A stretch of 64,000 nucleotides of DNA from Hydrolagus colliei (GCA_035084275.1 CM068778.1:1488001-1552000); one strand, 5' to 3'. Shown: positions 1-64,000, counted from the first letter of the stretch. The notes: generated by a model not told the origin, from the letters alone. Made by a program: numbers and translations.

Positions 1-550
1 CCCTGCCAACACCTGCCTCAGTCTCTGCCAAAATTAAGCACATCAACACAGTCGATCGAGAGATAGAGCAAAAGAGTTTCAGAGCCAGAGTGGTCACGGT
101 TCTGTCTCGTCTGCTCTCCACACTTTTCCCTCTGTGTCTCTGTCTCTGAATCTGGAATCAATTTTGGAAGCTTCTGTCCATACCCTAGGGGAGGCTGCAG
201 CTTGACTAAGACAACTCCGCTCCACCCCACATCTCCATCTCCCACCAATGTCCAAATCTGCGTGTGTGAGGGTGGGGGGGGGGGTGGGGGAGGGGAACGA
301 AACAGTCACTTCCTATGTGGTGCCGACACTTTGATGTGATTGGTGCATTTACTCTGCCAGACCTTCACTCCACAGAGACAGAGAGTGAGAGACAACCATA
401 GCGAACTATGGGTTCGTGAGAGAGTGGATTGCTTTTGAGGACGTTAAATAGGTAAAGGTTGTGCGACTAATAAACAAAGATCGTGTGTGAGAGAGACGAC
501 AGGAGAGATACCTGAACTCAGGTGTGAAAATCCCAAGGTTAATCTCAAAT

Positions 551-939
551 CTCTGTCCTTTCTCACTGTCTCTCTCATCTTGACCCTCTGGCCCTGTGAG
601 TATCTCTCCACATCTTTCAATTTCACTCAGGCTCCCATTCCCATTCGGATTCTACATTACCACCATTGCTTGTCCAAAATAATCCCGCTCATGTGTATAT
701 GTGTGTGCAGGTGTTTGTGTTTGAAGGTGTATAATCCTTCAAATCCAACCAAGACATTCCCTGGTGGCAGGATGGTGAATAATATGTTGTCTTTGCAGGT
801 CTGTCACAGGGCAGAGTTGGTGACTCAGTGGCCGGGGATAGTCACAGCCAGAGGGGGAGACAATGTGACTCTGAGATGTTACCAAAAGCAGAAAACCCAT
901 CCAATAATGCTCTGGTACCTCCAACCCCATCAGGGAGGC
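551..939 (+). pseudogene. V1: TCR V pseudogene; leader lacks ATG, V exon truncated in FR2, no RSS
   Basis: Leader remnant ends 595 with GTGAG donor, but the usual ccaacaATGagt is missing. V exon starts 799 (LVTQWPGIVTARGGDNVTLRCYQKQKTHPIMLWYLQPHQGG) and jumps into downstream-flank sequence at about 940. Confidence 0.88.
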
Positions 940-1196
940 TGTCTACTCCAAACACATAGAGGTTAGAGTAGACATGGCTGCGTCTCGCCTTACTGGGACT
1001 AAATGAAGACGAGGGGAGTGTCCGTGTGAGACAGTGAGAGGCAACGTTTGGGTGACAGGGGGAGTGCTATCAAGTAGGAAATAGGAAGTGAGCCAGTAAG
1101 ATATAAAGTGTGTATGTGAGAGAGAGGGAGATAGTGGCAGAGGTACCTGAGCTATGGTGTGAAGATCCTCAGGTGAATCTCAAATCTCTGCCAACA

Positions 1197-1764
1197 ATGA
1201 GTCTGTCGTTTCTCACTGTCTCTCTGATCTCTATCCTCTGGCCCTGTGAGTATCTCTCCACGTCTCTCAATTCCCCTCAGGCTCCCATTCCCATCATGAT
1301 TCTACATTAACACCACTGCCTGTCCGAAATAATCCCGTTGTATATGTGTATAAGTGTGAGAGTGTGGAAGTCTGTGTGTGTTTCTATGTGTATAATCCTT
1401 GAAATCCGACCAGGACTTTCACTGTGGGCAGGATGGTGAATGATGTGTTGTCGTTTCAGGCCTGTCACTGGCAGAGTTGGTGACTCAGTGGCCGAGGACA
1501 GTCACAGCCAGAGAGGGAGAGACTGTGACCTTGAGATGTTACCAGATTGAATCAGCCCTGAATACAATGCTCTGGTACCTCCAACCCCACCAGGGAGGCC
1601 TCACATTGATCGGATATAACCGTTTACCACCATCAAATTATGAGGAGGGTTTTAAATCTGGCTACAACATCACAAAGATAAGTGACAACAAGGATTCCTC
1701 CCTGGAGATCTCCATCAGCAACACAGCCCAGGAGGGGGTGTATTACTGTGCTGCTAGAGAAGGG
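1197..1764 (+). CDS. TRBV: V2: TCR beta-like V segment, intact ORF, defective heptamer
   Basis: Leader 1197-1245, V exon 1460-1764. RSS 1765-1803: CGCAGCG, 23-nt spacer, ACATAAACC. Confidence 0.85.
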
Positions 1765-2429
1765 CGCAGCGTGAGAGAGAGACAGATCTCTCATACATAA
1801 ACCTCACAAAGGATACACAACCACTCTCTTCACCACACACACAGACAGACGCACACACACAGAGACAGACACACACACACAAACCAGCCTTTCCTACACC
1901 AACACCTGTCCTCAGTCTCTGCAAAACATTACACACATCAATACAGCCGACAGTGAGACAGAGAGTGAAAAGATGAAGAGTTTAAAGTAGACACGGCTCC
2001 GTCTCGCCTACTCCCCGCACTGCACACACGATGTCTCCCCACGTCTCTCTGCGTCCTCCCACAGGCGCTCTATCAATATAATTCTGTTGTTGTGTATCTG
2101 AATCTGAGACCAATTTGGCAACCTGCTGTTCTCAGTCCATACCATTGGGGACGCTGTAGCTTCATTTAATCCACCGATTAATGCCACTGTTGCCTTTAAT
2201 CTGCCAGATATTCATTCCACAGACACAGAGAGAGGGACAGGTGGGGAGAGTGTGTGTGGGACAGTGAGTGGCAATGGTTGGATGACATGGGCAGTGCTAT
2301 CGAGTAGGAAATAGGAAGTGAGCCAGTAAGATATAAAGTGTGTATGTGAGAGAGAGAGAGAGAGAGTGTGGGAGAGATACCTGATCTTTGGTGTCAAGAT
2401 ACCAAGGTTAATCCAACGATCGGCCAACA

Positions 2430-2988
2430 ATGAGTCTGTTGTTTCCCACTGTCTCTCTGATCTCCATCCTCTGGCCCTGTGAGTATCTCTCCACATCTCC
2501 CAATTCCACCTCAGGTTCCCAACTCCACTGGGATTCTACATCTTGTCGGAACTAATCCCTCTTTTTTGTAAATCCGTGTGTGAGAGTGTGGAGTTGTGTT
2601 TGTGTGTGTGTGTGTTTAATCCCTGAAATCTGACCAGGACGTTCCCTGTGGACATGATGATGGATGTTACATTGTCTTTGCAGGTCTGTCACTGGCAGAG
2701 TTGGTGACTCAGAGGCCGAGGACAGTCGCAGCCAGAGAGGGAGAGAGAGTGACCTTGAGATGTCACCATGACAATACTAACCTTAATGCAATGCTCTGGT
2801 ACCTCCAACCCCATCAGGGAGGCCTCACATTGATCGGATATTCCTTTGCGCCAAGTCTAAATTATGAGAAGGGTTTTGAATCTGTCTACACCATTACACA
2901 GACCAGTGACTATAAGGAATCCTCCCTGAAGATCAACATCAGCAACACAACCCAGGAGGGGGTGTATTATTGCGCTGCTAGAGAAGGG
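2430..2988 (+). CDS. TRBV: V3: TCR beta-like V segment, intact ORF, 21-nt RSS spacer
   Basis: Leader 2430-2478, V exon 2684-2988. CACAGTG 2989-2995, 21-nt spacer, nonamer 3017-3025. Confidence 0.85.
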
Positions 2989-3667
2989 CACAGTGTGATA
3001 GAGACAGATCTCTCGTACATAAACCTCACACAGGGTACACAACATCTCAATTCACCAAACACACACACACACACTTACAAACACATAGATAACAAACCTT
3101 CCCCCACGAAACACCTGCCTTCAGATTCTGCCAAAAAAATTAAATATTCTACATCAACACAGCCGATTGAGAGACAGAGAATAACAGAGTTTCAGGGCCA
3201 GAGTAGACACGGCTCCATCTCACTTACTCTTCACACTGTTCCCTCTGTTTCTCTGTCTCTGAAACTGGGACTAAATTTCCAACCTACACAGTCCTCACCC
3301 GAGGGAGGCTTCAGCTTCATTGACACACCTCCCCTCCCTCTACATCTCAAACCTCCCACTAATGTCACACGGGGGAGAGGGAGAGGGGGGTGGGGGAGAG
3401 ACACTGACATCTGATGTAGTGCCTACGCTTTGTGGTCATTGGAGCATTTACTCTAGAGAACTTCATTCCACAGTGACAGAGAGACAGAGAGTGTGTGTGT
3501 GTGAGAGAGAGAATATTTGTATGACAGTACTTCCGAGAATGAAATGAGAATTGAGGATTTCAGATATAAATAGCCTGTGTGAGAGGGTGGGAGGAGGGGG
3601 TGGGTGGAGAGACAAACCTGAGCTCTGGTGTGAAGATCCCAAGATTAATCTCAAGTTTCCGCCAACA

Positions 3668-4238
3668 ATGAGTCTGTCTTTTCTCACTGTCTCTCTGATC
3701 TCCATCCTCTGGCCCTGTGAGTATCTCTCCACGTCTCTCAATTCCCCTTCAGGCTCCCATTCCCATCATGATTCTACATTACCACCACTGCCTGTCTGAA
3801 ATAATCCCGCTGTTTACGTGTATATGTGTGTGAGGGTGTGGAAGTCTGTGTGTGTTTCTATGTGTATAATCCTTGAAATCTGACCAGGACTTTCTCTGAG
3901 GGCAGGAAGGCGAATGATGTGTTGTCTTTGCAGGTCTGTCACTGGCAGAGTTGGTGACTCAGTGGCCGGGGACAGTCACAGCCAGAGAGGGAGAGACTGT
4001 GACTCTGAGGTGTTACCAAAACGAGACAACCCATCCAATAATGCTCTGGTACCTCCAACCCCATCAGGGAGGCCTCACATTGATTGGACATGGCTATGCC
4101 TCAAAACCAAATTATGAGAAAGATTTTGCATCTGTCTACACCATTATACAGACGAGTGACTATAAGGATTCCTCATTGAACATCTCTATCAGCAACACAG
4201 CCCAGGAGGGTGTGTATTACTGTGCTGCTAGAGAAGGG
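3668..4238 (+). CDS. TRBV: V4: TCR beta-like V segment
   Basis: Leader 3668-3716, V exon 3934-4238, RSS 4239-4277 (CACAGCG/23/ACATAAACC). Confidence 0.9.
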
Positions 4239-4880
4239 CACAGCGTGAGAGAGAGACAGATCTCTCATACATAAACCTCACACAGGGTACACACAATGAC
4301 TCTCTTCCCCAAACACACACTCACACAAGCCAACCTTTCCTCCACCAAATCCTGCCGCCAGTCTCTGCAACAATTAAACACATCAATACAGATGTCTGAG
4401 AGATAATGTGTGGAAGAATTTCAGGGACAGAGTAGACAAAGACTCCCATCTCTCGCCTACTTTCCACACTGCACAAACGCACCTCCCCTCCTTCATTTCT
4501 CCCACCTCCCCTCCATTTCACACTTAAGGGATGGTGGGGGGAAGGGGGGGTTATGGAGGGGGCGAGTGGGAGGTCCTTCCAATGAGATGCTGGTACATTG
4601 GTGTCTTTGGTGCCTCTACTCTGCCAGAGTTTCATTGCACAGTGACAGAGAGCGTGTATGACACACACACGCCAAAGAGAGAGAGAGAGAGATAGGAGAA
4701 CGTTTGGGAGAGATGGGAAGCTGTTTTTTTTATTGTCACTGAGAAACTTGTATAGAAAGAGAGAGAGGGAGAGAGAGAGAGAGAAAGCGAGAGATAAAGA
4801 AAGAGCATATGGGTGTGTGAGAGAGAGCAACGTGATTTTCTGAGGTGAATCCCAAGGTTAATTGAAGTACCCTAACAACA

Positions 4881-5432
4881 ATGAGTCTGTCCTTTCTGAC
4901 TGTCTCTCTGATCTCCATCCTCTGGCCCTGTGAGTATCTCTCCACATTTCCCAATTTGTAGCAAGATACGAAACACACGGAAAGGATTCCCTGTCGCACC
5001 TTTCTCTCTGTCTGATAAGATCCCACTTTCTGCGTGAGCACAATCCAAGGAATTCCCTCCCACACGGGAGATTCAGCCCAGATTCCCTCCCTGTTGGTGA
5101 AATCACATTGTTATGTTGTCTTTGCAGGTCTGTCACTGGCAGAGTTGGTGACTCAGTGGCCGGGGACTGTCACAGCCAGAGAGGGAGAGACTGTGACCTT
5201 GAGATGTTACCAGAACGAATCAGCCCTTAGTACGATGCTCTGGTACCTCCAACCCCATCAGGGAGGCCTCACATTGATCGGATATCTCCAGTACCCACCA
5301 ACAAGTTATGAGGAGGGTTTTCGATCTGGCTACAACATCACAAAGTCAAAAGACAAAAAGCATTCCTCCCTGGAGATCTCCATCAGCAACACTACCCAGG
5401 AGGGGGTGTATTACTGTGCTGCTAGAGAAGGG
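4881..5432 (+). CDS. TRBV: V5: TCR beta-like V segment
   Basis: Leader 4881-4929, V exon 5128-5432, RSS 5433-5471 (CACAGCG/23). Confidence 0.9.
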
Positions 5433-6233
5433 CACAGCGTGAGAGAGAGGCAGATCTCTCATACATAAACCCTGCTCCCTTTATACACCTGCGCTCAAAT
5501 GCAAAACCATGCCAACACAGATGGCTGAGAGACAGAGGCAGAGACTGAGCTCAGGAGTAGACCGTGGCTTTATCTCCGCAACCCCCCATATTGTTGTCGC
5601 CATGTGAAAATCTCTGATTAGTTCAAATTTTGTGTTTTTTTTCACTCTATGCCATCCTCGCAAAACCTGGTAACAACTGCTCTTCCTGAAGGTCATACCC
5701 ACTCGAGAGGGTGTGGGGGGATGGGTGGGGTGGGGGGGAATGCGGCTGGATCATCAAAGTGGGTCTGGAGATCAACAGTCACCTCGCAGCCGAACTGTCT
5801 CCAATTTGATGGACTTGGTAAAGGAATGTTGGAATTCAGTCCACTCAGAGAAGTCAGGTTCGGTCACAGCCAGAGAGGGAGACAGAGTGACCAATGTCCA
5901 ACAGGTGAGGGGGGGGGGGGGCGGGGGGGTGGCTAGGCCAGGAGCATTTCTCATGTGGTGCCGTCACTTTGCTGTCATGATGCCTTTACTCTGTCAGTAC
6001 TTCACTCCACAGTGATACAGAGAGAGATTGTGTGCGCGTATGTATATCAGTGAGTGCGAAAGAGAGACCGAGCTAGACAACGATTTGGAGAGAAGGAAGG
6101 GAAGTTACGAAAGCTAGGTGCAAAGCCAGAGTGTGGGCGATAAGGAAAGAGCCTGTGTGTGAGAGAGAAGCAGGGCGACAAACCTGAGCTCTGGTGTGAA
6201 GATCCCAAAGTTAATCTCAAGTCTCCCACAAGA

Positions 6234-6512
6234 ATGAGTCTGTCCTTTCTCACTGTCTCTCTGATCTCCATCCTCTGGCCCTGTGAGTATCTCTCCACGT
6301 CTCTCAAATCCCCTCAGGCTCCCATTTCCCACAGGGATCTAACACTACCACCATTGCATGTCTGAAATAATCTTGCTGTGTGTGAAAGTGTGGAGGTGTT
6401 TGAGTGTGTTTTTGTGCGTTGATGTGTGTGTAATCCGTGAAATCCGACCAGGACGTTCTCCGTGGGCAGGATGGCAAATGATGTGTTGTCTTCATTCTCT
6501 CATACATAAACC
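6234..6512 (+). pseudogene. V6: leader and intron with the whole V exon deleted; orphan nonamer
   Basis: Intact leader 6234-6282. The intron runs to tgttgtctt (about 6492), then joins tctctcat ACATAAACC (nonamer 6504-6512). Acceptor, V exon and heptamer are absent. Confidence 0.88.
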
Positions 6513-7529
6513 TCACACAGCATATAAAACCGCTCTCCTCACCACACACACAGACGTTCACAAACTAGCCTCTCCCCCACTCCCCGGCCCCCACCAACAC
6601 CTATTCTCACTTTGTCAAAAATGGAAGACATCAATGATTGAGAGACCGGGAGAAAAAGAGGTTCTGGGACAGAGTAGATGACCTTCCACACTGTTGTCTC
6701 TGTCTCTGAATCGTTGACCAACTTTGACCAGTGATCTCATGTTCCCAGTCTACACCATGGGGGAGGCTCTAGCTTTTCTAAGACGCCTCCCCTGACCCAC
6801 ACCTGCACCTCCCACCAATGTCACACAGAGGGCGTGGGGCGGGGGAGAGAGGCACATTTCCTTCGTGGTGCCTTCACTTTGGTGTCATGTATGGCTTTAA
6901 TCTGCCAGTGCTTCAGTGTTACAGAGAGAGATTGTGTGTGTGTGTATGAGAGAGCGAGAGTGAGAGAGAACAACATAGACAACGTTGTCGAGAGAAGAGA
7001 CTGGAGTTAAGAAAATTAAATATAAAAACAGAGTGTGGGTCATAAAGAAAGAGCATATGTGAGAGAGAAGAAGGGAGAGAAACCTGAGCACTGGTGTGAG
7101 GATCCCACAGTTAATCTAAAGGCTCCACCAACAATGAGTCTGTCCTTTCTCACTGTCTCTCTGATCTCCATCCTCTGGCCCTGTGAGTATCTCTTCACAT
7201 CTCCCAAATCTCCACAGGTTCCCAAATCCCTTGGGATATCATAACATCGTCCATTTTCTCTGTCTCAGATGAACCTAATCTGTGTCAGTCTATATGTCAG
7301 TGTATGTATCTGTGTATGTGTGTGTGTAGATATATATATGTCTGTGTGTGTGTCATCCTGGGAATCAGACCAGGACATTCCCTGTGGGCAGGATGATGGA
7401 TGTTACATTGTCTTTGCAGGTCTGTCAGTGAGAGCCTTGGTGACTCAGTGGCCAGGGACAGTGACAGCCAGAGAGGGAGAGACTGTGACCTTGAGATGTT
7501 ACCAGAATGACACAGCCCTTACTACAATG

Positions 7530-9084
7530 GCTGGATAGAATAATTATAACCAGAGAGGAAGTGCTAAAAAGGTTGACGTCGCTCAAGGTGGATAAGTCAC
7601 CTGGTCCGGATGGGATGCACCCTAGGTTACTAAGTGAGGCACGGGAGCAAATAGCAGGGACTCTGGCCACGATCTTTCAATCTTCCTTGGACACAGGGGT
7701 CGTGCCAGAGGACTGGAGGATAGCTAATGTTACTCCCTTGTATAAAAAGGGGCAGAAGGACAAGCCTGGTAACTACAGACCAGTCAGTCTAACGTCGGTA
7801 GTGGGCAAAATTCTAGAGTCCATAATCAGGGACAAGGTAGATCTTCACTTAGAAAGATATAGGCTAATAAAGGACAGTCAACATGGATTTGTTAAAGGCA
7901 AATCTTGCCTTACAAATCTGATAGAATTTTTTGATGAGGTAACGGAATGGGTGGATAATGGTAGCGCAGTTGATGTAGTTTACATGGACTTTCAAAAGGC
8001 ATTTGACAAAGTGCCACATGAGAGACTTATTATGAAATTAAAGGCCCATGGCGTAAAAGGGACAGTGGCAGCGTGGATCCACAACTGGCTGCGAGACAGA
8101 AAGCAGAGAGTTGTAGTGAGCGGCTGTTTTTCAGATTGGAGGGAAGTGAGCAGTGGTGCGCCACAGGGATCGGTTTTGGGACCATTGCTGTTTGTAATCT
8201 ACATCAATGATCTGGACTTGGGTGTACGGAGTACAGTTTCCAAGTTTGCAGATGACACTAAGTTAGGGAGAATAGTAAACAGTGAGGAGGATAGTAGCCA
8301 TCTGCAAGAGGATATAGACAAATTGGTAAAGTGGGCAGACACATGGCAGATGAAGTTTAATGCAGAGAAGTGTGAGGTGATGCATTTTGGGAGAAGAAAT
8401 GAAGGGAGGCAATATAGGCTAGATAGTACAATTTTAAATGGTGTGAAGGAACAGAGAGACCTGGGGATTTGTGTTAGTGACTCGTTGAAGGTGGCAGGAC
8501 AGGTAGACAAGGCTGTTAAGAAGGCATATGGGATACTAGGCTTTATAAATAGGGGTATAGAGTACAAAAGTCAGGAAGTGCTGACTAACCTCTATAGGAC
8601 TTTGGTGAGGCCTCAGCTGGAATACTGTGTTCAATTCTGGTCACCACACTACAGAAAGGATGTGAAGGCATTGGAAAGGGTACAACGAAGATTTACTAGG
8701 ATGGTGCCAGGATTGAGGGACTTCAGCTATGAGGAGAGGCTAGATAGGCTAGGGTTATTCTCTCTGGAGCAGAGAAGATTGAGGGGAGACCTAATAGAGG
8801 TTTATAAGATCATGAGGGGTTTCGACAGGGCAAATAGAGAAAAACTATTTCCACTCGTGGGTGAATCTGTGACTCGTGGTCACAGATTTAAAATAGTTTC
8901 AAGGCGCAGTAGAGGGGAGCTGAGGAGAAATTTTTTCACTCAGCGAGTTGTTCGAATCTGGAATGCATTGCCTGAAAAGGTGGTGGAGGCTGATTCGATA
9001 ACAACTTTTAAAAGGGAATTAGATCTTTATTTAGGAAGAACGGGTCTATTAGGCTATGGGGAGCGGGCAGGGCAATGGGATTGA
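7530..9084 (+). CDS. CR1 ORF2 C-terminal part (reverse transcriptase domain), uninterrupted
   Basis: ORF 7507..9084 (525 aa); the first few residues come from V7 sequence read out of frame. No stops across the RT domain. Confidence 0.85.
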
Positions 9085-9177
9085 ATCGCTCTTTTCAAAG
9101 AGCCGGCACAGACTAGATGGGCCGAATGGCCTCCTTTTGTGCCGTAAAATTCTATGATTCTATGATTCTATGATTCT
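7530..9177 (+). mobile_element. CR1-clade LINE (HER1-like), 5'-truncated, copy 1
   Basis: RT motifs QHGF, YMDFQKAFDKV, PQGSVLGP, FADD. 3' UTR ...GGGCCGAATGGCCTCC..., (ATTCTATG)n tail. Candidate TSD AATG at 7526-7529 and 9178-9181. Confidence 0.95.
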
Positions 9178-9793
9178 AATGCTCTGGTACTTCCAACTCC
9201 AAGAGGGAGGCCTCACATTGATCGGTTATTTCTATCGATCAAACCCAAATTATGAGGAGGGTTTTAAATCTGGCTACAACATCACAAAGATAAGTGACAT
9301 GAAGGATTCCTCCCTGCTGATCTCCATCAGGAACACAGCCCAGGAGGGGGTGTATTACTGTGCTGCTAGAGAAGGGCACAGTGTGAGAGAGAGACAGATC
9401 TCTCATACATAAACCTCACACAGGATACACAATGTCTCAGTTACCACACACACACACCACAATAGTCTTTCCCCCGCCAACACCTGTCATCACCTCGTCT
9501 GCTCTCCACACTTTTCTTCCTCTGTCATTGTATATCAATCTTCTAACCCATCCAGTCCATGCTCTTATAGAGAATGTAGCTTCACTAGGATGCCACCCTC
9601 CCCTCCCCACCACATCTCCTCCTCCCCCTGGAGGTGGGGGGAAGGGCCTTTCCCATGTGGTGACATATACTTTGGTGCCATTGGAGCCTTTATTCTGCCG
9701 GAGCTTCAGCCCACAGTGACAAAGACACAGAGAGTGAGAGAGAACAAGCAATTAAGTGACAGAGAAAGAGACAACGTTTGGAATGATTGGGGG

Positions 9794-9803
9794 AGTGACA
9801 TCG
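9794..9803 (+). promoter_or_regulatory. CRE-like decamer AGTGACATCG upstream of the V8 leader
   Basis: 9/10 match to the TCR Vbeta promoter decamer AGTGAYATCA, about 120 nt upstream of the ATG. Also at 24885, 46064, 52271 and 63108 (AGTGACATAG at 32329). Confidence 0.5.
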
Positions 9804-9919
9804 AGAAATAAATAGAAACAGAGAGTGAGAGAGACACAGCGCATTTGGGAGAGGGAGGGTGAGAGAAACCTTAGCTCCGGTGAAGAGTTTCCATCAGTAA
9901 TCCCAAGTCTCTGCCAAAA

Positions 9920-10509
9920 ATGTGTCTGTCCTTTCTCAATGTCTCGCTGATCTCCATCCTCTGGCCCTGTGAGTATCTCTCAACATCTGTCTATTAAGAC
10001 ATCCTCCCAATGTGAAAAGCACTATACAAATGTGTTGTTGTTACCATAAAATATTAAACCCACAGGGCTTTCATATCACTCCCCGCTCTCTCTGTATCTG
10101 AGAGGATCCCGCTTTGTGTGTGTCAATAATGCCAGGAATTCCCAACGAAAATTCATCCCAGATTCCCTCCCTGTTGGTGGGATCACATTGTTATGTTGTC
10201 TTTGCAGGTCTGTCACTGGCAGAGTTGGTGACTCAGTGGCCAGGGACAGTCACAGCCAGCGAGGGAGACACTGTGACCTTGAGATGTTACCAGAATGAGA
10301 CAACCCTTGATACAATGCTCTGGTACATCCAACCCGACCAGGGAGGCCTCACATTGATCGGATATAACCGTTTACCACCAACAACTTATGAGGAGGGTTT
10401 TAAATCTGGCTACAACATCACAAAGACAAGTGACAAGGATTCCTCCTTGGAGATCTCCATCAGCAACACAGCCCAGGAGGGGGTGTATTTCTGTGCTGCT
10501 AGAGAAGGG
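9920..10509 (+). CDS. TRBV: V8: TCR beta-like V segment
   Basis: Leader 9920-9968, V exon 10208-10509, RSS 10510-10548 (CACAGCG/23). Confidence 0.9.
9995..10042 (+). mobile_element. Short L2-clade/SINE-type 3' tail fragment in intron
   Basis: ...gtgaaaagcactatacaaatgtgttgttgtt resembles the AAAGCGCTATATAAAT + simple-repeat 3' end. Also in the V23 and V37 introns. Confidence 0.45.
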
Positions 10510-10577
10510 CACAGCGTGAGAGTGAGGCAGATCTCTCATACATAAACCTCACACAGGATACACAAACACTCTCTTCA

Positions 10578-10613
<36 letters not shown>

Positions 10614-11199
10614 GGATACACACAAACCAGCCTTTCCCACCATCAACACCTGTGCTCACATTGTCAAGAAATTAACATCAACACAGACGATTGAGAGACA
10701 GAGAGGAAAAGAGAGTAGACATGGCTCCATCTTGCCTCCTCTCCACACTGTTCCCTCTGTCTCTGTTTCTGAATCATTGACATATTTTGTGACTTACTGT
10801 TCGCAGTCCATAACCTGGGGGAGGCTGCAGCTTCACGAACGCACCTCCCCTCACCCAAATCTGCACCTCCCACCAATGTCCCACAGGGGGGCGGGGAAGA
10901 GGCACATTTTCTATGTGGTGTCGACACTTTGGTGTCATTGATGGCTTTATTCTTTCTGTGCTTCATTCCACAGAGATACAAGAGAGATCGTTTGCGTGTG
11001 TGTGCATCAGACAGCGAGAGTGTGAGAGAGAGAGACCGAGCTAGACAACATTTTTGAGAGAAGAGAGTGAAGTCAAGAAAGTAAAATACAAAGACAGAGT
11101 GTGGGCGATAAGGAAAGAGCATATGTAGGAGAGAAGAAGGGAGAGAAACCTGAGCTCCGGTGTGAAGATCCCAAAGTTAATCTCAAGTCTCTGCCAACA

Positions 11200-11842
11200 A
11201 TGAGTCTGTCCTTTCTCACTGTCTCTCTGATCTCCATCCTCTGGCCCTGTGAGTATCTCTTCACATCTCCCAATTCTCCACAGGTTCCCAAATGCCTTGG
11301 GATATCATGCGATCCTCCACTTTTCATGTCTGAAATGAACCTAATCTGTGTCTGTGGAAAGTCAATCCAAATCAATCAATCAATCAATCAAAACTTACAT
11401 TTATATAGCGCCTTTCACGTCAGGAGGGTGTCCCAGTGTATGTGTGTTTGTGTCTGTGTGTGTGTGTCAGTGATCCCGGGAATCAGACCAGGACATTCCC
11501 TGTGGGCAGGATGATGGATGTTACATTGTCTTTGCAGGTCTGTCCCTGGCAAAGTTGGTGACTCAGAGGCCGGGGACAGTCACAGCCAGAGAGGGAGAGA
11601 CTGTGACTTTCAGGTGTCACCACGAAGATACGAACCTGTTTACAATGCTCTGGTACCTCCAACTCCATCAGGGAGGCCTCACATTGATTGGATATATCAC
11701 TGATTCAAAGCCAAAGAACGAGATAGAATTTATATCTGGCTATAACATTACACAGACTACTGAAAACAAGAAGTCCTCCCTGGAGATCTCCATCAGGAAC
11801 ACAGCCCAGGAGGGTGTGTATTACTGTGCTGCTAGACAAGGG
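11200..11842 (+). CDS. TRBV: V9: TCR beta-like V segment (HHEDTNLFT type)
   Basis: Leader 11200-11248, V exon 11538-11842, RSS 11843-11881 (CACAGCG/23). Confidence 0.9.
11363..11435 (-). mobile_element. Short L2-clade/SINE-type 3' tail fragment, antisense, in the V9 intron
   Basis: Reverse strand reads ...gacgtgaaaggcgctatataaatgtaagtttt(gatt)n. Paralogs at about 13835, 33886, 36347 and 53828. Confidence 0.6.
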
Positions 11843-12381
11843 CACAGCGTGAGAGAGAGACAGATCTCTCATACATAAACCTCACGCAGGATACACAAAC
11901 ATTCGCTTCACCACACACACACAGACACACACAACAAGAAGACTTTCCCCAGCCAACACCTGCCCTCACCTCGCCTACTCGACACACTGTTCTTTCTGTG
12001 TCTCTGTATCTGAATCTACCACCAATTTTGTAAGCCACCCAGTCCAGCCTCTTATAGAGAGTGTAGCTTCACTGAGACACTCCCTACCACAGCCCCACCT
12101 CGCCCTGAGGATGGGGGGAAGGGCCTTTCAGATGTGGGGACGACACGTTGGTGCCTGTATTTTGCCAGAGCTTCAGCCCACAATGACACAGTGAGAGAGG
12201 GAGAGAGACAGAGGTTAAGTGACAGGGAAAGATACAACCTTCGGGTAATTGGGGGAGAACTATCGAGAAATACACAGAAACAGAGAGTGAGAGAGACAAC
12301 GAATATTCGTGAGGGGAAGAGTGATAGAAACATCAGATAGAGTGTAGATTATCCCAGTGTAATCCCAAATCTCAGACAACA

Positions 12382-12987
12382 ATGTGTCTGTCCTTTCTCA
12401 CTGTCTCTCTGATCTCCATCCTCTGGCCCTGTGAGTATCTCTCCACATCTCTCTATTACCCAGTGCATTAGATGCCCTTTTACCGACGTGAAAAGCGCTC
12501 GTCAAATATGTTGTTGTTGTTACCCACAAACTCTCAAACCCACAGGGCTTTCATATGATTCCCCTCTCTCTGTCTCTGAGATGATCCCGCTTTGCGTCCG
12601 TCCATAATGCCAGGAAATCCCCAAGAAAATACATCCCAGATTCCCTCCCTGTCAACAGGTTCACATTGTTATGTTGTCTCTGCAGGTCTGTCACTGGCAG
12701 AGTTGGTGACTCAGTGGCCGGGGACAGTTACAGCCAGAGAGGGAGAGACTGTGACCTTGAGATGTTACCAGAATGAATCAGCCCTTGAGAGAATGCTCTG
12801 GTACCTCCAACCCCACCAGGGAGGCCTCACATTAATTGGATATCTCTATTACCCACCAACAACTTATGAGGAGGGTTTTAAATCTGGCTACAACATCACA
12901 AAGACAAGTGACAAGGATTCCTCCCTGGAGATCTCCATCAGCAACACAGCCCAGGAGGGGGTGTATTACTGTGCTGCTAGAGAAGGG
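12382..12987 (+). CDS. TRBV: V10: TCR beta-like V segment (probably a chimera)
   Basis: Leader 12382-12430, V exon 12686-12987, RSS 12988-13026 (CACAGTG/23). Confidence 0.9.
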
Positions 12988-13671
12988 CACAGTGTGAGAG
13001 AGAGACAGATCTCTCATACATAAACCTCACACAGGATACACAAACACTCTCTTCACCACACACACACACACACACACACGCTCACAGATACACACAAACC
13101 AGCCTTTCCCACCATCAACACCTGTGCTCACTTTGTCAAGAAATTAACATCAACAGAGACGATTGAGAGACAGAGAGGAAAAGAGAGTAGACATGGCTCC
13201 ATCTCGCCTCCTCTCCTCACTGTTCCCTCTGTCTCTGTTTCTGAATCATTGACATATTTTGTGACTTACTGTTCGCAGTTCATACCCTGGGGGAGGATGC
13301 AGGTTCACGAACGCACCTCCACTCACACAAATCTGCACCTCCCACCAATGTCCCACAGGGGGGCGGGGGAGAGGCACATTTTCTATGTGGTGTCGACACT
13401 TTGGTGTCATTGATGGCTTTATTCTTTCTGTGCTTCATTCCACAGAGATACAAGAGAGATCGTTTGTGTGCGTGTGCATCAGACAGCGAGAGTGTGAGAG
13501 AGAGAGACCGAGCTAGACAACATTTTTGAGAGAAGAGAGTGAAGTCAAGAAAGTAAAATACAAAGACAGAGTGTGGGCGATAAGGAAAGACCATATGTAG
13601 GAGAGAAGAAGGGAGAGAAACCTGAGCTCCGGTGTGAAGATCCCAAAGTTAATCTCAAGTCTCTGCCAACA

Positions 13672-14314
13672 ATGAGTCTGTCCTTTCTCACTGTCTCTCT
13701 GATCTCCATCCTCTGGCCCTGTGAGTATCTCTTCACATCTCCCAATTCTCCACAGGTTCCCAAATGCCTTGGGATATCATACGATCCTCCACTTTTCATG
13801 TCTGAAATGAACCTAATCTGTGTCTGTGGAAAGTCAATCCAAATCAATCAATCAATCAATCAAAACTTACATTTATATAGCGCCTTTCACGTCAGGAGGG
13901 TGTCCCAGTGTATGTGTGTTTGTGTCTGTGTGTGTGTGTCTCTGATCCCGGGAATCAGACCAGGACATTCTCTGAGGGCAGGATGATGGATGTTACATTG
14001 TCTTTGCAGGTCTGTCCCTGGCAAAGTTGGTGACTCAGAGGCCGGGGACAGTCACAGCCAGAGAGGGAGAGACTGTGACTTTCAGGTGTCACCACGATGA
14101 TACGACCCTGTTTACAATGCTCTGGTACCTCCAACTCCATCAGGGAGGACTCACATTGATTGGATATATCCGAGATTCAAACCCGAAGAATGAGATAGAA
14201 TTTATATCTGGCTATAACATTACACAGACTGATGAGAACAAGAAGTCCTCCCTGGAGATCTCCATCAGGAACACAGCCCAGGAGGGGGTGTATTACTGTG
14301 CTGCTAGAGAAGGG
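13672..14314 (+). CDS. TRBV: V11: TCR beta-like V segment
   Basis: Leader 13672-13720, V exon 14010-14314, RSS 14315-14353 (CACAGCG/23). Confidence 0.9.
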
Positions 14315-14853
14315 CACAGCGTGTGAGAGAGACAGATCTCTCATACATAAACCTCACGCAGGATACACAAACATTCGCTTCACCACACACACACAGACAC
14401 ACACAACAACCAGACTTTCCCCAGCCAACACCTGCCCTCACCTCGCCTACTCTCCACACTGTTCTTTCTGTGTCTCTGTATCTGAATCTACCACCAATTT
14501 TCTAAGCCACCCAGTCCAGCCTCTTATAGAGAGTGTAGCTTCACTGAGACACTCCCTACCACAGCCCCACCTCCCCCTGAGGATGGGGGGAAGGGCCTTT
14601 CAGATGTGGAGGCGACACATTGGTGCCTGTATTTTGCCAATGCTTCAGCCCACAATGACACAGTGAGAGAGGGAGAGAGACAGAGGTTAAGTGACAGGGA
14701 AAGATACAACCTTCGGGTAATTGGGGGAGAACTATCGAGAAATACACAGAAACAGAGAGTGAGAGAGACAACGAATATTCGTGAGGGGAAGAGTGATAGA
14801 AACATCAGACAGAGTGTAGATTATCCCAGTGTAATCCCAAATCTCAGACAACA

Positions 14854-15462
14854 ATGTGTCTGTCCTTTCTCACTGTCTCTCTGATCTCCATCCTCTGGCC
14901 CTGTGAGTATCTCTCCACATCTCTCTATTACCCAATACATTAGATGCCCTTTTCCCGACGTGAAAAGCGCTCGTCAAATATGTTGTTGTTGTTACCCACA
15001 AACTCTCAAACCCACAGGGCTTTCATATGACTCCCCTATCTCTGTCTCTGAGATGATCCCGCTTTGTGTCCGTCCATAATGCCAGGAAATCCCCAAGAAA
15101 ATTCATCCCAGATTCCCTCCCTGTCAACAGGTTCACATTGTTATGTTGTCTTTGCAGGTCTGTCACTGGCTGAGTTGGTGACTCAGTGGCCGGGGACAGT
15201 CACAGCCAGAGAGGGAGAGACTATGACCTTGAGATGTTACCAGAACACCTCAGCCCTACAAACGATGCTCTGGTACCTCCAACCCCACCAGGGAGGCCTC
15301 ACATTGATAGGATATATCTATTACCCACCAACAATTTATGAGGAGGGTTTTAAATCTGGCTACAACATCACTAAGACAACAGACAAAAAGGATTCTTCCC
15401 TGGAGATCTCCATCAGCAACACAGCCCAGGAGGGGATGTATTACTGTGCTGCTAGAGAAGGG
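14854..15462 (+). CDS. TRBV: V12: TCR beta-like V segment
   Basis: Leader 14854-14902, V exon 15158-15462, RSS 15463-15501 (CACAGTG/23). Confidence 0.9.
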
Positions 15463-15988
15463 CACAGTGTGAGAGAGAGACAGATCTCTCATACATAAAC
15501 CTCACACAGGATATACAACGTTTCTGTTCACCACACACACACAATTCATGTTTTTCCCCCCCATCAACACCTGCCCTCAGTCTTCGCCAAATTCAAGCAC
15601 ATCAACACACACGATTGAGAGACAAGGGAGAACAAGAGGCTGTAGCTTTACTGAGACACCGCTCCTTCCGCCATATCTCAAGCCTCTCACTGGAGAGGCG
15701 ATGCAGTCACTTCCAAAGTGATGCCAACACTTTATGTGATTGGTGGCTTTACCCTGCCAGAGGTTCATTCCACAGAGTCAAAGAGAGAGAGAGGAGTGTG
15801 TGTGTGTGTGTGTGTGTGTAAGAGGGCGAGATAGAGCTCGGCAAACTTTGCAAAGAGCAGAGTCAAGTTCAGAAAGCTAAATACAAACACAGAGTGTGGA
15901 AGATAAGAAAGAGTGTATGTGAGAGAGAAGACGGGGAAAACACAAGCTCTGTGAAGATCCCAAATTTAATCTCAAGTCTCCACCAACG

Positions 15989-16552
15989 ATGAGACTGTCC
16001 TTTCCTGTTGTCTCTCTGATTCCCATCCTCTGGCCCTGTGAGTATCTCTCCACATCTCTCAATTCCCACTCAGGCTCCCAATTCCACTAAGATTTTGTAA
16101 CATCCCCCATTCTCTCTGTCTGAGATGGTCCCAATCTTTGTTTGTGTGTACGTGACTGTGTGTGTACGGGAGTATGTGTTTAATCCCTGGAGTCAGACCA
16201 GCACATTCCCTGTGGACATGATGATGGATGTAATATTGTCTTTGCAGGTCTGTCACTGGCAGAGTTGGTGACTCAGTGGCCCGGGACAGTCACAGCAAAA
16301 GAGGGAGAGACAGTGATTTTGAAATGCTACCAGAATAATACAGCCCTCGGTACAATGCTCTGGTACCTCCAACCCCATCTGGGAGGCCTCAAATTAATTG
16401 GATACAGCCTTACTACAAGCCCAAATTATGAGAAAGATTTTCCAGCTGGCTTCAAAATCACAAAGACAAGTGACGACAAGGATTCCTCCCTGGAGATCTC
16501 CATCAGCAACACAACCCAGGAGAGGGTGTATTTCTGTGCCGCTAGAGAAGGG
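15989..16552 (+). CDS. TRBV: V13: TCR beta-like V segment
   Basis: Leader 15989-16037 (MRLSFPVVSLIPILWP), V exon 16248-16552, RSS 16553-16591 with variant nonamer ACGTAAACC. Confidence 0.88.
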
Positions 16553-17155
16553 CACAGCGTGAGAGAGAGACAGATCTCTCATACGTAAACCTCACACAGG
16601 ATACACAACCAATCTCTTCACCACAAACACAAACCAGTCTCTTCCCCCAACCAACACCTGCTCTCACTTTGTCAAAAACTAAAGACATCACCACAGACGA
16701 TTGAGAGACAGAGAGAAAAAGAGGTTCAGGGACAGTGTAGACATGGCTCCATCTCACCTTCTCTCCACACTGTTCCCTCTGTCTCTGTTTCTCAAACATG
16801 GACCAATTTTGTGACCAACTGTTACCAGTCTATACCGTGGGGGAGGCTGTAGCTTCACTAAAACACCATCTCCCCAACCCCACATCTGCACCTCCCACCA
16901 ATGTCCCACAGGGGGGCGGGGGAGAGGCACATTTCCTATCTGGTGTCGATACTTGGTATCATTCATGGCTCTATTCTGCCAGTGCTTCATGAGATATAGA
17001 GAGAGATTGTTTGCGTGTCCGTGTGTAGTGCGACATTAAGAAGTGGCGTATGAATGTAAGAGAGAGAGAAAGAGAGAGAGAGGTGACAACCTGAGCTCTG
17101 GTGTGTGAATCGCAAGTGAAGAGTTGCCATCAGTAATCCCAAGTCTCTTCCAACA

Positions 17156-17714
17156 ATGAGTCTGTCCTTTCTCACTGTCTCTCTGATCTCCATCCTCTGG
17201 CCATGTGAGCATCTCTCCACATCTCTCAATTGCCCTCAGGCTCCCAATTCCCACTGGGATTCTACGTCACCACCATTGCCTGAGCTAAATAATCACACTG
17301 TGTGTGAGAGTGTGTGTGTTGGTGTGTGTGAGTGTATGTGTGTGTTCCCGGGAATCAGACCAGACCATTCCCTGTGGACAGGATGGAGAATGTTATTTTG
17401 TTTTTGCAGGTCTGCCAGTGGGAGCCTTGATGACTCAGTGGCCGGGGACAGTCACAGCCAGAGAGGGAGAGACTGTGACTTTGAGATGTTACCAGAACGA
17501 CACAGCCCTTACTGCAATGCTCTGGTACCTCCAAACCCATCAGGGAGGCCTCACATTGATCGGATATGCCGTACTGTCAAACCCAAATTATGAGAAGGGT
17601 TTTGATACTGATTACAAAATTACACAGATTGGTGGCAACAAGGAATCCTCCCTGGAGATCTCCATCAGCAACACTACCCAGGAGGGGGTGTATTACTGTG
17701 CTGCTAGAGAAGGG
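17156..17714 (+). CDS. TRBV: V14: TCR beta-like V segment
   Basis: Leader 17156-17204, V exon 17410-17714, RSS 17715-17753 (CACAGCG/23). Confidence 0.9.
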
Positions 17715-18379
17715 CACAGCGTTAGAGAGAGACAGATCTCTCATACATAAACCTCACACAGGATACACAATGTCTCAGTTTACCACACACACACAGAGAC
17801 ACACACACAAACCAGCCTTTTCCCCCACCAACACCTGCTCTCACTTTGCCAAAAATGAAAGACATCAACTCAGACGATTGAGAGACAGAGAGAAAAAGAG
17901 GTTCAGGGACAGAGGACAGAAGGTGACATGATTCCATCTCACCTTCTCTCCATACTGTTCCCTCTGTCTCTGTAACTTTCACCAATTTTGTGACTGACTG
18001 TTACCAGTCTACACCCTGGGGGAGGCTGTAGCTTCACTAAAACACCACCTCCCCTCCCCCACATCTGAACCGCCCATTAATGTCCTATAGGTGGGCGGGG
18101 GAGGAGGCACATTTCCCAATTGGTGCCGTCACTTTTGTGTCATTGATGGCTTTATTCTGCCAGTGCTTTATTCCAAAGTGATGCAGATAGATAGTATGTG
18201 TGTATGAGAGAGTGAGAGTCAAAGAAACCGAGCTAGACAACGTTTATGAGAGTAGGGAGTCCAGTTTGGAAAGTTACATACAAAGACAGAGTGTGGGCGA
18301 TAAGGAAAGAGAGAAGAAGGGAGAGAAACCTGAGCTCTAATGTGAAGATCCCAAGATTAGTCTCAAGTCTCCGCCAACG

Positions 18380-18930
18380 ATGAGTCTGTCCTTTCTCACT
18401 GTCGCTCTGATCTCCATCCTCTGGCCCTGTGAGTATCGCTCCACATCTCTCAATTTTCCACAGGTTCCCAAATCCCTTGGGATATCATAACATCCCCCAC
18501 TCTTTCTGAGATGATTCTACTCTGTGTCTGTGTATATGTCAGTGTGTGTGTGTGTCTTTGACCCTGTGTATCACACCAGGACACTCCCTGTGGACATGAT
18601 GATGGATGTCACATTGTCTTTGCAGGTCTGTCACTGGCAGAGTTGGTGACTCAGTGGCCGCGGACAGTCACAGCCAGAGAGGGAGAGAATGTGACTTTGG
18701 GATGTTACCAGAATGAGACAGCATATGATAGAATGCTCTGGTACCTCCAACTCCATCAGGGAGGCCTCACATTGATCGGATATGCCTTAGTGTCAAACCC
18801 AACTTATGAGAAGGGTTTTGACGCTCATTACAAAATAACACAGACTGGTGGCAACAAAGAATCCTCCCTGGAGATCTCCATCAGCAACACAGCCCAGGAG
18901 GGGGTGTATTACTGTGCTGCTAGACAAGGG
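18380..18930 (+). CDS. TRBV: V15: TCR beta-like V segment
   Basis: Leader 18380-18428, V exon 18626-18930, RSS 18931-18969 (CACAGCG/23). Confidence 0.9.
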
Positions 18931-20006
18931 CACAGCGTGAGAGAGAGACAGATCTCTCATACATAAACCTCACACAGGATACACAACCAATCTCTTCACC
19001 ACAGACACAAACCAGTCTCTTCCCCCAACCAACACCTGCTCTCACTTTGTCAAAAACTAAAAACATCAACACAGATGATTGAGAGACAGAGAGAATTAGA
19101 GGTTCAGGGACAGTGTAGACATGGCTCCATCTCACCTTCTCTCCACACTGTTCCCTCTGTCTCTGTTTCTGAAACGTGGACAAATTTTATGACCAACTGT
19201 TACCTTTCTATACCGTGGGGGAGGCTGTATCTTCACTAAAACACCATCTCCCCAACCCCACATCTGCACCTCCCACCAATGTCCCACAGGGGGGCGGGGG
19301 AGAGGCACATTTCCTATCTGGTGTCGATACTTGGTATCATTCATGGCTCTATTCTGCCAGTGCTTCATGAGATATAGAGAGAGATTGTGTGTGTGTGTGA
19401 GAGAGAGACAGCGAGAATGGTAGAGAGAGACCAAGCAAGACAGCATTTCTGAGAGAAGAGAGTGAAGTTAAGAAAGTTAAATATAATACTCTCTGCACTA
19501 TCTGTGTCTCTCACTCTCTGGGTCCTTCCGATGTTGTGTCCTCCCAAGATGCTCTATAAATATCATTTTGTTGTTGTGGTTAAGTCTCTGAATTTTAGAC
19601 CAATTTGGCCACCTGCTGTTCTCAGTCCATACCATTGGGGACGCTGCAGCTTCACTAAGTCACCCCCCCATCCCCCACATATACCTCCCACCAATGTGAC
19701 ACTGCGAGGGTGGGGTGAGGGGCAGGATTCCCACATCTGATGTTCTGCAGACGCTTCAGTGCCATTGTTGCCTTTACTCTGCCAGAGCTTCATTCCACGG
19801 ACGCAGATAGAGAGGGGGCCTGTGGGGAGAGGGTTTGTGTGAGACAGTGAGAGGCAGTGTTGGCGTGACAGGGGGCAGTTCTTTCAATTAGGAAATAGGA
19901 AATGAGCCAGTGAGATATAAAGTGTGGAGGCGAGAGAGACATTGTGGGAGAGATCGCTGAGCTCTGGTGTGAAGATCTCCAGGTGAATCTCAAATCTCCG
20001 CCAACA

Positions 20007-20552
20007 ATGAGTCTGGCCTTTCTTGCTGTCTCTCTGACCTCCATCCTCTGGCCCTGTGAGTATCTCTCATCATTTTACTTTTTCCCTCAAACTCTCAAAT
20101 CCACTTGGATTTCATATCACACCCCTCTCCTCTTGTCCGACATTATACCACATTTCTGTGTATAGGTTTGGAAACCCAGCATCTCTCCCAGGACATTCAG
20201 CCCAGATTCCCTGTCGGCTGGATCACATTGTTATGTTGTCTTTGCAGGTCTGTCACTGACAGAGTTGGTGACTCAGAGGCCGGGGACAGTCACAGCCAGA
20301 GAGGGAGAGACTGTGACTTTGACATGTCAGCACAATAATGCAGACCTTGTTATGATGCTCTGGTACCTCCAACTCCATCAGGGAGGCCTCACGTTAATGG
20401 GATACAGCAGTTACAGAGAGCCAAAGTATGAGAACGGATTTGAATCTGGCTACAGCTTTACACAGTCTAGTGGCTACAAGAACTCCTCACTGGAGATCTC
20501 CATTAGCAACACAACCCAGGAGGGGGTGTATTACTGTGCTGCTAGAGAAGGG
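20007..20552 (+). CDS. TRBV: V16: TCR beta-like V segment
   Basis: Leader 20007-20055, V exon 20248-20552, RSS 20553-20591 (CACAGTG/23). Confidence 0.9.
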
Positions 20553-21247
20553 CACAGTGTGAGAGAGAGACCGATCTCTCATACATAAACCTCACACAGG
20601 ATACACAACGTTTCTGTTCACCACACACAAACTCCATGTGTTCCCCCCCACCAACACCTGCCCTCAGTCTTGGCTAAAAATCAAACATGACAACACAGAC
20701 GTTTGAGAGACAAGAGAGAAAAAGAGGTTCGGGGTCCAGAGAGGACAATAATAACAACAAAATTACATTTGTGTAGCGCCTTTCAAGTCAGGAGATCATC
20801 CCACGGCAATGGACAGTTACAGCTTCAGGATTTGGCTCCATCTTGACTATTCTCCAAACTCTTCTCTCTGTGTCTCTGTCTCCGAGTCTGGGACCAATCT
20901 TGTGACCAACTGTTCCCAATCCATACCCTGGGAGAGGATGTAACTCTAGTGGAGGGAGAGGATGTTGGGGGGGGGAGACAGCTGGCCAACTTCCGATCTG
21001 GGGCTGACACTGAATGCCATTGATGCCTTTACTCTGCCAGAGGTTCATTCCTCAGAGACACAGAGAGAGAATGAAATAGCGAGACAAACTTTGGGAGACA
21101 GGTCGCGTATTATCCGGATAGATAGAACGTTAGTGCGACTTTAAGAAGTGGCGTATGACTGTGAGAGAGAGAGTAAAAGAGAGAGAGAGGGGACAAAGTG
21201 ACCTCTGGTGTGAGAATCGCAAGGTTAATCTCAAGTCTATGCCAACA

Positions 21248-21814
21248 ATGATTCTGCCCTTTCTCACTGTCTCTCTGATCTCCATCCTCTGGCCATGTGA
21301 GTATCTCTCCACATCTCTCAATTGCCCTCAGGCTCCCAATTCCCAATGAGATTCTACGTCACCACCATTGCCTGTCCGACATAATCCAGCTGTGTGTAAG
21401 AGTGTGGAGTCATGTGTGTTGGTGTGTGCGAGTGTATGTGTGTGATCCCAGGAATCAGACCAGATCATTCCCTGTGGACAGGATGGAGAATGTTATTTTG
21501 TGTTTGCAGGTCTGTCAGTGGGAGCCTTGATGACTCAGTGGCCAGGGACAGTCACAGCCAGAGAGGGAGAGATTGTGACTTTGAGATGTTACCAGAACGA
21601 CACAACCAATAATACAATGCTCTGGTACCTCCAACCCCATCATGGAGGCCTCACATTGATCGGTTATTTTTTTCGGTCAAAACCAAATTATGAGAAAGGT
21701 TTTCAATCTGGCTACAACATCACAAAGACAAGTGATGACAAGGATTCCTCCCTGGAGATATCCATCAGCAACACAGCCCACGAGGGGGTGTATTTCTGTG
21801 CCGCTAGACAAGGG
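21248..21814 (+). CDS. TRBV: V17: TCR beta-like V segment
   Basis: Leader 21248-21296, V exon 21510-21814, RSS 21815-21853 (CACAGCG/23). Confidence 0.9.
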
Positions 21815-22429
21815 CACAGCGTGAGAGAGAGACAAATCTCTCATACATAAACCTCACACAGGATACACAACTACTCTCTTCACCACAGACACAAACCAGT
21901 CTCTTCCCCCAACCAACACCTGCTCTCACATTGTCAAAAACTAAAGACATCAACACAGACGATTAAGAGACAGAGAGAATTAGAGGTTCAGGGACAGTGT
22001 AGACATGGCTCCATCTTACCTTCTCTCCACACTGTTCCCTCTATCTCTGTTTCTGAAACGTGGACAAATTTTGTGACCAACTGTTACCAGTCTATACCGT
22101 GGGGGAGGCTGTAGCTTCACTAAAACACCATCTCCCCAACCCCACATCTGCACCTCCCACCAATGTCCCACAGGGGGGCGGGGGAGAGGCACATTTCCTA
22201 TCTGGTGTTGATACTTGGTATCATTCATGGCTCTATTCTGCCAGTGCTTCATTGCACAGAGATATAGAGAGAGATTGTTTGTGTATCCGTGTGTAGTGCA
22301 ACATTAAGAAGTGGCGTATGAATGTGAGAGAGAGAGTAAAAGAGAGAGAGAAAGAGGTGACAACCTGACCTCTGGTGTGTGAATCGCAAGTGAAGAGTTG
22401 CCATCAGTCATTCCAAGTCTCTGCCAACA

Positions 22430-22994
22430 ATGAGTCTGTCCTTTCTCACTGTCTCTCTGATCTCTATCCTCTGGCCATGTGAGTATCTCTCCACATCTCT
22501 CAATTGCCCTCAGGCTCCCAATTCCCACTGGGATTCTACATCACCAACATTGCCTGAGCTAAATAATCCCGCTGTGCGTGAAAGTGTGGAGTCGTGTGTG
22601 TTTGTGTGTGTGAGTTTGTCTATGATCCTGGGAATCAGACCAGACCATTCCCTGTGGACAGGATGGAGAATGTTATTTTGTGTTTGCAGGTCTGTCAGTG
22701 GGAGCCTTGATGACTCAGTGGCCGGGGACAGTCACAGCCAGAGAGGGAGAGACTGTGACTTTGAGATGTTACCAGAACGACACAACCCATCATACAATGC
22801 TCTGGTACCTCCAACCCCATCAGGGAGGCCTCACATTGATCGGATATTTCTATCTGTCAAATCCAAATTATGAGAAGGGTTTTGATACTCACTACAAACT
22901 TATACAGATTGGTGGGAACAAGGATTGCTCCCTGGAGATCTCCATCAGCAACACAACCCAGGAGGGGGTGTATTACTGTGCTGCTAGAGAAGGG
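22430..22994 (+). CDS. TRBV: V18: TCR beta-like V segment
   Basis: Leader 22430-22478, V exon 22690-22994, RSS 22995-23033 (CACAGCG/23). Confidence 0.9.
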
Positions 22995-23300
22995 CACAGC
23001 GTGAGAGAGAGGCAGATCTCTCATACATAAACCTCACACAGGATACACAACATTTCTGTTCCCCACACACAGACACACACACACACACAGACACACAAAC
23101 CAGCCCCCAACACCTGCCCTCTGTCTCTGCAAAAACGAAATACGTCAACACAGACAATTCAGAGAACGAGAGAGAAAGAAAGAAATTCGGGGAAAGAGTG
23201 AGCATTAACAACAACAGCAAAATTACACTTGAATTGCGCCTTTCGCATCAGGTGCATGTCCCAATGTATGGCTCCAACCAGCCTACTCTCCACACTGATC

Positions 23301-24591
23301 AACATGGATTTGTTAAAGGCAAATCTTGCCTTACAAATCTGATAGAATTTTTTGATGAGGTAACGGAATGGGTGGATAATGGTAGCGCAGTTGATGTAGT
23401 TTACATGGACTTTCAAAAGGCATTTGACAAAGTGCCACATGAGAGACTTATTATGAAATTAAAGGCCCATGGCGTAAAAGGGACAGTGGCAGCGTGGATC
23501 CACAACTGGCTGCGAGACAGAAAGCAGAGAGTTGTAGTGAGCGGCTGTTTTTCAGATTGGAGGGAAGTGAGCAGTGGTGTGCCACAGGGATCGGTTTTGG
23601 GACCATTGCTGTTTGTAATCTACATCAATGATCTGGACTTGGGTGTACAGAGTACAGTTTCCAAGTTTGCAGATGACACTAAGTTAGGGAGAATAGTAAA
23701 TAGTGAGGAGGATAGTAGCCATCTGCAAGAGGATATAGACAAATTGGTAAAGTGGGCAGACACATGGCAGATGAAGTTTAATGCAGAGAAGTGTGAGGTG
23801 GTGCATTTTGGGAGAAGAAATCAAGGGAGGCAATATAGGCTAGATAGTACAATTGTAAATGGTGTGAAGGAACAGAGAGACCTGGGGATTTGTGTTAGTG
23901 ACTCGTTGAAGGTGGCAGGACAGGTAGACAAGGCTGTTAAGAAGGCATATGGGATACTAGGCTTTATAAATAGGGGTATAGAGTACAAAAGTCAGGAAGT
24001 GCTGACTAACCTCTATAGGACTTTGGTGAGGCCTCAGCTGGAATACTGTGTTCAATTCTGGTCACCACACTACAGAAAGGATGTGAAGGCATTGGAAAGG
24101 GTGCAGCGAAGATTTACTAGGATGGTGCCAGGATTGAGGGACTTCAGCTATGAGGAGAGGCTAGATAGGCTAGGGTTATTCTCTCTGGAGCAGAGAAGAT
24201 TGAGGGGAGACCTAATAGAGGTTTATAAGATCATGAGGGGTTTCGACAGGGCAAATAGAGAAAAACTATTTCCACTCGTGGGTGAATCTGTGACTCGTGG
24301 TCACAGATTTAAAATAGTTTCAAGGCGAAGTAGAGGGGAGCTGAGGATAAATTTTTTCACTCAGCGAGTTGTTCGAATCTGGAATGCATTGCCTGAAAAG
24401 GTGGTGGAGGCTGATTCGATAACAACTTTTAAAAGGGAATTAGATCTTTATTTAGGGAAAACAGGTCTATTAGGCTATGGGGAGCGGGCAGGGCAGTGGG
24501 ATTGAATCGCTCTTTTCAAAGAGCCAGCACAGACTAGATGGGCCGAATGGCCTCCTTTTGTGCCGTAAAATTCTATGAATCTATGAATCTA
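23301..24591 (+). mobile_element. CR1-clade LINE, 5'-truncated, copy 2 (intergenic, block A only)
   Basis: RT ORF open from QHGFVKGK to the stop at 24505; (AATCTATG)n tail. Candidate TSD TGATC at 23296-23300 and 24592-24596. Empty sites at about 45770 and 62814. Confidence 0.95.
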
Positions 24592-25010
24592 TGATCCCTC
24601 CGTGCCTCTGTCTTTGAATCTATTGCCAATTTTGTGGCTCACTGATCCCACTCCATAACCTGGTGGAGGCTATAGCTTCACTGAGACACCTCCTCCCCTC
24701 CCCACCACAGCTCCACTTCCCCCTGGTGTGGGGGGAAGGTCCTTTCCGATATGGTGACAACACATTGGTGCCATTGTTTGCCTTTATCCTGCCAGAGCTT
24801 CAGCCCACAGTGACAGAAAGAGAGTGTGAGAGAGAACAAGAGATTAAGTGTCAGAGAAAGAGACAAGGTTTGGATGATTGGGGGAGTGACATCGAGAAAC
24901 AAATAGAAACAGAGAGTGAGAGAGACAACGAACATTCGGGAGAGGGAGGGTGAGCGAAACCTCAGCTCCAGTGAAGAGTTTCCATCAGTAATCCCAAGTC
25001 TCTGCCAACA

Positions 25011-28000
25011 ATGAGTCTGTCCTTTCTCACTGTCTCTCTGATCTCCATCCTTTGGCCTGTGAGTATCTCTCAACATATTTGTATTAACCAGTGCCTTGGA
25101 ACACCCAATAAACGCGATATAAATATAATATGACCTGATAAACGCTATATAAATATAATTTTTATGTTGTTGTTGTTACCAGCAAACTCTCAAACCAACG
25201 GAGCTTTCATATCACTCCCCTCTCTCTGTATCTGAGATGATACCTCTTTGTGCCAGGAATTCCCAAAGAACATTCATCCCAGATTCCTTCCATGTCAGCG
25301 GGATCACATTGTTATGTTGTCACTGGCAGAGTTGGTGACTCAGTGGCCGGGGACAGTCGCAGCCAGAGAGGGAGAGACTGTGACATTGAGATATTACCAG
25401 AATGAATCAGCCCTTAGTACAATGCTCTGCAAACCTCCAACCCCATGAGGGAGGCCTCACATTAATTGGATATCTCGAGTACCCACCACCAAGGTATCAT
25501 AGATTCATAGAGTCATAGAATTTTACGGCACAAAAGGAGGCCATTCGGCCCATCTAGTCTGTGCCGGCTCTTTGAAAAGAGCGATTCAATCCCCCTGCCC
25601 TGCCCGCTCCCCATAGCCTAATAGACCTGTTCTCCCTAAATAAAGATCTAATTCCCTTTTAAAAGTTGTTATCGAATCAGACTCCACCACCTTTTCAGGC
25701 AATGCATTACAGATTCGAACAACTCGCTGAGTGAAAAAATTTCTCCTCAGCTCCCCTCTACTGCGCCTTGAAACTATTTTAAATCTGTGACCACAAGTCA
25801 CAGATTCGCCCACGAGTGGAAATAGTTTTTCTCTATTTGCCCTGTCGAAACCCCTCATGATCTTATAAACCTCTATTAGGTCTCCCCTCAATCTTCTCTG
25901 CTCCAGAGAGAATAACCCTAGCCTATCTAGCCTCTCCTCATACCTGTAGTCCCTCAATCCTGGCACCATCCTAGTAAATCTTCTTTGTACCCTTTCCAAT
26001 GTCTTCACATCCTTTCTGTAGTGTGGTGACCAGAATTGAACACAGTATTCCAGCTGAGGCCTCACCAAAGTCTTATAGAGGTTAGTCAGCACTTCCTGAC
26101 TTTTGTACTCTATACCCCTATTTATAAAGCCTAGTATCCCATATGCCTTCTTAACAGCCTTGTCTACCTGTCCTGCTACCTTCAACGAGTCACTAACACA
26201 AATCCCCAGGTCTCTCTGTTCCTTCACACCATTTAAAATTGTACTATCTAGCCTATATTGCCTCCCTTCATTTCTTCTCCCAATAAGCATCACCTCACAC
26301 TTCTCTGCATTAAACTTCATCTGCCATGTGTCTGCCCACTTTACCAATTTGTCTATATCCTCTTGCAGATGGCTACTATCCTCCTCACTGTTTACTATTC
26401 TCCCTAACTTAGTGTCATCTGCAAACTTGGAAACTGTACTCCGTACACCCAAATCCAGATTATTGATGTAGATTACAAACAGCAATGGTCCCAAAACTGA
26501 TCCCTGTGGCACACCACTGCTCACTTCCCTCCAGTCTGAAAAACAGCCGCTCACTACAACTGTCTGCTTTCTGTCTCGCAGCCAGTTGTGGATCCACGCT
26601 GCCACTGTCCCTTTTACGCCATGGGCCTTTAATTTCATAATACGTCTCTCATGTGGCACTTTGTCAAATGCCTTTTGAAAGTCCATGTAAACTACATCAA
26701 CTGCGCTACCATTATCCACCCATTCCGTTACCTCATCAAAAAATTCTATCAGATTTGTAAGGCAAGATTTGCCTTTAACAAATCCATGTTGACTGTCCTT
26801 TATTAGCCTATATCTTTCTAAGTGAAGATCTACCTTGTCCCTGATATGGACTCTAGAAGTTTGCCCACTACCGACGTTAGACTGACTGGTCTGTAGTTAC
26901 CAGGCTTGTCCTTCTGCCCCTTTTTATACAAGGGAGTAACATTAGCTATCCTCCAGTCCTCTGGCACGACCCCTGTGTCCAAGGAAGATTGAAAGATCGT
27001 GGCCAGAGTCCCTGCTGTTTGCTCCCGTGCCTCACTTAGTAACCTAGGGTGCATCCCATCCGGACCAGGTGACTTATCCACCTTGAGCGACGTCAAACGT
27101 TTTAGAACTTTCTCTCTGGTTATAATTATTCTATCCATTTCTCCTACCCTCTCCTCTAATACCATGGCATTGGCTGTATCCTTTTCTTTTGTGAAGACAG
27201 AGGCGAAGTACTCATTCAGTACATCAGCCATGCCCTCTGCCTCCACAATAAGATTTCCTCCTAGGTCCCTAATTGGCCCCACCCTATCCTTGACCAACCT
27301 TTTACTCTTAATATGTTGGTAAAAAACCTTAGGGTTCCCCTTAATCTTACTCGCTAATTGTTTTTCATGCAGTCTCTTTGCCCCTCTAACTTCCCTTTTT
27401 AGTTCTATCCTACACTTCCTATATTCTGCTTGGTTCCCTTCTGAATTTTGAGCCTGACACTTATCATAAGCCTCTTTTTTTTGTTTTATTTTGGCCCCGA
27501 TTTCCTTAGTCATCCAGGGAGGTTTGGATGCCTTACATTTCACCTTTATGGGGATGCTTTTGACCTGTGCTTGAACTATCTCCTCTTTGAACGCTGCCCA
27601 CTGCTCGTTAGTTGTCTTACCTGCCAATTTTTCTTTCCAATCCACCTTGGCTAGGTCCCACCTCAACTCATTGAAATTAGCCCTTTTCCAGTTGAGTGTG
27701 CTCACCTGTGATCGTTCCTTATCCCTTTCCATAATTATTCTGAATCTAACGATATTGTGGTCACTATTCCCTAGATGCTCACCTACAGAAACCTGTTGAA
27801 CTTGCCCTACCTCATTTCCCAAAACTAGATCCAGCAATGCTTCTTTCCTCGTTGGACTGGAAACATACTGATCAAGAAAGTTGTCCTGCACACACTTCAG
27901 GAATTCTTCTCCCTCCTTGCCCTTTACTCTACTATTCTGCCAGTCTATGTTGGGATAGTTGAAGTCACCCATTATCACTACTCTATTAGCTCTGCAATTC

Positions 28001-28309
28001 TCCGTGATACGCTTGCAGATCTGCTTGTCTATCTCCTCCCCACTATTTGGTGGTCTATAGTATACCCCTAACAGTGTAACTGCACCTTTTTTATTCCTCA
28101 TTTCTAACCAGATAGATTTGGTTTTTAGTCCTTCTTCTGCCTCCTTTCTAAGGCAGTCACTGAGTCCTTAACTAAAATTGCCACCCCGCCCCCTTTTCTC
28201 CCTTCTCTATCCCTCGTGAATATCAGGAGGGTTTTAAATCTGGATACAACATTGCAAAGACAACAGACAAAAAGCAATCCTACCTGTAGATCTCCATCAG
28301 AAACACAGC
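25011..28309 (+). pseudogene. V19: multiply inactivated V segment split by an antisense CR1
   Basis: 48-nt leader 25011-25058 (1-nt deletion); splice acceptor deleted at about 25320; C23 changed to Y; frameshift at W41 followed by TGA. 5' V part ends 25499; 3' part 28221-28309 lacks YYC and RSS. Confidence 0.9.
25500..28220 (-). mobile_element. CR1-clade LINE, 5'-truncated within the endonuclease, copy 3
   Basis: APE endonuclease motifs (GGGVAILVK, YYRPPN, GDFNYP, SDHN) in ORF 26830..28101 and RT in ORF 25586..26719, separated by a 1-nt frameshift near 26845. Tail at 25500-25521; TSD TATCA at 25495-25499 and 28221-28225. Confidence 0.95.
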
Positions 28310-28975
28310 TCAACCAGCACATACAAACCAGCCTTTCCTCCACTATCACCTGCCATCGGTCTTGGCGAAAAATTATACACATCAACACAGACGATTGAGA
28401 GACGAGAGAGAAAAAGAGGTTCAGGGACAGATAACATATGTGTCCATCTCATCTGGTCTGCACACTGTACCCTCTGTGTGGTTGTCTCTCTCTGTGTGTC
28501 CTCCCAACGGTTGTGTCCTCCTCCAAGCAGCTTTATAAATACAATTTTATTGTTGTGTCTCTCAAACTGGGACCAATTTGGCAACTTGCTCAGTGCACAC
28601 CATTGGGGGACGCTGTAGCTTCACTGAGACACCTCGCCTCCCGTCACATGTCATACCTGGCTCCAATGTGACACTGTGGGGTGGGGTGAGAGGTGAGACA
28701 CTCACTGCTGATGTTCTACAGACACTTCAGTGCCATTATTGGCTTTACTCTGCCAGGTTTTCATTCCACAGAGACAGAAAGAGAGAGAGGTGGGGGGGGT
28801 GGAGGGATGAGACAGTGAGAGGCATGGTTGTGTGACAGGGGGAGTGGTATCAATGAGGAAATAGGAAGTGAGTCAGTGAGAAATAAAGTGTGTATGTGTG
28901 AGAAAGAGTGTGTGGGAGAGATACCTGAGCTCTGGTGTGAAGAACCAAAGTTTAATCTCAAGTCTGTGCCCAACA

Positions 28976-29525
28976 ATGAGTCTGTCCTTTCTCACTGTCT
29001 CTCTGATCTCCATCCTCTGGCCCTGTGAGTATCTCTGAACATCTCTCAATTCCCCTTCAAGCTCCCAATTCCACTGGGGTTTCATAACATCCCCCACTTT
29101 CTCTGTCTGAGATTACCCTAATCTGTGTTTGTGTCTGTGTGTGTGTATGTGTGTGATCCCGGGAATCAGACCAGGTTATTCCCTGTGGGCAGGATGATGG
29201 ATGTTACATTGTCTTTGCAGGTCTGTCACTGGCAGAGTTGGTGACTCAGTGGCCGGGGACAGTCACAGCCAGAGAGGGAGAGACTGTGACCTTGAGATGT
29301 TACCAGAATGAATCAGCCCTTGATTCAATGCTCTGGTACCTCCAACCCCACCAGGGAGGCCTCACATTAATTGGATCTCTCCTGTACCCACCAACAAGGT
29401 ATGAGGAGGGTTTTAAATCTGGCTACAACATCACAAAGACAACAGACAAAAAGGATTCCTCCCTGGAGATCTCCATCAGCAACACAGCCCAGGAGGGGGT
29501 GTATTACTGTGCTGCTAGAGAAGGG
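28976..29525 (+). CDS. TRBV: V20: TCR beta-like V segment
   Basis: Leader 28976-29024, V exon 29221-29525, RSS 29526-29564 with variant nonamer ACTTAAACC. Confidence 0.88.
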
Positions 29526-30183
29526 CACAGCGTGAGAGAGAGACAGATCTCTCATACTTAAACCTCACACAGGATACACAAACACTCCCTTCAACCCACA
29601 CATACTCAGACAGAAACCAGCGTTTCCCCCTCCAACACCTGCCCTCAGGCTCTAAACACGCGAAAGGTATCAACACAGGTGATTGAGAGCCAGAGAGGTA
29701 AAGCGATTCCAGACCAGAGAAGGCATGGCTCCATCTCGCCTACTGTGCACACTCTTCTCTCCATCTCACTGTCTCTCAATCTATGACCAATTTTGTGACA
29801 TGTCTGTTCCCGGGCCATACGCTTGGGGAGGCTGGAGCTTTACCAAGTCACTTCCTTCTCACCCACATCTGCACCTCCCACCAATGTCCAACAGAGGGGC
29901 GGGCACACGTCATATATGGTACTGACATTTTGGTGTCATTGATGCCTTTACCACATTCCACATTTACTTCATTCCACAGTGACACGAAGAGAGACAGCGT
30001 GTGTATGAGAGAGAGAGAGACCAAGCCAGACAACGTTTTGGAGAGAAGGGAGTGAAGTTAAGAAAGTTAAATGCAAGGTTAGAATGTGGGCGATAAGGAA
30101 AGAGAATATGTGAGAGACAAGAAGGGCGATAAACCTGAACTCTGGTGCGAAGATCCCAAATTAATGTCAAGTCTTTGATAACC

Positions 30184-30766
30184 ATGAGTCTGTCCTTGCT
30201 CACAGTCTCTCTGATCTCCATCCTCTGGCCCCGTGAGTATCTCTCAAGCATCTTTCAATTCCCCCACAAACTCTCAGCTCCAAGGGGATTTCATATAATT
30301 TCATATAATCCCCTGCTACGAGATTATCCTGCTTTGTGTGTGTGTGTCCATAATGCCAGGTATTTCCTCTCCCCCCCCCCACCCCTCTCCGTACACTCAC
30401 TGAAATTCAGCCCAGATTCCCTCCCTGTCGGTGGGATCACATTGTTATGTTGTCTCTGCAGGTCTGTCACTGGCAGAGTTGGTGACTCAGAGGCCGGGGA
30501 CAGTCACAGCCAGAGAGGGAGAGTCTGTGACTTTGACATGTCACCACGACAATACTTTGCTTCGTACAATGCTCTGGTACCTCCATCCCCATCAGGGAGG
30601 CCTCACGTTGATCGGATACAGCAGCTTCGCAAAAGAAAATTACGAGAAAGATTTTTATTCTGGCTACACCATTACACAGACTAGTGACAGCAAGAACAAC
30701 TCCCTGGAGATCTCCATCAGGAACGTAACGCAGGAGGGGGTGTATTATTGTGCTGCTAGAGAAGGG
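30184..30766 (+). CDS. TRBV: V21: TCR beta-like V segment (no counterpart in block B)
   Basis: Leader 30184-30232, V exon 30462-30766, RSS 30767-30805 (CACAGCG/23). Confidence 0.9.
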
Positions 30767-31371
30767 CACAGCGTGAGAGAGAGACAGTTCTCTCATACAT
30801 AAACCTCACACAGGGTACACAACGTTTCTGTTTACCACACACAGACACAGACACACGAACCAGCCTTTTCCCCCCCACCAACACCTGTCCTCAGCTTCCA
30901 CAAAAGTTAAACACATCGAACAGACGATTGAGAGACGACAGAGCGAATAAGAGATTCAGGACGAGACGAGACATGGCACCGTCTCTCCAACTCTCCACAC
31001 TCTTCCCTCTGTGTCTCTGTCTCTGAATCTGAGACCAATTTCGTAACTCAGTGTTCCCAGTCCATACCCTGGTGGGCGCTGTAGCATCACTAAGACACCA
31101 ACTCCCCTCCCACTACAGCTCCACCCGCCCCCCCCCCCCCCCCCCACACATCAGCCTTTCTGATGTGGTGTCTACACTTTGGTGTCATTGGAGCCTTTAG
31201 TACATAGTGACAGGGAGAGAGATTGAGCGACAAAGAGAGAAACAACTTTTGGATAATTGGGGGCGTGCTATCAAGAAATAAATAGAAACAGAGCCTGAGA
31301 GAAATAAGGCGCATATGTAAGAGTGAGAGAAACCTTAGCTCCAGTGTAGGGTATTCAAGATTATGCCAACA

Positions 31372-31909
31372 ATGATTCTGTCCTTTCTCATAGTCTCTCT
31401 GATCTCCATCCTTTGGCCCTGTGAGTATCTCCCAACATATCTCGCTATCCCACAAGCTCTCATATCCATAGGATTTCACATCACATCCACCTCTCAGTCT
31501 GAGATGATTCCAATTTAAGTCTGTCCCTGATCCCGGGAACCCCTCCGGGACATTCAGCCCAGATTCCCTGTCGGTGGGATCACTTTGTTATATTGTCTTT
31601 GCAGGTCTGTCACTGGCAGAGTTGGTGACTCAGTGGCCGAGGACAGTCACAGCCAGAGAGGGAGAGACTGTGACCTTGAGATGTTACCAGAATGAATCAA
31701 CACTTGATACAATGCTCTGGTACCTCCAACCCCACCAGGGAGGCCTCACATTGATCGGATATGCCTTTATCTCAAACCCAACTAATGAGGAGGGTTTTAA
31801 ATCTGGCTACAACATTATACAGACAATTGACAAAAAGGAATCCTCCCTGGAGATCTCCATCAGCAACACAGACCAGGAGGGGGTGTATTACTGTGCTGCT
31901 AGAGAAGGG
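31372..31909 (+). CDS. TRBV: V22: TCR beta-like V segment
   Basis: Leader 31372-31420, V exon 31605-31909, RSS 31910-31948 (CACAGCG/23). Confidence 0.9.
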
Positions 31910-32454
31910 CACAGCGTGAGAGAGAGACAGATCTCTCATACATAAACCTCACACAGGAAACACAATGACTCTCTTCACCACACACACACAGACACAATAA
32001 GTCTTTCCCCCGCCAACACCTGTCATCACCTCGTCTACTCTCCACACTTTTCTTCCTCTGTCATTGTATATCAATCTTCTAACCCATCCAGTCCATGCTC
32101 TTATAGAGAATGTAGCTTCACTAGGATGCCACCCTCCCCTCCCCACCACATCTCCTCCTCCCCCTGGGGGTGGGGGGAGGGCCTTTCCCATGTGGTGACA
32201 TATACTTTGGTGCCATTGGAGCCTTTATTCTGCCGGAGCTTCAGCCCACAGTGACAAAGACACAGAGAGTGAGAGAGAACAAGAGATTAAGTGACAGAGA
32301 AAGAGACAACATTTGGAATGATTGGGGGAGTGACATAGAGAAATAAATAGAAACAGAGAGTGAGAGAAACACAGCGCATTTGGGAGAGGGAGGGTGAGAG
32401 AAACCTTAGCTCAAGTGAAGAGTTTCCATCAGTAATCCCAAGTCTCTGCCAACA

Positions 32455-33042
32455 ATGTGTCTGTCCTTTCTCAATGTCTCGCTGATCTCCATCCTCTGGC
32501 CCTGTGAGTATCTCTCAACATCTCTCTATTAAGACGTCCTCCCAATGTGAAAAGCACTATACAAATGTGTTATTGTTACCATAAAATATTAAACCCACAT
32601 GGCTTTCATATCCCTGCCCGCTCTCTGTATCTGAGAGGATCCCGCTTTCTGTGTGTCCATAATGCCAGGAATTCCCAACGAAAATTCATCCCAGATTCCC
32701 TCCCTGTTGGCGGGATCACATTGTTATGTTGTCTTTGCAGGTCTGTCACTCGCAGAGTTGGTGACTCAGTGGCCGGGGACAGTCACAGCCAGAGAGGGAG
32801 AGACTGTGACATTGAGATGTTACCAGAATGAGACAACCCTTGATACCATGCTCTGGTACCTCCAACCCCACCAGGGAGGCCTCACATTGATCGGATATAA
32901 CCGTTTACCACCAACAACCTATGAGGAGGGTTTTAAATCTGGCTACAACATCACAAAGACAAGTGACAAGGATTCCTCCCTGGAGATCTCCATCAGCAAC
33001 ACAGCCCAGGAGGGGGTGTATTACTGTGCTGCTAGAGAAGGG
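32455..33042 (+). CDS. TRBV: V23: TCR beta-like V segment
   Basis: Leader 32455-32503, V exon 32741-33042, RSS 33043-33081 (CACAGCG/23). Confidence 0.9.
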
Positions 33043-33722
33043 CACAGCGTGAGAGAGAGACAGATCTCTCATACATAAACCTCACACAGGATACACAAAC
33101 ACTCTCTTCACCACACACACACACACACACACTCACGGATACACACAAACCAGCCTTTCCCACCATCAACACCTGTGCTCACATTGTCAAGAAATTAACA
33201 TCAACAGAGACGATTGAGAGACAGAGAGGAAAAGAGAGTAGACATGGCTCCATCTTGCCTCCTCTCCACACTGTTCCCTCTGTCTCTGTTTCTGAATCAT
33301 TGACATATTTTGTGACTTACTGTTCGCAGTCCATAACCTGGGGGAGGCTGCAGCTTCACGAACGCACCTCCCCTCACCCAAATCTGCACCTCCCACCAAT
33401 GTCCCACAGGGGGGCGGGGGAGAGGCACATTTTCTATGTGGTGTCGACACTTTGGTGTCATTGATGGCTTTATTCTTTCTGTGCTTCATTCCACAGAGAT
33501 ACAAAAGAGATCGTTTGTGTGCGTGTGCATCAGACAGCGAGAGTGTGAGAGAGAGAGACCGAGCTAGACAACATTTTTGAGAGAAGAGAGTGAAGTCAAG
33601 AAAGTAAAATACAAAGACAGAGTGTGGGCGATAAGGAAAGAGCATATGTAGGAGAGAAGAAGGGAGAGAAACCTGAGCTCCGGTGTGAAGATCCCAAAGT
33701 TAATCTCAAGTCTCTGCCAACA

Positions 33723-34365
33723 ATGAGTCTGTCCATTCTCACTGTCTCTTTGATCTCCATCCTCTGGCCCTGTGAGTATCTCTACACATCTCCCAATTCT
33801 CCACAGGTTCCCAAATGCCTTGGGATATCATGCGATCCTCCACTTTTCATGTCTGAAATGAACCTAATCTGTGTCTGTGGAAAGTCAATCCAAATCAATC
33901 AATCAATCCATCAAAACTTACATTTATATAGCGCCTTTCACGTCAGGAGGGTGTCCCAGTGTATGTGTGTTTGTGTCTGTGTGTGTGTGTCTGTGATCCC
34001 GGGAATCAGACCAGGACATTCTCTGAGGGCAGGATGATGGATGTTACATTGTCTTTGCAGGTCTGTCCCTGGCAAAGTTGGTGACTCAGAGGCCGGGGAC
34101 AGTCACAGCCAGAGAGGGAGAGACTGTGACTTTCAGGTGTCACCACGATGATACAAACCTGTTTACAATGCTCTGGTACCTCCAACTCCATCAGGGAGGC
34201 CTCACATTGATTGGATATATCACTGATTCAAAGCCAAAGAACGAGATAGAATTTATATCTGGCTATAACATTACACAGACTAGTGAAAACAAGAAGTCCT
34301 CCCTGGAGATCTCCATCAGGAACACAGCCCAGGAGGGTGTGTATTACTGCGCTGCTAGACAAGGG
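33723..34365 (+). CDS. TRBV: V24: TCR beta-like V segment, intact ORF, 21-nt RSS spacer
   Basis: Leader 33723-33771, V exon 34061-34365. CACAGCG 34366-34372, 21-nt spacer, nonamer 34394-34402. Confidence 0.85.
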
Positions 34366-34902
34366 CACAGCGTGAGACAGACAGATCTCTCATACATAAA
34401 CCTCACGCAGGATACACAAACATTTGCTTCACCACACACACACAGACACACACAACAACCAGACTTTCCCCAGCCAACACCTGCCCTCACCTCGCCTACT
34501 CTCCACACTGTTCTTTCTGTGTCTCTGTATCTGAATCTACCACCAATTTTGTAATCCACCCAGTCCAGCCTCTTATAGAGAGTGTAGCTTCACTGAGACA
34601 CTCCCTACCACAGCCCCACCTCCCCCTGAGGATGGGGGGAAGGGCCTTTCAGATGTGGGGACGACACGTTGGTGCCTGTATATTGCCAGAGCTTCAGCCC
34701 ACAATGACACAGTGAGAGAGGGAGAGAGACAGAGGTTAAGTGACGGGGAAAGATACAACCTTCGGGTAATTGGGGGAGAACTATCGAGAAATACACAGAA
34801 ACAGAGAGTGAGAGAGACAACGAATATTTGTGAGGGGAAGAGTGATAGAAACATCAGATAGAGTGTAGATTATCCCAGTGTAATCCCAAATCTCAGACAA
34901 CA

Positions 34903-35508
34903 ATGTGTCTGTCCTTTCTCACTGTCTCTCTGATCTCCATCCTCTGGCCCTGTGAGTATCTCTCCACAACTCTCTATTACCCAGTGCATAAGATGCCCTT
35001 TTACCGACGTGAAAAGCGCTCGTCAAATATGTTGTTGTTGTTACCCGCAAACTCTCAAACCCACAGGGCTTTCATATGACTCCCCTCTCTCTGTCTCTGA
35101 GATGATCCCGATTTGCGTCCGTCCATAATGCCAGGAAATCCCCAAGAAAATTCATCCCAGATTCCCTCCCTGTCAACAGGTTCACATTGTTATGTTGTCT
35201 TTGCAGGTCTGTCACTGGCACAGTTGGTGACTCAGTGGCCGGGGACAGTCACAGCCAGAGAGGGAGAGACCGTGACCTTGAGATGTTACCAGAATGAATC
35301 AGCCCTTGATAGAATGCTCTGGTACCTCCAACCCCATCAGGGAGGCCTCACATTGATAGGATATCTCCAGTACCCACCAACAAGTTATGAGGAGGGTTTT
35401 AAATCTGGCTACAACATCACAAAGACAAGTGACAAGGATTCCTCCCTGGAGATCTCCATCAGCAACACAGCCCAGGAGGGGTTGTATTACTGTGCTGCTA
35501 GAGAAGGG
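34903..35508 (+). CDS. TRBV: V25: TCR beta-like V segment
   Basis: Leader 34903-34951, V exon 35207-35508, RSS 35509-35547 (CACAGCG/23). Confidence 0.9.
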
Positions 35509-36190
35509 CACAGCGTGAGAGAGAGACAGATCTCTCATACATAAACCTCACACAGGGTACACAAACACTCTCTTCACCACACACACACACACACACACAC
35601 TCACGGATACACACAAACCAGCCTTTCCCACCATCAACACCTGTGCTCACATTGTCAAGAAATTAACATCAACACAGACGATTGAGAGACAGAGAGGAAA
35701 AGAGAGTAGACATGGCTCCATCTCGCCTCCTCTCCACACTGTTCCCTCTGTCTCTGTTTCTGAATCATTGACATATTTTGTGACTTACTGTTCGCAGTCC
35801 ATAACCTGGGGGAGGCTGCAGCTTCACGAACGCACCTCCCCTCACCCAAATCTGCACCTCCCACCAATGTCCCACAGGGGGGCGGGGGAGAGGCACATTT
35901 TCTATGTGGTGTCGACACTTTGGTGTCATTGATGGCTTTATTCTTTCTGTGCTTCATTCCACAGAGATACAAGAGAGATCGTTTGTGTGCGTGTGCATCA
36001 GACAGCGAGAGTGGGAGAGAGAGAGACCGAGCTAGACGACATTTTTGAGAGAAGAGAGTGAAGTCAAGAAAGTAAAATACAAAGACAGAGTGTGGGCGAT
36101 AAGGAAAGAGCATATGTAGGAGAGAAGAAGGGAGAGAAACCTGAGCTCTGGTGTGAAGATCCCAAAGTTAATCTCAAGTCTCTGCCAACA

Positions 36191-36818
36191 ATGAGTCTGT
36201 CCTTTCTCACTGTCTCTCTGATCTCCATCCTCTGGCCCTGTGAGTATCTCTTCACATCTCCCAATTCTCCACAGGTTCCCAAATGCCTTGGGATATCATA
36301 CGATCCTCATGTCTGAGATGAACCTAATCTGTGTCTGTGTATATGTCAATCAAAATCAATCAATCAAAACCTACATTTATATTGCACCTTTCACGTCAAG
36401 AGGGTGTCCCAGTGTATGTGTGTTTGTGTCTGTGTGTGTGTGTCTGTGATCCCAGGAATCAGACCAGGACATTCCCTGTGGGCAGGATGATGGATGTTAC
36501 ATTGTCTTTGCAGGTCTGTCCCTGGCAAAGTTGGTGACTCAGAGGCCGGGGACAGTCACAGCCAGAGAGGGAGAGACTGTGACTTTCAGGTGTCACCACG
36601 ATGATACGAACCTGTTTACAATGCTCTGGTACCTCCAACTCCATCAGGGAGGCCTCACATTGATTGGATATATCACTGATTCAAAGCCAAAGAACGAGAT
36701 AGAATTTATATCTGGCTATAACATTACACAGACTGATGAGAACAAGAAGTCCTCCCTGGAGATCTCCATCAGGAACACAGCCCAGGAGGGGGTGTATTAC
36801 TGTGCTGCTAGACAAGGG
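36191..36818 (+). CDS. TRBV: V26: TCR beta-like V segment
   Basis: Leader 36191-36239, V exon 36514-36818, RSS 36819-36857 (CACAGTG/23). Confidence 0.9.
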
Positions 36819-37357
36819 CACAGTGTGAGAGAGAGACAGATCTCTCATACATAAACCTCACGCAGGATACACAAACATTCGCTTCACCACACACACACAG
36901 ACACACACAACAACCAGACTATCCCCAGCCAACACCTGCCCTCACCTCGCCTACTCTCCACACTGTTCTTTCTGTGTCTCTGTATCTGAATCTACCACCA
37001 ATTTTGTAATCCACGTAGTCCAGCCTCTTATAGAGAGTGTAGCTTCACTGAGACACTCCCTACCACAGCCCCACCTCCCCCTGAGGATGGGGGGAAGGGC
37101 CTTTCAGATGTGGAGGCGACACGTTGGTGCCTGTATTTTGCCAATGCTTCAGCCCACAATGACACAGTGAGAGAGGGAGAGAGACAGAGGTTAAGTGACA
37201 GGGAAAGATACAACCTTCGGGTAATTGGGGGAGAACTATCGAGCAATACACCGAAACAGAGAGTGAGAGAGACAACGAATATTCGTGAGGGGAAGAGTGA
37301 TAGAAACATCAGATAGAGTGTAGATTATCCCAGTGTAATCCCAAATCTCAGACAACA

Positions 37358-37966
37358 ATGTGTCTGTCCTTTCTCACTGTCTCTCTGATCTCCATCCTCT
37401 GGCCCTGTGAGTATCTCTCCACATGTCTCTATTACCCAGTGCATTAGATTCCCTTTTGCCGACGTGAAAAGCGCTCGTCAAATATGTTGTTGTTGTTACA
37501 CACAAACTCTCAAACTCACAGGGCTTTCATATGACTCCCCTATCTCTGTCTCTGAGATGATCCCGCTTTGCGTCCGTCCATAATGCCAGGAAATCCCCAA
37601 GAAAATTCATCCCAGATTCCCTCCCTGTCAACAGGTTCACATTGTTATGTTGTCTTTGCAGGTCTGTCACTGGCTGAGTTGGTGACTCAGTGGCCGGGGA
37701 CAGTCACAGCCAGAGAGGGAGAGACTGTGACCTTGAGATGTTACCAGAACACCTCAGCCCTACAAACGATGCTCTGGTACCTCCAACCCCACCAGGGAGG
37801 CCTCACATTGATAGGATATCTCTATTACCCACCAACAATTTATGAGGAGGGTTTTAAATCTGGCTACAACATCACAAAGACAACAGACAAAAAGGATTCT
37901 TCCCTGGAGATCTCCATCAGCAACACAGCCCAGGAGGGGGTGTATTACTGTGCTGCTAGACAAGGG
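37358..37966 (+). CDS. TRBV: V27: TCR beta-like V segment
   Basis: Leader 37358-37406, V exon 37662-37966, RSS 37967-38005 (CACAGTG/23). Confidence 0.9.
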
Positions 37967-38484
37967 CACAGTGTGAGAGAGAGACAGATCTCTCATACAT
38001 AAACCTCACACAGGATATACAACGTTTCTGTTCACCACACACACACAATTCATGTTTTTCCCCCCCATCAACACCTGCCCTCAGTCTTCGCCAAATTCAA
38101 GCACATCAACACACACGATTCAGAGACAAGGGAGAACAAGAGGCTGTAGCTTTACTGAGACACCTCTCCTTCCCCCATATCTCAAGCCTCTCACTGGAGA
38201 GGCGATGCAGTCACTTCCGAAGTGATGCCAACACTTTATGTGATTGGTGGCTTTACCCTGCCAGAGGTTCATTCCACAGAGTCAAAGAGAGAGAGAGGAG
38301 TGTGTGTGTGTGTGTAAGAGGGCGAGATAGAGCTCGGCAAACTTTGCAAAGAGCAGAGTCAAGTTCAGAAAGCTAAATACAAACACAGAGTGTGGAAGAT
38401 AAGAAAGAGTGTATGTGAGAGAGAAGACGGGGAAAACACAAGCTCTGTGAAGATCCCAAATTTAATCTCAAGTCTCCACCAACG

Positions 38485-39048
38485 ATGAGACTGTCCTTTC
38501 CCGTTGTCTCTCTGATTCCCATCCTCTGGCCCTGTGAGTATCTCTCCACATCTCTCAATTCCCACTCAGGCTCCCAATTCCACTAAGATTTTGTAACATC
38601 CCCCATTCTCTCTGTCTGAGATGGTCCCAATCTTTGTTTGTGTGTACGTGACTGTGTGTGTACGGGAGTATGTGTTTAATCCCTGGAGTCAGACCAGCAC
38701 ATTCCCTGTGGACATGATGATGGATGTAATATTGTCTTTGCAGGTCTGTCACTGGCAGAGTTGGTGACTCAGTGGCCCGGGACAGTCACAGCAAAAGAGG
38801 GAGAGACAGTGATTTTGAAATGCTACCAGAATAATACAGCCCTCGGTACAATGCTCTGGTACCTCCAACCCCATCTGGGAGGCCTCAAATTAATTGGATA
38901 TAGCCTTACCACAAGCCCAAATTATGAGAAAGATTTTCAATCTGGCTTCAAAATCACAAAGACAAGTGATGACAAGGATTCCTCCCTGGAGATCTCCATC
39001 AGCAACACAACCCAGGAGGGGGTGTATTACTGTGCCGCTAGAGAAGGG
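38485..39048 (+). CDS. TRBV: V28: TCR beta-like V segment, intact ORF, defective heptamer
   Basis: Leader 38485-38533, V exon 38744-39048. RSS 39049-39087: CGCAGCG/23/ACATAAACC. Confidence 0.85.
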
Positions 39049-39653
39049 CGCAGCGTGTGAGAGAGACAGATCTCTCATACATAAACCTCACACAGGATAC
39101 ACAACCAATCTCTTCACCACAAACACAAACCAGTCTCTTCCCCCAACCAACACCTGCTCTCACTTTGTCAAAAACTAAAGACATCACCACAGACGATTGA
39201 GAGACAGAGAGAAAAAGAGGTTCAGGGACAGTGTAGACATGGCTCCATCTCACCTTCTCTCCACACTGTTCCCTCTGTCTCTGTTTCTCAAACATGGACC
39301 AATTTTGTGACCAACTGTTACCAGTCTATACTGTGGGGGAGGCTGTAGCTTCACTAAAACACCATCTCCCCAACCCCACATCTGCACCTCCCACCAATGT
39401 CCCACAGGGGGGCGGGGGAGAGGCACATTTCCTATCTGGTGTCGATACTTGGTATCATTCATGGCTCTATTCTGCCAGTGCTTCATGAGATATAGAGAGA
39501 GATTGTTTGTGTGTCCGTGTGTAGTGCGACATTAAGAAGTGGCGTATGAATGTAAGAGAGAGAGAAAGAGAGAGAGAGAGGTGACAACCTGAGCTCTGGT
39601 GTGTGAATCGCAAGTGAAGAGTTGCCATCAGTAATCCCAAGTCTCTTCCAACA

Positions 39654-40212
39654 ATGAGTCTGTCCTTTCTCACTGTCTCTCTGATCTCCATCCTCTGGCC
39701 ATGTGAGCATCTCTCCACATCTCTCAATTGCCCTCAGGCTCCCAATTCCGACTGGGATTCTACGTCACCACCATTGCCTGAGCTAAATAATCACACTGTG
39801 TGTGAGATCGTGTGTGTTGGTGTGTGTGAGTGTATGTGTGTGTTCCCGGGAATCAGACCAGACCATTCCCTGTGGACAGGATGGAGAATGTTATTTTGTT
39901 TTTGCAGGTCTGCCAGTGGGAGCCTTGATGACTCAGTGGCCGGGGACAGTCACAGCCAGAGAGGGAGAGACTGTGACTTTGAGATGTTACCAGAACGACA
40001 CAGCCCTTACTGCAATGCTCTGGTACCTCCAAACCCATCAGGGAGGCCTCACATTGATTGGATATGCCGTACTGTCAAACCCAAATTATGAGAAGGGTTT
40101 TGATACTGATTACAAAATTACACAGATTGGTGGCAACAAGGAATCCTCCCTGGAGATCTCCATCAGCAACACTACCCAGGAGGGGGTGTATTACTGTGCT
40201 GCTAGAGAAGGG
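39654..40212 (+). CDS. TRBV: V29: TCR beta-like V segment
   Basis: Leader 39654-39702, V exon 39908-40212, RSS 40213-40251 (CACAGCG/23). Confidence 0.9.
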
Positions 40213-40877
40213 CACAGCGTTAGAGAGAGACAGATCTCTCATACATAAACCTCACACAGGATACACAATGTCTCAGTTTACCACACACACACAGAGACAC
40301 ACACACAAACCAGCCTTGTCCCCCACCAACACCTGCTCTCACTTTGCCAAAAATTAAAGACATCAACGCAGACGATTGAGAGACAGAGAGAAAAAGAGGT
40401 TCAGGGACAGAGGACAGAAGGTGACATGATTCCATCTCACCTTCCCTCAACACTGTTCCCTCTGTCTCTGTAACTCTCACCAATTTTGTGACTGACTGTT
40501 ACCAGTCTATACCCAGGGGGAGGCTGTAGCTTCACTAAAACACCACCTCCCCTCCCCTACATCTGAACCTCCCATTAATGTCCTACAGGTGGGCGGGGGA
40601 GGAGGCACATTTCCCAATTGGTGCCATCGCTTTTGTGTCATTGATGGCTTTATTCTGCCAGTGCTTTATTCCAAAGTGATGCAGATAGATAGTGTGTGTG
40701 TATGAGAGAGCGAGAGTCAAAGAAACCGAGCTAGACAACGTTTCTGAGAGTAGGGAGTGCAGTTAGGAAAGTTACATACAAAGACAGAGTGTGGGCGATA
40801 AGGAAAGAGAGAAGAAGGGAGAGAAACCTGAGCTCTAATGTGAAGATCCCAAGATTAGTCTCAAGTCTCCGCCAACG

Positions 40878-41428
40878 ATGAGTCTGTCCTTTCTCACTGT
40901 CTCTCTGATCTCCATCCTCTGGCCCTGTGAGTATCGCTCCACATCTCTCAATTTTCCACAGATTCCCAAATCCCTTGGGATATCATAACATCCCCCACAC
41001 TTTCTGAGATGATCCTACGCTGTGTCTGTGTATATGTCAGTGTGTGTGTATGTCTCTGACCCTGTGTATCACACCAGGACATTCCCTATGGACATGATGA
41101 TGGATGTCACGTTGTCTTTGCAGGTCTGTCACTGGCAGAGTTAGTGACTCAGTGGCCGCGGACAGTCACAGCCAGAGAGGGAGAGACTGTGACTTTGGGA
41201 TGTTACCAGAATGAGACAGCATATGAAAGAATGCTCTGGTACCTCCAGCTCCATCAGGCAGGCATCACATTGATCGGATATGCCTTAGTGTCAAACCCAA
41301 CTTATGAGAAGGGTTTTGATGCTCATTACAAAATAACACAGACTGGTGACTACAAGGAATCCTCCCTGAAGATCTCCATCAGCAACACAGCCCGGGAGGG
41401 GGTGTATTACTGTGCTGCTAGACAAGGG
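40878..41428 (+). CDS. TRBV: V30: TCR beta-like V segment, variant nonamer
   Basis: Leader 40878-40926, V exon 41124-41428, RSS 41429-41467 (CACAGTG/23/ACATAAATG). Confidence 0.87.
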
Positions 41429-42486
41429 CACAGTGTGAGAGAGAGACAGATCTCTCATACATAAATGTCACACAGGCTCCACAACTACTCTCTTCACCAC
41501 AGACACAAACCAGTCTCTTCCCCCAAGCAACACCTGCTCTCACTTTGTCAAAAACTAAAGACATCAACACACACGATTCAGAGACAGAGAGAATTAGAGG
41601 TTCAGGGACAGTGTAGACATGGCTCCATCTTACCTTCTCTCCACACTGTTCCTTCTGTCTCTGTTTCTGAAACGTGGACCAATTTTGTGACCAACTGTTA
41701 CCAGTCTATACCGTGGGGGAGGCTGTAGCTTCACTAAAACATCATCTCCCCAACCACACATCTGCACCTCCCACCAATGTCCCACAGGGGGGCGGGGGAG
41801 AGGCACATTTCCTATCTGGTGTCGATACTTGGTATTATTCATGGCTCTATTCTGCCAGTGCTTCATGAGATATAGAGATTGTGTGTGTGTGTGTGAGAGA
41901 GACAGCGAGAGTGGTAGAGAGAGACCAAGCAAGACAGCATTTCTGAGAGAAGAGAGTGAAGTTAAGAAAGTTAAATATAATACTCTCTGCACTATCTGTG
42001 TCTCTCACTCTCTGGGTCCTTCCGACGTTGTGTCCTCCCAAGATGCTCTATAAATATCATTTTGTTGTTGTGGTTAAGTCTCTGAATTTTGGACCAATTT
42101 GGCCACCTGCTGTTCTCAGTCCATACCATTGGGGATGCTGCAGCTTCACTAAGTCACTCCCCCATCCCCCACATATACCTCCCACCAATGTGACACTGCG
42201 AGGGTGGGGTGAGGGGCAGGATTCCCACATCTGATGTTCTGCAGACGCTTCAGTGCCATTGTTGCCTTTACTCTGCCAGAGCTTCATTCCACGGACGCAG
42301 ATAGAGGAGAGGGTTTGTGTGAGACAGTGAGAGGCAGTGTTGGCGTGACAGGGGGCAGTTGTTTGAATTAGGAAATAGGAACTGAGCCAGTGAGATACAG
42401 TGAGATATAAAGAGAGAGACATTGTGGGAGAGATCGCTGAGCTCTGGTGTGAAGATCTCCAGGTGAATCTCAAATCTCCGCCAACA

Positions 42487-43032
42487 ATGAGTCTGGCCTT
42501 TCTTGCTGTCTCTCTGACCTCCATCCTCTGGCCCTGTGAGTATCTCTCATCATTTTACTTTTTCCCTTAAACTCTCAAATCCACAGGGATTTCATATCAC
42601 ACCCCTCTCCTCGTGTCCGACATTATACCACATTTCTGTGTATAGGTTTGGAAACCCAGCGTCTCTCCCAGGACATTCAGCCCAGATTCCCTGTCGGCGG
42701 GATCACATTGTTATGTTGTCTTTGCAGGTCTGTCACTGGCAGAGTTGGTGACTCAGAGGCCGGGGACAGTCACAGCCAGAGAGGGAGAGACTGTGACATT
42801 GACATGTCAGCACAATAATGCTGCCCTTGTTATGATGCTCTGGTATCTCCAACTCCATCAGGGAGGCCTCACATTAATGGGATACAGCAGTTACAGAGAG
42901 CCAAAGTATGAGAAGGGATTTGAATCTGGCTACCGCTATACACAGTCTAGTGACTACAAGAACTCCTCACTGGAGATCTCCATTAGCAACACAACCCAGG
43001 AGGGGGTGTATTACTGTGCTGCTAAAGATAAG
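42487..43032 (+). CDS. TRBV: V31: TCR beta-like V segment (ends CAAKDK)
   Basis: Leader 42487-42535, V exon 42728-43032, RSS 43033-43071 (CACAGTG/23). Confidence 0.9.
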
Positions 43033-43724
43033 CACAGTGTGAGAGAGAGACAGATCTCTCATACATAAACCTCACACAGGATACACAACGTTTCTGTTCA
43101 CCACACACACACTCCATGTGTTCCCCCCCACCAACACCTGCCCTCAGTCTTGGCCAAAAATCAAACATGAAAACACAGACGATTGAGAGACAAGAGAGAA
43201 AAAGAAGTTCGGGGTCCAGAGAGGACAATAATAACAACAAAATTACATTTGTGTAGCGCCTTTCAAGTCAGGAGGTCATCCCACGGCAATGGACAGTTAC
43301 AGCTTCAGGATATGGCTCCATCTTGACTATTCTCCAAACTCTTCTCTCTGTGTCTCTGTCTCCGAGTCTGGGACCAATCTTGTGACCAACTGTTCCCAAT
43401 CCTTACCGTGGGAGAGGATGTAGCTCTACGGGGGAGAGGATGTTGGTGGGGGAGACAGCTGGCCAACTTCCGATCTGGTGCCGACACTGAATGCCATTGG
43501 TGCCTTTACTCTGCCAGAGATTCATTCCTCAGAGACACAGAGAGAGAATGAAATAGCGAGACAAACTTTGGGAGACAGGTCGCGTGTTATCCGGATAGAT
43601 AGAACGTTAGTGCGACATTAAGAAGTGGCGTATGACTGTGAGAGAGAGACTAAAAGAGAGAGAGAGGGGACAAAGTGACCTCTGGTGTGAGAATCGCAAG
43701 GTTAATCTCAAATATCTGCCAACA

Positions 43725-44283
43725 ATGATTCTGCCCTTTCTCACTGTCTCTCTGATCTCCATCCTCTGGCCATGTGAGTATCTCTCCACATCTCTCAATT
43801 GCCCTCAGGCTCCCAATTCCTACTGGGATTCTACGTCACCACCATTGCCTGAGCTAAATAATCACACTGTGTGTGAGATCGTGTGTTTTGGTGTGTGTGA
43901 GTGTATGTGTGTGATCCCGGGAATCAGACCAGACCATTCCCTGTGGACAGGATGGAGAATGTTATTTTGTGTTTGCAGGTCTGTCAGTGGGAGCCTTGAT
44001 GACTCAGTGGCCGGGGACAGTCACAGCCAGAGAGGGAGAGACTGTGACTTTGAGATGTTACCAGAATGACACAACCCATAATACAATGCTCTGGTACCTC
44101 CAACCCCATCATGGAGGCCTCATATTGATCGGGTATTTTTTTCGGTCAAAACCAAATTATGAGAAGGGTTTTCAATCTGACTACAACATCACAAAGACAA
44201 GTGACGACATGGATTCCTCCCTGGAGATCTCCATCAGCAACACAGCCCAGGAGGGGGTGTATTACTGTGCTGCTAGAGAAGGG
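43725..44283 (+). CDS. TRBV: V32: TCR beta-like V segment
   Basis: Leader 43725-43773, V exon 43979-44283, RSS 44284-44322 (CACAGCG/23). Confidence 0.9.
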
Positions 44284-44899
44284 CACAGCGTGAGAGAGAG
44301 ACAGATCTCTCATACATAAACCTCACACAGGATACACAACCACTCTCTTCACCACAGACACAAACCAGTCTCTTCCCCAACCAACACCTGCTCTCACTTT
44401 GTCAAAAACTAAAAACATCAACACAGATGATTGAGAGACAGAGAGAATTAGAGGTTCAGGGACAGTGTAGACATGGCTCCATCTCACCTTCTCTCCACAC
44501 TGTTCCCTCTGTCTCTGTTTCTGAAACGTGGACAAATTTTATGACCAACTGTTACCAGTCTATACCGTGGGGGAGGCTGTAGCTTCACTAAAACACCATC
44601 TCCCCAACCCCACATCTGCACCTCCCACCAATGTCCCACAGGGGGGCGGGGGAGAGGCACATTTCCTATCTGGTGTCGATACTTGGTATCATTCATGGCT
44701 CTATTCTGCCAGTGCTTCATGAGATATAGAGAGAGATTGTTTGTGTGTCCGTGTGTAGTGCGACATTAAGAAGTGGCGTATGAATGTGAGAGAGAGAGTA
44801 AAAGAGAGAGAGAAAGAGAGAGAGAGGTAACAACCTGACCTCTGGTGTATGAATCGCAAGTGAAGAGTTGCCATCAGTAATCCCAAGTCTCTGCCAACA

Positions 44900-45464
44900 A
44901 TGAGTCTGTCCTTTCTCACTGTCTCTCTGATCTCCATCCTCTGGCCATGTGAGTATCTCTCCACATCTCTCAATTGCCCTCAGGCTCCCAATTCCCACTG
45001 GTATTCTACATCACCAACATTGCCTGAGCTAAATAATCCCACTGTGTGTGAGAGTGTGGAGTTGTGTGTGTTTGTGTGTGTGAGTCTGTCTATGATCCTG
45101 GGAATCAGACCAGACCATTCCCTGTGGACAGGATGGAGAATGTTATTTTGTTTTTGCAGGTCTGTCAGTGGGAGCCTTGATGACTCAGTGGCCGGGGACA
45201 GTCACAGCCAGAGAGGGAGAGACTGTGACTTTGAGATGTTACCAGAACGACACAACCCATAATACAATGCTCTGGTACCTCCAACCCCATCAGGGAGGCC
45301 TCACATTGATCGGATATTTCTATGCGTCAAATCCAACTTATGAGAAGGGTTTTGATAATCACTACAAACTTACACAGATTGGTGGGAACAAGGATTGCTC
45401 CCTCGAGATCTCCATTAGCAACACTACCCAGGAGGGGGTGTATTACTGTGCTGCTAGAGAAGGG
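44900..45464 (+). CDS. TRBV: V33: TCR beta-like V segment
   Basis: Leader 44900-44948, V exon 45160-45464, RSS 45465-45503 (CACAGCG/23). Confidence 0.9.
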
Positions 45465-46189
45465 CACAGCGTGAGAGAGAGACAGATCTCTCATACATAA
45501 ACCTCACACAGGATACACAACATTTCTGTTCCCCACACACAGACACACACACACAGACACACAAACCAGCCTTTCCGCCCCCAACACCTGCAATCTGTCT
45601 CTGCAAAAACTGAATACGTCAACACAGACAATTCAGAGAGCGAGAGACAAAGAAAGAAATTCGGGGAAAGAGTGAGCATTAACAACAACAGCAAAATTAC
45701 ACTTGTATTGCACCTTTCACGTCAGGTGGATGTCCCAATGCATGGCTCCAACCAGCCTACTCTCCACACTGATCCCTCCGTGCCTCTGTCTCTGAATCTA
45801 TTGCCAATTTTGTGGCTCCCTGTTCCCACTCCATAACCTGGTGGAGGCTATAGCTTCACTGAGACACCTCCTCCCCTCCCCACCACAGCTCCACTTCCCC
45901 CTGGTGTGGGGAGAAGGGCCTTTTCCGATATGGTGACAACAAATTGGTGCCATTGTTTGCCTTTATTCTGCCAGAGCTTCAGCCCACAGTGGCAGAAAGA
46001 GAGTGTGAGAGAGAACAAGAGATTAAGTGACAGAGAAAGAGACAAGGTTTGGATGATTGGGGGAGTGACATCGAGAAACAAATAGAAACAGAGAGTGAGA
46101 GAGACAACGAACATTCGGGAGAGGGAGGGTGAGAGAAACCTCAGCTCCAGTGAAGAGTTTCCATCAGTAATCCCAAGTCTCTGCCAACA

Positions 46190-49100
46190 ATGAGTCTGTC
46201 CTTTCTCACTGTCTCTCTGATCTCCATCCTTTGGCCTGTGAGTATCTCTCAACATATTTGTATTAACCAGTGCCTTGGAACACCCAATAAACGTGATATA
46301 AATATAATATGACCTGATAAACGCTATATAAATATAATTTTTATGTTGTTGTTGTTACCAGCAAACTCTCAAACCAACGGAGCTTTCATATCACTCCCCT
46401 CTCTCTGTATCTGAGATGATCCCTCTTTGTGCCAGGAATTCCCAAAGAACATTCATCCCAGATTCCTTCCATGTCAGCGGGATCACATTGTTATGTTGTC
46501 ACTGGCAGAGTTGGTAACTCAGTGGCCGGGGACAGTCGCAGCCAGAGAGGGAGAGACTGTGACATTGAGATATTACCAGAATGAATCAGCCCTTAGTACA
46601 ATGCTCTGCAAACCTCCAACCCCATGAGGGAGGCCTCACATTAATTGGATATCTCGAGTACCCACCACCAAGGTATCATAGGTTCATAGAGTCATAGAAT
46701 TTTACGGCACAAAAGGAGGCCATTCGGCCCATCTAGTCTGTGCCGGCTCTTTGAAAAGAGCGATTCAATCCCACTGCCCTGCCCACTCCCCATAGCCTAA
46801 TAGACCTGTTCTCCCTAAATAAAGATCTAATTCCCTTTTAAAAGTTGTTATCGAATCAGACTCCACCACCTTTTCAGGCAATGCATTACAGATTCGAACA
46901 ACTCGCTGAGTGAAACAATTTCTCCTCAGCTCCCCTCTACTTTGCCTTGAAACTATTTTAAATCTGTGACCACAAGTCACAGATTCGCCCACGAGTGGAA
47001 ATAGTTTTTCTCTATTTGCCCTGTCGAAACCCCTCATGATCTTATAAACCTCTATTAGGTCTCCCCTCAATCTTCTCTGCTCCAGAGAGAATAACCCTAG
47101 CCTATCTAGCCTCTCCTCATACCTGTAGTCCCTCAATCCTGGCACCATCCTAGTAAATCTTCTTTGTACCCTTTCCAATGTCTTCACATCCTTTCTGTAG
47201 TGTGGTGACCAGAATTGAACACAGTATTCCAGCTGAGGCCTCACCAAAGTCTTATAGAGGTTAGTCAGCACTTCCTGACTTTTGTACTCTATACCCCTAT
47301 TTATAAAGCCTAGTATCCCATATGCCTTCTTAACAGCCTTGTCTACCTGTCCTGCCACCTTCAACGAGTCACTAACACAAATCCCCAGGTCTCTCTGTTC
47401 CTTCACACCATTTAAAATTGTACTATCTAGCCTATATTGCCTCCCTTCATTTCTTCTCCCAATAAGCATCACCTCACACTTCTCTGCATTAAACTTCATC
47501 TGCAATGTGTCTGCCCACTTTACCAATTTGTCTATATCCTCTTGCAGGTGGCTACTATCCTCCTCACTATTTACTATTCTCCCTAACTTAGTGTCATCTG
47601 CAAACTTGGAAACTGTACTCCGTACACCCAAGTCCAGATCATTGATGTAGATTACAAACAGCAATGGTCCCAAAACTGATCCCTGTGGCACACCACTGCT
47701 CACTTCCCTCCAATCTGAAAAACAGCCGCTCACTACAACTCTCTACTTTCTGTCTCGCAGCCAGTTGTGGATCCACGCTGCCACTGTCCCTTTTACGCCA
47801 TGGGCCTTTAATTTCATAATAAGTCTCTCATGTGGCACTTTGTCAAATGCCTTTTGAAAGTCCATGTAAACTACATCAACTGCGCTACCATTATCCACCC
47901 ATTCCGTTACCTCATCAAAAAATTCTATCAGATTTGTAAGGCAAGATTTGCCTTTAACAAATCCATGTTGACTGTCCTTTATTAGCCTATATCTTTCTAA
48001 GTGAAGATCTACCTTGTCCCTGATATGGACTCTAGAAGTTTGCCCACTACCGACGTTAGACTGACTGGTCTGTAGTTACCAGGCTTGTCCTTCTGCCCCT
48101 TTTTATACAAGGGAGTAACATTAGCTATCCTCCAGTCCTTCCTGTGTCCAAGGAAGATTGAAAGATCGTGGCCAGAGTCCCTGCTATTTGCTCCCGTGCC
48201 TCACTTAGTAACCTAGGGTGCATCCCATCCGGACCAGGTGACTTATCCACCTTGAGCGACGTCAAACTTTTTAGAACTTTCTCTCTGGTTATAATTATTC
48301 TATCCATTTCTCCTACCCTCTCCTCTAATACCATGGCATTGGCTGTATCCTTTTCTTTTGTGAAGACAGAGGCGAAGTACTCATTCAGTACATCAGCCAT
48401 GCCCTCTGCCTCCACAGTGAGATTTCCTCCTAGGTCCCTAATTGGCCCCACCCTATCCTTGACCAACCTTTTACTCTTAATATGTTGGTAAAAAACCTTA
48501 GGGTTCCCCTTAATCTTACTCGCTAATTGTTTTTCATGCAGTCTCTTTGCCCCTCTAACTTCCCTTTTTAGTTCTATCCTACACTTCCTATATTCTGCTT
48601 GGTTCCCTTCTGAATTTTGAGCCTGACACTTATCATAAGCCTCTTTTTTTTGTTTTATTTTGGCCCCGATTTCCTTAGTCATCCAGGGAGGTTTGGATGC
48701 CTTACGTTTCACCTTTGTGGGGATGCTTTTGACCTGTGCTTGAACTATCTCCTCTTTGAACGCTGCCCACTGCTCGTTAGTTGTCTTACCTGCCAATTTT
48801 TCTTTCCAATCCACCTTGGCTGGGTCCCACCTCAACTCATTGAAATTAGCCCTTTTCCAGTTGAGTGTGCTCACCTGTGATCGTTCCTTATCCCTTTCCA
48901 TAATTATTCTGAATCTAACGATATTGTGGTCACTATTCCCTAGATGCTCACCTACAGAAACCTGTTGAACTTGCCCTACCTCATTTCCCAAAACTAGATC
49001 CAGCAATGCTTCTTTCCTCGTTGGACTGGAAACATACTGATCAAGAAAGTTGTCCTGCACACACTTCAGGAATTCTTCTCCCTCCTTGCCCTTTACTCTA

Positions 49101-49482
49101 CTATTCTGCCAGTCTATGTTGGGATAGTTGAAGTCACCAATTATCACTACTCTATTAGCTCTGCATTTCTCCGTGATACGCTTGCAGATCTGCTTGTCTA
49201 TCTCCTCCCCACTATTTGGTGGTCTATAGTATACCCCTAACAGTGTAACTGCACCTTTTTTATTCCTCATTTCTAACCAGATAGATTCGGTTTTTAGTCC
49301 TTCTTCCACCTCGTTCCTTTCTAAGGCAGTCACTGAGTCCTTAACTAAAATTGCCACCCCGCCCCCTTTTCTCCCTTCTCTATCCCTCGTGAATATCAGG
49401 AGGGTTTTAAATCTGGATACAACATTGCAAAGACAACAGACAAAAAGCAATCCTACCTGTAGATCTCCATCAGAAACACAGC
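46190..49482 (+). pseudogene. V34: duplicate of the V19 pseudogene, split by an antisense CR1
   Basis: Same lesions as V19: 48-nt leader 46190-46237, acceptor deletion, C23Y, frameshift and TGA. 3' part 49394-49482 has no YYC or RSS. Confidence 0.9.
46679..49393 (-). mobile_element. CR1-clade LINE, copy 4 (segmental duplicate of copy 3)
   Basis: Same site and truncation point as copy 3; TSD TATCA at 46674-46678 and 49394-49398. Shares the 1-nt frameshift (ccctgatatgg) and has an extra deletion of about 11 nt near 48140. Confidence 0.95.
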
Positions 49483-50152
49483 TCAACCAGCACATATACA
49501 AACCAGCCTTTCCTCCACTATCACCTGCCATCGGTCTTGGCCAAAAATTATACACATCAACACAGACGATTGAGAGACGAGAGAGAAAAAGAGGTTCAGG
49601 GACAGATAACATATGTGTCCATCTCATCTGCTCTGCACACTGTACCCTCTGTGTGGTTGTCTCTCTCTGTGTGTCCTCCCAACGGTTGTGTCCTCCCCCA
49701 AGCAGCTTTATAAATACAATTTTATTGTTGTGTCTCTCAAACTGGGACCAATTTGGCAACTTGCTCAGTGCACACCATTGGGGGACGCTGTGGCTTCACT
49801 GAGACACCTCGCCTCCCGTCACATGTCATACCTGGCACCAATGTGACACTGTGGGGTGGGGTGAGAGGTGAGACACTCACTGCTGATGTTCTACAGACAC
49901 TTCAGTGCCATTATTGGCTTTACTCTGCCAGATTTTCATTCCACAGAGACAGAAAGAGAGAGAGGTGGGGGGGGGGTGGCGTGATGAGACAGTGAGAGGC
50001 ATGGTTGTGAGACAGGGGGAGTGGTATCAATGAAGAAATAGGAAGTGAGTCAGTGAGAAATAAAGTGTGTATGTGTGAGAAAGAGTGTGTGGGAGAGATA
50101 CCTGAGCTCTGGTGTGAAGAACCAAAGTTTAATCTCAAGTCTCTGCCCAACA

Positions 50153-50699
50153 ATGAGTCTGTCCTTTCTCACTGTCTCTCTGATCTCCATCCTCTGGCCC
50201 TGTGAGTATCTCTGAACATCTCTCAATTCCCCTTCAAGCTCCCAATTCCACTGGGGTTTCATAACATCCCCCACTTTCTCTGTCTGAGATTACCCTAATC
50301 TGTGTTTGTGTCTGTGTGTGTGTATGTGTGTGATCCCGGGAATCAGACCAGGTTATTCCCTGTGGGCAGGATGATGGATGTTACATTGTCTTTGCAGGTC
50401 TGTCACTGGCAGAGTTGGTGACTCAGTGGCCGGGGACAGTCACAGCCAGAGAGGGAGAGACTGTGACCTTGAGATGTTACCAGAATGAATCAACCCTTGA
50501 TACAATGCTCTGGTACCTCCAACCCCACCAGGGAGGCCTCACATTGATTGGATATCTCCAGTACCCACCAACAAGGTATGAGGAGGGTTTTAAATCTGGC
50601 TACAACATCACAAAGAGAGGTGACAAGGATTCCTCCCTGGAGATCTCCATCAGCAACACAGCCCAGGAGGGGGTGTATTACTGTGCTGCTAGAGAAGGG
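50153..50699 (+). CDS. TRBV: V35: TCR beta-like V segment (V20-type gene joined to V21-type 3' flank)
   Basis: Leader 50153-50201, V exon 50398-50699, RSS 50700-50738 (CACAGCG/23). Confidence 0.9.
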
Positions 50700-51310
50700 C
50701 ACAGCGTGAGAGAGAGGCAGATCTCTCATACATAAACCTCACACAGGGTACACAACGTTTCTGTTTACCACACACAGACACAGACACACGAACCAGCCTT
50801 TCCCCCCACCAACACCTGTCCTCAGCTTCCACAAAAGTTAAACACATCGAACAGACGTTTGAGAGACGACAGAGCGAAAAAGAGATTCAGGACCAGACGA
50901 GACAAGGCACTGTCTCTCCAACTCTCCACACTCTTCCCTCTGTGTCTCTGTCTCTGAATCTAAGACCAATTTTGTAACTCAGTGTTCTCAGTCCATACCC
51001 TGGTGGGCGCTGTAACATCACTAAGACACCAACTCCCCTCCCACTACAGCTCCACCTCCCCCCCCCCACCCCCCCCAATCAGCCTTTCTGATGTGGTGTC
51101 TACACTTTGGTGTCATTGGAGCCTTTAGTACATAGTGACAGGGAGAGAGATTGAGCGACAAAGAGAGAAACAACTTTTGGATAATTGGGGGCGTGCTATC
51201 GAGAAATAAATAGAAACAGAGCCTGAGAGAAATAAGGGGCATATGTAAGAGGGAGAGAAACCTTAGCTCCAGTGTAGGGTATTCAAGATTATTCCAAGTC
51301 TCTGCCAACA

Positions 51311-51848
51311 ATGATTCTGTCCTTTCTCACAGTCTCTCTAATATCCATCCTTTGGCCCTGTGAGTATCTCCCGACATATCTCGCTATCCCACAAGCTCTC
51401 ATATCCATAGGATTTCATATCACATCCACCTCTCAGTCTGAGATGATTCCAATTTAAGTCTGTCCCTGATCCCGGGAACCCCTCCGGGACATTCAGCCCA
51501 GATTCCCTGTCGGTGGGATCACTTTGTTATATTGTCTTTGCAGGTCTGTCACTGGCAGAGTTGGTGACTCAGTGGCCGGGGACAGTCACAGCCAGAGAGG
51601 GAGAGACTGTGACCTTGAGATGTTACCAGAACACCTCAGCCCTACAAACGATGCTCTGGTACCTCCAACCCCACCAGGGAGGCCTCACATTGATCGGATA
51701 TGCCTTTATCTCAAACCCAACTTATGAGGAGGGTTTTAAATCTGGCTACAACATCACACAGACTGGTGGCAACAAGGATTCCTCCCTGGAGATCTCCATC
51801 AGCAACACAGCCCAGGAGGGGGTGTATTACTGTGCTGCTAGACAAGGG
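51311..51848 (+). CDS. TRBV: V36: TCR beta-like V segment (mosaic)
   Basis: Leader 51311-51359, V exon 51544-51848, RSS 51849-51887 (CACAGCG/23). Confidence 0.9.
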
Positions 51849-52396
51849 CACAGCGTGAGAGAGACACAGATCTCTCATACATAAACCTCACACAGGATAC
51901 ACAATGACTCTCTTCACCACACACACACACACACCACAATAAGTCTTTCCCCCGCCAACACCTGTCATCACCTCGTCTACTCTCCACACTTTTCGTCCTC
52001 TGTCATTGTATATCAATCTTCTAACCCATCCAGTCCATGCTCTTATAGAGAATGTAGCTTCACTAGGATGCCACCCTCCCCTCCCCACCCCATCTCCTCC
52101 TCCCCCTGGGGGTGGGGGGAGGGCCTTTCCCATGTGGTGACATATACTTTGGTGCCATTGGAGCCTTTATTCTGCCGGAGCTTCAGCCCACAGTGACAAA
52201 GACACAGAGAGTGAGAGAGAACAAGAGATTAAGTGACAGAGAAAGAGACAACGTTTGGAATGATTGGGGGAGTGACATCGTGAAATAAATAGAAACAGAG
52301 AGTGAGAGAGACAAAGCACATTTGGGAGAGGGAGGGTGAGAGAAACCTTAGCTCCAGTGAAGAGTTTCCATCAGTAATCCCAAGTCTCTGCCAACA

Positions 52397-52986
52397 ATGT
52401 GTCTGTCCTTTCTCAATGTCTCGCTGATCTCCATCCTCTGGCCCTGTGAGTATCTCTCAACATCTGTCTATTAAGACGTGCTCCCAATGTGAAAAGCACT
52501 ATACAAATGTGTTGTTGTTACCATAAAATATTAAACCCACAGGGCTTTCATATCACTCCCCGCTCTCTCTGTATCTGAGAGGATCCCGCTTTGTGTGTGT
52601 CAATAATGCCAGGAATTCCCAACGAAAATTCATCCCAGATTCCCTCCCTGTTGGTGGGATCACATTGTTATGTTGTCTTTGCAGGTCTGTCACTGGCAGA
52701 GTTGGTGACTCAGTGGCCGGGGACAGTCGCAGCCAGAGAGGGAGACACTGTGACCTTGAGATGTTACCAGAATGAATCAGCCCTTGATACAATACTCTGG
52801 TACCTCCAACCCCACCAGGGAGGCCTCACTTTAATTGGATATCTCTATTACCCACCAACAACTTATGAGGAGGGTTTTAAATCTGGCTACAACATCACAA
52901 AGACAAGTGACAAGGATTCCTCCCTGGAGATCTCCATCAGCAACACAGCCCAGGAGGGGGTGTATTACTGTGCTGCTAGACAAGGG
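52397..52986 (+). CDS. TRBV: V37: TCR beta-like V segment
   Basis: Leader 52397-52445, V exon 52685-52986, RSS 52987-53025 (CACAGCG/23). Confidence 0.9.
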
Positions 52987-53664
52987 CACAGCGTGAGAGA
53001 GAGACAGATCTCTCATACATAAACCTCACACAGGGTACACAAACACTCTCTTCACCACACACACACACACACACTCACGGATACACACAAACCAGCCTTT
53101 CCCACCATCAACACCTGTGCTCACATTGTCAAGAAATTAACATCAACACAGACGATTGAGAGACAGAGAGGAAAAGAGAGTAGACATGGCTCCATCTCGC
53201 CTCCTCTCCACACTGTTCCCTCTGTCTCTGTTTCTGAATCATTGACATATTTTTTGACTTACTGTTCGCAGTTCATACCCTGGGGGAGGATGCAGGTTCA
53301 CGAACGCACCTCCCCTCACCCAAATCTGCACCTCCCACCAATGTCCCACAGGGGGGCAGGGGAGAGGCACATTTTCAATGTGGTGTCGACACTTTGGTGT
53401 CATTGATGGCTTTATTCTTTCTGTGCTTCATTCCACAGAGATACAAGAGAGATCGTTTGTGTGTGTGTGCATCAGACAGCGAGAGTGTGAGAGAGAGAGA
53501 CCGAGCTAGACGACATTTTTGAGAGAAGAGAGTGAAGTTAAGAAAGTAAAATACAAAGACAGAGTGTGGGCGATAAGGAAAGAGCATATGTAGGAGACAA
53601 GAAGGGAGAGAAACCTGAGCTCTTGTGTGAAGATCCCAAAGTTAATCTCAAGTCTCTGCCAACA

Positions 53665-54303
53665 ATGAGTCTGTCTATTCTCACTGTCTCTCTGATCTCC
53701 ATCCTCTGGCCCTGTGAGTATCTCTTCACATCTCCCAATTCTCCACAGGTTCCCAAATGCCTTGGGATATCATGCGATCCTCCACTTTTCATGTCTGAAA
53801 TGAACCTAATCTGTGTCTGTGGAAAGTCAATCCAAATCAATCAATCAATCAAAACTTACATTTATATAGCGCCTTTCACGTCAGGAGGGTGTCCCAGTGT
53901 ATGTGTGTTTGTGTCTGTGTGTGTGTGTCTGTGATCCCGGGAATCAGACCAGGACATTCTCTGAGGGCAGGATGATGGATGTTACATTGTCTTTGCAGGT
54001 CTGTCCCTGGCAAAGTTGGTGACTCAGAGGCCGGGGACAGTCACAGCCAGAAAGGGAGAGACTGTGACTTTCAGGTGTCACCACGATGATACGAACCTGT
54101 TTACAATGCTCTGGTACCTCCAACTCCATCAGGGAGGCCTCACATTGATTGGATATATCCGTGATTCAAACCCGAAGAATGAGATAGAATTTATATCTGG
54201 CTATAACATTACACAGACTGATGAAAACAAGAAGTCCTCCCTGGAGATCTCCATCAGGAACACAGCCCAGGAGGGGGTGTATTACTGCGCTGCTAGACAA
54301 GGG
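53665..54303 (+). CDS. TRBV: V38: TCR beta-like V segment
   Basis: Leader 53665-53713, V exon 53999-54303, RSS 54304-54342 (CACAGTG/23). Confidence 0.9.
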
Positions 54304-54833
54304 CACAGTGTGAGAGAGAGACAGATCTCTCATACATAAACCTCACACAGGGTACACAAACATTCGCTTCACCACACACACACAGACACACACAACAACC
54401 AGACTTTCCCCAGCCAACACCTGCCCTCACCTCGCCTACTCTCCACACTGTGTCTCTGTATCCGAATCTACCACCAATTTTGAAAGCCACCCAGTCCAGC
54501 CTCTTATAGAGAGTGTAGCTTCACTGAGACACTCCCTACCACAGCCCCACCTCGCCCTGAGGATGGGGGGAAGGGCCTTTCAGATGTGGAGGCGACACAT
54601 TGGTGCCTGTATTTTGCCAGAGCTTCAGCCCACAATGACACAGTGAGAGAGGGAGAGAGACAGAGGTTAAGTGACGGGGAAAGATACAACCTTCGGGTAA
54701 TTGGGGGAGAACTATCGAGCAATACACAGAAACAGAGAGTGAGAGAGACAACGAATATTTGTGAGGGGAAGAGTGATAGAAACATCAGATAGAGTGTAGA
54801 TTATCCCAGTGTAATCCCAAATCTCAGACAACA

Positions 54834-55442
54834 ATGTGTCTGTCCTTTCTCACTGTCTCTCTGATCTCCATCCTCTGGCCCTGTGAGTATCTCTCCACAT
54901 GTCTCTATTACCCAGTGCATTAGATGCCCTTTTACCGACGTGAAAAGCGCTCGTTAAATATGTTGTTGTTGTTACCCGCAAACTCTCAAACCCACAGGGC
55001 TTTCATATGACTCCCCTCTCTCTGTCTCTGAGATGATCCCGCTTTGCGTCCGTCCATAATGCCAGGAAATCCCCAAGAAAATACATCCCAGATTCCCTCC
55101 CTGTCAACAGGTTCACATTGTTATGTTGTCTCTGCAGGTCTGTCACTGGCTGAGTTGGTGACTCAGTGGCCGGGGACAGTCACAGCCAGAGAGGGAGAGA
55201 CTGTGACCTTGAGATGTTACCAGAATGAATCAGCCCTTGATAGAATGCTCTGGTACCTCCAACCCCACCAGGGAGGCCTCACATTGATAGGATATATCTA
55301 TTACCCACCAACAAATTATGAGGAGGGTTTTAAATCTGGCTACAACATCACAAAGACAACAGACAAAAAGGATTCTTCCCTGGAGATCTCCATCAGCAAC
55401 ACAGCCCAGGAGGGGATGTATTACTGTGCTGCTAGACAAGGG
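54834..55442 (+). CDS. TRBV: V39: TCR beta-like V segment
   Basis: Leader 54834-54882, V exon 55138-55442, RSS 55443-55481 (CACAGTG/23). Confidence 0.9.
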
Positions 55443-55969
55443 CACAGTGTGAGAGAGAGACAGATCTCTCATACATAAACCTCACACAGGATATACAACG
55501 TTTCTGTTCACCACACACACACAATTCATGTTTTTCCCCCCCATCAACACCTGCCCTCAGTCTTCGCCAAATTCAAGCACATCAACACACACGATTGAGA
55601 GACAAGGGAGAACAAGAGGCTGTAGCTTAACTGAGACACCTCTCCTTCCTCCATATCTCAAGCCTCTCACTGGAGAGGCGATGCAGTCACTTCCGAAGTG
55701 ATGCCAACACTTTATGTGATTGGTGGCTATACCCTGCCAGATGTTCATTCCACAGAGTCAAAGAGAGAGAGAGGAGTCTGTGTGTGTGTGTAAGAGGGCG
55801 AGTGTCTGAGCGAGATAGAGCTCGGCAAACTTTGCAAAGAGCAGAGTCAAGTTCAGAAAGCTAAATACAAACACAGAGTGTGGAAGATAAGAAAGAGTGT
55901 ATGTGAGAGAGAAGGGGAAAACACAAGATCTGTGAAGATCCCAAATTTAATCTCAAGTCTCCACCAACG

Positions 55970-56533
55970 ATGAGACTGTCCTTTCCCGTTGTCTCTCTGA
56001 TTCCCATCCTCTGGCCCTGTGAGTATCTCTCCACATCTCTCAATTCCCCCTCAGGCTCCCAATTCCACTAAGATTTTGTAACATCCCCCATTCTCTCTGT
56101 CTGAGATGGTCCCAATCTTTGTTTGTGTGTACATGACTGTGTGTTTACGGGATTATGTGTTTAATCCCTGGAGTCAGACCAGCACATTCCCTGTGGACAT
56201 GATGATGGATGTAATATTGTCTTTGCAGGTCTGTCACTGGCAGAGTTGGTGACTCAGTGGCCCGGGACAGTCACAGCAAAAGAGGGAGAGACAGTGATTT
56301 TGAAATGCTACCAGAATAATACAGCCCTCGGTACAATGCTCTGGTACCTCCAACCCCATCTGGGAGGCCTCAAATTAATTGGATATAGCCTTACTACAAG
56401 CCCAAATTATGAGAAAGATTTTCCAGCTGGCTTCAAAATCACAAAGACAAGTGACGACAAGGATTCCTCCCTGGAGATCTCCATCAGCAACACAACCCAG
56501 GAGGGGGTGTATTACTGTGCTGCTAGAGAAGGG
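55970..56533 (+). CDS. TRBV: V40: TCR beta-like V segment, intact ORF, defective heptamer
   Basis: Leader 55970-56018, V exon 56229-56533. RSS 56534-56572: CGCAGCG/23/ACATAAACC. Confidence 0.85.
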
Positions 56534-57138
56534 CGCAGCGTGTGAGAGAGACAGATCTCTCATACATAAACCTCACACAGGGTACACAACCACTCTCTTC
56601 ACCACAAACACAAACCAGTCTCTTCCCCCAACCAACACCTGCTCTCACTTTGTCAAAAACTAAAGACATCACCACAGACGATTGAGAGACAGAGAGAAAA
56701 AGAGGTTCAGGGACAGTGTAGACATGGCTCCATCTCACCTTCTCTCCACACTGTTCCCTCTGTCTCTGTTTCTCAAACATGGACCAATTTTGTGACCAAC
56801 TGTTACCAGTCTATACCGTGGGGGAGGCTGTAGCTTCACTAAAACACCATCTCCCCAACCCCACATCTGCACCTCCCACCAATGTCCCACAGGGGGGCGG
56901 GGGAGAGGCACATTTCCTATCTGATGTCGATACTTGGTATCATTCATGGCTCTATTCTGCCAGTGCTTCATGAGATATAGAGAGAGATTGTTTGTGTGTC
57001 CGTGTGTAGTGCGACATTAAGAAGTGGCGTATGAATGTAAGAGAGAGAGAAAGAGAGAGAGAGAGGTGACAACCTGAGCTCTGGTGTGTGAATCGCAAGT
57101 GAAGAGTTGCCATCAGTAATCCCAAGTCTCTGCCAACA

Positions 57139-57697
57139 ATGAGTCTGTCCTTTCTCACTGTCTCTCTGATCTCCATCCTCTGGCCATGTGAGTATCTCTC
57201 CACATCTCTCAATTGCCCTCAGGCTCCCAATTCCGACTGGGATTCTACGTCACCACCATTGCCTGAGCTAAATAATCACACTGTGTGTGAGATCGTGTGT
57301 GTTGGTGTGTGTGAGTGTATGTGTGTGTTCCCGGGAATCAGACCAGACCATTCCCTGTGGACAGGATGGAGAATGTTATTTTGTTTTTGCAGGTCTGCCA
57401 GTGGGAGCCTTGATGACTCAGTGGCCGGGGACAGTCACAGCCAGAGAGGGAGAGACTGTGACTTTGAGATGTTACCAGAACGACACAACCCATAGTACAA
57501 TGCTCTGGTACCTCCAAACCCATCAGGGAGGCCTCACATTGATCGGATATGCCGTACTGGCAAACCCAAATTATGAGAAGGGTTTTGATACTGATTACAA
57601 AATTACACAGATTGGTGGCAACAAGGAATCCTCCCTGGAGATCTCCATCAGCAACACTACCCAGGAGGGGGTGTATTACTGTGCTGCTAGAGAAGGG
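57139..57697 (+). CDS. TRBV: V41: TCR beta-like V segment (mosaic CDR1)
   Basis: Leader 57139-57187, V exon 57393-57697, RSS 57698-57736 (CACAGCG/23). Confidence 0.9.
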
Positions 57698-58364
57698 CAC
57701 AGCGTGAGAGAGAGGCAGATCTCTCATACATAAACCTCACACAGGATACACAATGTCTCAGTTTACCACACACACACAGAGACACACACACAAACCAGCC
57801 TTTTCCCCCACCAACACCTGCTCTCACTTTGCCAAAAATTAAAGACATCAACGTAGACGATTGAGAGACAGAGAGAAAAAGAGGTTCAGGGACACAGGAC
57901 AGAAGGTGACATGATTCCATCTCACCTTCTCTCCATACTGTTCCCTCTGTCTCTGTAACTTTGACCAATTTTGTGACTGACTGTTACCAGTCTATACCCA
58001 GGGGGAGGCTGTAGCTTCACTAAAACACCACCTCCCCTCCCCCACATCTGAACCTCCCATTAATGTCCTATAGGTGGGCGGGGGAGGAGGCACATTTCCC
58101 AATTGGTGCCGTCACTTTTGTGTCATTGATGGCTTTATTCTGCCAGTGCTTTATTCCAAAGTGATGCAGATAGATAGTGTGTGTGTGTATGAGAGAGCGA
58201 GAGTCAAAGAAACCGAGCTAGACAACGTTTATGAGAGTAGGGAGTGCAGTTAGGAAAGTTACATACAAACACAGAGTGTGGGCGATAAGGAAAGAGAGAA
58301 GAAGGGAGAGAAACCTGAGCTCTAATGTGAAGATCCCAAGATTAATCTCAAGTCTCCACCAACG

Positions 58365-58914
58365 ATGAGTCTGTCCTTTCTCACTGTCGCTCTGATCTCC
58401 ATCCTCTGGCCCTGTGAGTATCGCTCCACATCTCTCAATTTTCCACAGGTTCCCAAATCCCTTGGGATATCCCAACATCCCCACTCTTTCTGAGATGATC
58501 CTACTCTGTGTCTGTGTATATGTCAGTGTGTGTGTGTGTCTTTGACCCTGTGTATCACACCAGGACACTCCCTGTGGACATGATGATGGATGTTACATTG
58601 TCTTTGCAGGTTTGTCACTGGCAGAGTTGGTGACTCAGTGGCCGCGGACAGTCACAGCCAGAGAGGGAGATAATGTGATTTTGGGATGTTACCAGAATGA
58701 GACAGCATATGAAAGAATGCTCTGGTACCTCCAACTCCATCAGGGAGGCCTCACATTGATCGGATATGCCTTCGTGTCAAACCCAACTTATGAGAAGGGT
58801 TTTGACGCTCATTACAAAATTACGCAGACTGGTGGCAACAAAGAATCCTCCCTGGAGATCTCCATCAGCAACACAGACCACGAGGGGGTGTATTACTGTG
58901 CTGCTAGACAAGGG
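58365..58914 (+). CDS. TRBV: V42: TCR beta-like V segment
   Basis: Leader 58365-58413, V exon 58610-58914, RSS 58915-58953 (CACAGCG/23). Confidence 0.9.
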
Positions 58915-59639
58915 CACAGCGTGAGAGAGAGACAGATCTCTCATACATAAACCTCACACAGGATACACAACTACTCTCTTCACCACAGACTCTTCCCCAA
59001 CCAACACCTGCTCTCACTTTGTCAAAAACTAAAGACATCAACACAGGCGATTGAGAGACAGAGAGAATAAGAGGTTCAGGGACAGTGTAGACATGGCTCC
59101 ATCTCACCTTCTCTCCACACTGTTCCCTCTGTCTCTGTTTCTGAAAAGTGGACCAATTTTGTGACCAACTGTTACCTGTCTATACCGTGGGGGAGGCTGT
59201 AGCTTCACTAAAACATCATCTCCCCAACCACACATCTGCACCTCCCACCAATGTCCCACAGGGGGGCGGGGGAGAGGCACATTTCCTATCTGGTGTCGAT
59301 ACTTGGTATTATTCATGGCTCTATTCTGCCAGTGCTTCATGAGATATAGAGATTGTGTGTGTGTGTGAGAGAGACAGCGAGAGACGCTTCAGTGCCATTG
59401 TTGCCTTTACTCTGCCAGAGCTTCATTCCATGTCCGCAGATAGAGAGGGGGGCTGTGGGGAGAGGGTTTGTGTGAGACAGTGAGAGGCAGCGTTGGCGTG
59501 ACAGGGGGCAGTTGTTTCAATTAGGAAATAGGAACTGAGCCAGTGATATATAAAGTGTGGAGGTGAGAGAGACATTGTGGGAGAGATCGCTGAGCTCTGG
59601 TGTGAAGATCTCCAGGTGAATCTCAAATCTCCGCCAACA

Positions 59640-60185
59640 ATGAGTCTGGCCTTTCTTGCTGTCTCTCTGACCTCCATCCTCTGGCCCTGTGAGTATCTCT
59701 CATCATTTTACTTTTTCCCTCAAACTCTCAAATCCATTTGGATTTCATATCACACCCCTCTCCTCTTGTCCGACATTATACCACATTTCTGTGTATAGGT
59801 TTGGAAACCCAGCATCTCTCCCAGGACATTCAGCCCAGATTCCCTGTCGGTGGGATCACATTGTTATGTTGTCTTTGCAGGTCTGTCACTGGCATAGTTG
59901 GTGACTCAGAGGCCGGGGACAGTCACAGCCACAGAGGGAGAGACTGTGACATTGACATGTCAGCACAATAATGCTGACCTTAATACAATGCTCTGGTACC
60001 TCCAACTCCATCAGGGAGGCCTCACATTAATGGGATACAGCAGGTACACAAAGCCAGAGTATGAGAAGGGATTTGAATCTGGCTACAGCTTTACACAGTC
60101 TAGTGACTACAAGAACTCCTCCCTGGAGATCTCCATTAGCAACACAACCCAGGAGGGGGTGTATTACTGTGCTGCTAGAGAAGGG
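59640..60185 (+). CDS. TRBV: V43: TCR beta-like V segment
   Basis: Leader 59640-59688, V exon 59881-60185, RSS 60186-60224 (CACAGTG/23). Confidence 0.9.
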
Positions 60186-60869
60186 CACAGTGTGAGAGAG
60201 AGACAGATCTCTCATACATAAACCTCACACAGGATATACAACGTTTCTGTTCACCACACACAAACTCCATGTGTTCCCCCCCACCAACACCTGCCCTCAG
60301 TCTTGGCCAAAAATCAAACATGACAACACAGACGATTGAGAGACAAGAGAGAAAAAGAGGTTCGGGGTCCAGAGAGGACAATAATAACAACAAAATTACA
60401 TTTGTGTAGCGCCTTTCAAGTCAGGAGGTCATCCCACGGCAATGGACAGTTACAGCTTCAGGATATGGCTCCATCTCGACTACTCTCCAAACTCTTCTCT
60501 CTGTGTCTCTTGTGACCAACTGTTCCCAATCCACACCCTGGGAGAGGATGTAGCTGTAGGGGGGGAGAGGATGTTTCTGGGGGGGAGACAGCTGGCCAAC
60601 TTCCGATCTGGTGCCGACACTGAATGCCATTGGTGCCTTTACTCTGCCAGAGATTCATTCCTCAGAGACACAGAGAGAGAATGAAATAGCGAGACAAACT
60701 TTGGGAGACAGGTCGCGTGTTATCCGGATAGATAGAACGTTAGTGCGACATTAAGAAGTGGCGTATGACTGTGAGAGAGAGAGTAAAATAGAGAGAAAAA
60801 GTGAGAGAGAGGGGACAACGTGAGCTCTGGTGTGAGAATCGCAAGGTTAATCTCAAATCTCTGCCAACA

Positions 60870-61436
60870 ATGATTCTGTCCTTTCTCACTGTCTCTCTGA
60901 TTTCCATCCTCTGGCCATGTGAGTATCTCTCCACATCTCTCAATTGCCCTCAGGCTCCCAATTCCCACTGGGATTCTACGTCACCACCATTGCCTGTCCG
61001 ACATAATCCCGCTGTGTGTGAGAGTGTGGAGTCGTGTGTATTGGTGTGTGTGAGTGTATGTGTGTGATCCCGGGAATCAGACCAGACCATTCCCTGTGGA
61101 CAGGATGGACAATGTTATTTTGTGTTTGCAGGTCTGTCAGTGGGAGCCTTGATGACTCAGTGGCCGGGGACAGTCACAGCCAGAGAGGGAGAGACTGTGA
61201 CCTTGAGATGTTACCAGAACGACACAACCCATAATACAATGCTCTGGTACCTCCAACCCCATCATGGAGGCCTCACATTGATCGGGTATTTTTTTCGGTC
61301 AAAACCAAATTATGAGAAGGGTTTTCAATCTGGCTACAACATCACAAAGACAAGTGACGACAAGGATTCCTCCATGGAGATCTCCATCAGCAACACAGCC
61401 CAAGAGGGGGTGTATTACTGTGCTGCTAGAGAAGGG
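60870..61436 (+). CDS. TRBV: V44: TCR beta-like V segment, variant heptamer
   Basis: Leader 60870-60918, V exon 61132-61436, RSS 61437-61475 (CACAGCA/23/ACATAAACC). Confidence 0.88.
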
Positions 61437-62052
61437 CACAGCATTAGAGAGAGACAGATCTCTCATACATAAACCTCACACAGGATACACAACCAATCTC
61501 TTCACCACAGACACAAACCAGTCTCTTCCTCAACCAACACCTGCTCTCACTTTGTCAAAAACTAAAAACATCAACCCAGATGATTGAGAGACAGAGAGAA
61601 TAAGAGGTTCAGGGACAGTATAGACATAGCTCCATCTCACCTTCTCTCCACACTGATCCCTCTGTCTCTGTTTCTGAAACGTGGACAAATTTTATGACCA
61701 ACTGTTACCTGTCTATAGCGTGGGGGAGGCTGTAGCTTCACTAAAACACCATCTCCCCAACCCCACATCTGCACCTCCCACCAATGTCCCACAGGGGGGG
61801 CGGGGGAGAGGCACATTTCCTATCTGGTGTCGATACTTGATATCATTCATGGCTCTATTCTGCCAGTGCTTCATTGCACAGAGATATAGAGAGAGATTGT
61901 GTGTGTGTGCGTGTGTAGTGCGACATTAAGAAGTATGAATGTGAGAGAGACAGTAAAAGAGAGAGAAAGAGAGAGAGAGGTGACAACGTGAGCTCTGGTG
62001 TGTGAATCGCAAGTGAAGAGTTGCCATCAGTAATCCCAAGTCTCTGCCAACA

Positions 62053-62509
62053 ATGAGTCTGTCCTTTCTCACTGTCTCTCTGATCTCCATCCTCTGGCCA
62101 TGTGAGTATCTCTCCACATCTCTCAATTGCCCTCAGGCTCCCAATTCCCACAGAACAGACCATTCCCTGTGGACAGGATGGACAATGTTATTTTGTGTTC
62201 GCAGGTCTGCCAGTGGGAGCCTTGATGACTCAGTGGCCGGGGACAGTCACAGCCAGAGAGGGAGAGACTGTGACTTTGAGATGTTACCAGAACGACACAA
62301 CCCATAGTATAATGCTCTGGTACCTCCAACCCCATCAGGGAGGCCTCACATTGATCGGATATTTCTATGTGTCAAATCCAAATTATGAGAAGGGTTTTGA
62401 TACTCACTACAAACTTATACAGATTGGTGGGAACAAGGATTGCTCCCTGGAGATCTCCATCAGCAACACTACCCAGGAAGGGGTGTATTACTGTGCTGCT
62501 AGAGAAGGG
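62053..62509 (+). CDS. TRBV: V45: TCR beta-like V segment with a shortened intron
   Basis: Leader 62053-62101, 103-nt intron, V exon 62205-62509, RSS 62510-62548 (CACAGCG/23). Confidence 0.9.
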
Positions 62510-63233
62510 CACAGCGTGAGAGAGAGGCAGATCTCTCATACATAAACCTCACACAGGATACACAACATTTCTGTTCCCCACACACTAACACACACAATCA
62601 CAGATACACACAAACCAGCCTTTCCGCCCCCAACACCTGCAATCTGTCTCTGCAAAAACTGAATACGTCAACACAGAGAATTCAGAGAGCGAGAGAGAAA
62701 GAAAGAAATTCGGGGAAAGAGTGAGCATTAACAACCACAGCAAAATTACACTTGTATTGCGCCTTTCACGTCAGGTGGATGTCCCAATGCATGGCTCCAA
62801 CCAGCCTACACACTGATCCCTCCGTGCCTCTGTCTCTGAATCAATTGCCAATTTTGTGGCTCACTGATCCCACTCCATAATCTGGTGGAGGCTATAGCTT
62901 CACTGAGACACCTCCTCCCCTCCCCACCACAGCTCCACTTCCCCCTGGTGTGGGGGGAAGGGCCTTTTCCGATATGGTGACAACAAATTGGTGCCATTGT
63001 TTGCCTTTATTCTGCCAGAGCTTCAGCCCACAGTGGCAGAAAGAGAGTGTGAGAGAGAACAAGAGATTAAGTGACAGAGAAAGAGACAAGGTTTGGATGA
63101 TTGGGGGAGTGACATCGAGAAACAAATAGAAACAGAGAGTGAGAGAGACAACGAACATTCGGGAGAGGGAGGGTGAGAGAAACCTCAGCTCCAGTGAAGA
63201 GTTTCCATCAGTAATCCCAAGTCTCTGCCAACA

Positions 63234-63722
63234 ATGAGTCTGTCCTTTCTCACTGTCTCTCTGATCTCCATCCTTTGGCCTGTGAGTATCTCTCAACATA
63301 TTTGTATTAACCAGTGCCTTGGAACATCCAATAAACGCTATATAAATATAATATGACCTGATAAACGCTATATAAATATAATTTTTATGTTGTTGTTGTT
63401 ACCAGCAAACTCTCAAACCAACGGAGCTTTCATATCACTCCACTCTCTCTGTATCTGAGATGATCCCTCTTTGTGCCAGGAATTCCCAAAGAACATTCAT
63501 CCCAGATTCCTTCCATGTCAGCGGGATCACATTGTTATGTTGTCACTGGCAGAGTTGGTGACTCAGTGGCCGGGGACAGTCGCAGCCAGAGAGGGAGAGA
63601 CTGTGACATTGAGATATTACCAGAATGAATCAGCCCTTAGTACAATGCTCTGCAAACCTCCAACCCCATCAGGGAGGCCTCACATTAATTGGATATCTCG
63701 AGTACCCACCACCAAGGTATCA
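63234..63722 (+). pseudogene. V46: third copy of the V19/V34 pseudogene (5' part)
   Basis: 48-nt leader 63234-63281, acceptor deletion at about 63543, C23Y, frameshift at W41. CR1 tail begins after TATCA at 63718-63722. Confidence 0.9.
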
Positions 63723-64000
63723 TAGGTTCATAGAGTCATAGAATTTTACGGCACAAAAGGAGGCCATTCGGCCCATCTAGTCTGTGCTGGCTCTTTGAAA
63801 AGAGCGATTCAATCCCACTGCCCTGCCCGCTCCCCATAGCCTAATAGACCTGTTCTCCCTAAATAAAGATCTAATTCCCTTTTAAAAGTTGTTATCGAAT
63901 CAGCCTCCACCACCTTTTCAGGCAATGCATTACAGATTCGAACAACTCGCTGAGTGAAAAAATTTATCCTCAGCTCCCCTCTACTTTGCCTTGAAACTAT
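63723..64000 (-). mobile_element. CR1-clade LINE, copy 5 (3' end; duplicate of copies 3 and 4), cut by the window edge
   Basis: Reverse complement of the tail, 3' UTR and ORF2 C-terminus, at the same site as copies 3 and 4. Confidence 0.93.

Follow-up and report, generated by a model that had tools for sequence, protein, structure and literature searches.

Mosaic V segments suggest unequal crossover and short-tract gene conversion in a germline TCR-beta-like array of a chimaera-type fish

How do V segments at equivalent positions of duplicated blocks come to carry loops typical of other subfamilies? The question is raised by a germline array of Hydrolagus colliei (GCA_035084275.1 CM068778.1:1488001-1552000), a chimaera-type fish, analysed here over 64,000 nt free of N runs (hereafter the window). 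A sequence-only reading had answered it by germline shuffling, with CDR1, CDR2 and HV4 as exchangeable patches moved by frequent ectopic gene conversion; its V numbering was matched to coordinates in the window. The array is dense, with ∼46 TCR-beta-like V segments in tandem at a spacing of ∼1.2 kb and three segmental-duplication blocks. Each unit consists of a leader (an exon of 49 nt in most units, encoding 16 complete codons), an intron, a V exon and a 23-spacer RSS, the spacer measuring 23 nt in 36 of the 38 recognised RSSs. Forty full-length units are found, 39 units being retrieved by a motif scan (conserved Cys...Trp...Tyr-x-Cys); the 40 exons described as intact are thus all present, but V43 carries a stop in FR1 and 39 are open. 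The V-set domain is recognised (Pfam PF07686, E = 8e-14), the nearest proteins are V domains of Callorhinchus milii, and the best PDB matches include TCR beta V chains, with Ig heavy-chain V domains scoring close behind. The segments are here called TCR-beta-like V genes.

The units are mosaics. The cost of a copying model, compared with column shuffles, gives z = -10 for the exon and z = -18 for leader plus intron; eight recombination-free simulations with real per-site rates stay between z values of -2.0 and +2.1, whereas the real exon reaches -9.3. From leader to RSS, a 3SEQ-type exact test identifies 24 of the 40 genes as Bonferroni-significant mosaics, and with the exon alone 59 significant triples are obtained, against 0 in six simulations. 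For the named events, whole-unit p-values lie between 4e-11 and 2e-4 after correction. Each partition tree is rejected by AU tests on the data of all other partitions, an incongruence that the sequence-only reading had anticipated. To call the loops freely exchangeable would nevertheless be an overstatement: loop types are largely linked to their backbones, with only 0–1 incompatibility cycles per pair of partitions. PHI is significant over the whole span from leader to RSS (z -5 to -7) and non-significant within the exon (z -0.3 and +2.6), where incompatibility shows no decay with distance inside 346 nt, and for this reason it is left out as support for within-exon exchange. A Sawyer/GENECONV-style longest-run test is uninformative, its top fragments all lying in conserved FR3/RSS, where long runs reflect constraint or homogenisation rather than specific events.

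Tracts with two breakpoints and recipient-type sequence on both sides occur in V36 (two tracts), V8/V23, V26, V32 and V25, with minimal lengths of 10–86 nt and maximal lengths of 23–201 nt. Exact copies exist elsewhere in the array for the CDR1 of V36 and V41, the CDR2 of V8/V23 and V26, the V32 intron patch and the V20 HV4. Silent changes accompany the best-supported tracts, the V36 patch having three such sites and the V8/V23 tract two. Coordinates are collected in Table 1.

Table 1. Blocks, breakpoints and tracts of the V array (positions counted from the first letter of the window)
Feature	Position	Strand	Remarks
Block A	9171..23300	+	V7 3' flank to V18; 96.5% identity with block B
Block B	31705-45774		96.5% identity with block A
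Block C	about 50379-64000		94-96% identity with blocks A and B
V2 FR2-CDR2 partner copy	1569..1626	+	Sequence match with V8/V23 tract
V8 FR2-CDR2 tract, V2 type ('NRLPP')	10317..10374	+	Max 71 nt; p = 2e-11
V23 FR2-CDR2 tract, V2 type	32850..32907	+	Zero mismatches to V2; p = 9e-11
V10 breakpoint interval	12792..12834	+	5' V12/V39-type, 3' V8/V37-type; p about 1e-55
V12 CDR1	15246..15264	+	19-nt state equal to V36; V12 = V10 x V36, corrected p 1.7e-5
V27 CDR1	37750..37768	+	19-nt state equal to V36 and V12
V15 FR3-RSS-3' flank tract	18862..19188	+	2/327 mismatches to non-orthologous V32 (44215-44541); p = 3e-12
V26 CDR2 tract	36675..36695	+	Identical to nearby V24 (34222-34242)
V32 intron patch, V14/V29/V41 type	43823..43875	+	Donor-type copy near 39752-39804; p = 2e-6 nominal
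V35 breakpoint region	50700..50760	+	Left V20-type, right V21-type 3' flank; p about 1e-57
V36 gene	51311..51887	+	Leader ATG to RSS nonamer; V exon starts 51546; V22-type backbone, two foreign patches
V36 CDR1 patch	min 51632..51650, max 51558-51694	+	Identical to V12/V27; 3SEQ-type whole-unit p = 4e-11
V36 HV4 patch	min 51757..51773, max 51753-51775	+	p = 3.8e-9, corrected 2e-4
V39 switch interval	55244..55286	+	V10/V25-type through CDR1, V12/V27-type from CDR2 on
V41 CDR1	57488..57497	+	4 of 10 nt differ from V14/V29, each equal to V45 (62300-62309)

The clearest composite is V36. Over 1.25 kb it is near-equal to V22 apart from two short patches, the differences being distributed as 12 of 365 in the 5' flank, 3 in the leader, 2 in the intron, 10 in CDR1 and 8 in HV4. 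All 10 CDR1 differences fall within 19 nt, three of them are silent, and V36 shares all 10 states with V12/V27; the 21-mer previously reported from this loop occurs exactly three times in the window (V12, V27 and V36; expected 0). V39, the block-C counterpart of V12, has a CDR1 of V10/V25 type. At HV4, a 20-nt core is identical to V15, the match falling short of the full 25 nt; for a conversion, a tract of ≤23 nt relative to V15 is short, and its actual source may be a copy beyond the window. The proposed composition of V36 (V22 backbone, V12/V27 CDR1, V15-type HV4 core) is thus recovered, but the direction of transfer is ambiguous. V6/V7 was considered as the block-A ortholog to polarise V22/V36; by painting, however, only the 3' flank of V7 is V22/V36-like and its exon is V18/V2-like, which makes it unfit as an outgroup.

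In V8/V23, a V2-type tract of 58–71 nt spans FR2 and CDR2. The NRLPP motif noted as common to V2 and V8/V23 is here a match at the nucleotide level, including the two silent FR2 sites. V37, seen in the same reading as a V8/V23 background that had received a V10-type CDR2, indeed combines a V8/V23-type 5' flank with an FR2 end and CDR2 of V10 type, but the direction may be the opposite one: since the 3' half of V10 descends from a V8/V37-type gene, the CDR2 of V37 can be ancestral and V8/V23 may be the recipients.

An outgroup copy polarises two events. For the CDR2 tract of V26, the counterparts in block A (V11) and block C (V38) both have the alternative state, with 1 nt between them, which identifies V26 as the receiving copy; formal testing gives a weak result here because the V26 and V24 families are nearly identical elsewhere. 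In the V32 intron, the block-A and block-C orthologs, V17 and V44, agree in the other state, which makes V32 a non-coding conversion of known direction. The V15/V32 common tract, of at least 327 nt, is mostly non-coding, V15 differing at 17 of 327 positions from its own ortholog V30, and a clear V25/V23 tract lies in the 3' flank, V25 also being double-bounded. An exchange specific to loops is contradicted by these intron and flank tracts. Loops are no special target, and exchange acts on introns and flanks as well; it is simply at loops that subfamilies can exchange sequence and that the exchange can be seen.

Larger rearrangements are superimposed on these tracts. From V8/V23 through V18/V33, blocks A and B are collinear, each gene having its counterpart, which implies the absence of copy-number change at the conversion sites of this span; block C is short of one two-gene unit of 2.46 kb. 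Block boundaries coincide with V genes. V35 is an unequal-crossover hybrid, as judged from its V20/V21 switch together with the absence of a separate V21 counterpart in block C. V10, of which V25 is the block-B copy, is likewise a single-breakpoint hybrid from unequal crossover, and V39 is probably another. For the 2.46-kb repeats, an old duplication with subsequent loss from block C was suggested by their 91% identity, but is undercut by region-wise distances, by which V10-, V12- and V39-type 5' regions are all 1.7–3.2% apart and the 3' flank of V25 is nearer to V23 than to its own ortholog V10. Identity alone gives no order of events.

Loops also stand out in divergence. Between blocks B and C, synonymous divergence is 0.122 in loops and 0.037 in frameworks, for a non-coding divergence of 0.042, and pN is 0.079 in loops and 0.014 in frameworks; in the A–B comparison, loop divergence exceeds the non-coding level only mildly. 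Loop differences are over-dispersed, with mostly 0–2 per loop and a few loops at 4–10: in the B–C comparison, 67 of the 87 loop differences are held by the 11 of 33 comparisons with at least four. Some loops differ by nonsynonymous changes only (V41, V31/V43, V33/V45 and V18/V33), and those of V41, V31/V43 and V33/V45 fit positive selection on point mutations equally well. An exact donor in the window was found neither for CDR1 plus CDR2 of V31/V43 nor for the HV4 state of V22. V41 was presented as a V14/V29 background with a CDR1 of V18/V33/V45 type, and its sequence is as described; the mosaic itself is weak, with four nonsynonymous changes out of four and a nominal p of 0.006–0.04 that loses significance once corrected. 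Conversion is a possible origin of this loop, suggested by the identity with V45.

Collectively, the array probably evolves by non-allelic homologous recombination, as unequal crossover combined with short-tract ectopic gene conversion. Unequal crossovers would duplicate and delete units, leaving V35, V10/V25 and probably V39 as hybrids with a single breakpoint, and would also have given the three blocks of 14–22 kb. Ectopic conversion would copy tens to a few hundred bases between V units at constant copy number. Frameworks are near-invariant, as stated before; between subfamilies they are >90% identical, whereas introns and flanks are largely unalignable, and the exon alone would be similar enough to pair. 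Tracts thus end in frameworks and become visible as swapped CDR1, CDR2 or HV4. Between close relatives, conversion would also rewrite introns and flanks. We infer heteroduplex repair in the germline as the copying step and, for events other than those of V26 and V32, the direction as well. Ectopic gene conversion, to which all shuffling had been ascribed, therefore keeps the short double-breakpoint tracts but cedes V35, V10/V25 and probably V39 to crossover.

Unequal crossover with retained ancestral loops and zero gene conversion is one alternative, and it accommodates the copy-number change at the single breakpoints of V35, V10/V25 and V39, block boundaries at V genes and an ancestral V10-type CDR2 in V37. 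It is nonetheless quite unlikely to suffice: V22-type sequence flanks each of the two V36 patches on both sides, the V2-type tract of V8/V23 sits inside a V37-type unit, and the V32 intron and V26 CDR2 states are derived within orthologous units while gene number stays constant. The array is highly repetitive, and short-read polishing can copy paralog sequence into near-identical flanks, so that false short patches could arise from paralogous V-unit reads mixed in the consensus; the HV4 of V36 and the CDR1 of V41, each present in one copy only, could be artefacts of this kind. For the set of tracts, such an assembly or polishing error is highly improbable, given that the states of the main patches are found again in copies that diverged independently (21 mismatches separate V12 from V27 over 1.25 kb, and V8 and V23 likewise differ from one another), that paralogs at least 3% apart are resolvable by modern long reads, and that N runs are absent.

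Convergent point substitution under diversifying selection could also make loops of separate genes alike, and it draws on the excess of nonsynonymous loop change between B and C, on the loops with nonsynonymous differences only and on the mild A–B loop divergence. As a general account it is very improbable. The V36/V12/V27 patch has every state in common, purely silent ones included, the V2-type tract of V8/V23 carries silent FR2 sites, synonymous divergence in loops is threefold the level seen in frameworks or in non-coding DNA, and tracts in introns and flanks are beyond the reach of selection on amino acids. Convergence without shared silent changes is accordingly not the pattern observed, although it may still hold for V41.

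Recombination as preferred here has known relatives. In chicken and rabbit Ig genes, somatic templated conversion, AID-dependent and with pseudo-V donors, acts on the rearranged V. There, as in the array, short tracts from upstream V copies change CDRs with frameworks as homology, but the differences in the array are inherited in the germline between functional-looking segments, and the likeness is an analogy only. In the mouse T15 VH family, closely related germline Ig V segments exchange short segments (PMC2187977); the concept of germline V-gene conversion is credited to Baltimore 1981, as cited in that paper. Short germline exchange is common to both systems, whereas the present segments are TCR-beta-like, belong to a holocephalan and form a much denser array, whose three recent blocks make the direction of some events determinable. 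Mammalian TRBV genes evolve mainly by birth-and-death, with conversion documented but minor (bovine TRB locus, PMC2685407), which is also the customary picture for TCR and Ig V families at large. Expansion by duplicated multi-gene homology units is shared with the bovine locus, but in the present array, known from one germline assembly, conversion is visible rather than marginal, as the clustering of B–C loop differences indicates. A literature search for holocephalan TCR-beta loci returned nothing specific. Since germline V-gene conversion has been known since the 1980s, the array is a clear new example and the mechanism is not new.

New loop combinations may be of selective benefit to the repertoire. 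That loop-sized conversion has been selected in holocephalan TCR-beta V arrays as a systematic means of germline diversification is a stronger proposal, and an unlikely one. If it were true, exchange would keep frameworks homogeneous, down to their silent sites, as standing homology arms, and selection would retain tracts that make new CDR1/CDR2/HV4 combinations. The process would then parallel, over evolutionary time, the pseudo-V conversion of the chicken, in a lineage among the oldest of jawed vertebrates. The array is unusually readable because its three recent block copies let events be counted, sized and sometimes polarised. It supplies concrete events by which conversion, crossover and point mutation can be weighed in the germline TCR repertoire of an early-branching vertebrate, unequal crossover too being a builder of hybrid V genes.

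V40 had also been listed as evidence of shuffling, for sharing FPAGFK with V13 and a CGC heptamer with V28. These letters are correct, and a CGC heptamer is present in V2 as well, but V40 gives no mosaic signal and was rejected as evidence: it is separated from V28 by 2 nt (FQSG in V28, FPAG in V40) and from V13 by 1 nt, at the heptamer CpG, which are ordinary point differences.

V36, one of the tandemly arrayed TCR-beta-like V segments (V1–V46), matches V22 throughout its 1.25-kb unit except at scattered positions and in two clusters of differences, one in CDR1 and one in HV4. The CDR1 cluster is that of V12 and V27, with an identical stretch reaching at most 51558-51694, and includes three purely synonymous changes in the Asn, Leu and Thr codons at 51632, 51644 and 51650; the HV4 cluster matches V15. 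In 3SEQ-type exact tests on whole units, V36 is a mosaic of V22 and V27 (p = 4e-11) and of V22 and V15 (p = 3.8e-9), and both values remain significant after correction for all 59,280 triples. The composition that the sequence-only reading had given V36, a V22 background with a V12/V27 CDR1 and a V15-type HV4, is therefore borne out at the nucleotide level. V12/V27 may have been recipients of a V36-type CDR1, and the CDR1 of V22, 1 nt from that of V35, may itself have been converted. Within V37-type units, the FR2 end and CDR2 of V8 and V23 form a tract of 58-71 nt that is identical to V2 and contains two silent FR2 sites (p ~1e-11 to 1e-10, 3SEQ-type test), which substantiates the CDR2 sharing proposed for these genes. 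The V10-type CDR2 ascribed to V37 is indeed shared, but V37 need not be its recipient: the shared state may be ancestral, because the 3' half of V10 descends from a V8/V37-type gene, and V8/V23 would in that case be recipients of the V2-type tract. Whichever the direction, exchange is required under every scenario considered for V36/V22, V12/V27 and V8/V23/V37.

Two events have a known direction among the segmental-duplication copies A, B and C. The CDR2 of V26 (block B) is that of the neighbouring V24, while the other state is common to V11 (block A) and V38 (block C), which are 1 nt apart from each other in this stretch. V32 (block B) contains an intron patch of 53-99 nt of V14/V29/V41 type, whereas V17 (A) and V44 (C) match each other. 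V15 (block A) and V32, which are non-orthologous and 25 kb apart, show 2/327 differences across FR3, RSS and 3' flank (p = 3e-12), versus 17/327 between V15 and its own ortholog V30. Similarly, the 3' flank of V25 differs at 4/409 positions from V23 and at 14/409 from its ortholog V10. Given these intron and 3'-flank tracts, exchange is not confined to the loops (CDR1, CDR2 and HV4), contrary to the initial proposal. The V14/V29 background and V45-matching CDR1 described for V41 are present (four CDR1 differences from V14/V29 within 10 nt, all matching V45 and all nonsynonymous); with nominal p = 0.006-0.04 only in the mosaic test, this CDR1 is a possible candidate for conversion, not a demonstrated case. 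V40, also presented as shuffled, is an ordinary ortholog: V28 carries a 2-nt change, V13 differs at one heptamer CpG position, and V40 gives no mosaic signal.

Larger switches affect whole genes. V35 resembles V20 up to and including the exon and V21 in the 3' flank (p ~1e-57), and a separate counterpart of V21 is missing from block C. In V10, as in its copy V25 in block B, the 5' part is of V12/V39 type and the 3' part of V8/V37 type (p ~1e-55). V35 and V10/V25 are unequal-crossover hybrid genes. V39 is V10/V25-type through CDR1 and then V12/V27-type, which fits a deletion-type crossover in block C. This block has one 2.46-kb two-gene unit fewer than blocks A and B. One 3'-flank type is common to alternate genes (V13, V15, V17 and their block-B and -C copies), a hint that the present blocks overlie an older repeat unit of two genes.

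Coordinates of features in the V array
Feature	Position	Detail
Block A	9171-23300	96.5% identical to block B
Block B	31705-45774	96.5% identical to block A
Block C	~50379 to window end	94-96% identical to blocks A and B
Matching segments	24592-29796 and 45770-50975	97.2% match
Shared alternate-gene 3' flanks, examples	16600-16900, 18970-19280, 21860-22160	
V36 CDR1 cluster	51632-51650	10 differences from V22 in 19 nt
V36 HV4 cluster	51757-51773	V15 match over 20 nt, maximum tract 23 nt
Leader exon (leader peptide in last column), example	51311-51359	MSLSFLTVSLISILWP
V43 in-frame stop	59883-59900	FR1, LSLA*LV
CGCAGCG heptamers	~1766, ~39050, ~56535	V2, V28, V40
21-nt RSS spacers	~2990, ~34370	V3, V24
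Retrotransposon in V19	25496-28220	- strand
V19-type insertion in V34	46675-49393	
V19-type insertion, apparent, in V46	after 63715	
Retrotransposon copy in V6/V7	7532-9174	5'-truncated, 1.65 kb

Mosaicism extends across the array. Painting with a copying model costs far less than in column-shuffled alignments (z = -10 for the exon, z = -18 for leader + intron), and eight data sets simulated on the ML tree of the exon, with real per-site rates kept, gave z from -2.0 to +2.1, versus -9.3 for the real exon. A 3SEQ-type scan from leader to RSS identifies Bonferroni-significant mosaics in 24/40 genes; the exon alone yields 59 significant triples, versus 0 in six simulations. The ML trees of six partitions (5' region, exon 5' half, exon 3' half, 3' flank, loops and frameworks) all reject one another in AU tests, confirming the expected incongruence, with most weight on rejections of the well-resolved 5'-region tree since short-partition trees are noisy. 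PHI gave no significant result within the exon, and the run test of Sawyer type is uninformative, since conserved FR3/RSS dominates it.

Differences between blocks A and B amount to 3.8% in loops, 2.4% in frameworks (FR1-FR3) and 2.9% in non-coding sequence; between B and C they are 8.8%, 2.0% and 4.3%, the loop excess being concentrated in 11/33 loop comparisons with 4-10 differences each. B-C synonymous divergence is 0.122 in loops and 0.037 in frameworks, with non-coding divergence at 0.042; tract transfer can explain the raised loop value and amino-acid selection cannot. Positive selection on point mutations is compatible with the loop changes of V29/V41, V31/V43, V33/V45 and V18/V33, all of which are nonsynonymous. 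Between subfamilies, synonymous divergence is 0.14 in frameworks and 0.36 in loops, and intron divergence is 0.34. The low framework value points to nucleotide-level homogenisation or constraint of the frameworks, and loops look to have kept the age of the subfamilies. Loop types are mostly linked to backbones, with 0-1 incompatibility cycles per partition pair under coarse clustering. Shuffling occurs occasionally rather than freely.

Non-allelic homologous recombination within the array is the best-supported mechanism. Unequal crossovers would produce hybrid genes, block duplication and block loss, and short non-crossover conversion tracts would be the second product. Between subfamilies the exon alone is similar enough for pairing, which places the endpoints in frameworks and leaves a loop as what visibly changes. 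The proposed use of frameworks as homology arms is mechanistically reasonable; the apparent loop specificity largely reflects where exchange is both possible and detectable. The molecular steps, like any benefit to the repertoire, are inferred. For patches present in a single copy, an assembly or polishing artefact is possible, but the window is free of N runs. Work of the 1980s had already proposed and documented germline conversion of V genes (PMC2187977), and TRBV gene conversion is acknowledged beside the dominant birth-and-death model (PMC2685407; 10.1101/2024.09.05.611428). The kind of system is already known, and the window provides a clear, unusually resolvable new holocephalan example.

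The array comprises 48 V-exon matches, all on the + strand with a spacing of ~1.1-1.3 kb, and 40 of them are full-length units in which a 49-nt leader exon and an intron of ~190 nt precede the V exon. By motif scan and in-frame translation, 39 of the 40 have an open V domain, and V43 alone among them has an interrupted reading frame. The domain has a V-set match in Pfam; TCR beta V domains are among its best matches of known structure, closely followed by Ig VH, and in the protein database Callorhinchus milii V domains come nearest (60-78% identity). The leader peptide and FR2 MLWYLQPHQGGLTLIGY are identical in several V proteins of this species. The CDR2 AVLSNP recurs in elephant-shark V genes (C. 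milii P0011 and P0012), and certain loop types may accordingly date far back. In the RSS, a 23-nt spacer separates the heptamer, CACAGCG or CACAGTG, from nonamer ACATAAACC; CACAGCG, versus canonical CACAGTG, accounts for 25/38 recognised heptamers. Three otherwise intact genes have CGCAGCG in place of a CAC... heptamer, which is expected to impair RAG cleavage. By pattern scan alone, two genes have 21-nt spacers, and neither V30 nor V44 gave a match to the RSS.

V19 is split at exon position ~175 by a non-LTR retrotransposon with endonuclease-like and reverse-transcriptase ORFs (423 and 377 aa). V6/V7 is split at exon position ~100 by a copy in the opposite orientation that ends in a (ATTCTATG)n tail. 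The V19-type and V6/V7 insertions appear to be separate, independent hits of LINEs on V exons.
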